Source: Chiloscyllium plagiosum (Eukaryota). Taken from it: a stretch of DNA of 64,000 nt. The notes under the pieces are model-generated. The model was given only the letters and a program-made list of their open reading frames with translations, was not told the origin of the DNA and did not search any database. Numbering within the stretch: the stretch's first letter is position 1; every line of letters begins with the position of its first letter. Below, piece by piece: positions 1 to 64,000 of the stretch. The position numbers and the translations under genes were made by a program. The DNA is taken from assembly GCF_004010195.1 (NCBI RefSeq), contig NC_057719.1:12563969-12627968 (forward strand), written 5' to 3'.

Positions 1-1189
1 CCCTACCTTTTATTTAATTTTAAAAGATATTTCTATAGGTTTAATAAAAAGACAGGGTTTGGGAAATACTTTTAGCCTCAGTAAGAGTTAGGCTTAAAGA
101 GGGAAAGGAGAAAAGGGTTTGAGGAGAAAAGCAATCCTAATTTAAATTCACCCCATTCTCTCTTTGCCCATGACATGTTGGATATAAAAGAAAGGACAGG
201 AAGCAGTGCAAAATGGTTGCTCCTCAATCTAGAGGATGGTAGAGAGTTCACCCAAGGGTCAATACAAGAACCACTGCTTTTTAAATATATATCGATGATT
301 TGGAATAGAGTAAAATTTCAATATTTCAATTTCAAGATTCTTGAGGGACTTACAGTAGGTATCGAGAGGTTGTTTCAGAGGACATTATCTCAGAATAAGG
401 GGCTGCCCAGTTAGGGGAGAGAGAGAGAGAGAAATAAGGAATTTCTTCTCTCAGAGAGTAGTGAATCTTTGCAACTTTTTATTGTAGAGGGCCATTAAGG
501 GTGACATAGCTAGATTTTTAATCAGTAAGGGAATTGAGGGTTATGCGGAAAAGGCAAGAAAGTGAAGTTGAGATTATCAGATGCATGATCTCATTGAATA
601 GCTCGATGGTCTGAATAGCAAATTTATGCTCTTGCGTCTTATGCTCTTATCACCTGATCAAATCAAAAATAGATTCAAGGTTTTGGGCAAGGTGTGTAGA
701 GAGGCACTCCAGGGAAGAATGGTTCTTACCTCGTAGACAGTTAATTGTAATGACCTGGAAATTTTTCTCTGAGCACAGTGAAAACAGAGATAATCCAGTG
801 ATTTCAGAAAGAAATTAGTTGGGCACTTGAGTGAATTAATTTTAAAAATAAGTGAGGCTGGATCATAGGTAACGGACTAACAAAGGGTGACAGGATCAAA
901 ACGTGTGGTGCTGGAAAAGCACAGCAGGTCGGGCAACATCCAAGGAGCAGGAGAGTCAACATTTTGGGCATAGGCCTTTCATTAGCAATGTTGACATAGA
1001 TTTGATGGGCCAAATTACCTTCTTTGTGCTGTAATTTCTTCAGTACTTCATGTGGTATCCAAATGTTTCAGGGAAATACAATTGGATCCATAATTATTAG
1101 CAAATAACCTACATTTATAAGGAGTGCAATGCTCTATCCAAGTAGTCACTGTTAGCTGAACTTGCTCTCACACCTTCATCTTCCTATAG

Positions 1190-1333
1190 GTTGAAAGCTA
1201 CACTCAACAGTTGGAACAAATGCAAGGCAAAATGTTACAAAAAACAAAAGAAATACAGCTGATCCAAGAGGAACTGAACAGGGTAAAGGAGTTTAGGAAG
1301 AAACAAATTCTTTTGGAAAATGAATTGGATGAT
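1190..1333 (+). CDS. BBOF1: BBOF1/CCDC176 internal coding exon (VESYTQQLEQ...ENELDD)
   Basis: ttcctatag acceptor, gtgagt donor, 144 nt phase 0/0. Coiled-coil peptide resembles the human BBOF1 YTRQINELE...ERELDD segment. Upstream exons lie outside the window. Confidence 0.9.
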
Positions 1334-1898
1334 GTGAGTCTATTCAGATTTCCTGTTTCTTTATGTACATCTTTAAGCAAATATATAGTTATATACAAAA
1401 CTGTTACCACCTCTGTGTGGATATAATTTAAATTTATAATCAGTCTTAAAATAAATACGCTGAAAACACAATATTCCAGACAACTTGCTCATTTATGTCA
1501 TCTTTGTATCAGCGCCAGTTTCATATTTGCCTTCCACTGTGCCACTCTTCTGCAAATAATGCCTATATGAACAGGTTACTTATCATTAACAGTTGTCATT
1601 GGAATGTAAAAAGTATTTCATTTATGTGAAGTGAGGAGTTTCAGTTTGAAAATAATTATATGAATCCAAGTATTTATTTTTTCTTTTTGTTCAATATTAA
1701 TATCCCATTTACTGATAATTGTTCTATTCTGTCTTCCCATTCACTATATTTGTGGCTAAAATGATAAGCAAGGGATTTACTCATTGCACAACTACTACTC
1801 TCTTGCCAAAGCTAACAAATATTGTCGGTAACTCCCCTTCCTCCAAATTCCATCCATCCACCCTCAAAGACAGTTATTGTAGTGATAGGCCCTCTTAT

Positions 1899-2085
1899 AT
1901 AGAGTCATAGAGATGTACTTCGGTCTAACCCGTCCATGCCGACCAGATATTCCAACCCAATCTAGTCCCACCTGCCAACACCCTGCCCAAATCCCTCCAA
2001 ACCCTTCCTATTCATATACCCATCCAAATGCCTCTTGAATGTTGCAATTGTACCAGCCTCCACCAGTTCCTCTGGCAGCTCATTC
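1899..2085 (-). mobile_element. CR1 LINE 3' fragment
   Basis: Reverse complement of the CR1 3' end seen at 3660-3862, including the ctctatgact tail. Confidence 0.85.
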
Positions 2086-3032
2086 AGAGGTTGTTTTCAC
2101 AACTTCCTTTTCTTATAAGGTGCTTAGATGTGTCATGTCACCCAACTTCATTGCCCGTTGCTCTCACTGCTCTTTTCAATTCAGATCCTGTTCCAGTGCA
2201 GAACCAAGATTTCTCTGGTTACTGTCACCAAAGGCATCCTTCTTCACTGAGACTGTATGCTTTTCCACCTCATTGTCCTTCATTTGTTTTAGGCATTCGA
2301 GCCGATTGAGCACTGCAATAAAAGCAGAATATTGCAGATGCTGGAAATCTGAAATAAAAGCAGAGAATGCAGGAGAAACCCAGTAGTTCTGCCAGCATTT
2401 GCGGGGAGAAAATCAGAATTTGCATTTCAAGTCCAAAGACTGTCCTTTGGTAGAGAGCCTTAGACTGAAACATTGATTCAGTTTTTTTTTGACAATGCAC
2501 AATGGCATAACACAGGAATTGCAGCACTACGTATGCAGCAGAGCATTTTGTTATTCATTCCTGGGGCATGAGCATTTATGGCAGCGCCAGTATTTGTGTC
2601 CTTTGAGAAGCATAAATTGCCAACTGCAGACAAGAGCAGGTAAGATGAGGAAATTGAATGAGGTGGAAAAGTTTATTTGTTGTGGTTAAATAGTTAATAA
2701 TTTGTAGCTTTTGCTAAATCTAAAGTTTATTTAGAAAATTAAAATTGTTTCTAAGTAATTGCACGTACCATTTACAATATTCCATTCATGTTGAACCCTA
2801 TGCTGGTGTGTTTGCACAAAAGTTGATCGTTTTCAAGTGAAGACATCAAAATATACATGTATGCATATCCAAAAGGGTTTTCTCCTGTTGTCTAGTACAT
2901 AACTGTAAGATGGTAGATTGTTGTTTCCCCGTAAGACTTTCTTTGCATTTTTCACAATCTTGGGTCGAAAGAGCTTTAAAGCTAATGCAATGACTTTGAG
3001 GAAAGGCCACTTTTGGAATGTAAGTTGACACA

Positions 3033-3862
3033 ACTGTGAAAAGTGGCAGATGGAGTTTAATTCAGATAAATGCGAGGTGCTGCATTTTAGGAAAGCAAAT
3101 CTTAGCAGGACTTATAAATTTAATGGTAAGGTCCTAGGGAGTGTTGCTGAACAAAGAGACCTTGGAGTGCAGGTTCACAGCTCCTTGAAAGTGGAGTCGC
3201 AGGTAGATAGGATAGTGAAGAAGGCGTTTGGTATGCTTTCCTTTATTGGTCAAAATATTGATTACAGGAGTTGGGAGGTCATGCTGCGGCTATACAGGAC
3301 ATTGGTTAGGCCACTGTTGGAATATTGCGTGCAATTCTGGTCCCTTCCCATCGGAAAGATGTTGTGAAACTTGAAAGGGTTCATAAAAGATTTACAAGGA
3401 TGTTGCCAGGGTTGGAGGATATGATCTACAGGGAGAGGCTGAACAGGCTGCGGCTGTTTTCCCTTGAGCTTCGGAGGCGGAGGGGTGACCTTATAGAGGT
3501 TTACAAAATTATGAGGGGCATGGATAGGATAAATAGACAAAGTCTTTTCCCTGGGGTGGGGGAGTCCAGAACTAGAGGGCATAGGTTTAAGGTGAGAGGG
3601 GAAAGATATAAAAGAGACCTAAGGGGCAACTTTTCATGCAGAGGGTGGTATGTGTATGGAATGAGCTGCCAGAGGATGTGGTGGAGGCTGGTACAATTGC
3701 AACATTTAAGAAGCATTTGGATGGGTATATGAATAGGAAGGGTTTGGAGGGATATGGGCCGGGTGCTGGCAGGTGGGAATAGATTGGGTTGGGATATCTG
3801 GTCGGCATGGACGGGTTGGACCGAAGGGTCTGTTTCCATTCTGTACATCTCTATGACTCTAT
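3033..3862 (+). mobile_element. 5'-truncated CR1 LINE (RT C-terminus and 3' tail)
   Basis: KWQMEFNSDKCEVLHF, RDLGVQVH, LYRTLVRPLLEYCVQFW, RGDLIEVYKIM; ctctatgactctatg tail. Confidence 0.92.
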
Positions 3863-4104
3863 GGTGATCAACATTAGTGGTATTGATTAAGAACACTAAG
3901 TAGAACCTCCCTGCTTTTCTTCAAGATGTGTCATCGAATCATTTACATGTACCTGAGTGGGCAGATGGAACTTCAATTTAACATCACATCCTAAATGTGC
4001 TATCACTTGGAAAAGATGCTGGGTACCACTGCAAATTTTAGGAGTTAAAGGGGAAATGCAGAACAAATAAAAGTTTCCTCCATTTTTTTCTTTTCTTCTC
4101 TCAG

Positions 4105-4185
4105 ATAAAGGACACAATGAACGCAACAAACAAACAACACAAAGAAACACTAAGACAACTGGAAAACAAGTTTTTTGAAGAAAAG
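4105..4185 (+). CDS. BBOF1: BBOF1 coding exon (IKDTMNATNKQHKETLRQLENKFFEEK)
   Basis: Pyrimidine tract + cag acceptor, gtatgt donor, 81 nt in frame. Resembles human HQETLRRLESRFFEEK. Confidence 0.92.
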
Positions 4186-5274
4186 GTATGTAAACTGGAA
4201 ACAGGAGCCCACCCTGAAACCAATTCAGTCTCACATATACTTTAATGGGATTTAATTAAGTGTTTTACAGTAAGTCCGTGGTTGATCATGAAGATGATTT
4301 TCCTTCCTTTTCTTCTACTGTGTGCTAGCATGGTGACTTCTGGGCCTAAAAGGAAGACCAGAGCCTTCCAGGTAGGATGGAAGGCTAGGAGGGATGGGTT
4401 GTTTGAGGGCAGGGGCAGATTACAGTGAGTTGGTCACCTGGAATCTTTTAATGAATAACTCAGAAATAACATTTGTAGAAGTCTTGGGTGTAAAAGCTAA
4501 CAGTGGATACTGCAAGAAGAACATGAAAAGAAGTAAATAAAATGTTTCAATATTAAATAGAAAGATAATACTTCAGCAACTTATCAATTCCTTTGAGTTT
4601 TAAGCAAAGACTACGATTTGGTGGGACCTTGTAGTATTAGAGAACTGAAATAACCCATGTACTACTGAAATTGTTTCATCACTGAAGATTTACAACAAAT
4701 GCTGGATAATGGAGAAAAAAAATCACAAAATGTAGGCCTGCCAGCAAATCTGTTGGCACCTGAAGGAGCTGAGATCCTGAGGTCCTTGTAACTGAACACT
4801 CAAACAAAGGCTTTTGACCTGAAATGTGATATCTTTTCTCTTTTGAAATGCTGACAACTAATTGTGTTTTTCTTGCATGACTGGTTTTGATACCTAGGAT
4901 ACTGGCTGTAGCTCAACTGACTCATCCAAAACTGACCTTAAAGAAAAAGTATCATATAGCTATGGAATTGGTCATATACTGAAATGATCATACTGTTACA
5001 GCACAAAAGTAGATCCATTCAATTTTCTTCAATTGAGCTACATAGTCTAATTCTACGTTCTTCACAATTGTCCTCTTTTGATGCTACTTTCTAATTACCT
5101 TTTGTAAAGAAGTAATGCACGCTGTCGCAAAATGACACAGAATTCTCCCTTTTAAGAAAATCAACAGAAACGGAAATGAGAGTTATTACTTTATTATTGT
5201 TATAAAGCAACCAATGATAATTATTAAGGTGAAGTGAAGTGTTCTGTGTTTATGTCACTATTATGTACTTTCAG

Positions 5275-5345
5275 ATGCGTTTGGAAAGGGAGGCAGAACA
5301 GAGACTAATTCAGCTGACTGAACAGGCTCACACTGAAGCTATTAT
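5275..5345 (+). CDS. BBOF1: BBOF1 coding exon (MRLEREAEQRLIQLTEQAHTEAI)
   Basis: tttcag acceptor, gtaagt donor, 71 nt ending phase 2. Resembles human RLEQEAEKKIIMLAERAHHEAI. Confidence 0.92.
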
Positions 5346-5519
5346 GTAAGTTTCTGATTATACTCCCAGATCTTGATATATTTTCTGCATGAATAAAATG
5401 TCATTTAACAAGCAATAAATAGTTATCATGGAATTTTTCTAAGCAATCTGTAGAAGTGACTAAATAGCTTAATTAGCCCATGATATCATTTGAGTAGCAT
5501 ACAAAATTGGCAGAGTATC

Positions 5520-6540
5520 AGGAAACAATTGTGTTCAATTGATGTATTTTGGGCTGGAGAAAAGTTTTTAGTGGAGTTTATCAGGAGTTGGTATTGAGAT
5601 CTTTGAATTTCTTGACCTATTTTAATAATCTGGATCTTGGTGTGCATTGGACAACTTGAAAGTTAGTGGATGATAGGGAACTCAGAAGCAGTGTAAACTG
5701 TGAAGAGGACTGTATATGAAATAGGTGCCAGAGGAAGTGGTAGAGACAGGTACAATTACAATATTTCAAAGAGATTTGGACAGATATGTGGATAAGAAAG
5801 ATTTAGAGGGACATGGGCCAAATGCAGGCACATAGGACGAGTTTAGTTTAGGAAACCTGGTCGGCATGGGCAAGTTGGAGAAGGGCTTGTTTTTATGCTG
5901 TCTGTCTATGACTCTGTGACAATGTATAACTATAAAAAAAAGACAATTTGGTACAATGAGCATATAGGTGGCAGATGTTGATCAGTGCAGAGAAGTGTGA
6001 GGTGATGCATTTTGGTTGAAAGAATGTGGACAAACGATAGAAAATAGACTGTACGATACCCAGCAGGAGCAGAGACACATATATGCACAGATAACTAAGG
6101 GTGGCAGGATATGTGAAGAGAGCAGTTAACAATGCATACACTATCCTTAGTCTTTATTAATAAGGACAAGGAGGTTATTCTGAACTTGTACAGGACACTT
6201 TTTAGCCCTCAACTGAGGAGTATTGTGTCCAATTTTGAATGCTACACAATTTTGGAAAGATGTGAACACATTGAGAGACAACAGAGCAATTTACAAATTG
6301 GTACCAGTGATGAAAATCTTCAATTTTGATGATTGATTGGAGAAATTGAGCTGTTGTTCGTGGAAGAAGAAGACTGCAAGGAGATCTGATAGAAGTTATC
6401 AAAATCATGACAGATCCTGATAGAGTAAATAGGGAGAAACTGTTCCTGCTTGTAAATGGCTCATGAACAAGAGGGCACAGGTTTAAAATTATTTGCAAAT
6501 TTAGCAGATGTAATTCAAGAAAGAAACTTTTTCACACATC
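5520..6540 (+). mobile_element. Old degenerate CR1 RT fragment with a younger CR1 3' end nested at ~5715-5920
   Basis: Decayed KCEVMHFG and GDLIEVIKIM motifs. Boundaries approximate. Confidence 0.7.
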
Positions 6541-8005
6541 AAAACAGCCAAGTTTCTGGTATTGAGATTGGCTCTAATGCAATGAGGGGTACGTCAGGTT
6601 CCAAGAGATTGATTGTGTTGTGGGCTCTCTAGTCCGAGGCACAGACGGACACTTCTGTGGCCAGTAGCAAAATATCAGAATGGTGTGTTGCCTCCCTGGT
6701 GCCAGGATGTCTCAGAGAGGGTACAGAATGTTCTCGCGCGAGAGAGAGAGAGGGTCCAGCAGAAGGTCATTATAAACATTGGAACCAATGACCTAGGAAG
6801 GGAAAAGGATGAGATTGTGAAGGGAGAATATAGAGAGTTAGGCAGGAATTTAAAAAGGAGGCCCTTGAGAGTAGTCATATCTGGATTACTCCCAGTGCTA
6901 CGAGCTAGTGAGAGTAGGAAAGGAGGATAGAGCAGATGAATGCATGGCTGAGGAGCTGGTGTATGGGAGAAGTATTCACATTTTTGAATCATTGGAATCT
7001 CTTCTAAGGTAGAAGTGACCTGTACAAGATGGGCGGATTGCACCTGAATTGGCAGGGAGATTTGCTAGAACTGTTCAGGAGGATTTAAACTAGTAAGGTA
7101 GGGGGATGGGGATCCCAGGGAGATAGTAAGGAAAGAGATCAATTTGAGACTGGTACAGTTGAGAAAAGAAGTGAGTCAAACAGTCAGGGCAGACAGGGAC
7201 AAAGCAGAGACAAGGTAGGACAGATAAATCAGACTGCATTTATTTCAATGCAATAGGCCTAACAAGGAAGGCAGATGACTCAGGGCATGGTTAGGAACAT
7301 GGGACTGAGATATCATAGCAATTACAGAAACGTGCCTCATGAATGGACAAGACTGGCAGCTTAATGTTTCAGGATACAAATGCTACAGGAAGGACAGAAA
7401 GGGAGGCAAGAGAGTAGGATAAGTGGTGTTTTTGATAAGGGATGGCGTTACAGCTGTACTGAGGGAGAATATTCCAGGAAATACATCCAGGGAAGTTAGT
7501 TGGATGGAACTGAGAAGTAAGAAAGGGATGATCACCTTATTGGGATTTTATTATAAACCCACTAATAGTCAGAGGGAAATTGAGAAACACATTTGTAAGG
7601 AGATCTCAGTTATCTGTAAGAGTAATAGGGTGATTATGGTAGGGGAATTTAACTTTCCAAACATAGACTGGAACGGTCATAGTGTTAAAGGTTTAGATGG
7701 AGAGGAATTTGTTAAGTGTGTACAAGAACATTTTCTGATTCGGTATGTGGATGTACTTACTAGAGAAGATGCAAAACTTGAGGAGAAAGTGAGGTCTGCA
7801 GATGCTGGAGATCAGAGCTGAAAATGTGTTGCTGGAAATCTCCGTGTACAGTGCATCATCCGTCGTCATTTCCGCCACCTCCAAACGGACCCCCCACCAA
7901 GGATATATTTCCCTCCCCTCCCCTATCAGCATTCCGTAAAGACCACTCCCTCCGTGACTCCCTCGTCAGATCCACACCCCCCACCAACCCAACCTCCACC
8001 CGCGG

Positions 8006-8252
8006 CACCTTCCCCTGCAACCGCAGGAGGTGCAAGACTTGCGCCACCTTCCCCTGCAACCGCAGGAGGTGCAAGACTTGCGCCACCTTCCCCTGCAACC
8101 GCAGGAGGTGCAAGACTTGCGCCACCTTCCCCTGCAACCGCAGGAGGTGCAAGACTTGCGCCACCTTCCCCTGCAACCGCAGGAGGTGCAAGACTTGCGC
8201 CACCTTCCCCTGCAACCGCAGGAGGTGCAAGACTTGCGCCACCTTCCCCTGC
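8006..8252 (+). repeat. Perfect 39-bp tandem repeat, 6.3 copies (TFPCNRRRCKTCA)n
   Basis: Unit caccttcccctgcaaccgcaggaggtgcaagacttgcgc at 8006, 8045, 8084, 8123, 8162, 8201 and a partial copy at 8240. Confidence 0.95.
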
Positions 8253-8388
8253 GACCTCTCCGCCCCCACCCCAGTCTGACCTATCACCCTCACCTTGACC
8301 TCTTTCCACCTATCGCTTTTCCGACACCCCTCCCCCAAGTCCCTCCTCCCTACCTTTTATCTTAGCCTGCTGGACAAACTTTCCTCAT

Positions 8389-8420
8389 TCCTGAAGAAGG
8401 GCTTATGCCCGAAACGTCGA
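8389..8420 (+). ncRNA. Minimal type I hammerhead ribozyme motif (PLE family A)
   Basis: CTGAAGA-A-GGGC(ttat)GCCC-GAAA-CG-TC: both core boxes, 4-bp stem II, palindromic ACGT stem III. Confidence 0.7.
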
Positions 8421-9275
8421 TTCTCCTGTTCCCTGGATGCTGCCTGACCTGCTGCGCTTTTCCAGCAACACCAGATGCAAAACTTGACGTACTTTTGGAA
8501 AATAAGGTAAGGCAGGTGACTGAGGTGTCAGTGAGGGAGGACTTTGGGGCCAGTGACCATAATTCTATTAGTTTTAAAATAGTGATGGAAAAGGTAGACC
8601 AGATCTAAAAGTTGAAATTCTAAATTGGAGGAAGGCTTATTTTGACAGTATTAAGCAAGAACTTTCAAAAGTTGATTGGAGAAGATGTTTGCAGGTAAAG
8701 GGATGGCTGAAAAATGGGAAGCCTTTAAAACTGAGATAACGTGAGTCTAGAGACAGTATATTCCTGTTAGGGTGAAAGGAAAGGCTGGTAGGTGTAGGGA
8801 ATGCTGGATGACGAGAGAAATTGAGAGTTTGGTTAAGAAAAGGAAGGAAGCACATGTCAGGTATAGACAGGATAGACCAAGTGAATCCTTAGTAGAGTAT
8901 AAAAGCAGTAGCAGTATACTTAAGAGGGAAATCAGGAGGGCAAAAAGGGGACATGAGATAGCTTTGGTAAATCGGGTAAAGAATTCAAAGGGTTTTTACA
9001 AATACATTAAGGACAAAAGGGTATCTAGGGAGAGGATAAAGCCCTCAAAGATCAGCAAGGCGGTCTTTGTGTGGAGCCGCAGGAGATAGAGGAGATACTA
9101 AATGAGTATTTTGCATCAGTGTTTACAATGTAGAAGGACATGGAAGGTATAGAATGTCACCATCTATTTCTCTACATCTTGAAAAATGTCCATATTACAG
9201 AGGAGGAAGTGATGTATGGCTTTAAATGCATAAAAATGGATAAATCCCTAGGGCCTGATCAGGCGTATCCTAGAA

Positions 9276-9595
9276 GATTAGATTAGACTAGATAACCTAC
9301 AGTATGGAAATAGGCCCTTCGCCCCAACAAGTTCATACCGAGTGTCCAAAGAGCAGCCCACCCAGACCCATTCCCCCACCTTATATTTACCCCTGATTAA
9401 TGCACCTAACACTATAGGCAATTTAGCTTGGCCAATTCACCTGGCCTGCACATTTTGGATTGTGGGAGGAAACTGGAGCACCCAGAGGAAACCCACAGAG
9501 AATATACAAATGCCACACAGACAGTTGCCCAGGCAAGAATTGAACCTGGGTCCCTGTGAGGCAGAAGTGCTAACCACTGAGCCATCATGCCGCCC
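9276..9595 (-). mobile_element. tRNA-derived V-SINE (HE1-like)
   Basis: A box TGGCTCAGTGG, B-box-like GGTTCAATTC, V-domain tgtgtggc...ttcctcccaca, (ctaat)n tail. Confidence 0.85.
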
Positions 9596-12335
9596 ATTGG
9601 GAAGCTCTTGGGAAGCTAGGGAAGTGATTGCTGGGCCCCTTACTGAGATATGTATATCATCGATAGTCACAGGTGAGGTGCCGGAAGACTGAAGGTTGGC
9701 TAATGTGGTGCCACTATTTAAGAAAAGTGGTAAGGACAAGCCGGGGAACTATAGACCAGTGAGCCTGGCGTCAGTAATGGGCAAGTTGTTGGAGGGAATC
9801 CTGAAGGACAGGATATAAATGTATTTGGAAAGCCAAGGTCTGATTAGGGATAGTTAACATGGCTTTGTGCATGGGAAATCATGTCTCACAAATTTGATTG
9901 ATTTTTCTGAAGAAGTAACAAAGAGGATTGATGAGGGCAGAGCGGGAGATGTGATCTATATGGACTTCAATAAGGTGTTCAACAAGGTTCCCAATGGGAG
10001 ACTGGTTAGCAAGGTTAGATCACATGGAATACAGGGATAACTAGCCATTTGGATACAGAACTGGCTTGAAGGTAGAAGACAGAGGGTGGTGGTAGAGAGT
10101 TGTTTTGCAGACTGGAGGCCTGTGACCAGCGGAGTGCCACAAGGATCGGTGCTGGGTCCACTACGTTTTGTCATTTACATAAATGATTTGATGTGAGCAC
10201 AAGAAGTAGAGTTAATAAGTTTGCAGATGGCACCAATATTGGAGGTGTAGTGGACAGTGAAGATGGTTACTAAGATTACTAAGGGATCTTGATCAGATGG
10301 GCCAATGGCTTGAGAAGTGGCCGATGGAGTTTAAGTTAGATAAATGCGAGTTGCTGTATTTTGGGAAAGCAAATCTTAGCAAGACTTAATGGTAAGGTCC
10401 TTGGGGGTGTTGCTGAACAAACAGACTTGGAGTGCAGGTTCATATCTCCTTGAAAGTCGAGTCGCAGATAAATAGGATAGTGAAGAAGGCATTTGGTATG
10501 CTTTCCTTTATTGGTCAGATTATTGAGTACAGGAGTTGGGAGGTCATGTTGCGGCTGTACAGGAATTGGTTAGGCCACTTTTTGAATATTGCGTAGGATG
10601 TTGTGAAACTTGAAAGGGTTCAGAAAAGATTTACAAGGATTTCGCCAGGTTTGGAGGATTTGAGCTACAGGGAGAGGTTGAATAGGCTGGGGCTATTTTC
10701 CCTGTAGCGTCAGAGGCTGAAGTGTGATCTTAAAGAGGTTTATAAAATCATGAGGGGCATGGATAGGATAAATAGACAAAGTATTTTCCCTGGGGTAGGG
10801 GAGTCCAGAATTAGAGGGCATAGATCTAGGGTGAGAGGGGAAAAATATAAAAGAGACCTAGGGGTAACTTTTTCACGCAGTAGGTACTTGTATGGAATGA
10901 GCTTCCAGAGAAAGTGGTGGAGGCTAGTACAATTGCAACATTTAAAAGGCATCTATATGGGTGTATGAATGGGAAGGGTTTGGAGGGATATGGGCTGGGT
11001 GCTGGCAAGTGGGACTGGATTAGATTGAGATATCTGGTCGGCATGGACAAGTTGGATGGAAGGGTCTGTTTCCGTGCTGTACATCTCTATGACTGCATGA
11101 CTCTATGTGCTTTGAGTCTGGTATGCATTGTCTGGAAGTTGTGGAAGTAGAGGCAATAGAAGCATTCAATAAGTCACTGGATGAACATTGAATAGAAACA
11201 ATATGCAAGGGTTAGGGGCAAAGGTAGGGAAATAGCACAAATTCATAATCTTCCACCACACTAGGGTAGTGTGCTGGAAGTCAAACCCCCTGATCCCAGA
11301 ATTGTCATAAAAGCTTCATGTTCTTCAGTTTACCTGTTGTTATTATCTGTTTAGACTCAGGTTAACAGAAAGTTTATTCTGGGTTTGAATAACTTACTGG
11401 AGGGAAATACAATATGTCCCCTTCTGGAAGTCTGAAGGCTTCTGCTAGTATTGTTCAGACCCATAAGCTACCCAGGAGTCAATCACATTTGGCAGGCTGA
11501 TGGTTGTCATCTATAATTGCTCACAATGCCGCAAACTAACCTGCTACTTGTTGCCCAGCCGAATCTCACTTTATGCCCTACCCCTCATCTCATGACAGCC
11601 CATCTTCAAACATTTGCACCGCTTAAACAAAGCAGTAGTGTCAACAGCAAATACAATGAGTTTTGCTGACGTGTCCTTAAAAAGTGCAGAAGTTCCTTCT
11701 ATAGCCCTTATTTTTAAATAGCCTGTTTTCCATTTCAGTCAAAAATACGGATAATAAAAAGATAGTCTTTACACTGTGAGCCAAATGGCCTCTCTCTGTG
11801 CAGTAATAATTCTGTGATTTTGTGATATGCATGGGAGAACAGGAGAGCTCTGAACTGAGTAAGAAAATAATAAAGAGGACAGTGGCATCACAGAAGGTGC
11901 TTTACTTATCCTTATTTCTGTTACAGAGACAGACATGCAGTTTTATAATCCTTTCACCACTTGAGGGCATCCTAAGGCATTTTACATACAGTCAGGTACT
12001 TTTGAATCACAGTCACCATTGCAGCTAGTATCCACCCAACAAAACCCCACAAACAACAATGAGGTATTGAAAACTTTTTGAAACAGAGACCGTAGTTTTT
12101 AAATGATCATTTGTTAAAAAGAAATGTAATGTATGGGCAACAAGCAGAGCATGATTAAATGAATTGTGTAGAAGGTCATCAATACAAACTTGATGGCCCC
12201 ATTGCCTATGACCAACAATGGAGAGTATGGTGCTGGAAAAGCACAGCAGGTCAGGCAGCATCTGAGCTTTGTCAGGAATATGACCAGCAGTGCTAATTCT
12301 GTAGTTATTCAAATACTGTTCCTATCATCCCACAG

Positions 12336-12480
12336 GAATCTTAATGAAAGAACTCGTTGTGTATTCAAAGAAAACATAAGGCTACATGAGATGGTGAAGA
12401 TCTATAAGAAAGATGAAGAATATATGAAGAAGTCTCACAAGACTCTCGAAGAAAAAAGCACACAGCTGGAGAGTGAAAAG
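12336..12480 (+). CDS. BBOF1: BBOF1 coding exon (NLNERTRCVFKENIRLH...QLESEK)
   Basis: cacag acceptor, gt donor, 145 nt completes the phase-2 codon. VFKEN motif as in human BBOF1. Confidence 0.9.
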
Positions 12481-13328
12481 GTGTTGTATTCATTGAAGAC
12501 TGAGCAAAGTGTATGCTTTTTATAAAACTCAATTCTGTAAACAGAACTGTGGAAACCTCAAATTCAGAAGGGTCATAGCTGTAAGGTTTGAGATCTAGAC
12601 TTATTTTAGGGGATAAAGTTTTGTGCAATGTTCCTTTGTGTTATATTCTTGAAATTCAGAAGAGTATGAGGGGACTTAAAGGATACATACAAGATTCTCA
12701 GTGGTTTTGACAGTGTGTGTGTCTGTTTCCCCTTGTGAGAGAATCTAGAAAAGGAGATATCCTTTCAAAACAAAGGGTCTTCCATTTAAGAAAGGAATGA
12801 GTATTTTATTCCCATAGAGGGTTGCAAATCTTTGGAACTGTTCTTCAAAAAATGGTAGAAGCAGAATCTTTGAGTATTTTTAAGGCAGAAATCGGTAGAT
12901 CGAATATATATAAAAAAAAATTGCCCTCTTGTTCATGTTCATATGATCCCTGAATTTAATTTGACAATTTCTCATTTAAAACATCAATTTTTTTTAAACT
13001 GTGGTAATCATAATGGACAATTATTCATTTCACTTATTACTATGAATGAAAATAGCTATTTCTTATTCACTTAAAATGATAACCTGGGTATGCTTAAGAA
13101 TTTCAAGTACCCTGAATTTGTTTTGAATGAACAAAATTTTTATTTGTGAAAAAAAATGTTTGGTGTGTCTCAATGAAGTCACCCTGAACTGAGTTTTTCC
13201 CAGACTGTAGAGCTTAAAAATTCTTTAATCTTGCCTGACAACCTATTTCCTTTACTCTTGCATCTTCTCTCGTGCTTACATGTTTTTACATCTTTTATTA
13301 TAAGTGTCCCATTCAATTCTTGTTCCAG

Positions 13329-13822
13329 GAAACTAATGAGCTATTAGTGAAAGAAAAAGTGTCACAGTCGAGGCAGCAGAGAAAAAAGATCAGCGAGCTT
13401 CAAAGGAAAGTGGAGAACCTGGAAAAAGCACTGGGACTCATGGCATCTGAGTTCGAGGCAGAAAAGCAAGCAATCAAACGAGAAACTGAACTTAGACTAG
13501 CAACTGGTAAGGTAGAGATTGCCAGGCTGCAGGCAGTGATTAAATTGAAAGATAAAGAGATGAATCGAGTAAAGAAGCTTGCCAAAAACATCCTGGATCA
13601 GCGCACTGAAGTGGAATTGTTTTTCCTGCAAGCCTTGGATGAAGTGAGGCTGCAGATCTTCCACAGTCGGGCTCACTACAAGCGGGCAGCCCAAGTTGCA
13701 TACCAGAAATTAATGCTGAAGGCAAGTACTGGCAAGGAGGAATATCCCAAAATCAGGACCTTTAACAAAAGTGAGCATAGCACAAACTGTGTGTACCAAG
13801 ATATGGAAGAAGCTGATAAGTG
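13329..13822 (+). CDS. BBOF1: BBOF1 large coding exon (ETNELLVKEK...KDKEMNRVKKLAKNILDQRTEVELFF...EYPKIRTF...EADK)
   Basis: ttccag acceptor, gtatgt donor, 494 nt. Near-identical to human MKDREMNRVKKLAKNILDERTEVERFF and EYPKIRTF. Confidence 0.96.
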
Positions 13823-14016
13823 GTATGTCAATATTGTTAGATTTTTAAAATTTTATATAATGCCTTTATATACATTGGTAAAGCTGTTGTGAAAATGCAT
13901 ATGCATATGATTAGCTTAGATTAGATTAGAGTGTGGAAACAGGCCCTTCGGCCCAACAATCCACACCAACCCGCCGAAGCGCAACCCACCCATATAGGTT
14001 GTTAAAATCTTTTTGG

Positions 14017-14258
14017 TGGAGATGGTGACATAATGATAATGTCACTGCATCAGTAATCAAGAGATCCAAGTTAATTCTCTGGGAACATGCATTCACATAC
14101 CACCATCCCTACATGTGTCTCCCAACTGAAAGCAAGTGATGTGACTGATGCTTAAATTCTCTCTGAAATAGCCTACCAAGGCATTCTGTTCATGGGCAGT
14201 TAGGTTGGGCTACAAATGCTGGTCTTGCCCATGAAACCCGTATCCCATATATGAATAA
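14017..14258 (+). mobile_element. Old tRNA-derived SINE of a second family (Deu-domain/SacSINE1-like)
   Basis: Head ggagatggtg...aatgtcactg...gtaatc shared with 59808-59910 (+) and 27965-28275 (-). Family name is tentative. Confidence 0.5.
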
Positions 14259-14680
14259 AGATTAGATTAGATTCCCTACAGTGTGGAAACAGGCCCTTCG
14301 GCCCAACAAGTCCACACCGACCCTCCGAAGAGTAACCCATCCACACCAAATTTCCCTCTGACTAATGCACTTAACACAATGGGCAATTTAGCATGGCCAA
14401 TCCACCTGACACAGTGTGGAAACAGGCCCTTCGGCCCAACAAGTCCACACCGACCCTCCGAAGAGTAACCCATCCACACCAAATTTCCCTCTGACTAATG
14501 CCAATCCACCTGACCTGCACATCTTTGGACTGTGGGAGGAAACCGGAGCACCTAAAGGAAACCCACGCAGACACGGGGAGAGTGTGCAAACTCCACACAG
14601 ACAGCCGCCCAAGGCTAGAATCGAACCCAGGTCCCTGGCACTGTGAGGCTGCAGTGCTAACCACTGAGCAACTGAGCCAC
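14259..14680 (-). mobile_element. HE1-like V-SINE with internal tandem duplication of its 3' part
   Basis: Same head and V domain as other copies. 14278-14368 is repeated at 14411-14501. Confidence 0.85.
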
Positions 14681-14898
14681 CATGTTTAGAGAAGTAAAAC
14701 TTGGAACAAATGCATAATTGTAGGTCTTTAATGTGTTTTAAGGATTAGGGGAATTCAGGGAATTGAGATGCAACAAATTTATAGAACTTGCTAATCGATT
14801 TATTTTGGAATGGTATTTAAGTTACTGTTGTTTGCTTCTCTTGCCCACAATCTCTCCATTAATTTTATTCTTAAATAAATCCAATTGGTGTTTTCTAG

Positions 14899-15000
14899 CA
14901 CTCATGTTGGAAAAGTAAATATCTCTGACTTAACTTGGGAGCAGAAAGAAAAGGTCCTGCGCCTACTGTTTGCAAAGATGAATGGATTCCAAACAAATAG
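14899..15000 (+). CDS. BBOF1: BBOF1 coding exon (THVGKVNISDLTWEQKEKVLRLLFAKMNG)
   Basis: ttttctag acceptor, gtatgt donor, 102 nt phase 2/2. DLTWEQKEKVLRLLFAKMNG matches the human motif. Confidence 0.95.
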
Positions 15001-15524
15001 GTATGTTGCATTGAAAGGTGATACCTTAATTGTGAATTTCAGAACATCAGATTGAATTACAATGCTCAGAAATGGTGACCGATATAGTGAATGCCATACA
15101 ATATTCAAATGATGCCAGGCCTCACTTTGCATCTATTTATTACTTTTATTATTTTGCAGTTTTCACTTGGATAATTTATTTGTTAATGAAATATCTGATA
15201 CAACACACTCCTAAAAGCCGTGTCTTCAAATTATCTGATAATTCTATGTTTTGGCACTAAATTCCCAATTTACTTTATTATTCATGCTGTTTGCTTCACC
15301 TGGATGAGCACTGAAAATGTGTTAACATAGAAATCATAGAATCTCTACAGTGTGTCCATTTGCCCAACAAGCCCACACCGCCTCTTCAAAGAGCATACCA
15401 CCATGCTACCCTATCCCTGTAACCCTGCATTTCTCATGGCCAATTTGTCAAGTATGATTTCCCTTGTGAAGCTTGATCAAATCATGTATTTATAAATACT
15501 CTTATTTATAATAGACTCTAACAT

Positions 15525-16024
15525 NNNNNNNNNNNNNNNNNNNNNNNNNNNNNNNNNNNNNNNNNNNNNNNNNNNNNNNNNNNNNNNNNNNNNNNNNNNN
15601 NNNNNNNNNNNNNNNNNNNNNNNNNNNNNNNNNNNNNNNNNNNNNNNNNNNNNNNNNNNNNNNNNNNNNNNNNNNNNNNNNNNNNNNNNNNNNNNNNNNN
15701 NNNNNNNNNNNNNNNNNNNNNNNNNNNNNNNNNNNNNNNNNNNNNNNNNNNNNNNNNNNNNNNNNNNNNNNNNNNNNNNNNNNNNNNNNNNNNNNNNNNN
15801 NNNNNNNNNNNNNNNNNNNNNNNNNNNNNNNNNNNNNNNNNNNNNNNNNNNNNNNNNNNNNNNNNNNNNNNNNNNNNNNNNNNNNNNNNNNNNNNNNNNN
15901 NNNNNNNNNNNNNNNNNNNNNNNNNNNNNNNNNNNNNNNNNNNNNNNNNNNNNNNNNNNNNNNNNNNNNNNNNNNNNNNNNNNNNNNNNNNNNNNNNNNN
16001 NNNNNNNNNNNNNNNNNNNNNNNN
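15525..16024. other. Assembly gap, exactly 500 N (placeholder size)
   Basis: Direct count. Other gaps: 30930-30949, 40933-41475, 54101-54191, 55911-56284. Confidence 0.98.
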
Positions 16025-16911
16025 ATAAACAAGCAGGAGCCTGGAACAACACAGCAAGCCAGGCAGCGTCAGGAGATGGTGGAGTTAATGCTTTGGTGTA
16101 AATCTTCTTCAGGATCTATGACTCTAAGTGACTTGTCCTGAGCTGGCATAAATCTCTTCTAGGAAGAAACTAAACTTGCTTCTAAACTCAACCCTGGTGT
16201 CTTCTGAACTGAAAACAAAGCTAATCCCCTAAACTTTTTTTCACCGGGTCAAAATCCTGAATTACCTCGTGAATGGCATTGTGGGTCAACCCACAGCAGG
16301 TGGACTGCATGCTTTAAGAAACCAGTTCACCAGCATCTTCTCAAGGGCAACTAGGGATGGGCAATAAATGCTGGACAGCCAGCAACATCCACATCCCACC
16401 AGTGAATTGAAAAAATTTACCTTACCTGTCATATAACATAATGTAAGTATGTGTGAAGTTCTATCCTTTAATATCATTGGTGTCTGCAGTTAGTTGCATT
16501 ATTAAATGTTAGCTTCAGTCACTGTCTGAGAGGATTGTGTGACTTTGTTCTCTTTTAAAGAAAACCCTTCAGAGAAGTAACTCAACCCCCCCCACCCTGT
16601 TTTTATTTTGAAATTTAAATTCCAAGAATTGTATTATTGCACCTTTCATCATTTGGTTCAGGAGGGAATTCTTTGATTAGTTAGAGTGATGAAACCATTA
16701 CACTATGTCTGGCTACACTCATTGCTGAAAGGACTGGCTATAATGTTAATAGCGTTAGACTGGTCAGCAATGGTTGCCGGAATTAATATTTTGTAAATGA
16801 TTTTACATTTTCTTTGCTAGCTTTTTGGTTTACTCATTGCTTGATTATTCAATAGGCTAGTATGCATGCAGTGTGCATAATCCATATTATGAATCTCTCA
16901 TTTACTTGTAG

Positions 16912-16971
16912 TCTGAAGAGGAAACAACTTCCTGAAAATGGAGTGACTGCAAAGGAGCCAGAAGCAGCTAG
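16912..16971 (+). CDS. BBOF1: Probable BBOF1 penultimate coding exon (LKRKQLPENGVTAKEPEAA)
   Basis: tttacttgtag acceptor, gtaaag donor, 60 nt phase 2/2, open and frame-compatible with both neighbours. The peptide itself is poorly conserved. Confidence 0.65.
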
Positions 16972-17097
16972 GTAAAGAACAGACTCTATAAATATCCTTC
17001 AGTACAGATAGTTTCATTTTATTCGTCAACAGCTGTGCAGAAAACGTAATTTAATTATGGACTTCCATGAGTATTGTAATAAAGTGATGCCATACAT

Positions 17098-17605
17098 TTC
17101 GGAAGGATATTGTGAAATTGAAAGGATTCAGAAAAGGTTTACAAGGATGTTGCCAGGGTTGGAGGATTTGAGCTATAAGGAGAGGCTCAATAGGCTGGGG
17201 CCTTTTTTCCTGGAGTGTCAGAGGCTGAGGGGTGACCTTATAGAAGTTTATAAAATCATGAAAGGCATGGATAGGGTAAATTGACAAGTTTTTTCCCTGA
17301 AGTGGGGGAGTCCAGAACTAGAGGGCATAGGTTTAGGTGAGAGGGGAAAGATATAAAAGGGACCTGAGGGACAATATTTTCATGCAGAGGATGGTGTGTG
17401 TATGGAATGAGCTGCCAGAGGAAGTTGTGGAAGCTGGTACAATTACAGCATTTAAAAGGCATCTGGATGGGTACATGAATAGGAAGGGTTTGGAGGGATA
17501 TGGGCCGGGTGCTCGCAAATTGGACTAGATTAAATTAGGATATCTGGTTGGCATGGACGAGTTGAACCAAAGAGTCTGTTTCTGTGCTGTACATCTCTAT
17601 GACTA
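17098..17605 (+). mobile_element. CR1 LINE 3' fragment
   Basis: ERIQKRFTRMLPGLEDLSYKERL, RGDLIEVYKIM, ctctatgact tail. Confidence 0.9.
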
Positions 17606-19443
17606 AATGTAGGCATATACTGATGGCCCGATTATGGTGATTTGATTGAGGGTGGATTTACATCTTTGCCCATTAGATGACCTATCATTACCGGAGAATA
17701 AACTTATGCTCACAAGTTATAATAACAAAGTCTGCATCATCCTGAAGGCCGTTTGATGCTGGCATTGGGGTGTGCTGGGTAACCTTCAACTTGCAGTTTT
17801 TCTCATTTCCTCCCTTTTGGTTTCCTGATTGTACATGGATTTATGGATGGAAGCAGTCAAATTGTTTAGAAACTAGTACAGGCTGGGGAGTGGGAACAAG
17901 AAAAAACTTGCCTTTTGATTTTGTCATCTCCTTGCCCCTGCCTCCTCAGTTGACATCATCCTCAGCCATGTTCAATCCATTCCTTGCGCATTTACTCTCC
18001 AGGACCACGATAAGGGATAGAGGTCCCCTTGTCCTCGCCTTCCATTCTCCACATTTGAATCTACATTCAAAGGATCATCTTCTGCCCTATCCTGCAGGAT
18101 ATCACCAGCAAACACATCTTCCCTCACATCTTTCCATAAGGGAATCCTCTGTGACCCTGATCTACTCCTCCATCGCTGCCAACATCTCATTTCCTGCCTG
18201 CTCACACCCAAATTGCACCTTATGATGCAATTGCAGAAACTGTAACGCTTGGCCCTTTACCTCCTGGCTTCTCACTCTTCAAGGCCCCAAACTCTCCACA
18301 TCTTTGTAAATTGGTTTTTATAGTTGTACTTTCAGTTAGAACTCGTCTTTATTATTATTAGCATGTCTTCTATGTCTTGTCTCCTCCACATCCATAAGGA
18401 CAATCAGTTTCTTTTATTCAATAACACATTTTATCTCCAATTTTTCTTAACATTTCCCAGACTTGTTCTTCTGTTCTATTTGTTCCTTCTCAACATCACA
18501 AAACCAATGATAATTCCAACTCTGGGTTGGAAGAAGTGATGTTGGTCTCAGAATGTTAACTGTTTGTCTGTCTCCATGGATGCTCGCAGATGTATTGAGT
18601 TTCTCTAGCACCTTGTATTTTTACATCAGATATTTTTGCATCAGCAGTATTTTTCTTTCATCACAATAAGGCTCTTTCAGATCCAGTGAATGATTTATGT
18701 ATACCCAACATTTTATTTTTGCAGTATGGATTAAAGGGGGATTAGTTAATATATCAGCACTGTACAGTTTAGAAATATTTGTCATAAATGTGTATGTTGC
18801 GTAAATGTTGTTTCGTGATGGCTAGCTCACTTTATATTTTCCAATGTATATTAAACTGGGGAAAGGGCTTCAAAGTGGGAAAGAACCACAACAGACTGAA
18901 GGTGAACCAACACTTCTTATTGCAGTAGGAGCACCATGGGTCGTCATTGTACTTTCAGAGATGTCCTTCCCTTTTCTTAATTTTTTGCCTGAAAAACCTC
19001 AATGTCTGAACCAAAGGGACTGTCATACCTAATATAAGGCAAAGCAAAGAACTGCAGATGCTTCTTCCAGTTCTGAAGAAGGGTGACTAGGTTTGAAATA
19101 TTAACTGCTTTAACTCTGCAAATGCTGCCAAAACTGCTAAGTTTCTCCAGCAATTTAAATTTCTGCACTGATTGATCTGCATTGCTACCATAGAACACAG
19201 AAGTTCAACAATAAGAAATAATTGACTTTGTAAATCAAATAATACCTTAATGGAGAAAACTTGTACCAAACTGATAAGTAAAATATAAAACAAATTAATG
19301 ACAGATTCTAAGCTTTGCAGAACAGAAGCAATTTAGGAAGTTGAAAACTAGATATGTTTAGCAGCTCTACATAATTTTCACAGTCTATATTATTTTATCC
19401 TTCTCATTTCAAAAGTCTGACCTGAACACTATTTCCTTCACAG

Positions 19444-19573
19444 CCTTCAAGATGAGAAGCACAGTCCGACATTTATCACTCAGGCTCCTGTTGAACCTGA
19501 ATCAAGCCCTATCAACAGCTTATCAGATCAGCTGCCCCAAGAAATTATATTACCAGATATAGTGTCAAAATAG
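19444..19573 (+). CDS. BBOF1: BBOF1 last coding exon (LQDEKHSPTFITQ...IILPDIVSK*)
   Basis: ttccttcacag acceptor, TAG at 19571-19573. FITQ and LP motifs as in the human C-terminus. Confidence 0.85.
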
Positions 19574-20274
19574 AAGAACCAAACAGTAGTTTAATATATT
19601 AATATTTTAAAATGAGTACATGAAAACAAATCATGAAATTAAAATATAAGAGAAAGTGCTTAAAATCTTTCTTCTGTCTTTTATGGCTTGTGTTAAGATT
19701 TCAAAAAGCATGTAACTGAAACAAACAAGGAAGCTATTTTGAACTCATCATACAATGGTAGGAATGTGGGGATACTTTTTTTTATTTGAACTCTCTTGAA
19801 CTGGAGTCACAGTGTTCCAGAGAGAAGCTAGGTGGATTTCTGGTGGATATTCTGAAGGATGTGGGAGAAACATCTGGAAAAACATAGAATTTTGGTAGTG
19901 GTGTTGGGTTGGGGTGGACACAGTAAGTTTTTAGCAAATAATTAAACCTGAAAGGAGGCTTTATGTATTTGTTCATGGAATGGGGCAATCCTGGTATGTA
20001 TTGCCCATATTTAATTGCCCTTGAGCTGGTGGCAGTGAGTTGTCTACTTGAACTGCGGTGTAGGTACATCCATAATGCTGATAAGGGGGGATTTCCAGGA
20101 TTTTGACCTAAAGATAATGAAGGAAAGGTGGCATAGTTGCAACTCAAGATATTGTGCAGCTTGACAGGGAAGGGTGACATTATCATGTATCTGCAGCCCT
20201 TAGCCTTCTAGATCTCCATTCCTTTAAAGTACTTTAGGAATGTAAGTGCAAGCCAGGATCTAGTCCAAGTAAAG

Positions 20275-20280
20275 AATAAA
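20275..20280 (+). terminator. Candidate BBOF1 polyadenylation signal AATAAA
   Basis: Canonical AATAAA ~700 nt after the stop, followed by AT-rich sequence. No transcript evidence. Confidence 0.4.
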
Positions 20281-21260
20281 TGTCATTTTAATACTATATA
20301 AATATAAAACTAAGTGTATATATAGTTATTCACCAATGTCAGTGTGACACGTGATTGCATATTATCTGCCAATGCTTTGAAGTCTGGGTTATAGTTTGAG
20401 ATTTGCTGATCAATCAATTTGATTGACTGTATATAATCATCAAACTCAAACTGTGAGGGGATGTGATACTTGGACTTGATTACCTTCATTTGGGAGGACA
20501 GTGTCACAGAGATATGTAAGTTTGCATGCTAAAAGCACAGGATGATTGGAAATGGGTATTTTTCTGTTTACAAGTCCCCAAACATTTATCAGACTTTATT
20601 ACATTATTTGCTTAATAATTATCTCAATTTCAACTTTACTGTTTTGTAAATCAAACACCTAATAGAATTTGGTAGGCAATCCATCAATGTATACGAGGAA
20701 TGGATTTGAGGGAGACATGATGATTTGATGACATCCAATTCCTGAAATCACCTGTTGAATTCCTCTGCTAACTTACTCAGTACGCACAGGTTTGTGGCTA
20801 GAACTACTTATGTCTTTTTTTTCTAGTATGTTCACCAGAAGAGTGTGTTTGCTTTTTAATTTCTTTTAAATTGACTCATGGGACATAGGTGTCGCTGGCT
20901 GACTATTGCCTGTCCCTAGCTGTCCTTGAGAAGGTAGTGGTGAGCTGTCTTCTTCAACCACTATAGTCCATGTGCTGTCCGTTGTCCCACAAGGCTATCA
21001 GGGAGGGAATTTCAGAATTTTGATCCAGCAGCTGTGAAGGAACAGCAATATATTTCCAAGTCAGGATGGTGAATGGCTTGGAGGGGAACTAACAAGTGGT
21101 GGTGTTCCCATATAACTTGCCATTGTCCTTCTAGATAGAAGTAGTCGTGAGTTTGGAGGTTGCTGGTAAGGATCTTTGATGACTTTCTGCAGTACATCTT
21201 GTAAATAGTGCACACTGCTGCTGAGCGTCGGTGGTGGAGGGAGTGGATGCTTGTGGCATT

Positions 21261-22150
21261 GTTGCTAGGTTTGCAGATGACACAAAGATAGATGGAGGGA
21301 CAGGTTGCATTGAGGAAGTGGGGAGGCTGCAGACATGTCTGGCAAGTAGACAAAGAAGTGTCTGATAGAATACAATGTAGCAAAGTGTGACATTACACAT
21401 TTTGATAGGAAGGATAGAGGCATTGACTATTTTCTAAACAGGGAAAGGCTTTGGAAAGCTGAAGTGCAAGTGGACTTGGGAGTCCTCTATAAGGATTCTC
21501 TTAAGATTAACGTGCAGGTTCAGTTGTACTTACGAAGGTAAATGCAATGTTGACATTCATTATAAGAGGGCTAGAAAACTATAGAAGAATTGTAGTGCTG
21601 AGGCTGAGTAAGCCTGTGGTCAGATCACATTGGGAATATTGTGAAAAGTGAAGGAAGATATACTGACGTAGGAGAAATTCCAGAGGACGTTTACAAGAAT
21701 GATCCCAAGGATGAAGGGCTTATCATATGAGAAACATTTGAAGACTCTGGGTTTGTACTTGATGGAGTTGAATTGCAACTTACAGGATACAGAAACCTTG
21801 TTAGAGTGGACATGCAGAAGATGTCTCCACTAGGAGGAGATTCTAAGACGCAGGAGCACAACCTCAGAGTGATGGGTTGACCCTTTAGAACTAGATGGGG
21901 AGGAATTTCTTCAAACTGAGGATGGTGACTCTGTGGAACTCGTTGCCACACTAGACTGTGGAGGCCAAGCCATTGAGTGTATTTAAGACAGAAGCAGATA
22001 TGTTCTTGATTAGTAAGGGAATCAAGGGTTGTGGGGAGAAGGCAGGAAAATGGGGTGAGAATCATTTCAAGCGTGATTGAGTCTGCTTCACTATTCAATG
22101 GCTGAATGCCCTAATTCTGCTACTATGTCTTATGGTCTTTTAGTCTTATG
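21261..22150 (+). mobile_element. CR1 RT 3' fragment nested in the older LINE
   Basis: Begins at the FADDTK motif (tttgcagatgacacaaag) and ends in a tcttatgg tail. Confidence 0.75.
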
Positions 22151-22688
22151 AAGGTAGTGCCAATCAATCAGGTTGCTTTGTCCTTGATGATGTCAAGCTT
22201 CTTGAGTGCTGTTGGAGCTGCACCCATCCAGGCAAGTGGGGAGTATTCCATCACACTCTGGACATGTACATTATAGATGATGGACAAGCTTTGGGAGTCA
22301 GAAGGTGAGTTACTCGCAGCAGTATTCTGAGCCTCTGATCTGCACTTGTAGCCACTGTTTTTAACGTGGCAAGTCCAGTTGAATTTCGGGTCAATGGTAA
22401 CCCCAAGGATGTAGATAGTGGGAGATTCGGTGATGATAACACCATTAAATGTCAAGGGGTAGTGATTAGATTGTCTCATTGGAGATGGTCATTGCCTGGC
22501 ATTTGTGTGTCGCACATGTTACTTGACATTTGCATTGGAACATGGACTGCTTCAGTATCTAAGGAGTCACAAATGGTGCTGAACATTGAGCAATTATCTG
22601 CAAACGTCCCCACTTCTAATCTTATGATGAAGGGAAGGTCGTTGATGAAGCAGCTGATGATGGTTGGGCCTAGGACACTATTCTGAGG

Positions 22689-22828
22689 TTAAAAATCACA
22701 CAACACCAGGTTATAGTCCAACAGGTTTATTTGGAAGCATTAGCTTTCGGAGCGCTGCTCCTTCATCAGGTGTTGTATAATTTTTAACTTTGTCCACCCC
22801 AGTCTAACACTGGCTCCTCCACATCAGG
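22689..22828 (-). mobile_element. Miniature PLE-derived insertion (family B) with hammerhead core at 22741-22772
   Basis: TSD actattct(g/a)agg at 22677-22688 and 22829-22840. Minus strand reads CTGATGA-A-GGAGC(agc)GCTCC-GAAA-GC-TA. Confidence 0.75.
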
Positions 22829-23264
22829 ACTATTCTAAGGGACTCCTCAGAGAGATGTCCTAGAGCTGAGAAAACTGACCTCCAATAACCATAACCATCT
22901 TCCTAAGTACCAGGTATGACATAACCAGCAGTGTGTTTGGCCCCCAATTCCCCTTGATTCTAGTTTTGCTAGGGCTCCTTCATGCCACAAATGTATCCTT
23001 GATGTCAAGGGCTGTCACTCTCACCTCACCTCTGGAATTCAGCTTTTTTGTCCATATTTGAACCAAGGCTGTCAGAGGCAAATGGCCCTGGCAGAACCCA
23101 AACTGGGCATCAGTTAGCAGATTATTGCTGTGCAGGTACTGCTACATAGCATTGTTGATGACACCTTCTGTCACTTTACCAATGGTCATGATTGTACGTA
23201 ATTGGCTGAGTTGTATTTGTCCTGCTTTTTGTGTACAGGACATACCTGGCAATTTTCCACATTG

Positions 23265-24892
23265 GACCAAGTGAAGTCTGCAGACGCTGGAGATCAGAGT
23301 TGAGTGTGGTACTGGAAAAGCTCAGCAGGTCAGGCAGCATTGGAGGAGCAGGAGAATCGACGTTTCAGGCATAAGCCCTTCATCAGGAATGAGGCTTGTG
23401 AGCCAAGGGGGGAGAGAGATAAATGGGAGGGGCTGGGGCTGGGGTGAAGGTGCTGAGGGTGTGCTAGGTAGTTGAAGGTGGGGGTAATGGTGATAGGTTG
23501 GACAGAAGGGTGGAGTGGATAGGTGGGAAGAAAGATGGACAGGTGGGACAGGTCATGAGGGTGGTGCCAAGTTAAAAGATTGGATCTGGGAAAAGGTGGG
23601 GGGGGAGGGGGAATGAGGAAACTGATGAAATCCACATTAATCCCGTGAGGTTGGAGGGTCCCAAGGTGGAAGATGAGATGTTCTTCCTCCAGGCATTGGG
23701 TCATTAATGTTTGGTGATGGAGGAGGCTCAGCACCTGCATGTCCTTGGTGGAGTGGGAGGAGGAGTTGAAGTGTTTGGCCACAAGGCAGCGGGGTTGATT
23801 CGTGGAGATGTTCTCTGAAGTGTTCAGTAAGTAGGTGTCCTGTTTCCCCAGTGTAGAGGAGACCGCATCGGGAGCAATGGATACAGTAAATGACATGTGT
23901 GGAAGTGCAGTTAAATCTATGATGGATGTGGAAGGCTCCTTTGGGAACCTGGATGGAGGTGAGAAGTAAGCCCGGAAGTGAAGGCGGCAGAAGAAGTGTT
24001 CGATGTTGCAACGTGTGTTGGATTTGTTGATCCGGGAGGAGAGGGGAATGAAGGTAAGGCCTTTACTGAGGACTCTCCAACCAAGGACAGATCACCCCTG
24101 GTCCTCACCTTCCACCCTGACAACCTCCATATACATTGTATCATCCTCTGCCATTTCCACCACCTACAAATGGACCTCCTACTAGGGATATATTTCCCTC
24201 CCCCACCCCATCTGCATTCGGTAAATACAATTCCCTCCGCGACTCTCTTGTCAGGTCCATGCTACCCAACCAACGCACCCCACCCTCCTGGCATCTTCTC
24301 CTGCCACTGCAAGAATTGCAGAACCTGCGCCCGCACCTCTCCCATCACCTCCATCCAGGGCCCCAAAGGGCCTTCCACATCCATCATAGATTTAACTGCA
24401 CTTCCACATGTCATTTATTGTATCTGTTGCTCCCAGTGTGATCTCCTCTACATTGTGGAGACAGAATGCCTACTTGCAGAACGCTTCAGAGAACATTTCC
24501 GGGATACATACAACCTCACCGCCTTGTGGCCGAACACTTTAACTCCCCCTCTCACTCCGCCAAGGACATGCAGGTGCTGGGCCTCCTCCATTGCCAAACC
24601 CTAACCGCCTGATGCCTGGAGGAAGAATGGCTCATCTTCCGCCTTGGATCCCTCCAACTCAACGAGATTAATGTGAATTTCACCAGTTTCCTCATTTCCA
24701 TTACTCCCAATATCATCTACCTATCACAATCTCAACTACCTTACTCCCAGCCACATCCCCCTCCCATTTATCTCTTTACCCCCTTGGCTCACAAACCTCA
24801 TTCCTGATGAAGGGTTTATGACTGAAACATGGATTCTCCTGCTCCTCAGATGCTGCCTGACCTGCTGTGCCTTTCCAGGTCCACGCTCTTGA
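23265..24892. mobile_element. Fold-back Neptune-type PLE: two inverted GIY-YIG/pLTR arms with 15-bp TSD
   Basis: TSD caattttccacattg at 23250-23264 and 24893-24907. VIYCIHCSRCGLLYTGETG on minus, VIYCICCSQCDLLYIVETE on plus. Hammerhead cores near 23357-23388 (-) and ~24804 (+, degenerate). Confidence 0.88.
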
Positions 24893-25699
24893 CAATTTTC
24901 CACATTGTCATGTAGATGCCAATGTTGTAACTGTACTGGTGACGAGGGGAGCGGCAACTTCCAGAGCAAAATTCTTCAATGCTATTTCTGGAAAGCTGAC
25001 AGGGTCCAAAATCTTTCACACTGTCAGTTTTTCCGACCATTTCTTCAAGTCACGTGGAGTGAACTGAATTGTTTGAAGACTGATATCTGAGATGCAGGAG
25101 ACCACTGGAGAAGGCCAAGATGGATCATCCATTCAGCACTTTTGGCTGAAGATTGTTGCAAACACTTCAGCCTTATCTTTTGCACTGAAGTGTTGGGCTC
25201 CTCTATCATTGAGATGGAGTTCCTTCCTCCCTCCAGTGAGTCGTTTAATTTTCCACTACCATTGACAACTGGATGTGACAGGACTGCAGAACCTAGATCT
25301 GATCCATTGGTTGTGGGATCACTTAGCTTTATCACTTGCTAGTTATACGGTTTGGTATCCAAGTAGTCCCGCTTGGTTGCTTCAGCAGGTTGATGTCGCA
25401 TTTTTAGGAATGCCTGAACCACCCTTTCATGCTCTCTCCATTGACCCAGAATTGATCCTCTGACCTGATGGTAATGGTTGAATGGGGATGTGCCATGCCT
25501 TGAGGTTGCAGATTATGCTGGAGTCCACATCTGTTGCTGTTGATGAATAACAGTGCTTCGTGGATGCCAGTTCTGAGTCTGTCCAATTTAGCATGTTGAT
25601 AGTACTCCAGAACACAATGGATTCTCAATATGAAGGCAGGATTTTGTCTCTCGGACCATGCAGTGGTCACTGCGTGGACCACAGATCCAGTTTTAGTTT

Positions 25700-26520
25700 G
25701 TACGCATTCATAGATTATGTGTGCTAAATCTCTATGCTATTCTTGTAGTTAAGGTCATTCAGTTGTAACATTATGTCTGTAAGGAATCTGAAGTTGAGCA
25801 ACCACGGATTGTCTGACAGCTCGCTGCACATTTCATTCCTTGATTTAAGAAAAATTACAATTTCAAGCATCATATCTAAAATTCTCTGCAGGACCTTCCC
25901 ATGACTTAACACCTTAAATCAGAACTGGTGATTAGTTCACCAGAGGCAGCATCGAATTTGTTGAGTAAAAATTTAAACAAGTAGTGCTGGAGGTCTCTTG
26001 CTAATGCTTACTGATGGGTCATACAGTGGTAATTAACAAAGGGGAAAATCAGGATTTCTGCAAAGTATAACAAACTCTGCATGGCTGGTATACCATCAGT
26101 TGTGAAAGAAATCAGTTTCTTGATTAGAATATTTTTCTCAAGCATGTACCTTTTGAATTCATTGTGATACCCTAACACCTTGTTCTCTCTTTTAAGGGAT
26201 AAAAAAAGTGACAAGCTTGATTGTTGTATTCTTGTTTGATTGTTATGTCCTTAAATTCAACTGGACTATCTATCAGATCAACAAATTAATTCAAGTACAG
26301 TGAAGGATTTGCAATCCTTCAGGTCCTGCTGCAGTTACTGAAAGACCTTCTTGGACAAAGATTCCACATATCTGACTATTGTGGAAGTACAAAGTGACAC
26401 ACTCTGAATACTGTGAATAAAAGGTCAGTAACCACAGTGATTGCTTCTTTAATTTCTTTGTCATTTGTGAATGATTTATATTTTGCCAGAGGATGGAAAG
26501 TGGTAAATGATGCTTCAGTG
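25700..26520 (-). mobile_element. hAT (Buster/SPIN/GTF2IRD2-like) transposase fossil
   Basis: LISFTTDGIPAM, YHCMTHQ (CxxH), WLSHGKVLQR, WLLNFRFLTDIMLQLNDLN. A likely N-terminal piece YNFHAEW lies at ~28320-28420. Frameshifted. Confidence 0.7.
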
Positions 26521-26537
26521 CAGTCCTTACGTTTCAC

Positions 26538-26668
26538 TACCTCACAGCGCCAGGGACCCTGGTTCAATTCCAGCCTCGGATGACTGTCTGTGTGGAATTT
26601 GTACATTCTCCCAGTGTCTGCGTGGGTTTCTTCCGGAGAGCTCTGGTTTCCTCCCACAATCCAAAGAT
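26538..26668 (+). mobile_element. HE1-like V-SINE 5' fragment
   Basis: cctcacagcgccagggacc...GGTTCAATTCC...tgtgtggaatttg. Confidence 0.8.
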
Positions 26669-27499
26669 TTGACAGTTACTTTGTCCAATGATACTTCCTG
26701 GGAACCAGCTTTGTTTTCCAACAATCAGGCCAGCCTATCTCACTAACTGAGCCATTGCACCTGCATCCAAACGTCAGTTAGGATGGCCAGTGATGTCTTA
26801 TCTAGTCTAGTTATTTCTGTGCTGTAACGGGAGCATTGTCTGCTAATCTCTATTGAAGCAGACTGTGGTTAGTCAATTATGCAGCTATAGCAGAATTAGC
26901 AGTTAGTAACTTAAAAACCATTTTATGCAGCTTTAGCAAAATTGTCAATTTGCAGCTTAGAAGCTATTTTGTTACGTTATTTGCATCGAGAATCCATTTT
27001 ATTGCGCTTTAGTTATTAAGAGCATCTGTATTCAGGTTTCATATCCTCAAGATCTGCTGTTAACTTACCAAAATCCCAGCTAATAATTATGTGCAAACTG
27101 CTACATGTTTCCTCCATTTTACTGAATGGACTGCAGTAGATCTTTAACCCAGAGACCTTGGATGACACTTTGAGATGTTTGTACTTTACTCCCCTTCCTC
27201 TGTTTTGTTTGGGGAGGACCAGGAATGAACAAATATTAAGCCTTACTATAATGATGTGGAGGTTTGAAAAACTTTACATAAAATTTATGCATAACAAAGT
27301 TTGCACCTAAAGTTTGACCACCGTGTAGTTAGAAATGATCTTTTCAGACAGTTTGTTTTGAATTATTTGACCGAAAATATCTTGAAAGAAATAGTGAGCC
27401 AATTTACGAATATGTTAATACCAGTGGTAAGGACAATACAAAAAGTTCAAAGGCTAAAAGTGAACTTGAGTCAGATTCCATCATCTAAAGACTTAACGC

Positions 27500-27830
27500 A
27501 GCATTTAAAAAGCATCTGGATGGGCATATGAATCTGGAGGGATTGGAGGGATATGGGCCGGGTGCTGGCAGGTGGGACTAGATTGGGTTGGGATATCTGG
27601 TCGGCATGAACAGGTTGGATCAAAGGGAATGTTTCCATGCCGTACATCTCTTTGACTCTATGACTCTATTTGCAGGTCAGGTGAATTGGTCATGCTAAAT
27701 TACTCATAGTGCTAGATGCATTAGTCAGGGGTAAATGTAGGGGAATGAGTCTGGGTGGGTTACTCTTCAGAATGTCAGTGTGGATTTGTTGGGTTGAATG
27801 GCCTGCTTCCACACTGTAGGGAATCTAATC
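27500..27830 (+). mobile_element. CR1 3' end followed by the 3' half of an HE1-like SINE
   Basis: gactctatgactct tail at ~27655-27668, then SINE 3' sequence ending ctaatct. Confidence 0.75.
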
Positions 27831-29970
27831 TTGAAAAAAATCGGTTATGCTTCCAAATCAACTGTCAGCTCATCAACTTTGTCTGAAGCATGTTGTTCAA
27901 GGGAAAATTATTGTTGAACTTACTGAGCCTCATTATGTGGCATCATAATAATTCCCCTTTTTACTTTTAAAAAAAATTTATTCACCAATGTGAGCATCAA
28001 CTAGACCACTACTTATTGCCCATCCCTTATTGCTAGAGTATAGTTAAGAATCAACCACATTGCTGAGAATTTGGAGTCACATGTAGGCCAGATCAGGTAA
28101 GGACAACAGTGTCCTTCCTTCAAGGACATTAGTGAACCAACAATCAACATCCGTTTCACGATCATCATTCGACTCTTAATTCCAGACACTTTTTTTAAAA
28201 AGTAGAATTTAAATTCTACTATCCCAGACTGTTGCCTGGATCTCTGGATTAATTGTCTAGCGATGATGCCAGTGGGCTGAAACCTCCCCCCCGCCCCCAT
28301 ACTCAGGTGACATACAAGACAAATGTTCTCAAAAATGCATTTGCCCACTCTGCATGGAAGTTGTACATTTTTGGTTTCATTTTAAGTGCCACAGGTTCAT
28401 TCAGTTTTTGCTCCATTTTGTTTGTTTTTTGTGACATCACTCTGAATTTACACCTCTGGAACACCAAGAATGTTGCTCCTTTCAAATGTGGAGGTATGGG
28501 AGGTCACTTGTCTCAGAGGGCCCCATCAGCTCACATTGCTCAGATGGTATAGGCCAGCATTCTCTGTAAGTTTTATTTGTCCTGCATCAACCTATTATAC
28601 GAGTGCTGAAGGAAGAAAAAATCCTGCATGTTTACAGACAGTGAGCAGAGAAATGGGACTAACTTGAGCTGTTCTTGCAGAGTCTGTATGGACTCAATGG
28701 GCTTAAATAGTCTATGTGTCTAGTAATATACTGGCTTCAAACATCTGTTCTGAGCACACTTTTTATTCATTTGTTTGCATTGTCAACACAAAATTTACTT
28801 AACCCTGCAATGACAGTCCACTTGGACCAAACAAACGATGCAAGAAGCTGAACAAGGCCTGTTATGCACTTTAGCTATGTAGATTCCAGAAGCACAAACC
28901 ATGCAGTGACATAACAATCAATGTACAGTATAGCTGGGTAGAGATCCACTGTCCGAGATTATGAGATATCTATGTTGGAGACTTGGAACAAGGCAGTGGC
29001 ATATGGAAATAACACCTCTCCAGGTCACACACTATCATTTGGAAATCATCGTAAAGTTAAAATTCAGAAATTCTTTCCTTATTACATGAGCCACAATGGT
29101 TCGACCGATTGGCTCACTAGCACTTTTTCCAAGGGCAATTAGCAATGGCTAAGAAATACTGACTTTGCTAAATTACTGATTGGTCCCAAATATAAAACAG
29201 GGATTGTTCTTTTAGAAAGTAAATATCAACCAAGGCTTGCATTCATAAAGTTTAGGAACATTTGTGGTAAATCACATTCAGGACATTGAGTTTTAAGTGC
29301 AGGACTGCATGCATACATACACCCCTTTCCTGAACTTGCTGTTATTTGCCTCCTGATCAGTGAGAAAATGTCAAGTTGAATTATTCAATGGTCATTTGTC
29401 TTTTTCAAAGGGGAAAGTTTATTGTTCAAATTTATACAAGAAAACACATCTCACTTGTCACTCCAGATTATAAGAAGCCTTTGCTTATTGTTCAATGCTG
29501 TTTTATCCCCTCAGCTCTTGAGGATATCTCTTACTGGAATATGGATCCATTTACAAAATCCTCAAACCCATAACAAGTAGTCACTTTTCACATCTAGGTT
29601 TAAAAAGTGAGAGTCATATGTTTTGCCTGATTGTGTGAATAAAGACTGGGCAAAGAGAAAAGAGCCTTCCCAATACTCCTCCAAACATTCAGCTTGAGCG
29701 AGGACCAAGAGGCTGTTGGGAAAGTAAATTGATCCTATAAAAACTTGCCTTGCGAATAGGCGGAGCACATGCTGAGCAGGAGCGGACACGGGACGGCCAG
29801 GTAAGTGAGGTAATATATTTGGGTGGTTGCTTTACCCGAAACACTACTTAGGTAGTGTCTCCCACTCATCCTCCTGTAACCAAAAAAAAAGGTTCTGTGC
29901 GCCAGTTTGGTAAGGTTACTAGATTTTTATCAATAGTTTCTTTGGGAATTCAGAACAGTGGGTATGGATG

Positions 29971-30095
29971 ATGAAGGGCTTTTGCCCGAAACATCGATTT
30001 CCCTGCTCCTCGGATGCTGCCTGACCTGCTGTGCTTTTCCAGCACCACTCTAATCTAGACTCTGGTTTCCAGCATCTGCAGTCCTTGTTTTTACC
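29971..30095 (+). mobile_element. PLE family A terminal fragment inserted at the CR1 ORF1 start codon
   Basis: atggatg duplicated at 29964-29970 and 30096-30102. Begins inside the hammerhead core. Confidence 0.8.
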
Positions 30096-31173
30096 ATGGA
30101 TGTTAGGGCAGTTGTATGCTCCTCCTATACAATATGGGAGGCAATGGTCACCACCAGTATCCATGCTGACTTCGTCTGTGGGAAGTGCACCCAACTCCAG
30201 TTCCTCAGAGACCACGTTGGGGAGCTGGAGCTGGATGAACTTCAGATCATTCGGGAGGCTGAGGGGGTAATTGAGAGGAGTTACAAGGAGATTGTTACAT
30301 CTCAGGTACAGGAAAAAAGTAGATGGGTTACAGTCAGGGGATTGAAAAGGTACAGACAGACAGTACAGGGATCCCCTGTGGCCGTTCCCCTCAACAACAA
30401 GTATACTGTTTTGGATTCTGTTGAGGGTGTGGACTTACCAGGGGTAAGCCGTGGGGGACGGGTCTCTGGCAGAGAATCTGTCCCTGTTGCTCAGAAGGGG
30501 GGAGAGGAGTAGAGCATTAGTCACTGGGGACTCCATAGTTAGGGGGACAGATAGGAGGTTCTGTGGGAACGAGAGAAACTCACAGTTGGTGTGTTGCCTC
30601 CCAGGTGCCAGGGTGCAGGATGTCTCGTATTGTGTTTTTAGTATTCTTGAGGGGGAGGAGCCCCAAGTCGTAGTCCACAAAGGCACCAATGACATATGTA
30701 GGAAAAGGGATGGGGCTGTAAGGCAGAAATTCAAGGAGCTAGGGTGGAAGCTTAGAGCTAGAGCAAACAGAATTGTTATCTCTGGTTTGTTACCTGTGCC
30801 ACGTGCAAGCGAGGCAAGGAATAGGGAGAGAGAGAGAGCAGTTGAACCCATGGTTACAGAGATGGTGCAGGAGGGATTCAGATACCTGGATAACTGGGGC
30901 TCATTCTGGGGTAGGTGGGACCTCTACAANNNNNNNNNNNNNNNNNNNNGGGGGGGGGGGGGGAGGCAGTGGGTGCTCATTGCTAATGTTCTTTTGGGAG
31001 GATTTAAACTAATTCAGCAGAGGGATGGGAACCTGAACTGTAGCTGCAGCATACAGGAGGTTAAGAGTAGTGATGTCATGAATAAGGTTGCAAGGTCGTA
31101 GGTATGTAACAGCAGGCAGGAAGGTGGCTTGAAGTGTGTGTACTTCAGTGCCAATAGTATCCAGAATAAGGTG

Positions 31174-31387
31174 TGAGCTGAAAATGTGTTGCTGGAAAAG
31201 CGCAGCAGGTCAGGCAGCATCCAGGGAACAGGAGAACCGATGTTTCGGGCATAAGCCCTTCTTCAGGAGAAGGGCTTGTGCCCGAAACGTCGATTCTCCT
31301 GTTCCCTGGATGCTGCCTGACCTGCTGCGCTTTTCCAGCAACACATTTTCAGCTCTGATCTCCAGCATCTGCAGACTCACTTTCTCC
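31174..31387. mobile_element. Miniature fold-back PLE (family A), two inverted pLTR ends, 14-bp TSD
   Basis: TSD tccagaataaggtg at 31160-31173 and 31388-31401. Arms ~90 bp, nearly perfectly complementary. Confidence 0.88.
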
Positions 31388-31610
31388 TCCAGAATAAGGT
31401 GGGTGAACTTGCAACATGTGTTTATACCTGGGACTTCAATATGGCCATTTCGATGACATGAATAGAGCAGAGTCAGGAATGGTTGTTGCAGGTCCTGGGG
31501 TTCAGATGTTTCAGTAAGATTAGGGAAGGTGGTAAAAGATGAGGCATTGTTAGTCAAGGATAAAAATCACACAACACCAGGTTATTGTCCAACAGGTTTA
31601 ATTGGAAGCA

Positions 31611-31645
31611 CACTAGCTTTCGGAGCGATGCTCCTTCATCAGGTG
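31611..31645 (-). ncRNA. Minimal type I hammerhead ribozyme motif (family B)
   Basis: cac-CTGATGA-A-GGAGC(atc)GCTCC-GAAA-GC-TA-gtg: stem I cac/gtg, 5-bp stem II, palindromic AGCT stem III. Confidence 0.75.
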
Positions 31646-31664
31646 ACTGTGATCATCCTTCATC

Positions 31665-31696
31665 CTGATGAAGGAGCGTCGCTCCGAAAGCTAGTG
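31665..31696 (+). ncRNA. Minimal hammerhead ribozyme motif (family B), inverted partner
   Basis: CTGATGA-A-GGAGC(gtc)GCTCC-GAAA-GC-TA-gtg. The 5' strand of stem I is altered. Confidence 0.65.
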
Positions 31697-34600
31697 TGCT
31701 TCCAATTAAACCTGTTGGACTATAACCTGGTGTTGTGTGATTTTTAACTTTGTACACCCCAGTCCAACACCGGCATCTCCGAATCATTAGTCAAGGATAG
31801 TATTACAGTGGCAGAAAGGATGTTTGATGAGGACTTGTCTACTGCGGTAGTAGAAACAGGAAAGGTCACCTTGTTGGGAATTTTCTATAAGGCCTTCAAA
31901 AACGTTCCAGGATGTAGAGGAAAGGATAGCAAAGATGATTCTGGATAGGAGCAAAAGTAACAGGGTAGTTGTTATGGGGGACTTTCACTTTCCAAATATT
32001 GACTGGAAATGTTATAGCTCAAGTACCTTAGATGGGTCAGTTTTTGTCCAAAGTGTGCAGGAGGGTTTCCTCTTGCAGTATGTAGATAGGCCAACAAGAG
32101 GTGAGGTCACATTGGATTTGATATTGGGTAATGGACCAGGCCAGATGCTAGATTTAGAGGTGGGTGAGCACTTTGGTGATAGTGATCACAATTCAGTTAC
32201 ATTTACTTTAGCGATGAAAAGTGATAGGTATATACCACATGGCAAGAGTTATATCTGAGGGAAAGGCAATTAAGATGCGATTAGGCAAGATTTAGGATGC
32301 ATTGGATGGGGAAGGAAACTGCAGAGGGAAAGCACAACTGAAATGTGGAGTTTGTTCAAGGAACAGCTACTGCATGTCCTTGATAAGTATGTACATGTCA
32401 GGCAAGGATGAATGGTTGAGCGAGGGAACCGTGGTTTACTAAAAAGGTTGAATCTCTTGTCAAGAGAAAGGAGGAGGCTTATATAAAGATTCAACGTGAA
32501 GGCTCTGTTAGGGCGCTTGAGAATCACAAATTAGCCAGGAAGGGACAGAAGTTTTTGGCAGGTAGGATCAAGGAAAACACTAAAGGTTTCTATAGGTATG
32601 TCCAGAATGAAAGAATGACTAGAGTAAGATTAGGGCCTGTCAAGGACAGAAGTGGGAAGCTGTGCTCAGATCTCTTACCCACAGAGATAGGAGAAGCGCT
32701 AACGGAGTATTTTTCATCAGTATTCACATAGGAAAAAGACAATGTTGTCGAGAAGAATACGGAGATACAGGCTATTAGACTAGATGGGACTGATGTTCAA
32801 TGAGGAAGAGATGTTAGCAATTCCAAAAAGTGTGAAAATAGGTAGGTCCCCTGGTCCATATGGGATTTATTCTAGGATTCGCTGGGAAACTAGGAAGGTG
32901 ATTGGAGAGCCTTCGGCTTTGATCTTTATGTTGTCATTGTTATTGGGATTGAGGGTGATTTGAGAGAAAGTGAGGGCTGCAGATGCTGGAGATCAGAGCT
33001 GAAAATGTGTTGCTGGAAAAGCGCAGCAGGTCAGGCAGCATCCAAGGAACAGGAGAATCGACATTTTGGGCATAAGCCCTTCAGGAAGTTTGGATCAGAA
33101 ATTGGCTAACTGAAATAAAACAGAGGGTGGTGGTTCATGGGAAATGTTCATCCTGGAGTTCAGTTACTTAGTGGTGTACTGCAGGATCTGTTTTGGGGCC
33201 ACTGCTGTTTGTCATTTTTATAAATGACGGGGATGAGGGTGTAGAAGGATAGGTTAGTAAATTTGCAGAAGTCAGTGGATATGTGGACAGTGTGGAAGGA
33301 TGTTGCAGGTTACTGAAGGACATAGTTAAGTTGCAGAGCTGGGCTGAGAGGTGTAAAATGGAGTTTAATGCAGAAAAGTACGAGGTAATTCACTTTGGAA
33401 GGAGCAATAGGAATACAGAGTACTGAGCTAGTGGTAAGATTCTTGGTAGTGTGGATGAGCAGAGCGATGTCGGTGTCCACGTGCACAGATCCCTGAAAGT
33501 GGCCACCCAGCTTGATAGGGTTTTTAAGAAGGCATGCGATGTGTTTGCTTTATTGATAGAGGGATTGAGTTTTGGGGTCATATTGCAGCTGCACTTGGGA
33601 GTATTGCGTACAGTTCTGGTCGCCACATTCTTGGAAAAGCGTGGAAGCATTGGCTAGGGTGCAGAGAGGATTTATCAGGATGCTGCCTGGTATGGAGGGG
33701 GGGTCTTATGAGGAAAGGCTGAGGGACTTGAGGCTATTTTCATTAGAGAGGTGGTTAAGAGGTGACTTAATAGAGACACATGAGATGATTAGAGGTCAGG
33801 TAGAGAGTGAGAGCCTTTTACTCAGATGGTGATGGCTAGCACGAGGGGACATAACTTTAAATTGAGAGGTGATATATATAGAACAGATGTCAGGGTTAAG
33901 TTCTTTACTCAGACTAGTAAGGGTGTGGAAGGCCCCACCTGTAACAGTAGTAGACTCGCCACCTTCAAGGACATTTAAATGGTCATTGGATAAATACATG
34001 GATTGTAATGGAATAGTGTAGATTACATGGGCTTCAAATTGGTTTCACTGGTCGTCACAACATCAAGGGTCAAAGGGCCAGTACCACGCTGCACTGTTCT
34101 ATGTGTGGGATTTCCATTGAGAGCAACATATTCTTTTCTTTTCCTCACTCAAGTAGTAACCTGAGCCAAACTGCAGCCTTCTGAGGCAGGGTCAACCTTA
34201 GGACATCTCGGTCTGAAAAATTCTCATGCACATTCTGTTAATCAAACAGACACATTAAGGAAGCTGCAAGAGGCATTATGAACACTGATCCTTGTGATGT
34301 TACTCCATGCAAATTGCATTCCAGAAATCTTGAACTTTACTACATTTTTTTCTATAAATCCCATAATCTATAAAACCACAAAGCATTTTATAAACAGTTT
34401 AATTTGTCAATGCTTTCTACATAATCAGTTACAATGAACTCAAACAATCAGGAACATAGAGCTTCATGTATGATTAAGTGTTTCTGCACTACCTCCTCCC
34501 AATTTGAAAGGGGAAACCTCAACACAGGGCATTGAGGTGAGACTCTTCACACTCCAACCAAGATTTATTTGAATATCTTATTTCCAATACAAATTCACAA

Positions 34601-35601
34601 TTTTTCTTCAGTACAACTTGACATCGATTGATGTGAATGGGAAGCATTGGTTTTGATCTTACAGAATTAGATAAATCTTTGAGCAATCTATGCAGTTTGG
34701 AAGGTAGAGAACATAAACTCACTTAGAAAAAGGAAGAGAAAATATATACCTGGTCTAAAGAGAGGAAACGTTAGAATCTACAAGGCACATGGTAACAGGG
34801 CACTTGTACAGATATTCAAATTTTTAATTTGGGATCTTTCTGGTCTGAGAGACTCAGTAATTCACCAGATCAGTAAAAGTGTCTCTGCTGTTAGCTTATA
34901 TCCAACTTGTTTTTTCAAAATATATCTGTCCAAGGCACCTAAATTATAATCATTTTCTTTCTGAATTGTTTTGGGACAAAAGTCAAAACTTCTAAACCAA
35001 ATGACGTTTTTCAGAAAACTGTACTTTACACAAATAAACTGCTCAGTTACATTTGTTTCTCATCAACCTAATGCCTGTGCATTCAATATCTCCAATTAAA
35101 TAAAAAAGTACAGAAATATTGTCAATTTTGAATTTTTTACACTAAAAAGGATATCATAATGGTTTGAGGCTGCATACTTGCATAGCTTTAACTTACATTA
35201 TTCACAAGATCAGTCATGTTATTTTGTGTGAATCATATTTTGAAAAACAAACTGGGCAATTTGTTCAAATTGAGAGAAAAGCAGATTTTCAAACAAAAAA
35301 AAGTTATGTTTATGTCTTAATGTGTGCTACATGATCAGAATTTGACAACTTCTGCAGCTTAAAATCTGATTTAAGGGATAACATTTAGCAACTTGAGGTT
35401 ATGTTCAAAATTGCTAAAAACAAATCAGTCAAAAATAATTTCCTTTCTTTTTCTTTCGCCATGCTGACATCAGCTGAAAGGACCACATTGAAATATGTTA
35501 CACCCGCGCACCCATTCGTGCCAAATTTGCTTAGTCAGATTCGATAGGGCAATAGTGACGAGCATGTTGAACGTACGGCTTGCCATCTCAGTGAAGTGAA
35601 C

Positions 35602-35706
35602 TTAGCGGCCCATTGTTGGCATGACAACAGATGGGCTGGTTAACGTAGCATCTTCCTCCTTCCACTGGGATGTGACTGTCTTTACTTGAGTGTAGAACTG
35701 AATACC
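35602..35706 (-). CDS. ALDH6A1: ALDH6A1 (methylmalonate-semialdehyde dehydrogenase) last exon (GIQFYTQVKTVTSQWKEEDATLTSPSVVMPTMGR*)
   Basis: tag acceptor, TAA stop. C-terminus matches human GIQFYTQLKTITSQWKEEDA...VVMPTMGR. Confidence 0.97.
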   Translation of the reverse strand, partial: GIQFYTQVKTVTSQWKEEDATLTSPSVVMPTMGR

Positions 35707-36551
35707 CTAGAATGAAATGTGAACAAAACAAAAGCTAAAAGCCTGTATGTACATATGTATCCATACATAGCATTTGGTTTCAGAGTTGAGTTCAGCATTA
35801 TTTCATAAGTTCAGCCCAGCCCAGACAGGTGTTCACATTCAAATCACTGGATCCGTTTCTGACCAGCAGTACCAAGACTCCAGAACCAACCTTGAGGGTA
35901 AGAATTAAAGATTAACCTCCAGGACACCACTGCAAGCAAATACACCAGAGAAGTCAGAGGACCAATATTGTTTTCAAACTTTTCTTCAAAACACCTTTAT
36001 TCTGATGTCTCATGATTTTGTAATTAATCTCTTGACCTTCAAATGAAAATGTCTTCTCTCAGGTAATCCATTTCTAATGGTTGTGGAAAATGGCTGTCTG
36101 TGTCATGACACTGACACGGAAAAGTATGAAAATCTGGTGGTTGGAGGCAGAAAGGCAACTTCTGGGAAAACATCTAACCAGTTCCACCACCAATATTAAA
36201 TAGATTGGCATTACACACAATTTTATTTTGAGAGCTAGAACCAAATCCTGGAACCATTGGGGCTCAAATGCAACTGTAGCTTTATACATCTTACAGTTGA
36301 AAGCTCTTCAAAAGGAATGGCTGTGAGTGAAATCTACTGCTAAGATGCAACTGATGGTCCCTTATTGGAATGGACATTCTAGCAATACTCCATAAGTGGT
36401 GAGGGCTCTTGTGCAACCAAGATGTTAGGATCTGAGAAAGGCAAAAGGCAGGCTGTAGGAAAATCATTGCAGAAAAGATAGGTGATTAACCATTTAATCT
36501 CTAGATTTACATTGCTGCTGCCTAACTGGCTTTGGGGATTAACACACATAC

Positions 36552-36650
36552 CTGCTTGCCATAGAAGTTGGTATCACCCCTGAATGAACCTCTTGATCCA
36601 GTGAATGAGAACATGGGCAAAGGAACTGGGATAGGCACGTTCACGCCAAT
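36552..36650 (-). CDS. ALDH6A1: ALDH6A1 exon 11 ([33 protein letters not shown])
   Basis: 99 nt, AG/GT boundaries, diagnostic MMSDH motif. Confidence 0.97.
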
Positions 36651-37399
36651 CTGAACAGAAGGGTTAAAATATTGTCATAATAAAGAGAGCAAAGCACAGG
36701 GTGTCAAACAGATATATATTAAATTATGAATAGCGGTTATGATGTGGTGCCTGAGTTCCTCAGGAGGCATGTTGGTACCTCAAATATAAAGTTGGTGAGA
36801 AGCACATCTGAGAGGGGTTAGGTGATAACAGAAGAATGGGAAACAAGGTCTGCTGTTATCACCCAAATTAGTCATAGTCATAGAGATGTACAGCATGGAA
36901 ACCCTTCAGTCCAACCCGTCCACGCCGACCAGACATCCCAACCCAATCTAGTCCCACTGGCCTTTTACTTATGCAATAAATGTTATTTAACATAAGCTCT
37001 ACTGGAGAGAGAGATTTTGGACATTACAGATTTCATAATAAAAATCAATTAAAATTGTTCTGATTTAACAAATGTACAGCAGCTTACAATAAGACCAGAA
37101 GAGCATGAGACCTTAAACTATGATTTAAAGAGGCTATAAAGGAGACAATTTCAACAAAGCCTTTTTTGGTCATTCATGGGTGATGGGTGTGTTACTGGCT
37201 AGGTTAGCGTTTATTGCCTATCCCTAAAAGCCCATAGGACAGTTAAGATGAACTCCCTTCAATAATTTTGTTCCATATGGAAAAGAAAAATGAGAAAGTT
37301 ATCAGGTTGCTATAGTGACTTGACCAATCTAAATGAAATATGGAGCACATAAACATGGTTCTAATCTCTCCTCTAATGCATTATTTTCACACATTCAAG

Positions 37400-37632
37400 T
37401 ATGGAGTTTGCACATTCTCCCCATATCTGCGTGGGGAGATGTGCAGGTTAGGTGGATTGGCCATGCTAAATTGGCCATGCTAAATTGTCCATAGTGTCCA
37501 GGAATGTGCAGGCTAGGTGTATTAGAGTGGGATAGGGTAAGAGCGTGTATCTAGATGGGATGCGCTTCCAAGGGTTGGTGTGGACCCGATGGGTCGAATG
37601 GTCTGCTTTCACACTATAGGGATTCTATGATT
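37400..37632 (+). mobile_element. 5'-truncated V-SINE in ALDH6A1 intron 10
   Basis: ggagtttgcacattctccc V domain; gattctatgatt tail. Confidence 0.7.
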
Positions 37633-38057
37633 CATGTTGGTAGCAGAAAGAGAGAAATAGATAAGGCACATAGACTGGACATCTCGAGTACTGCCTGGAA
37701 ATCAACTCACACAACACAAGTAATAGCCAGAACATATAAAACTACAAACATTGCAGTAAGGTACCACTGCTTGATTGAGGATTTAAAATCTCATATTTTT
37801 ATCTACCAAGAACTGTACTGAGCTCTTAGTCAAGCAAGTTACATAGAGATCAATCCAAATAAATGTGGAACAACAAAAGTGGTTGAGAAACTCAGGTGTT
37901 GCAGCATTTCTGGAGAAAGAAACAAGTAACACCGAGTCCAAATACTCTGCTGAGCTTCTCGAGCATTTTTATTTCAGATCTCTAGCGTCTGCAGTATTTT
38001 GCTTTTATTTGAGTATGGTCACTCTGAGAAACTGTGGAGCTATGTTTAAAAACATAC

Positions 38058-38237
38058 CTGTCCCACATCAACATGGTGTGTGAATTTACGAGCTGTGGCA
38101 CCGTTAGTGGTGAAGATGGCAGTGCCGTTTCCATAAGGGTTTTGGTTGATAATATCGACAGCTTCATCTAGTGTTTCTGCTTCCAGTACTACTAGGACGG
38201 GTCCGAAGATCTCTTCGGTGTAGCACTTCATTTGAGG
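38058..38237 (-). CDS. ALDH6A1: ALDH6A1 exon 10 ([15 protein letters not shown]...[19 protein letters not shown]...VGQ)
   Basis: 180 nt, AG/GT boundaries, ALDH EEIFGP motif. Confidence 0.97.
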
Positions 38238-39201
38238 CTACAGAGACAACAAATAAAACAAAAATGCCTTGTTAACTGACCGGTAACTATATACTACTCT
38301 ACATCAGAAGAGGTTACAAGAACAGGTCAGAGACTAAGAATCCTGCAATAAGGAATATATTTTCTGACTCTCCAAAGCCTGTTTATCATCTAAAGAGACA
38401 AGTCAGAGTGTGAGCCAGTGTAGACACGATCGGATGAATAGCCTCCTTCTGCACTATGATAATTGTTACCGAGCTCTTAAAAGGATTTGATTTTGGATTC
38501 AAACACATGCAGCAAAACAAATCATGTTCTATTTACATTGAGAAAAAAAAAATTCTACCCTTTTTTTGTGATCTTAAAATTTATACCTACATTTGTTTGC
38601 CAGCCTGTGGCAACAATTCACCATTTACCCCATCGCAATTCTTAATAATGTTGAAAACCTGTTCTCAGTTTTATCCACTTCAACTCCAATGAAAAAGCCA
38701 CAACTTGTCAACATTTCCATTATAAATGCAAACTGTGTCAAACTATTTCTTTTTGAGTAACGGCTTGCATTCCACTAATCCACGTTTGATTTACCATTTA
38801 ATTTTCTTTAATACTTAATTTTCTACTTTTATTCCTCTTAGCTCTTAGCTAAGCAGTATCGTTTAAACTGGCCAACTTATACATTACAATTTGACAGCAA
38901 AGATTAGAAACATCATTGAAGTAGCAAAGTACATCAAGAGAGGAGGATAACCAAAGCCTTTAAATCAAACGTGGGAATCGTTTTAATCTGGTGAACAATA
39001 ATCACTATTCTTGTATTTGGACTCAACAAATATTTATTAAATCCTCTCAGGCTAGTTCAATTCCTGAAGCATGTGTGTAACTCATCACACCCAGAGGCAC
39101 TGCCAACCAATACCTTCTAATTGTTTTAGGGCAAATTACTAGTTGACATATTGAGCAGCAAAGAATTACAAAATTTGAAAGGCTTGTCATCTGGCCAATT
39201 A

Positions 39202-39763
39202 CAGTCATACAGCACGGAAACAGATCCCTTGGTCCAACCAGTCCATGTCGAACAGAATCCCAAACTAAACTAGTCCCACCTGCCTGCTCCTAGCCTGTAT
39301 CTCTCCAAACCTTCCTTATTCATATATCCATCCAAATGTCTTTTAAATGTTGTAATTGTACCAATATCCACCACCTTCAGGAAGTTCATTCCACAAGCAA
39401 ACCACCCTGTGTGTAAAACATCCGTTTCTTGTCTTTAATAAATCTCTTTCCTCTCACCTTAAAAATGTGCCCCCGAGATTTGAAATTCCCCATCTTAGGG
39501 AAAAGACAATCAATCCTATTTATACCTCTCATTATTTTATAAATCTTTTATCAGGTCACCTCTCAATCATCTACACTCCAGTGAAAGTAGTCCCGGCCTT
39601 TCTTTATAACTCAAATCTTTCAGTAAATCTCTTCTGAACCCTGTCCTTCCTATAACTGGGCAACCAGAACTGAACATAGTAATCCAAAACAGACCTCACC
39701 AATGTCCTGTACAACCTCAACATGACTTCCCAACTCCTACAAAGGACTGAACAATGAGGCCAG
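39202..39763 (-). mobile_element. CR1 3' fragment (continues at ~42505-42620 after a nested insertion)
   Basis: SWEVMLRLYRTLVRSVLDYYVQFWLP on the minus strand. Confidence 0.8.
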
Positions 39764-40048
39764 TGTGCCTCACTAGCCTTATTGAGTTCTTCGAGAAGGT
39801 GACAGAACAGGTGGATGAAGGTAAAGCGGTTGATGTGGTGTATATGGACTTCAGTAAGGCGTTTAATAACATTCCACATGGTAGGCTATTGCACAAAATA
39901 CGGAGTTTTGGGATTGAAGGTGATTTAGCGATTTGGATCAGACATTGGCTAGCTGAATGACGACAGAGGGTGGTGGTTGATGGGAAATGCTCATCCTGGA
40001 GCTCAGGTACCAGTGGTGTGCTGCAAGGATCTGTTTTGGGGCCACTAC

Positions 40049-40381
40049 ATTAGATTAGATTACATTAGATTACATTACAGTGTGGAAACAGGCCCCTCGG
40101 CCCAACAAGTCCACACCGACCCGCCGAAGTGAAACCCACCCATACCCCGACATTTACCCCTTACCTAACACTACGGGCAATTTAGCATGGCCAATTCACC
40201 TGACCTGCACATCTTTGGACTGTGGGAGGAAACCGGAGCACCCGGAGGAAACCCACGCAGACAAGAGGAGAACGTGCAAACTCCACACAGTCAGTCGCCT
40301 GAGGCGGGAATTGAACCCGGGTCTCCGGCGCTGTGAGGCAGCAGTGCTAACCACTGTGCCACCGTGCCGTCCACAATGCGC
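40049..40381 (-). mobile_element. Well-preserved HE1-like V-SINE with 7-bp TSD
   Basis: ccactac at 40042-40048 and 40382-40388. A box TGGCACAGTGG, B box GGTTCAATTCCC, many CpGs retained. Confidence 0.9.
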
Positions 40382-40732
40382 CCACTACTGTTTGTTATTT
40401 TTATATATGATCTGGATGTGGGCGTAGAAGGATGGATTAATAAATTTGCGGATGACACTAAGGTGGGCAGAGTTGTGGATAGTGCCAAAGGATGGTGTGA
40501 ATTACAGAGGGACATTAATAAGATGCAGAGCTGGGCTTTGAAGTAGCAAATGGAGTTTAGTACGGAAAAGTGTGAGGTAATTCACTTTGGAAGAAATAAC
40601 AGGAATACAGAGTACTGGGCTAATGGTAAAATTCTTGGCAGTGTAGATGAACAGAGCGATCTCGGTGTCCAGGTGCATAAATCCCTGGAAATTGCTACTC
40701 AGGTTGATAGGGTTATCAACAAGGCACATGGT

Positions 40733-41898
40733 AAAAACAAGGGCTGCAGATGCTGGAAACCAAATTCTGGATTAGAGGTGCTGGAAAAGAACAGCAGTTC
40801 AGGCAGCATCCAAGGAGCAGTAAAATCGACGTTTCGGGCAAAAGCCCTTCATCAGAAATATAGGCAGAGAGCCTGAAGGGTGGAGAGATAAATGAGAGGA
40901 GGGTGGGGGTGGGGAGAAAGTAGCATAGAGTANNNNNNNNNNNNNNNNNNNNNNNNNNNNNNNNNNNNNNNNNNNNNNNNNNNNNNNNNNNNNNNNNNNN
41001 NNNNNNNNNNNNNNNNNNNNNNNNNNNNNNNNNNNNNNNNNNNNNNNNNNNNNNNNNNNNNNNNNNNNNNNNNNNNNNNNNNNNNNNNNNNNNNNNNNNN
41101 NNNNNNNNNNNNNNNNNNNNNNNNNNNNNNNNNNNNNNNNNNNNNNNNNNNNNNNNNNNNNNNNNNNNNNNNNNNNNNNNNNNNNNNNNNNNNNNNNNNN
41201 NNNNNNNNNNNNNNNNNNNNNNNNNNNNNNNNNNNNNNNNNNNNNNNNNNNNNNNNNNNNNNNNNNNNNNNNNNNNNNNNNNNNNNNNNNNNNNNNNNNN
41301 NNNNNNNNNNNNNNNNNNNNNNNNNNNNNNNNNNNNNNNNNNNNNNNNNNNNNNNNNNNNNNNNNNNNNNNNNNNNNNNNNNNNNNNNNNNNNNNNNNNN
41401 NNNNNNNNNNNNNNNNNNNNNNNNNNNNNNNNNNNNNNNNNNNNNNNNNNNNNNNNNNNNNNNNNNNNNNNNNNNCACCTCCGCTCCCTCACCACCAGAC
41501 GCCTGGAGGAAGAACGCCTCATCTTCCGCTTCGGAACACTTCAACCCCAGGGCATCAATGTGGACTTCAACAGTTTCCTCATTTCCCCTTCCCCCACCTC
41601 ACCCCAGTTCCAAACTTCCAGCTCAGCACTGTCCCCATGACTTGTCCAACCTGCCTATCTTCTTTTCCACCTATCCACTCGACCCTCCTCCTTGACCCAT
41701 CACCTTCATCCCCCTCCCCCACTCACCTATTGTACTCTATGCTACTTTCTCCCCACCCCCACCCTCCTCTCATTTATCTCTCCACCCTTCAGGCATTCTG
41801 CCTGTATTACTGATGAAGGGCTTTTGCCTGAAACGAGGATTTTACTGCTCCTCGGATGCTGCCTGAACTGCTGTGCTTTTCCAGCACCTCTAATCCAG
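40733..41898. mobile_element. Fold-back Neptune-type PLE spanning an assembly gap
   Basis: TSD aa(c/g)aaggcacatggt at 40718-40732 and 41899-41913. Inverted arms; hammerhead core at 40826-40857 (-). Confidence 0.85.
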
Positions 41899-42653
41899 AA
41901 GAAGGCACATGGTGTGTTGGCGTTTATTGTTGAGGGATTGAGTTTCAGAGCCACGAGGTCATGCTTCAGCTGTACAAGACACAGGTAAGGCCACACCTGG
42001 CATATTGCATGCAATTGTGGTCACCGCATTATAGGAAGGACATGGAAGCTTTGGAAAGGGTTCACAGGAAATTTAATAGATGTTGCCTGGTATGGAAGGA
42101 ATGTCTTAAGAGGAAAGGCTGAGGTAACGGAGACTGTTCTCGTTGGAGAGGGGAAGGTTGAGAGGTGACTTTATCTGGACGTATAAGATAATCAGAGGGT
42201 TACATAGGGTGGAGAGTGAGAGCCTTTTTCCTCAGATGAAAGCTAACATGAGGGCACAAAGCTTTAAATTGGGGGGTGATAGATTTAGGACAGATATTAA
42301 GGGTAGTTTCTTCACTCAGTAGTAGGGGCGTGGAATGGCCTGCCTGCAACAGACTTGCCAACATTAAGGGCATTTAAATGGACATCGGACATACATATGG
42401 ATAATAATGGAACGGGGTAGGTTAGATGGGCATATGATTATTTTCAAAGGTCGGTGCAACAGAGGGCTGAAGGGTCCGTACTGTGCTGTAATGTTCTTTG
42501 TGCCAACTGCCTTTTTAACCATCCTGCCTATATGTGGCGCTAACTTGAAAGAATTATGTACCTGCTTGGTCCCTCTGTTCTACAACAACCCGAGGCCCCT
42601 GTTCTACAAGGCTCTACCATTAACTGGATGACAAAAAGTAGTTATTGTCTCAC

Positions 42654-42835
42654 CTTTACTCCTCCAAGGATGGTGGGCCCCACAAAGTTGCCATTTTCAT
42701 ATCCTTTCACCTGGATCTTCCGGCCATCCAGCAGCAGCTTGGCACCCTCTTCCACTCCACTTTGGACAAGATCACACACGCGAGCCTTAGCCTGAGGGGA
42801 GACGAGTGGGCCAAGATCAGAGCCTGGCTGGTCAC
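42654..42835 (-). CDS. ALDH6A1: ALDH6A1 exon 9 (DQPGSDLGPLVSPQAK...GYENGNFVGPTILGGVK)
   Basis: 182 nt, AG/GT boundaries, phase-compatible with exon 8. Confidence 0.97.
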
Positions 42836-43169
42836 CTGGGATCAGGAAGAAAAACAAAATTATGCACTCATATGGTTAACCAAGGCAATCCTCTAATGTT
42901 TATGTATTCTGGGAGAAGTGTACAGCTGTCCATTAGGGCTGTAATCAGAGCACATAATAATTAGGTTCCTCATTCCACAACCTCAAATCACAAACTCCAA
43001 TAGAAAACATTTCTAACAGCCTAGTCAGGTGAGTTACTAAATAAATATTTAATTCTGTCAAGAGTACACAGAAGTAATTGAATGCAGTCAGATGGTTTAC
43101 TGGTAAATAACAGAACTAGTTTTGAATAGTAAAATTGCTTTATCCAAACAAAATTGTCAAGTGGGTGAA

Positions 43170-43505
43170 CTTAGAATCCCTACAATGCGGAAGTGGGCCG
43201 ATCAGCCCATCTAGTCCATACTGACGCTCTAAAGAGTATCCCACCCAGTCCCAGCCCCTACTCTATCCCTGTAACCATGCATTTCCCATGGTTAATCCAC
43301 CCAATCCTGGGCAATTTAGCATGGCTAATCTAACTAAACTGCACATCTTTGAACTGAGGGGAAAATTTGGATCACCCAGCAGAAACAGACACAGACACGG
43401 AGAGGATGTGCTAACTCCACTCGGACAGTCACCAGGGTCTGGAATTGAACTCGGGTCCCTGGCACTGTGAGGCAGCAATGCTAACTCACTAAGCCACTAT
43501 GCTGT
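43170..43505 (-). mobile_element. Older V-SINE in ALDH6A1 intron 8
   Basis: Degenerate A/B boxes and V domain. Confidence 0.75.
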
Positions 43506-43948
43506 CCATTAAAAAAGCTACTTTAGTTATTTCTGTATTGAATTCAAAAATGGAATCTGAGGGGAGAAAAAATTTCAGATTAGTTCAAGATAATGGAAGT
43601 TAGTTTCTAGTATTCCTTCAGTGTTAAGTGGTTTCAATCCCCAGAACTCCATATCTTAAGCTTTCTGGGAGTACTGCACTACAGGGACCATTGTGGCTCA
43701 AGGTGACTCAGTGTCATCTTCTCAAAGGACTACTAGTGACGAATGGGCAACAAGGTCAACAATGCCCATACCACACATTCTTGATGTGGCACATATTTAT
43801 CTGGAAAGACATAGTTGCAATTACATGAGGAGAAATCACACTGCCTAATCAACTGTCTCGGTTTTCCATATTTTGGCTCCTGGACAATGTTGGGACTATT
43901 CATTCAATCAAACTCCTCATATTCCCATTGCACTGAAAGTAACCATAC

Positions 43949-44138
43949 CTGCATTGACTTTCAGCTTCTTTGCCCTTTCCACTAGTTCAGGTAGCCAGTT
44001 TCTTGCTTCCCCGACCAGGACAGCAGTAGATAGGGCCATACAACGCTGTCCAGCAGCACCAAAAGCTGCACCAACAAGCTGATTCAAAGTATTCTCCTTA
44101 TTAGCATCAGGCATCACGACTCCATGGTTCTTAGCACC
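43949..44138 (-). CDS. ALDH6A1: ALDH6A1 exon 8 ([15 protein letters not shown]...[13 protein letters not shown]...VNA)
   Basis: 190 nt, AG/GT boundaries, includes the catalytic Cys in AGQRCMA. Confidence 0.97.
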
Positions 44139-46138
44139 CTACAGAGAATTCAGAGAAAAATGAAAAGGCAAATTGAATATACCTCCCTGTATATTCCCTG
44201 ACTACATGGAAAATAAAAACTTCAAACCACTTTATACTCCTGGAAGCAGAGACCATTTTTAAAAAAAAAATCTTCACAACATTGGCAGGAACTGGTAAGA
44301 TTAACTGTACAGTGTATAATTTAATAGTAGAACTAGAAAAAAAGGACTCTCATTCAAACCAATCTCTCCCACATTACAATTATGGTATGGTAAAGTTTGG
44401 TCTCTCATCAACCACAGCTTGGAGCAGGATTTTTATTTTATTGGGAGAGAATTGTAATGATGTCTTTCCCCAGGTCAGACATAACCAACAGCCAACAGAA
44501 GTTGGTTAAATCACACATGCTGTTTCAACTAGAGCAAAAACAAAAATTCAAGAAACTCAGCAGGTCTGGCAACATCAGAAGAGAAAGCAGAGTTAACATT
44601 TTCAGTCTAGGCATTCCTCTTCAGAACTGTCTTCTGCTGAATTCAATGTTTGTAGAAAATAGAATGAGTTTCTTTCTTTCCTCTCCGAAACTCCCAGAAT
44701 AGGGCCTATGCACACACAGTGCACAGAAAAAAGCTACTCATTCAATAGTTAGCTGCTCTTTGACAGATTCTCTCCTTCATTTCAATGAGAACATTACTAC
44801 ACAACCCATCTTTCTGCACTCGTCATCTCCCCTTTCCCCCTTACATGCAGCATTCAGGTGTAAATTTGGAAAAGTTGCTGCCTCACGAGCAGCTATTGTA
44901 AAATGCCAGCTAGGCTGACATTACAATGAACAAAGTAAAAGTCAACAAAAATAAAATCTTGATAGAGACAGAGAGAAAGATAAGCAAACAATGCTGCAAC
45001 TGAGCTTCTCAATCATCAGCAGGACCTCAATTAAATGCAAAATGAATCCATTCAGTCAAACAGTAGGGCCATGTGAAGCCAAGACGACCAGCCATTTATT
45101 GTTTTCAACTTAAACTTTGTTTTAAAAGAAGGCCACAAGTTGGTTTGCTGAAAAACTTAATTGCAAACATAAATTGTATGGAAGGAAAACCACAGTTGTG
45201 GGGAGTCAGAAATTAGAGAACCCAAAACTCTGATTTGATCGTGTTGTCAGCCATTCTCACTGGGTTAGCTGAACCCACACAAGCTTGTCATGTGATTATG
45301 CAAACACAAGTATAGGTAAGCCATCATTCAAAAGACTTAGTGAATCTCCACAAGTAGAGTAAACCCGAGGAGAAAAATACTGCCGATCGGAGACAAAGTG
45401 AGGTTGAAGTAGCAAGTGGAATACTGTGATGCAACACAAAAGATTGACATTGCTAAGGAGTGGGAGATCCCACCTTTGAGTCTGTCAATCATTCTGAAAC
45501 ACAAGGAAAATAATCTTTGAACAGTCTGACAAGCAGGCATTCTTTCCACCTAGGAAGAGAATGAGAATGAGTGCCTTTCCTCAAAAAGCCCTCTGCTAAC
45601 ATTGGTTCAAGGCTGTTTGAGCAGAGAATATTTCTACCCTGGCCCAATTCTACAGGAAAGTGAAGTTGTTCTAGCAAAGAACTGGGTCAAGTAGCTCCAA
45701 CTTGTAACCAACGAATGGCCAGACTGACTCAAAACCAAGGAATGGCATTGTTTTCCACGGAGTAAGTGGTAAGGTGCAGTTATTATGGCAGCAATAGCAG
45801 TTGCCAAGTGAGCCAGGATGGACGGATTTTGATTGCATTTTTCAGATATGCAAGGAAGCTTCAAGAATTCGATCTGTCTGTAGAATTCAATGTCACAGCA
45901 GTGATGGACTAGAAGTGTCATAACCTTTTCCAAAAGAATCATCCTTAATTCACCCAAGTCATTTGCTAACAATGTGCAAGAGATTGGAGAACTGCTGTAC
46001 ATATACTAAATATATCGAGTATTGTAGTCTGACCCAAGTACACACGACAGCTAAAGTGCACTGTTTCGTCATCTGTAACCAGATCGTCTTGAAATTTTAA
46101 AAATCACACCATATGTAGACAGGCCAACAAGAGGTGAG

Positions 46139-46638
46139 NNNNNNNNNNNNNNNNNNNNNNNNNNNNNNNNNNNNNNNNNNNNNNNNNNNNNNNNNNNNNN
46201 NNNNNNNNNNNNNNNNNNNNNNNNNNNNNNNNNNNNNNNNNNNNNNNNNNNNNNNNNNNNNNNNNNNNNNNNNNNNNNNNNNNNNNNNNNNNNNNNNNNN
46301 NNNNNNNNNNNNNNNNNNNNNNNNNNNNNNNNNNNNNNNNNNNNNNNNNNNNNNNNNNNNNNNNNNNNNNNNNNNNNNNNNNNNNNNNNNNNNNNNNNNN
46401 NNNNNNNNNNNNNNNNNNNNNNNNNNNNNNNNNNNNNNNNNNNNNNNNNNNNNNNNNNNNNNNNNNNNNNNNNNNNNNNNNNNNNNNNNNNNNNNNNNNN
46501 NNNNNNNNNNNNNNNNNNNNNNNNNNNNNNNNNNNNNNNNNNNNNNNNNNNNNNNNNNNNNNNNNNNNNNNNNNNNNNNNNNNNNNNNNNNNNNNNNNNN
46601 NNNNNNNNNNNNNNNNNNNNNNNNNNNNNNNNNNNNNN
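46139..46638. other. Assembly gap, exactly 500 N, inside ALDH6A1
   Basis: Direct count. The left flank ends in CR1 sequence and the right flank starts in a PLE tail. Confidence 0.98.
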
Positions 46639-47547
46639 CAGCATCTGCAGTCCTCACTTTCTCCTTAAAGACCAGAAAAGAAGGACAATAAAGAAATGAG
46701 CTCTGGAGAAGAGAACTAAGAATGAAGTCAATTATCAATGCTATAAAGAAGTCATACCAATACCAGACAGTGATAGAGGAGTACAGAAATTATGTGCCAT
46801 TTCAGCTCCAGGACATCTCTACAAGAATTCATGGGGTAGTGTCCAATCATCTTCAGCTGCTTCAATGACATTCCCTCCAGGTGATCAAAGTGGGGATGTT
46901 CAAAAAATGATTATACAATATTCAGCACCACTCACAACTACTTAGATACTGAAGCAGATGTCCAGATCTGGACTCCCCAAAGCCAAGGCACATATCAGAA
47001 ATATGATGGAATATTACCAACTTGCCTGGATAACGGCAGCTCCAACAACACTTAAGTAGTTTGCCACCATCCACGAAGAAGCCCACTACCACAAACATTT
47101 ACTTCCTCCCACACTAACATACAGTGGCAGTGCGCATCATTTGGAAGATTCAGTGCAGAAATTCACCAAGATTCCTTTGACAGCACCTTCCAAAGCCAAT
47201 GACCTACCATGGACAAGACTGTATGGGCAGAAGCTCATGGAAATTCTAATGTTTGCAAGTTGCCAAGTCACCAACAAGGCAGTTCACTAACACCCTCAAA
47301 GACAACTAAGGATGGGCAATAAATGTTGGCTCAGCCAATGATATTTCCATCCAGTGAAAACATGTAAGACACATATTGACAGAAGAGGAAGAAAGAATGC
47401 CATAACACAGCTGGAAATTGAAATTGAAGGCTTGTACAACTGAAGAGTAAATCAAGATTTCAGTGCAAGGTGTAGAAGACTTGTCCTTAAATCATTACTG
47501 TTGTATTCAGTAAATGGAACCTGACAATTTAAAAAATATGAAATTTG

Positions 47548-48300
47548 ACAAGATTTGTAGCTCAGGTTGAGGTTCTTTTTGTAAGTTTGCTTGGTATGCT
47601 GGTAGGTTTGTTTTCAGACATTGCTACCATGCTAGGTAACATCTTCAGCAAGCCTCCGGTGAAGCGCTGGTGTTCTATCCTACTTTCTATTTACGTGTCT
47701 TGATCTGCTAAAGTGGGTGATATCATTTCCGGTTCTTTATCTCACGCAAGTCTCTGTCTAGCCTGTCCTCAGAATGAATGTGTCATCCCAGTCGAAGTGA
47801 TGTCCTTCTTTGAGTGTGTGTATGGATCATAGTGATAGCTGTTCTTGTCTTTTGGTGGCTAGTTGCAAAACGACTGTCATTTACAAAATACCCTGCAAGG
47901 ACTGCAACAAAAACTACATTGACAGACAGGCAGGAACCTAGCTACCAGGATACACGATCACCAACTAGCCACCAAAAGACCAGCTATCACTCCTATCCTT
48001 CCACACAGATGAAGGAAGACACCACTTTGACTGGGACAACACATCCATCCTTGGACAGGCTAAACAGAAACATGATAGGAATTCAGAGGTCTGGCATTCC
48101 AACCGGAACTCCATCAATAAACACATTGATTTGGACCCCATTTACTAACTCAGAAAAAGAACCGGAAATGATATCACCCACCTTAACAGACTAAGACACG
48201 AATAGAAAGCAGGACAGAACACCAGCACTTCACCGGAGGTTCACTGATGATGTTACCTAGCATGGTAACAAACCTAACCAGCTCAATGAGCAAACTTGCA
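47548..48300. mobile_element. Older Poseidon-type PLE with inverted arms
   Basis: VIYKIPCKDCNKNYI GIY-YIG remnant on plus. The left arm is the reverse complement of the right terminus. Degenerate CTGATGA-T-stem. Confidence 0.75.
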
Positions 48301-49520
48301 AAAAAAAATTAAAATGGATACTTTTTCTTCCCATTTCAAAAAGATCTTGATTAAGCCTTTGCACTTACAATATTTGAACATAATAGTGAGATTCCTGAAA
48401 CTATTCCACAGAGGATGAAAGGAATGAGAGAATAAAAATACGAAAATGCCACAGGGCAGAAAACCAAGGACAACCCTTTCCAACATGTTTGAACCAATAA
48501 CTAGGGAGCTCTGGAAACCACCCACTAAAGCTGACCGACAGGCTTCTACTGTACATGCCGAGTAAAAATATGAACAAGCATTGAAAACAAAAACAAATGC
48601 TGGCTTTTCAGTACAGATTCCAGCAATTACAGTAATTTGCTCATAGTGTATGAACAAGCATTATCTGCTTTTCTCTCAAGACAACCCGAGTACAAACCAC
48701 AGGAGAAAAAGGGGCACTGACCAATTGAATTAGGAAACTAATTAGCTTGGATACCTTATGATTTCAGATGGGTTACACCAGTAATAGTGAACCCCAGTAA
48801 GCAACAATCGAAAAATTTAAGGTCCACAAGTCAGATCATTGAAGAGGTGTCAACGGACCCCAAATGTTAACTCTGCTTTTTTCCCCCCACAGATGCTGAC
48901 GGACCTGCTGAATTTCTCCAACGATTTAGCTTTTCAATTAGATCACTGACGCGTTAAATCAGGGAAGTAAAGAATAATTGCAGATCTACTGTATTTAATA
49001 TTCTGAGGTTTAACAGTGACATGGGCACAATAACAAAGTCGTCACTGGAAACTGAGACGGTTGCCAAGTATTTGAGACACGTTTAAAAACTCAAACCACG
49101 TAAATAAGCGTTTTCATCCCTTGCAACAAAGCAAATAAGGGAAATACACGGGGATATAGAACAATTAGATCCAAATATGCAGAAAACCACGATGAAAGGT
49201 GAAATAAAACGACAACTGCAAAACATATAAATAGAACGAGTTTGATTTTCACCACTTGGAAAGGTCAAGAGGACGAAAGGCGGCTGGGAATACAAATTGC
49301 TGCACGCTAAAGCGTGTCTATCACCAAAATGAAGAAAGCGCGCATATTATTCTTTTGAGATTTCTTCTGCATACAGAGACGTGGTTTCTACATCTTTAAG
49401 GTTTGAAATAAAACCGACGGCGAGAAACGATCTTGACGTGCACGGTACTGGAACATTCTGCGGAACCTCTCTAGTATTGCCCGTCTTCCATCACCCCACA
49501 CGCGAGTCCCAACGGTTTAC

Positions 49521-49556
49521 CTTGCGCCTTAGAACGACCCTAAGAACTGCGGCCAT
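49521..49556 (-). CDS. ALDH6A1: ALDH6A1 exon 1 coding part (MAAVLRVVLRRK), start of mitochondrial presequence
   Basis: Kozak ACAATGG, gtaaac donor, Arg-rich acid-free peptide, lies in the CpG-rich region head-to-head with LIN52. Confidence 0.85.
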
Positions 49557-49974
49557 TGTGGAACTAATGACAGCCAGCACAGCCCCTCACCCCCCTCTAA
49601 CTTCAGATCAGCTCCTGACAGTGACGACCGAGTAACCGTCAGCAACGACCAATCCGGCCTCCTCTGGAGGCGGGGATCATCTCCAGCCCAACGGCCATTG
49701 GCGAGGCGCCGGATTCCGATCGGCCAATGCTGACGTCCATCAGAACGCGCCCCGTTTCCCCCGCCCACTAATGTCGCGAGATTGCCGGTGGCTAACGGTC
49801 GAGGCGCTAACTTTTTGCACGCGTTTTGCTTTATTGTAAAAATCCAAAACCCCAAACAGCGCATTTGAAATCGGAAACTATTCCGTTCGAAAAAAAAACA
49901 ATTCGCCGGTGTTTATTTTGCCCTCGGGGCGGCAGGGGGTGGTAGCGAGTGGGTCATGTGACGGTTCGGGGAAG
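49557..49974. promoter_or_regulatory. CpG-rich bidirectional promoter and 5' UTRs of ALDH6A1/LIN52
   Basis: Between divergent ATGs. CCAAT boxes at 49649, 49697 (reverse) and 49724; TGACGT at 49731; GC box at 49759; TGTCGCGAGA at 49772; TTTGAA at 49864; GTCATGTGAC at 49953; AAGATGGCG over the LIN52 ATG. Confidence 0.85.
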
Positions 49975-49993
49975 ATGGCGTCGCCGAGTGCGG
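49975..49993 (+). CDS. LIN52: LIN52 exon 1 coding part (MASPSA+G), MuvB/DREAM subunit
   Basis: AAGATGGCG Kozak, 19-nt phase-1 exon with gtaaat donor. MASP start and position opposite ALDH6A1 match the vertebrate locus. Exon 2 not seen in the window. Confidence 0.8.
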
Positions 49994-51804
49994 GTAAATT
50001 CTAATTTGTTTCTGAACATGAGAGAGAGATAGTGTGTGAGTGACTGACTGACTGAGCGAGAGGGCGCTTCTTGCCAGAAGGCACTCGACTTTGCTACCAG
50101 GCTACTTCATCCTCTCAGAACTGGGACAATTCGAACATAAAACAAAAAATTGTGATCTTTTATTTACGCTGTAAAGATTTTTCTTTTGCAGTGCCTGTGG
50201 GAAGAAAGCAGAGTTAACGTTTCGACTCTGGGTTGATGAATTAACTTTGCTTTCTTCTCTCAGCCGTGCTCAGTTTCTTCAATATTTTCTGTTTATTTTT
50301 TGTTTCACATCTCTAGCCACACCTGTTAGTTTCCTTTTTACGATTCTCCTTCCTCTCCTTTTAAGATGTTGGCGAGTAGCCACGGCAACCCTCGTCCCCA
50401 TCACTCACATCTGACAGTATTCCATCACCAAGTGGCTCTTTATTTGATGTGGATAATCTTTGATGTTGATCCGGCCCTCTTAGAGTGAGTAGGATGTCTG
50501 ACACTTTTTTTGTGCAGGTGTGAGACACAGGGAAGACACTTCTATTTTTCTGTCAGCCAGTGCTCCCTGATTGGACCAGATTAATAGCCTAAGGTCCATC
50601 TGGCTGACCTTGTTACAATTACTACATTCCTCCCCTTCTGTCTTTGTGGACATAGGCTAGTGCTTTTCTGTACTTCCTCATGGGGCCTTTTAGCACCGGG
50701 TCAAGATCCTCCAATTCTGCCTCTGATTCAAGTGGCTTGTAACGCATAGTAGCTCGCCAGGGTTATCCAGGGATTTTCAAAACGAAGATGTTAGCGAGAA
50801 GTAATGTCTGAGGAAGGGTAATTGGTAGCAATGGTGCAGAGGTGGTATCCTCACTGTTTCCATCTCAAATTCTGAGGTAAATTCAATGCTTGATGGAGAG
50901 AGAGAGAACTCACGGGCTTTGGAGCAATTGAAAAGGCAGTTTAGGAGCTGAGAACATTTTGCTCCGCCATTTGAGAGTTTGCAGCTTTCATATGGTCCAC
51001 ATGCTTGTTCAGGACCATCACACCTACCTGAACTTTTTACATCACTGGACCTGAAATTGTGTAGACTATAACTTACCCATGCAGAGCCATTTCCATTGTT
51101 CCTACACCAAACTTTGTCCCCTGAAGTAATCTATTTCCTCACTTAGTGAAGTAGTGTGCAGCATTGATGTTCGTGATGCCGATCTTCCTCTTCCCCCTGG
51201 TCCAGGAAGATCAGCTTTAACATGGTGCAGGGTCTTCCCTACATTAGCAAGTCTGCCAAAGCACAGACTTACACATTTTCAGCTCTGATCTCCAGCATCT
51301 GCAGTCCTCACTTTCTCCTGCCAAAGCGATCACTGGAGTTACGCGAGGGGTGGTTCTAAAATCAATGAGGAACCAGGACAGTTTATTATCAAGTGAAGCT
51401 GCTTCTTTAAGTTTGCCTTCAAAATTTGGACTGCTCTTTTTGCCAGACTTTTTGATGATGGATGGTATGGAGCTGGCTTTCAACTTTGGGAAATACTGAA
51501 ACTTCTTGCTGGGAAACAATCTGTCACCAACACCTCTGAGAGTCTATTGCAAAAAAAGTGCCCTTTTTCTATCGTTGACCCCATGTTTGACAAATGAGCT
51601 CTGAGTGTCCACAATGACTGAGAATGTTCAGCCCATGAAAGGACCCACATAGTAGACGTGTAACTGAATCCATGATTTTGCTGGCCATTCCCACGATTGT
51701 GGGGAGCTGCTAGTGGTAATTTTTTTCTTTGTTGACATTCTGGGCACTGTCCCACCAATGCAGCTATGTCTGCATCCATTCCTGGCCAACAGACAATACT
51801 TCTC

Positions 51805-51932
51805 AATTAAAACTGAAAGAACTGCAGCTGCTGGAAATCAGAAACAAAAACAAATTGCTGGAAAAGCTCATCGGGTCTGGCAGCATCTGTGGAGAGAAAT
51901 CAGTTATTGTTTTGGGACCAATTACCCTTCCT
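51805..51932 (-). mobile_element. Old PLE-derived terminal fragment inserted in the Gypsy integrase, 15-bp TSD
   Basis: cagaca(a/t)tacttctc at 51790-51804 and 51933-51947. Related old fragments near 2317, 19040, 37860, 44530, 48840 and 60120. Confidence 0.75.
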
Positions 51933-53169
51933 CAGACATTACTTCTCGCTAACATCTTCGTTTTGAAAATCCCTGGATAACCCTGGTGGAGTTCAAACAG
52001 TGTCAGACAGCAACATTTAATCAGGACAATCACTCTTGTTCCCACTAATAATATGCCCTCTCCTCCTGAGATCGGATCTCTCCAGGTCCAAAAAGGTTTA
52101 GTTCTGGTTGTGATGGCCTTTTGACTGCCCCCATCACCTCCATCTGTTTGTTTTGCAAGGACTGGATCTTACTGAGTCCAAAGTCTGATGTCAGCTGTGA
52201 CTGGAAGTGTGTCCAGAAAATTTAAAACCATTAGACTCTTCCAGTGGCAGTACCAGTGTGGTGTAGCTGCCAGTGGGAAGTGGCTCAATGCATCCGCATT
52301 TGCTATTTGGCCTCCTGGACAACTTGTAATTATACGTACTTAGTTCTGGAGGCCACCACTGAATTCTGCCAGAAACTATGGACACCATTGCCTTGTCCTT
52401 TAAGTAGACCAAACAGAGGTTTGTGGTCTGTTATTATTACAAATTTATGTCAGTAAAGTATTGATGGAATTTCCTCCAAGTCTGACCACCAAACCTTCCT
52501 TCTCTATCTGGGCGTTTTTATGCTTTGCATTATCCAAACTCCTGGATGTGTTTGCAATTGAGTGTTCCTCTCCATTGGGCCGCTGATGAGCTAATACTAC
52601 CCAAAAGCCATACAGGCAGGCATTGCGTGTCATTACCAGATTTTGCTTGTGATCATAGAGGATGATAGCTGTCTTTTAATTTCCTTAAAAGCTCTGGCTT
52701 GGCTATGCAACTATTTCTGAGGCTGACCTTTGTTTTTAGGATTAATGCAAACCTGCCAGGATGGAGGCCAGGTAATGTATGAACTTTCCATAATAGTTCA
52801 CCAGTCCAAGGAAAGACCTTAGCTCCAATACAGATGTGGGAGACCAGGCACCTGTGATTGCCCTCACTACCTTCCAATGGGTATAACGTGGTCTTTTCAA
52901 CTGTGTAGCCCACGTAGCTCACTTGGGGTGCCTGGAACAGACGTTTTATCCTTCTAAAGCATACACCCATCAGGGACAAACATTGAAGGTCTATGTTCAA
53001 ATTCTAAATGCTCCTTATGGATCTTCCCTGTTATTTTTGCTTGATTAGATCAATGGTGACTTGGAGTAGGTCTTGTAAAACGTTCTCTATTTTCTGCTGA
53101 AAAATTAGACAGGCTGACGATACCCCAAATGGCAGTCTTTTATGTTAGTACAAATCTTTTATGGTTATT

Positions 53170-56100
53170 CAAAGTTTGTGAGAAGATTTGTAGCTCGGGT
53201 GCTTGTTGTTGTGGTTCTGTTCGCCGAGCTGGGAATTTGTGTTGTAGACGTTTCGTCCCCTGTCTAGGTGACATCCTCAGTGCTTGGGAGCCTCCTTGAA
53301 GCGCTTCTGTGATGTTTCCTCCGGCATTTATAGTGATTTATAGTGACAACCTGCCGCTTCCGGTTGTCAGTTCCAGCTGTCCGCTGCAGTGGCCGGTATA
53401 TTGGGGGTCCAGGTCGATGTGCTTATTGATTGAATCTGTGGATGAGTGCCATGCCTCTAGGAATTCCCTAGCTGTTCTCTGTTTGGCTTGTCCTATAATA
53501 GTAGTGTTGTCCCAGTCGAAATCATGTTGCTTGTCATCTGAGTGTGTGGCTACTAAGGATAGCTGGTCATGTCGTTTCGTGGCTAGTTGGTGTTCATGGG
53601 TGCGGACCGTTAGCTGTCTTCCTGTTTGTCCTATGTAGTGTTTTGTGCAGTCCTTGCATGGGATTTTGTACACTACATTGGTTTTGCTCATACTGGGTAT
53701 CGGGTCCTTCGTCCTGTTGAGTTGTTGTCTGAGAGTGGCTGTTGGTTTGTGTGCTGTTATGAGTCCTAGTGGTCGCAGTAGTCTGGCTGTCAGTTCAGAA
53801 ATGTTCTTGATGTATGGTAGTATGGCTAGTCCTTTGGGTTGTGGCATGTCCTCATTCCATTGTCTTTCCCTTAGGCATCTGTTGATGAAATTGCAGGGGT
53901 ATCCGTTTTTGGCGAATACAGAGGAAGGTGTTCTTCTTCCTCTTTTTGCAGTTCTGGTGTACTGCAGTGTGTTGTGGCCCTTTTGAACAGTGTCTTGATA
54001 CAACTTCTTGTGTGTGTTGGGGTGGTTGCTTTCATAGTTTAGGACTTCGTCTGTGTGTGTGGCTTTTCTGTATACCTCTGTTCGGTGTTCTCTGTACCAT
54101 NNNNNNNNNNNNNNNNNNNNNNNNNNNNNNNNNNNNNNNNNNNNNNNNNNNNNNNNNNNNNNNNNNNNNNNNNNNNNNNNNNNNNNNNNNNTTTAATGAT
54201 TACAAAGGTATCATCTACATATCTGACCCAGAGTTTGGGTTGAATTTGCGGTAAGACTGCTTGTTCTAACCTTTGGATTACCGCTTCTGCTATAAGTCCA
54301 GAGATGGGTGAGCTCATGGGTGTGCCGTTGATTTGTTCATATATTTGGTTGTTGAATGTGAAGTGTGTTGTGAGGCACAGATCCAGTAGTTTGAGTATGC
54401 AGTCTTTGTTGATAGGTTCCTCGTCTTGTTGTCTGTTCTGTATGTCCAGCAGGTTGGCTATTATTTCTCTGGCTAGGGTTTTGTTGATAGAGGTGAACAA
54501 TGCTGTTACATCGAATGAGACCATAGTTTCTTCCTTGTCTATGTGAATATTTCTGATGATGTCCAAGAATTCCTGTGTTGACTGTATAGAGTGTCTGGAT
54601 TCGCTGATCAGGTGTTTCAGTTTCTGCTGTAATTCTTTAGCCAGTTTGTGTGATGGTGTCCTGTAGGAAATGGGAATCCTGTGCCAACCGCCTAAGTGCC
54701 ACATATGAACAAGTCCTGTTCCTGCACAAATGCCGAAAGAATCGAATCCTTCCACCATGTGTCAGATACAGACCACCAGTCAACAACCCACAAGCTAGGA
54801 ACACAGCCAGACAGAACGGATTCAGGATGATCCAATTAATGATTACAGATGCATACAACAGACTACACAAATACAGACAAGAAATTGCGCGCCAAAAATC
54901 GTTAATTTCAAAAACCACCAATCAGGAATGGACCCGGACCATAGAACAGGCCATCATCATAGTACAGAACAGGACACACACCGCAAAAAAATGGCACTAA
55001 AAGAAAAAATGGCCAAACTAACACGCAACAGAGAGGACACCACAACACACTCCTGGATTAGAAACCTCTCCCGCAGACAGCTCACAGACACAGACAGAAC
55101 AATACTGGCCAAGGGACTCAACTACAACCACAGGGACGCCAAGACAGCAGACTTCCTAGCAGCACTAGAATGCACACTCGGAAACAATGGACTGACAGAA
55201 GAGACACAACAAACAGTTAGACAAAGTATCGTACCCCTGATAACAAGGAAAAGACAAACACATAACCTCAACACCAAGGAGAGGGAAGCACTAAAAAATG
55301 ATAAGAACATAATCATACTACCAGCAGACAAAGGCAGAATGACGGTCATCCTGGACAAAGCAGAATACATCCAAAAAGCACAACAACTACTTGCAGATAT
55401 CAACACCTACCAAAATAGGGAGTTTGACCCCACCCCACAGCTCACCAATAGGATAAACAACACACTGAGGAACCTACAAAAAAAAACGGACAGATAACCA
55501 GGTTTGACCTACAGAGAATGAAACCTCAAAGCAACAACACCCCCAGATTCTATGGACTACCTAAAGTGCACAAACCAAACATCCCACTCAGACCCATAGT
55601 ATCACTACCAGGGACACCATCACACAAACTGGCTAAAGAACTACAGCAGAAACTGAAACACCTGATCAGCGGACCCACACGCAGATGACAAGCAACATGA
55701 ATTTGACTGGGACAACACTACTATTATAGGACAAGCCAAACAGAGAACAGCCAGGGAATTCCTAGAGGCATGGCACTCATCCACAGATTCAATCAATAAG
55801 CACATCGACCTGGACCCAATATACCAACCACTGCAGCGGACAGCTGGAACTGACAACCGAAAGCAGCAGATTCAAACCACAACAAATGCTGGAGGAAAGA
55901 TCACAGAAGCNNNNNNNNNNNNNNNNNNNNNNNNNNNNNNNNNNNNNNNNNNNNNNNNNNNNNNNNNNNNNNNNNNNNNNNNNNNNNNNNNNNNNNNNNN
56001 NNNNNNNNNNNNNNNNNNNNNNNNNNNNNNNNNNNNNNNNNNNNNNNNNNNNNNNNNNNNNNNNNNNNNNNNNNNNNNNNNNNNNNNNNNNNNNNNNNNN

Positions 56101-56885
56101 NNNNNNNNNNNNNNNNNNNNNNNNNNNNNNNNNNNNNNNNNNNNNNNNNNNNNNNNNNNNNNNNNNNNNNNNNNNNNNNNNNNNNNNNNNNNNNNNNNNN
56201 NNNNNNNNNNNNNNNNNNNNNNNNNNNNNNNNNNNNNNNNNNNNNNNNNNNNNNNNNNNNNNNNNNNNNNNNNNNNNNNNNNNNACATCAAAAACATTTC
56301 TGAACTGACAGCCAGACTACTGCGACCACAAGGACTCATAACAGCACACAAACCAACAGCCACTCTCAGACAACAACTCACCAGGACGAAGGACCCGATA
56401 CCCAGCATGAGCAAAACCAATGTAGTGTACAAAATTCCATGCAAGGACTGCACAAAACATTACATAGGACAAACAGGAAGACAGCTAACGGTCCGCGTCC
56501 ATGAACACCCACTAGCCACAAAACGACATGACCAGCTATCCTTAGTAGCCACACACTCAGATGACAAGCAACATGAGTTCGACTGGGACAACACTACTAT
56601 TATAGGGCAAGCCAAACAGAGAACAGCCAGGGAATTCCTAGAGGCATGGCACTCATCCACAGATTCAATCAATAAGCACATCGACCTGGACCCAATATAC
56701 CGGCCACTGCAGCGGACAGCTGGAACTGACAACCGGAAACGGCAGGTACAAATCACAATAAATGCTGGAGGAAACATCACAGAAGCGCTTCACAGGAGGG
56801 TCCCAAGCACTGAGGACTTCACCTAGACAGGGGACGAAACGTCTGCAACGCAAATTCCCAGCTCGGCGAACAGAACCACAACAAC
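53170..56885. mobile_element. Poseidon/Penelope-type PLE (RT + GIY-YIG) with inverted termini and 12-bp TSD
   Basis: TSD tttatggttatt at 53158-53169 and 56886-56897. ILPADKGR, YGLPKVHK, SFDVTALFT, GTPMSSPIS, RYVDD, VVYKIPCKDCTKHYIGQTGR. Confidence 0.92.
53244..53283 (-). ncRNA. Hammerhead ribozyme motif of the Poseidon pLTR (family C); inverted partner at 56807-56846 (+)
   Basis: gca-CTGAGGA-T-GTCACCT(agac)AGGGGAC-GAAA-CG-TC. The partner has stem I gca/tgc but a mutated stem II. Confidence 0.7.
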
Positions 56886-57480
56886 TTTATGGTTATTAAT
56901 TGTGGCATACTTCTGGGAATCCCCATCTAACTGCAATTGCAAGTACACAAGGCTCATGTCCAGCGTCATGAAAGACAGCCCCCTGCCAGCTTTGTCTCTA
57001 CCTCTGTGTGAGGAATTGGGCATTTACATAGCTGCGAAAAGCAGTTTACCATTTATTTACCAAGGCAAACTGACCCTTTGTACTTCATAATCGGTACAAC
57101 GGATGCTGCCTATTCTGCAAATTGGATAAGTTTGATAATTCTTTCTTTTACCAGCCTTCTGATTTCTGACTGTACTTTTGCCTGTAAGGTAAATGGCCTC
57201 CTAAAATCATGGACTTGCTTCCTGATAAACATGCAAGTTGGCCTTGACTCCTTTGATTGTCCCTTGACCTTCCCGAAAAACTGTCGGATATTTAATTAGA
57301 AAGTCACTCAGGCTGCCATTTTCTAATCAAAAAATGTTGAGCCAATCTAGATGAATCTTTTTGATCCATTCTGCCCAAACAAGCTTGGGACCAAGCCTTT
57401 TACTACAATCAGTGATAACTGAACCAACTTGCGCCAAATTTCCCATTGATCAAGCCAGTTGTAGTGCCTGTTTGAAGTCC

Positions 57481-58475
57481 AGAGCTGAAAATGTGTTGCT
57501 GGTAAAGCACAGCAGGTCAGGCAGCATCCAAGGAACAGGAGAATCGACGTTTCGGGCATAAGCCCTTCTTCAGGAATGAGGAAAGTGTGTTCAGCAGGCT
57601 AAGATAAAAGGTAGGGAGGAGGGACTTGGGGGAGGGGCGTTGGAAATGTGATAGGTGGAAAGAGGTCAAGGTGAGGGTTTTTAGGTTAAAGTGGGGTGGG
57701 GGCGGAGAGGTCAGGAAGAAGATTGTAGGTTAGGAGGGCGGTGCTGAAATCGCGGGATTTGACTGAGACAAGGTGGGGGGAGGGGAAATGAGGAAACTGG
57801 TGAAATCTGAGTTCATCCCTTGTGGTTGGAGGGTTCCCAGGCGGAAGATGAGGCGCTCTTCCTCCAACCGTCGTGTTTTGTGGTCTGACGGTGGAGGAGT
57901 CCAAAGACCTGCATATCCTTGGTGGAGTGGAAGGAGGAGTTGAAGTGTTGAGCCACAGGGTTGTTGGGTTGGTTGGTCCGGGTGTCCCAGAGGTGTTCTC
58001 TGAAGCGCTCTGCAAATAGGCGGCCTGTCTCCCCAATATAGAGGAGGCCACATCGGGTGCAGCGGATGCAATAGATAATGTGTGTGGAGGTGCAGGTGAA
58101 TTTCTGGCGGATATGGAAGTTTCCTTTGGGGCCTTGGAGGGAAGTGAGGGGGGAGGTGTGGGCACAAGTCTTACACCTCCTGCGGTTGCAGTGGAGGTTG
58201 GGTTGGTGGGGGTGTGTGGATCTGACGAGGGAGTCACGGAGGGAATGGTCTTTACAGAACGCTGATAGGGGAGGGGAGGGAAATATATCCCTGGTGGTGG
58301 GGTCCGTTTGGAGGTGGCGGAAATGATTGCGGTCCTTGAAGAAGGAGGCCATCTGGGTTGTACGTTTTTGGAACTGGTCCTCCTGGGAGCAGATGCGGCG
58401 GAGACGAAGGAATTGGGAGAATGGGATGGCGTTTTTACAGGGGGCAGCGTGGGAGGAGGTGTAGTCAAGGTAGCT
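57481..58475 (-). mobile_element. Neptune-type PLE 3' part (RT thumb, Cys linker, GIY-YIG, pLTR with hammerhead at 57544-57575)
   Basis: AIPFSQFLRLRRICSQED, CNRRRCKTC, IIYCIRCTRCGLLYIGETGR..ERFREH, EERLIFRLGTLQPQGMN. Confidence 0.9.
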
Positions 58476-58479
58476 CTGG

Positions 58480-59644
58480 GAGTCGGTCGGGGGAGATCGT
58501 GCCTTACCAACTTAAGAGAGTTCTTTGAGAAAGTGACCAAGTTGATAGATGAAGAAAGGGCTGTAGATGTCTCATACATTGACGTTAGTAAGCTGTTTGA
58601 TCAGGTTCCCCATGGTAAACTAATGGAGAAAGTGAAGTCACATGGTGTGCAGGGTGTTCTTGCTCAGTGGATAGAGAACTGGTTGAACAACATGAGACAG
58701 AGCGTAGTAGTTGAAGGGAGTTTCTTGAAATGGAGAAACGTGACCAGTAGTGTTCCACAGGGGACTGTCAGAGAATACAGATAGACTGGAGAGTTGGGCG
58801 GAGAAGTGGCAGATGGAGTTCAATCCGGGCAAATGTGAGGTGCTGCATTTTGGAAAGTCTAATTCTAGAGCGAGCTATAATGTAAAAGGAAGAGACTTGG
58901 GAAAAGTTGATGAGCAGAGAGATCTGGGAGTTCAGGTCCATTGTACCCTGAAGGTGCTGCACAGGTGGATAGAGTGGTCAAGAAGGCATATGGTATGCTT
59001 GCCTTCATTGGACAGGGTATTGAGAATAAGAGCTGGCAGATAATGTTAGAGTTGTATGAGACCTTTGGTTCGGCCGTATTTAGAATACTGTGTACAGTTC
59101 TGATCACCACATTACCAAAAGGATGTGTGGACGCTTTGGAGAGGGTGCAGAGGAGGTTTACGAGGATGTTGCCGGGGATGGAAGGTGCTAGTTATGAAGA
59201 GAGGTAAAGTAGGTTAGGATTGTTTTAATTAGAAAAAATAAAGAGATTGAGGGGGGAACCTGATTAATGTCGACAAAATCATGAAGGGTATAAACAGGGT
59301 GGATAGAGATAAGCTTTTTCCCAGGGTGAGGGATTCAATAAAGAGAGGTTATGCATCCAAGGTGAGAGGAGAAAAACTTAAGGGGATACACGCAGAAAGT
59401 TCTTTACACAGAGGGTGGTAGATGCCTCTGTGTAAAGGCACGTTGTCAACAGAGGTAGTAGAGGCAGGCACATTAGATTCATTTAAAGGTGCCTTTGGAC
59501 AGATGTATGAGTAGTTGGGGAGCAGAGGGATACAGATCCTTAGGAATTGGGCGATAGGTTTAGACAGTGGATTTGGATCGGCACAGGCTTGGAGGGCTGA
59601 AGGGCCTATTCCTGGGCTGTAAATTTTCTTTCTTTTCTTTCTTT
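58480..59644 (+). mobile_element. CR1 RT to 3' end with (TTTC)n tail
   Basis: GRSCLTNLREFFEKVT, WAEKWQMEFNPGKCEVLHFG. Internal deletion near 58762. Confidence 0.88.
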
Positions 59645-60317
59645 GATTTCCCCTGGACCTCGAATTGCTGATAGCGTCTCAGAATTAGAGGAGCCAAAGG
59701 TTATAGTATCTAATGCTTCAGGGACAGTTAAGCACTCAATAACCAAAAAACCTACCGCTCCACAAGCTGTCAGGAGAAGTATACGTTGCTATTCATCTAC
59801 CCCTTATGGGGAGGTAATGCCAAATGGTATTGTCACTGGACTGTTAATCCAGAGACCAGATAATGTTCTGGGGACCCAGGTTCAAAACCCACCACAGTAG
59901 ATGGTGGAAACCTATCTAAAAAGTATGGCTGTCAGACTAGGCATAATAGAATGTTTCCAACTGAGGTCTTACAAACGATTATATAGATTTATTAAGATTT
60001 CTTTGCTTTTGTATTTTAAACATCTACCCGAGGCCTGTTTGACAATCCTATTTTAATAAAAAAGCAGTCTTCAAGGATTTGTGTATGTGAGGTGCAGGTC
60101 ACCCAATTCTGAAAAATAGTTTGGACTCAATGTTTAACATTCTTTCTCTCTTTGCAGATGCTGCCAGACCTGCTGAGTTTCTCCAATGTTTTCTGTTTCA
60201 GGTCACTCTGTATCTGCATTCCTTAAAAATTACACCATTGAATTTATACTGCATCTTAATGTTTCGAAATGACCAGTTTGATTCAGTTACATAATAACTC
60301 AATATTTCTTTTTCAAG

Positions 60318-60465
60318 ATTTGGAGATGCCAGTGTTGGACTGGGGTGTACAAAGTTAAAAATCACACAACATCAGGTTATAGTCCAACAGGTTTAATTGG
60401 AAGCACACTAGCTTTCAGAGCGTCGCTCCTTCATCAGGTGTTAGTGAAGGGCTCAATCCTAACAC

Positions 60466-60470
<5 letters not shown>
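60318..60470 (-). mobile_element. PLE-derived family B terminus with hammerhead motif at 60405-60441
   Basis: Same sequence as 31563-31786: acac-CTGATGA-A-GGAGC(gac)GCTCT-GAAA-GC-TA-gtgt. Confidence 0.75.

Positions 60471-60500
<30 letters not shown>
60471..60500. repeat. (GT)15 microsatellite
   Basis: Direct reading. Confidence 0.95.
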
Positions 60501-60502
<2 letters not shown>

Positions 60503-61332
60503 CAATGGTGGTCACCTGTAATGTGACATGAACCCAAGGTCCCGGTTGAGGCCCTCCCTATGGGTACCGAACTTAGCTATCGGCCTCTGCTCAACCACTT
60601 TTCGCTGCTGCCTGTCCCAAAGTCCACCTTGGAGGATGGTCACCCGAAGGTCCGAGGTCGAATGTCCTTTTTCAATACAGCCTTACATGCCTCCATTCAA
60701 TCAACCCTCCGATATCACCCTTCAATGCTAAAGTGTCATTTTTCTCCAATCTTCAGTCTCTTGATTTTGTAGCATAGCTTGTGATTCTTCTCTATATAGC
60801 TTCCAGGACTTGTTTCTGTCTGTCTTATTTCTTGACAATCAGAACTGAATGCAGAACTCATGGTGCAGTTTGATCAGTGCACCATAAGATTTGATAATTT
60901 AGCTCATCTGACTTGTAATCTGCTGTTTACATTATGTAATTAATTGTCTTGTTGACCTTGTTAATTACTGCTAAACAGCAAGGGTTCATTTACTTGACTC
61001 TCCTAGTCAAACAGGTGGCGTGAGAGTGACAGCTTTTGACATCAAGGCTGCATTTGACCATGTGTGGTATCAAGAAGTCCTAGCAAACTGGATTGAATGG
61101 GTATTGGGGGCAAACTCTTCAGTGGTTAAAGTTACACCTGGTACTTAGGAAGATGATTGTGGTTATTAAAGGTCAGTCACCATAGCTGTAGAACATCTCA
61201 GGAGTTCGTGAGTGTAGTGTCCCAGACTCAACCATCTTCAGCTGCTTCATCAATGACCTTCCCTTCATCATAAGGTAAGAAGTGGTGGGGGTGTTTCCTG
61301 ATGATTCAATTATGTTCAGCACTATTCACAAC

Positions 61333-64000
61333 TCATAGAGTCATCGAGATGTACAGCAGGGAAATAGACCCTTCGGTCCAACCCGTCCATGCTGACCAGA
61401 TATCCCAACCCAATCTAGTCTCACCTGTCAGTACCTGGCCCATATCCCTCCAAACTCTTCCTATTCATATACCCATCCAAATGCTTCTTAAATGTTGCAA
61501 TTGTACCAGCCTCCACCACTTCCTCTGGCTGCTCATTCCATACCCGTAGCACCCTCTGTGTGAAAAAGTTGCCCCATAAATCTCTTTTATATCCTTCCCC
61601 TCTCACCCTAAACCTATGTCCTCTAGTTCTGGACTCCCTGACCCCAGCGAAAAGACTTTGCCTATTTACCCTATTCATGCCCCTCATAATTTTGTAAACC
61701 TCTATAAGGTCACCCCTTAGCCTCCGACGCTCCAGGGAAAACAGCCCCAACCTGTTCAGCCTCTCCCTATAGCTCAAATCCTCCAACCCTGGCAACATCC
61801 TTGTACATCTTTTCTGAACCCTTTCAAGTTTCACAACGTTTTCCGATAGGAAGGAGATCAGAATTGCATGCAATATTCCAACAGTCGCCTAACCAATGTC
61901 CTGTACAGCAGCAACATGACCTCCCAACTACTGTACTCAATACTCTGACCAATAAAGGAAAGTATACCAAATGCCTTGTTCATTATCCTATCTACTTGCC
62001 ACTCCACATTCAAGGAGCTATGAACCTGCACGCCAAGGTCTCTTTGTTCAGCAACACTCCCTAGGACCTTACCATTAAGTGTATAAATCCTGCTAAAATT
62101 TGCTTTCCCAAAATGCAACACCTCATATTTTTCTGAATTAAACTCCATCTATAGACAATAGGTGCAGGAGTAGGCCATTCTGCCCTTCGCGCCTGCACCA
62201 CCATTCAATATGATCATGGCTGATCATCCTTAATCAGTATCCTGTTCCTGCGTTGATTCCACTATCCTTGAAAGCTCTATCCAATTCTTTCTTAAATGAA
62301 TCCAGAGACTGGGCCTCCACTGCCCTCTGGGGCAGAGCATTCCACACAGCCACCACTCTCTGGGTGAAGAGGTTTCTCCTCATCTCTGTCCTAAATGGTC
62401 TACCCCGTATTTTTAAGCTGTGTCCTCTGGTTCGGCACTCACCCATCAGCGGAAACATGTTTCCTGCCTCCAGAGTGTCCAATCCTTTAATAATCTTATA
62501 TGTCTCAATCAGATCCCCTCTCAGTCTTCTAAACTCAAGGGTATACAAGCCCAGTCGCTCCAGTCTTTCAGCGTAAGGTAGTCCTGCCATTCCAGGAATT
62601 GATCTCGTGAATCTACGCTGCACTCCCTCAATAGCCAGAATGTCTTTCCTCAAATTTGGAGACCAGAACTCCATCTGTCACCTCTCAGCCCATTGGCCCA
62701 TCTGGTCAAGATCCTGTTGTAATCTGAAGTAACCCTCTTTGCTGTCCACTACACCTCCAATTTTGATGTCATCTGCAAACTTACTAACTGTACCTCTTAT
62801 GCTCGCATCCAAATCATTTATGTAAATGACGAAAAGTAGAGGACCCAGCACCGATCCTTGTGGCACTCCACTGGTCACAGGCCTCCAGTCTGAAAAACAA
62901 CCCTCCACCACCACCCTCTGCCTTCTACTTTTGAGCCAGTTCTGTATCCAAATGGCTAGTTCTCCCTGTATTCCGTGAGATCTAACCTTGCTAATCAATC
63001 TCCCATGGGGAACCTTGTCGAATGCCTTACCGAAGACTATATAGATCACATCTACTGCTCTGCCCTCATCAATCCTCTTTTGTTACTTCCTCAAAAAACT
63101 TAATCAAGCTTGTGAGACATGATTTCCCACGCACAAAGCCACGTTGACTATCCTTAATCAGTCCTTGCCTTTCCAAATACGTGTAACTCCTGTCCCTCAG
63201 GATTCCCTCCAACAACTTGCCCACCACCAATGTCAGGCTCACTGGTCTATAATTCTCTGGCTTGTCCTTACCACCCTTCTTAAACAGTGGCACCACATTA
63301 GCCAACTTCCAGTTTCCAGCACCTCACCTGTGACTATCGATGATACAAATATTTCAGCAAGAGGCCCAGCAATCACTTCTCTGGCTTCCCACAGAGTTCT
63401 AGGGTACACCTGATCAGATCCTGGGGATTTATCCACCTTTACCCGTTTCAAGTAATCCAGCACTTCCTCCTCTGTAATCTGGACATTTTGCAAGATGTCA
63501 CCATCTATTTCCCTGCGGTCTATATCTTCCATATCCTTTTCCACAGTAAATACTGATGCAAAAAACTAATTTAGTATCTTCCCCATTTTCTGTGGCCCAC
63601 ACAAAGGCTGCCTTGCTGATCTTTGAGGGGCCCTATTCTCTTCCTAGTTACCCTTTTGTCCTTAATGTATTTGTAAAAACTCTTTGGATTCTCCTTAATT
63701 CTATTTGCCAGAGTTATTTCATGTCCCCTTTTTTCCCCTCCTGAATTCTCTCTTAAGTATGCTCCTACTTCTTTTGTACTCTTCTAAAGATTCCTGAATC
63801 TATCCTGTCTATACCTTGCATGTGCTTCCTTCTTTTTCTTAACCAAACCCTCAATTTCTTTAGTCATCCAGCATTCCCTATACCTATCACCCTGACAGGA
63901 ATATACTTTCTCTGGATTCTTGTTGTCTCATTTCTGAAGGCTTCCCTTTACCTGCGAACATCTGCCCCCAAGCAGCTTTTGAAAGTTCTTGCCTAATACC
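61333..64000 (-). mobile_element. Long CR1 LINE (ORF2) running off the window
   Basis: [43 protein letters not shown]; ctctatgactctatg tail at ~61333. Confidence 0.92.
62151..62666 (-). mobile_element. Second CR1 family 3' fragment nested in CR1, 10-bp TSD
   Basis: aactccatct at 62141-62150 and 62667-62676. Open frame FWSPNLRKDILAIEGVQRRFTR..RGDLIETYKI. Confidence 0.88.

Follow-up and report, generated by a model that had tools for sequence, protein, structure and literature searches.

How does a Penelope-like element (PLE) come to lie in its target as an inverted unit with a short tail on one arm only? The window, i.e. the whole 64-kb stretch of Chiloscyllium plagiosum DNA analysed here, poses this question in three families of elements (A, B and C). 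The one-tail fold-back pattern is real, yet it has already been described for PLEs, and the window sequence only refines its origin.

Two-armed insertions and their target-site duplications

The sequence-only reading of the window had listed seven insertions with 3′ termini facing outward at both ends and with target-site duplications (TSDs) of 15, 12, 15, 14, 13, 15 and 12 bp. All seven were located where it had placed them, and all seven TSDs were recovered, five of them exact and two with one mismatch.

Insertion 1 (family A, Neptune-type; 7767..8487) lies in a CR1 endonuclease region between exact 15-bp TSDs (7767-7781/8473-8487). Its tailed arm has 57 nt (7782-7838, −), and its tail-less arm (~7839-8472, +) is 43 nt short and contains a 39-nt tandem repeat across the Zn-finger linker; the aligned overlap of the two arms is only 13 nt. 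In insertion 2 (family B; 22677..22840), with a 12-bp TSD of one mismatch and 8 exact bases (22677-22688/22829-22840), the tail-less arm (22689-22772, −) and the tailed arm (22769-22828, +) join on a 4-nt overlap and share 19 nt of aligned overlap, and the 4 nt that follow the tailed arm (ACTA) are common to element and TSD. The arms of insertion 3 (subfamily A3; 23250..24907), tailed from 23265 to ~24075 (−) and tail-less at ~24080-24892 (+), differ by 10% outside CpG and by large indels despite an exact 15-bp TSD (23250-23264/24893-24907).

Insertions 4 and 5 are mini fold-backs within the same CR1 copy. The former (family A; 31160..31401) has an exact 14-bp TSD (31160-31173/31388-31401), a tail-less arm from 31174 to ~31266 (−) and a tailed arm at ~31268-31387 (+); the latter (family B; 31550..31799) has an exact 13-bp TSD (31550-31562/31787-31799), a tail-less arm from 31563 to ~31645 (−) and, after a spacer of ~18 nt, a tailed arm at 31664-31786 (+). 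Insertion 6 (subfamily A2; 40718..41913), also in CR1, shows a 15-bp TSD with one mismatch and 12 exact bases (40718-40732/41899-41913), a tailed arm (40733-40932, −) followed by a 543-N gap, and a tail-less arm (41476-41898, +). Insertion 7 (family C, Poseidon-type; 53158..56897; exact 12-bp TSD, 53158-53169/56886-56897) has a tailed arm from 53170 to ~54663 (−) with the RT and GIY-YIG region, and a tail-less arm (~54664-56885, +) that runs from the ORF N-terminus through an internal jump and a 374-N gap to the GIY-YIG end. The elements at 40733 and 53170 are the two that hold assembly gaps.

An older Poseidon-type relative of family C (~47546-48307), overlooked in the earlier reading, shows the same long/short pairing, with its tailed arm on the left (−) and its tail-less arm on the right (+). 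The best candidate TSD of this insertion 8, namely 15 bp with three mismatches in A-rich DNA, was rejected.

Each of the 8 two-armed PLE insertions in the window combines one tailed with one tail-less arm, which has a probability of 0.004 under an independent 0.5 choice per arm; this count covers only 8 cases in a single window. The 12-15 bp TSD mode comes from seven cases. As a chance control, random spans of equal lengths gave at least 12 exact bases in 1 of 3000 and at least 12 bases with one mismatch in 0 of 1000. The arm centre differs in every two-armed insertion, and no common nick-site motif, ATT-like motifs included, was found by eye across 14 sites. It should be noted that the inverted-repeat screen is blind to pairs with barely overlapping arms (insertions 1 and 2 were missed), and that such pairs are covered by the census of termini.

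When the element and one TSD copy are removed, the CR1-type host shows an ORF that reads through the junction at 7782, 31174, 31563 and 40733; at 23265 the frame is open as well. The junctions of 22689 and 40733 are bridged by ungapped paralogues within the window, and the single-copy site of 31563-31786 is present in public contigs (joints 31539->31790 and 31560->31808). Empty sites, which the sequence-only reading had proposed as a check, are supported in this way; for 53170 none was found.

Family and clade assignment

The elements have directly or inversely oriented pseudo-LTRs (pLTRs), are truncated at the 5′ end and bear a 30-40 nt tail, as EN+ PLEs do. A minimal hammerhead motif (CTGAnGA-helix-GAAA) was found in the pLTR by pattern scan in the A and B arms and by eye only in C; an Rfam search found no hammerhead.

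For family C, RVT_1 scores above the cut-off at 54192-54761(−), and the RT is 87% identical to that of shark P0001 and 51% to that of full-length P0002. Its GIY-YIG region has no Pfam match, but the motif was found and there is 50% identity to the P0002 C-terminus. With no Zn-finger linker before GIY-YIG and an ORF start in hammerhead stem II, family C is probably of Penelope/Poseidon type. Only the RT thumb region of family A lies within the window; its GIY-YIG region reaches 22.2 bits with PF01541 (cut-off 22.6; E 1.8e-4), and the motif was found. Insertion 1 and the segment 57816-58511(−) both contain a CX4CX2C linker. According to the available text of PMC8557442, a CX2-5CxxC linker before GIY-YIG marks the Neptune/Nematis clades, and family A would by its linker be of Neptune/Nematis type. 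Family B is taken as a PLE by its hammerhead, tail and architecture only, the window holding no family B coding sequence. The proposal that the pattern is common to Neptune- and Poseidon-type elements holds in this material, in family A with the linker and in family C without it.

Positions at which the arms stop

One arm had been described as ending about 30-45 nt short. This pattern is present, with short-arm deficits of 43 and 31-32 nt in A, 32-34 in A2, 29-37 (ambiguous) in A3, 38-39 and 40-42 in B, and 35 in C; the family C tail (53170..53204, −), earlier put at 33 nt, measures 35 nt. The idea of a fixed internal start did not survive: family A arms stop 30, 31-32 and 43 nt short, and family B peaks at four adjacent bases. 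The short-arm stop is a zone rather than a single base, in family A 30-43 nt short.

The long arm had been thought to start at the RNA end, and this too was not borne out. The family C tail spans +71 to +105, counted from the ATG that lies in hammerhead stem II, and falls inside the ORFs of both P0001 and P0002; it encodes residues ~42-53 of the homologous ORF of P0001, which reads on, while the long arm stops at codon 53. For family B, public contigs extend at least 5 nt further (GACTA beyond 31787), and in subfamily A2 the copy at 30092 extends by ACC beyond the end assigned earlier. The family A terminus had no match in a protein search.

In contigs with long diverse flanks, the long end of family B piles up at 31787 (1100, 636 and 1162 in runs X1, X3 and X16, respectively) and the short end at 31748-31751 (509, 558 and 649 contigs in X1; 637 and 710 in X16), all among the matches listed, which were 18 of about 1800 and included no short-arm position among the six for X3. 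Family A loose ends show no clean peak in the contigs; the one 3′ end listed, 31345, has a consensus like that of another subfamily continuing.

Hairpins and junction microhomology

For all three termini a hairpin of 7-9 bp is predicted around the short stop, and the 3′ strand of its stem falls within the tail. The predicted 7-bp stem of family C (53192..53230, −; 53224-53230 with 53192-53198) closes an AC-rich loop in which the short arm stops. That of family B, 9 bp (31713..31769, +; 31713-31721 with 31761-31769), encloses the stop zone 31744-31751, and that of family A, 7-8 bp (31308..31370, +; 31308-31315 with 31363-31370), the stops equivalent to 31344, 31355 and 31357. The three stems were equalled in 253, 20 and 49 of 3000 shuffles, and the folding z-scores of whole termini are weak (-1.8 to +0.2). 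The family A stem is conserved, but its covariation test was negative (72 of 500 shuffles as high). Two family B variants seen in the public contigs, 31730 G>A and 31757 C>T, would compensate each other if they are linked. A weak match of mir-680 (Rfam) to the hairpin 31215-31314, far below the gathering score, was rejected.

Where the continuation of the element is known independently, tailed junctions have 4, 1, 3 and 2 nt in common with the target (P ~1.6e-4, post hoc). Microhomology at tail-less junctions does not exceed expectation (5 nt over 7, P 0.12).

Single-armed termini

A one-armed pattern also occurs in the window, at about ten termini (903, 12223, 29969-30092, 32964, 37947, 51271, 51822, 57480, 60157 and 60317); terminus 46664 adjoins an assembly gap. 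A TSD search on nine spans, namely eight one-armed termini and part of the 47546 copy (46664, 57480 and 60157 lie outside this set), gave 7 bp at 29969, 10 bp at 51271 and 14 bp with two mismatches at 12223, and no convincing TSD on the remaining spans. The arm with the 7-bp TSD is a single tailed arm of A2 (29964..30102, +; arm 29969-30095); the 10-bp duplication belongs to a tail-only piece of family A (51253..51327, +; piece 51271-51318) and is accompanied by an 8-nt filler. For the single tailed arms of family A at 32963..33087 (−) and of family B at 60317..60442 (−), a TSD was looked for and not found. A single tail-less arm of family A (57480..58490, −), 30 nt short, for which searches found neither partner arm nor TSD, carries GIY-YIG and the CX4CX2C linker and adjoins a CR1 piece.

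Comparison with known systems

In L1 twin priming, an idea linked with the names of Ostertag and Kazazian, both target strands reportedly prime cDNA, with a head-to-head junction, short overlaps and a TSD. The starts in L1 are the poly(A) end and a variable internal site, and the arms do not overlap. A likeness is seen in insertion 7, where the tail-less arm begins 11 codons downstream of the tailed-arm start, as on tandem RNA. Unlike in L1, the same pLTR end is present in both arms here, the starts are family-specific, and 1 of 7 insertions fits a single tandem template well. L1-type twin priming proper was rejected, since there is no poly(A) and the arms overlap in the pLTR; it works alike and is a different thing.

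Among PLEs, those of PMC8557442 (Fig. 2 legend) have, across clades, the same inverted repeats around the unit, 5′ truncation, one-end tail and pLTR hammerhead. The tail is there ascribed to endonuclease resolution and the available text gives no TSD length, whereas here one tail is found in 8 of 8 and the TSDs are 12-15 bp. In Penelope of Adineta vaga, too, the pLTRs are inverted and one of them bears a 31-bp tail that encodes ORF N-terminal residues; an empty site there confirmed the TSD (Arkhipova et al. 2013, PMC3846280, in the text available). Its TSDs are shorter, with 8, 9 and 10 bp among the elements Pen2a, Pen2 and Pen3a against 12-15 bp here, and its palindromic centres were read as self-priming, a reading at odds with 3 of the 7 copies here.

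The protein of PAc, the Poseidon element of Anolis carolinensis, cuts and extends both strands in vitro; two internal RT starts bracket the tail, with a start in an AC-rich stem-loop, and a dimer is predicted (Frangieh et al. 2024, PMC11167929, in the accessible part). PAc and our elements are alike in the extension of both strands, the tail between two internal starts, the AC-rich stem-loop start and, for family C, the ORF start at hammerhead stem II. They differ in that PAc shows no strand bias between starts; the available text reports no primer-template homology for it and gives no stagger length. The stem-loop start of PAc is at 111-118 and the family C stops are at +70 and +105, a correspondence of sites that is not assignable from that text; both the stagger and the geometry of the stem-loop may already be apparent from its Figs 1F-G, S1 and S2. 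Neither a 12-15 bp TSD mode of PLEs nor PLE twin priming was found in the accessible parts of the literature searched, which included PMC8969392, PMC9977147, PMC10509279, PMC12910113 and 10.64898/2026.07.22.740005 and had older subscription papers and Repbase reports outside its scope. The pattern had been presented as a readable mechanistic rule; both the architecture and the explanation by two start sites are already in print (Arkhipova 2013; Craig 2021; Frangieh 2024), and no new category is needed.

Origin of the asymmetric fold-back

We consider it probable that the copies are ordinary 5′-truncated EN+ PLE insertion units, in which each target 3′ end primed its own cDNA at one of two internal RNA starts. 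The proposed use of both target strands as primers at a staggered cut is supported by the geometry and by PAc in vitro, as far as PMC11167929 is available; the geometry demands it, in that each arm extends the 3′ end of a target strand with sequence in cDNA sense. The RT/GIY-YIG protein would nick both strands 12-15 nt apart, as the TSDs suggest, leaving 3′ overhangs. Each target 3′ end would then prime a separate cDNA on element RNA spanning the pLTR-ORF junction, as the arm geometry indicates. One start, in a zone a few nt wide and possibly set by the hairpin loop in which it lies, would give the tail-less arm; the other, 30-43 nt downstream, ~17-22 nt or more past the hairpin and often at a 1-4 nt primer-template match, would give the tailed arm. 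The cDNAs would stop at unrelated points and be joined head to head, in some cases through a short overlap or filler, and gap filling would produce the TSD. One tandem RNA or two RNAs may have served as template.

The sequence-only version, with one primer at the true RNA 3′ end and the other at one fixed internal base, is unlikely. Family A tailed arms do end at nearly one base in 5 copies (7782, 31387, 32964, 46664 and 51318), where a processed or terminated RNA end remains compatible, and the long end of family B is the top entry of its class in 3 of 3 DNA runs, among the matches listed. Against it stand the ORF-internal tail of C, the sequence running past the stop in B and A2, and the width of the short-stop zone, 13 nt in family A and 4 nt or more in family B; PAc, moreover, ignores extra 3′ template sequence, according to the available text of PMC11167929. 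On the reading of PMC8557442, as accessible, the endonuclease resolves a DNA intermediate: it cuts an inverted or tandem cDNA at both of its pLTR-ORF junctions, at sites 30-40 nt apart, before the product is joined to the target. The strict pairing in 8 of 8 follows directly from such a resolution; PAc cuts its own ORF-pLTR junction DNA, and contigs join the A short end to the B short end (31349 with 31751; 4 and 7 contigs), as if short ends were targets. We nevertheless hold it improbable as the source of the tail, given that in vitro RT starts coincide with genomic tail boundaries (PMC11167929, in the part available), that junction microhomology fits priming, and that 12-15 bp TSDs demand a second, different stagger.

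A single TPRT event followed by snap-back or self-priming, in which the first arm or an antisense template gives rise to the second (discussed in the available text of PMC3846280), would suit the mini elements 31174 and 31563, near-perfect hairpins with arms 1-2% apart outside CpG. It is contradicted by three of the seven, 7782, 22689 and 53170, in which neither arm can be the other's copy because each holds sequence absent from its partner, and by the divergence between the arms of 23265; as a general account it is very doubtful. Most improbable are pre-formed fold-back masters moving as a unit, MITE-like, or a chance or assembly artefact: two elements hold gaps and a single perfect inverted duplication of 70 bp in the window resembles a scaffolding artefact, but every centre is different, the TSD control gave 1 in 3000, and termini, junctions and one empty site recur in independent public contigs of two organisms.

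Priming of both target 3′ ends at two internal starts leaves the strict pairing to be accounted for, which PMC11167929, in the text available, does not explain because PAc has no strand preference between start sites in vitro. Tentatively, and with less than even confidence, we suggest that PLE integration might be obligatorily asymmetric and two-ended, conserved across Neptune- and Poseidon-type elements, with a dimer, nicks 12-15 nt apart, and one start in the hairpin loop against one ~20 nt past the hairpin with 1-4 nt pairing. Obligatory asymmetry, if true, predicts exactly one tail per two-armed insertion and an intact hairpin kept only in the tailed arm.

What the window adds is the strict long/short pairing, the 12-15 bp duplication, the short primer matches at tailed ends and the hairpin geometry shared by three unrelated termini. 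Should these hold genome-wide, they would bear on the second half of the PLE cycle, the formation of the inverted unit, with predictions testable in the PAc in vitro system, and would help in setting PLE boundaries during annotation of shark-type genomes. Such ends are very abundant: more than 116,000 contigs per run fall on 585 bases with the A and B ends and CR1 flank, a depth profile over the tested bases that is not a copy number.

Two-armed insertions and their target sites

The window (41% GC, six N gaps) is rich in pieces of CR1-type LINEs, and the named homologues nearest to its Penelope-like element (PLE) proteins are from shark, with 87% and 61% identity to Chiloscyllium punctatum proteins. 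All seven insertions proposed by the sequence-only reading were found where it placed them, with both 3′ termini facing outward, namely: insertions 1 (7782-8472) and 4 (31174-31387), with family A termini; 2 (22689-22828) and 5 (31563-31786), family B; 3 (23265-24892), A3; 6 (40733-41898), A2; and 7 (53170-56885), C. The target site duplications (TSDs) of insertions 1 to 7 were confirmed as 15, 12, 15, 14, 13, 15 and 12 bp, with one mismatch each in insertions 2 and 6. Among random spans of the same lengths, 12 exact bases were obtained in 1 of 3000, and 12 bases with one mismatch in 0 of 1000.

An inverted-arm screen of the window revealed insertion 8 (~47546-48307), an older copy with a tailed left arm and a tail-less right arm, for which no convincing TSD was found. 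Exactly one tail, i.e. an extra 30-45 nt on one arm, is present in each of the eight two-armed copies in the window (probability 0.004 if arms chose independently at 0.5). About ten more termini in the window are single-armed (903, 12223, 29969, 32964, 37947, 51271, 51822, 57480, 60157 and 60317); the terminus at 46664 adjoins a gap. Among the single-armed termini searched, duplications of 7 bp (29969), 10 bp (51271) and 14 bp with two mismatches (12223) were identified, and the remainder gave no convincing duplication. Thus, the 12-15 bp range holds for two-armed copies only (n = 7).

Empty sites were recovered for insertions 1 to 6. In insertions 1, 3, 4, 5 and 6, the host reading frame runs uninterrupted over the junction once the element and one TSD copy are taken out. 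Paralogues within the window cross the junctions of insertions 2 and 6 gap-free, and the single-copy site of insertion 5 is present in public contigs. For insertion 7, none was found.

One CR1-type copy (30054-32258) has been hit by three PLE insertions, at 29969 (its 5′ edge), 31174 and 31563, of which two are separated by 175 bp. A fourth nearby PLE, at 32964, also lies within CR1 sequence. A 217-aa coiled-coil-like frame (13239-13892) has no Pfam match and resembles a host exon, and the PLE insertions may be intronic in its gene.

Family assignment

The A, A2 and A3 termini are related (78-86% alike), and this group has a CX4CX2C linker ahead of GIY-YIG, which passages of PMC8557442 describe as a mark of the Neptune and Nematis clades. 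Since family C has an RT domain, lacks the linker and matches the full-length homologue P0002 from the N-terminus through the endonuclease, it is classed on sequence as Poseidon-type. Family B has no coding sequence in the window. A pattern scan detected a minimal hammerhead in A and B arms, and that of C was noticed by eye; Rfam scored no hammerhead in the window termini. Inside insertion 1 (7963-8313), a 39-nt unit encoding the linker occurs as six in-frame repeats.

Stop positions of the two arms

The sequence-only reading had one cDNA starting at the RNA end and the other at a fixed internal site; these details proved wrong or overstated. Translation of the family C terminus, in frame from an ATG within hammerhead stem II, gives a match to residues 19-53 of the shark homologue P0001. 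Both P0001 and P0002 continue past the C tail into a region present from 54664 onward, and the C long stop is therefore ORF-internal; counted from the stem II ATG, the arms stop at +70 (short) and +105 (long). For B, 1100, 636 and 1162 contigs from three DNA runs (two organisms) depart from the window sequence at 31787, among the matches listed. Since their consensus starts with GACTA before the flanks turn diverse, many B copies, judging from these contigs, extend at least 5 nt beyond the end first assigned. The A2 copy ending at 30092 continues with ACC, outside its host duplication.

The tail-less arms of family A stop 30 (57480), 31-32 (31174) and 43 nt (8472) short of the long end, and the other families 32-34 (A2), 38-39 and 40-42 (B) and 35 nt (C). 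Among the matches listed, B short ends accumulate in contigs of public run X1 at 31748, 31750 and 31751 (509, 558 and 649) and in those of X16 at 31749 and 31751 (637 and 710); the best six rows for run X3 contain no B short-end positions. A further 1779 rows lie outside these listings. Broad scatter was looked for in the B contigs and not seen. The short stop is a zone and not a single base.

Direct joints between the A short end (31349) and the B short end (31751), in opposite strand orientation, also occur in public contigs (X1, 4; X16, 7; X3, none). They look as though one family had inserted at the short stop of the other, or the two formed mixed-family two-armed units.

In three unrelated termini, the body and the tail are predicted to supply the 5′ and 3′ strands, respectively, of a 7-9 bp stem. 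The short stop lies between the two strands, and the stem finishes 17-22 nt ahead of the long stop. Such a stem was attained by 253, 20 and 49 per 3000 shuffles, and the shared hairpin is a post hoc prediction. The loop in family C is AC-rich, resembling the AC-rich stem-loop of the Anolis carolinensis Poseidon element (PAc). Across 7 variants, the A stem is 87.5% paired, with covariation not above that of shuffles (72/500); two variants and the old C relative adopt other folds. Two B variants common in public contigs, 31730 G>A and 31757 C>T, sit on one predicted inner-stem pair and would be compensatory if linked; the variant table carries no linkage.

Relation between the arms and probable mode of insertion

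The arms overlap by 13 nt in insertion 1 (tailed arm 57 nt, tail-less arm 633 nt) and by 19 nt in insertion 2; in insertion 7, the tail and RT core are on one arm and the N-terminus on the other. In these three, neither arm can have been copied from its partner, which excludes simple snap-back for them. The two arms of insertion 3 show 10% divergence outside CpG as well as large indels, with a perfect TSD, which suggests two templates; age could also account for the difference. The tail-less arm of insertion 7 starts 11 codons downstream of the start of the tailed arm, an offset expected if both arms were twin-primed on a single tandem RNA. Insertion 7 is a single, gapped case, and insertions 1 and 3 are at odds with this model. 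No two insertions have the same centre; some centres carry a short overlap, as in insertion 2 (4 nt), or filler, as in insertion 5.

At the junctions, the tailed arms of insertions 2, 5, 6 and 7, counted as those with an independently known RNA continuation, share 4, 1, 3 and 2 nt with the adjoining duplication (P ~1.6e-4, post hoc), while tail-less junctions share 5 nt in total over seven (P 0.12). The true stagger is uncertain by a few nt because of these shared bases. No common motif is evident at the nick sites.

Beyond what is directly observed (geometry, duplications, long/short pairing, internal C and B long stops, arm independence), we envisage two nicks 12-15 nt apart that would leave 3′ overhangs, with each target end priming its own cDNA, one start lying in the hairpin loop and the other beyond the stem. 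The cDNAs would then be joined head to head, followed by gap filling. We regard this scheme of two nicks, two primed cDNAs and head-to-head joining as likely. Priming from both target strands, as the sequence-only reading had it, is probably right and was already anticipated in print: passages of PMC11167929 describe cleavage and extension of both strands, two internal RT starts flanking the tail without strand bias between them, and a predicted dimer. Inverted pseudo-LTRs, TSDs of 8-10 bp and a 31-bp tail that encodes ORF residues are described in passages of PMC3846280. The window insertions are a real, clean case of this known PLE signature. The literature covered, with older papers and Repbase outside its scope, contains no statement of a 12-15 bp TSD mode or strict long/short pairing.

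The two arms of insertion 7 share ~70 nt of the RT N-terminal region (54593-54661 and 55612-55680), after which the + arm skips to the endonuclease end, ahead of a 374-N gap; a partial tandem or misassembly may underlie this structure. A perfect 70-bp inverted duplication (50757-50826 and 51917-51986) around a 1.1-kb segment takes in the start of the divergent 51822 arm, which resembles a hammerhead, and looks like a scaffolding artefact or very recent inversion. At 51249-51271, a tail-only piece is preceded by an 8-nt filler that, when reverse complemented, almost matches the host flank immediately upstream of the duplication, which suggests templated repair. Finally, the 5′ truncation points of many arms (29969, 31266, 31645, 31664, 33083, 22772 and 60440) lie at most a few bases from the hammerhead core, on the upstream side of the predicted cleavage site.
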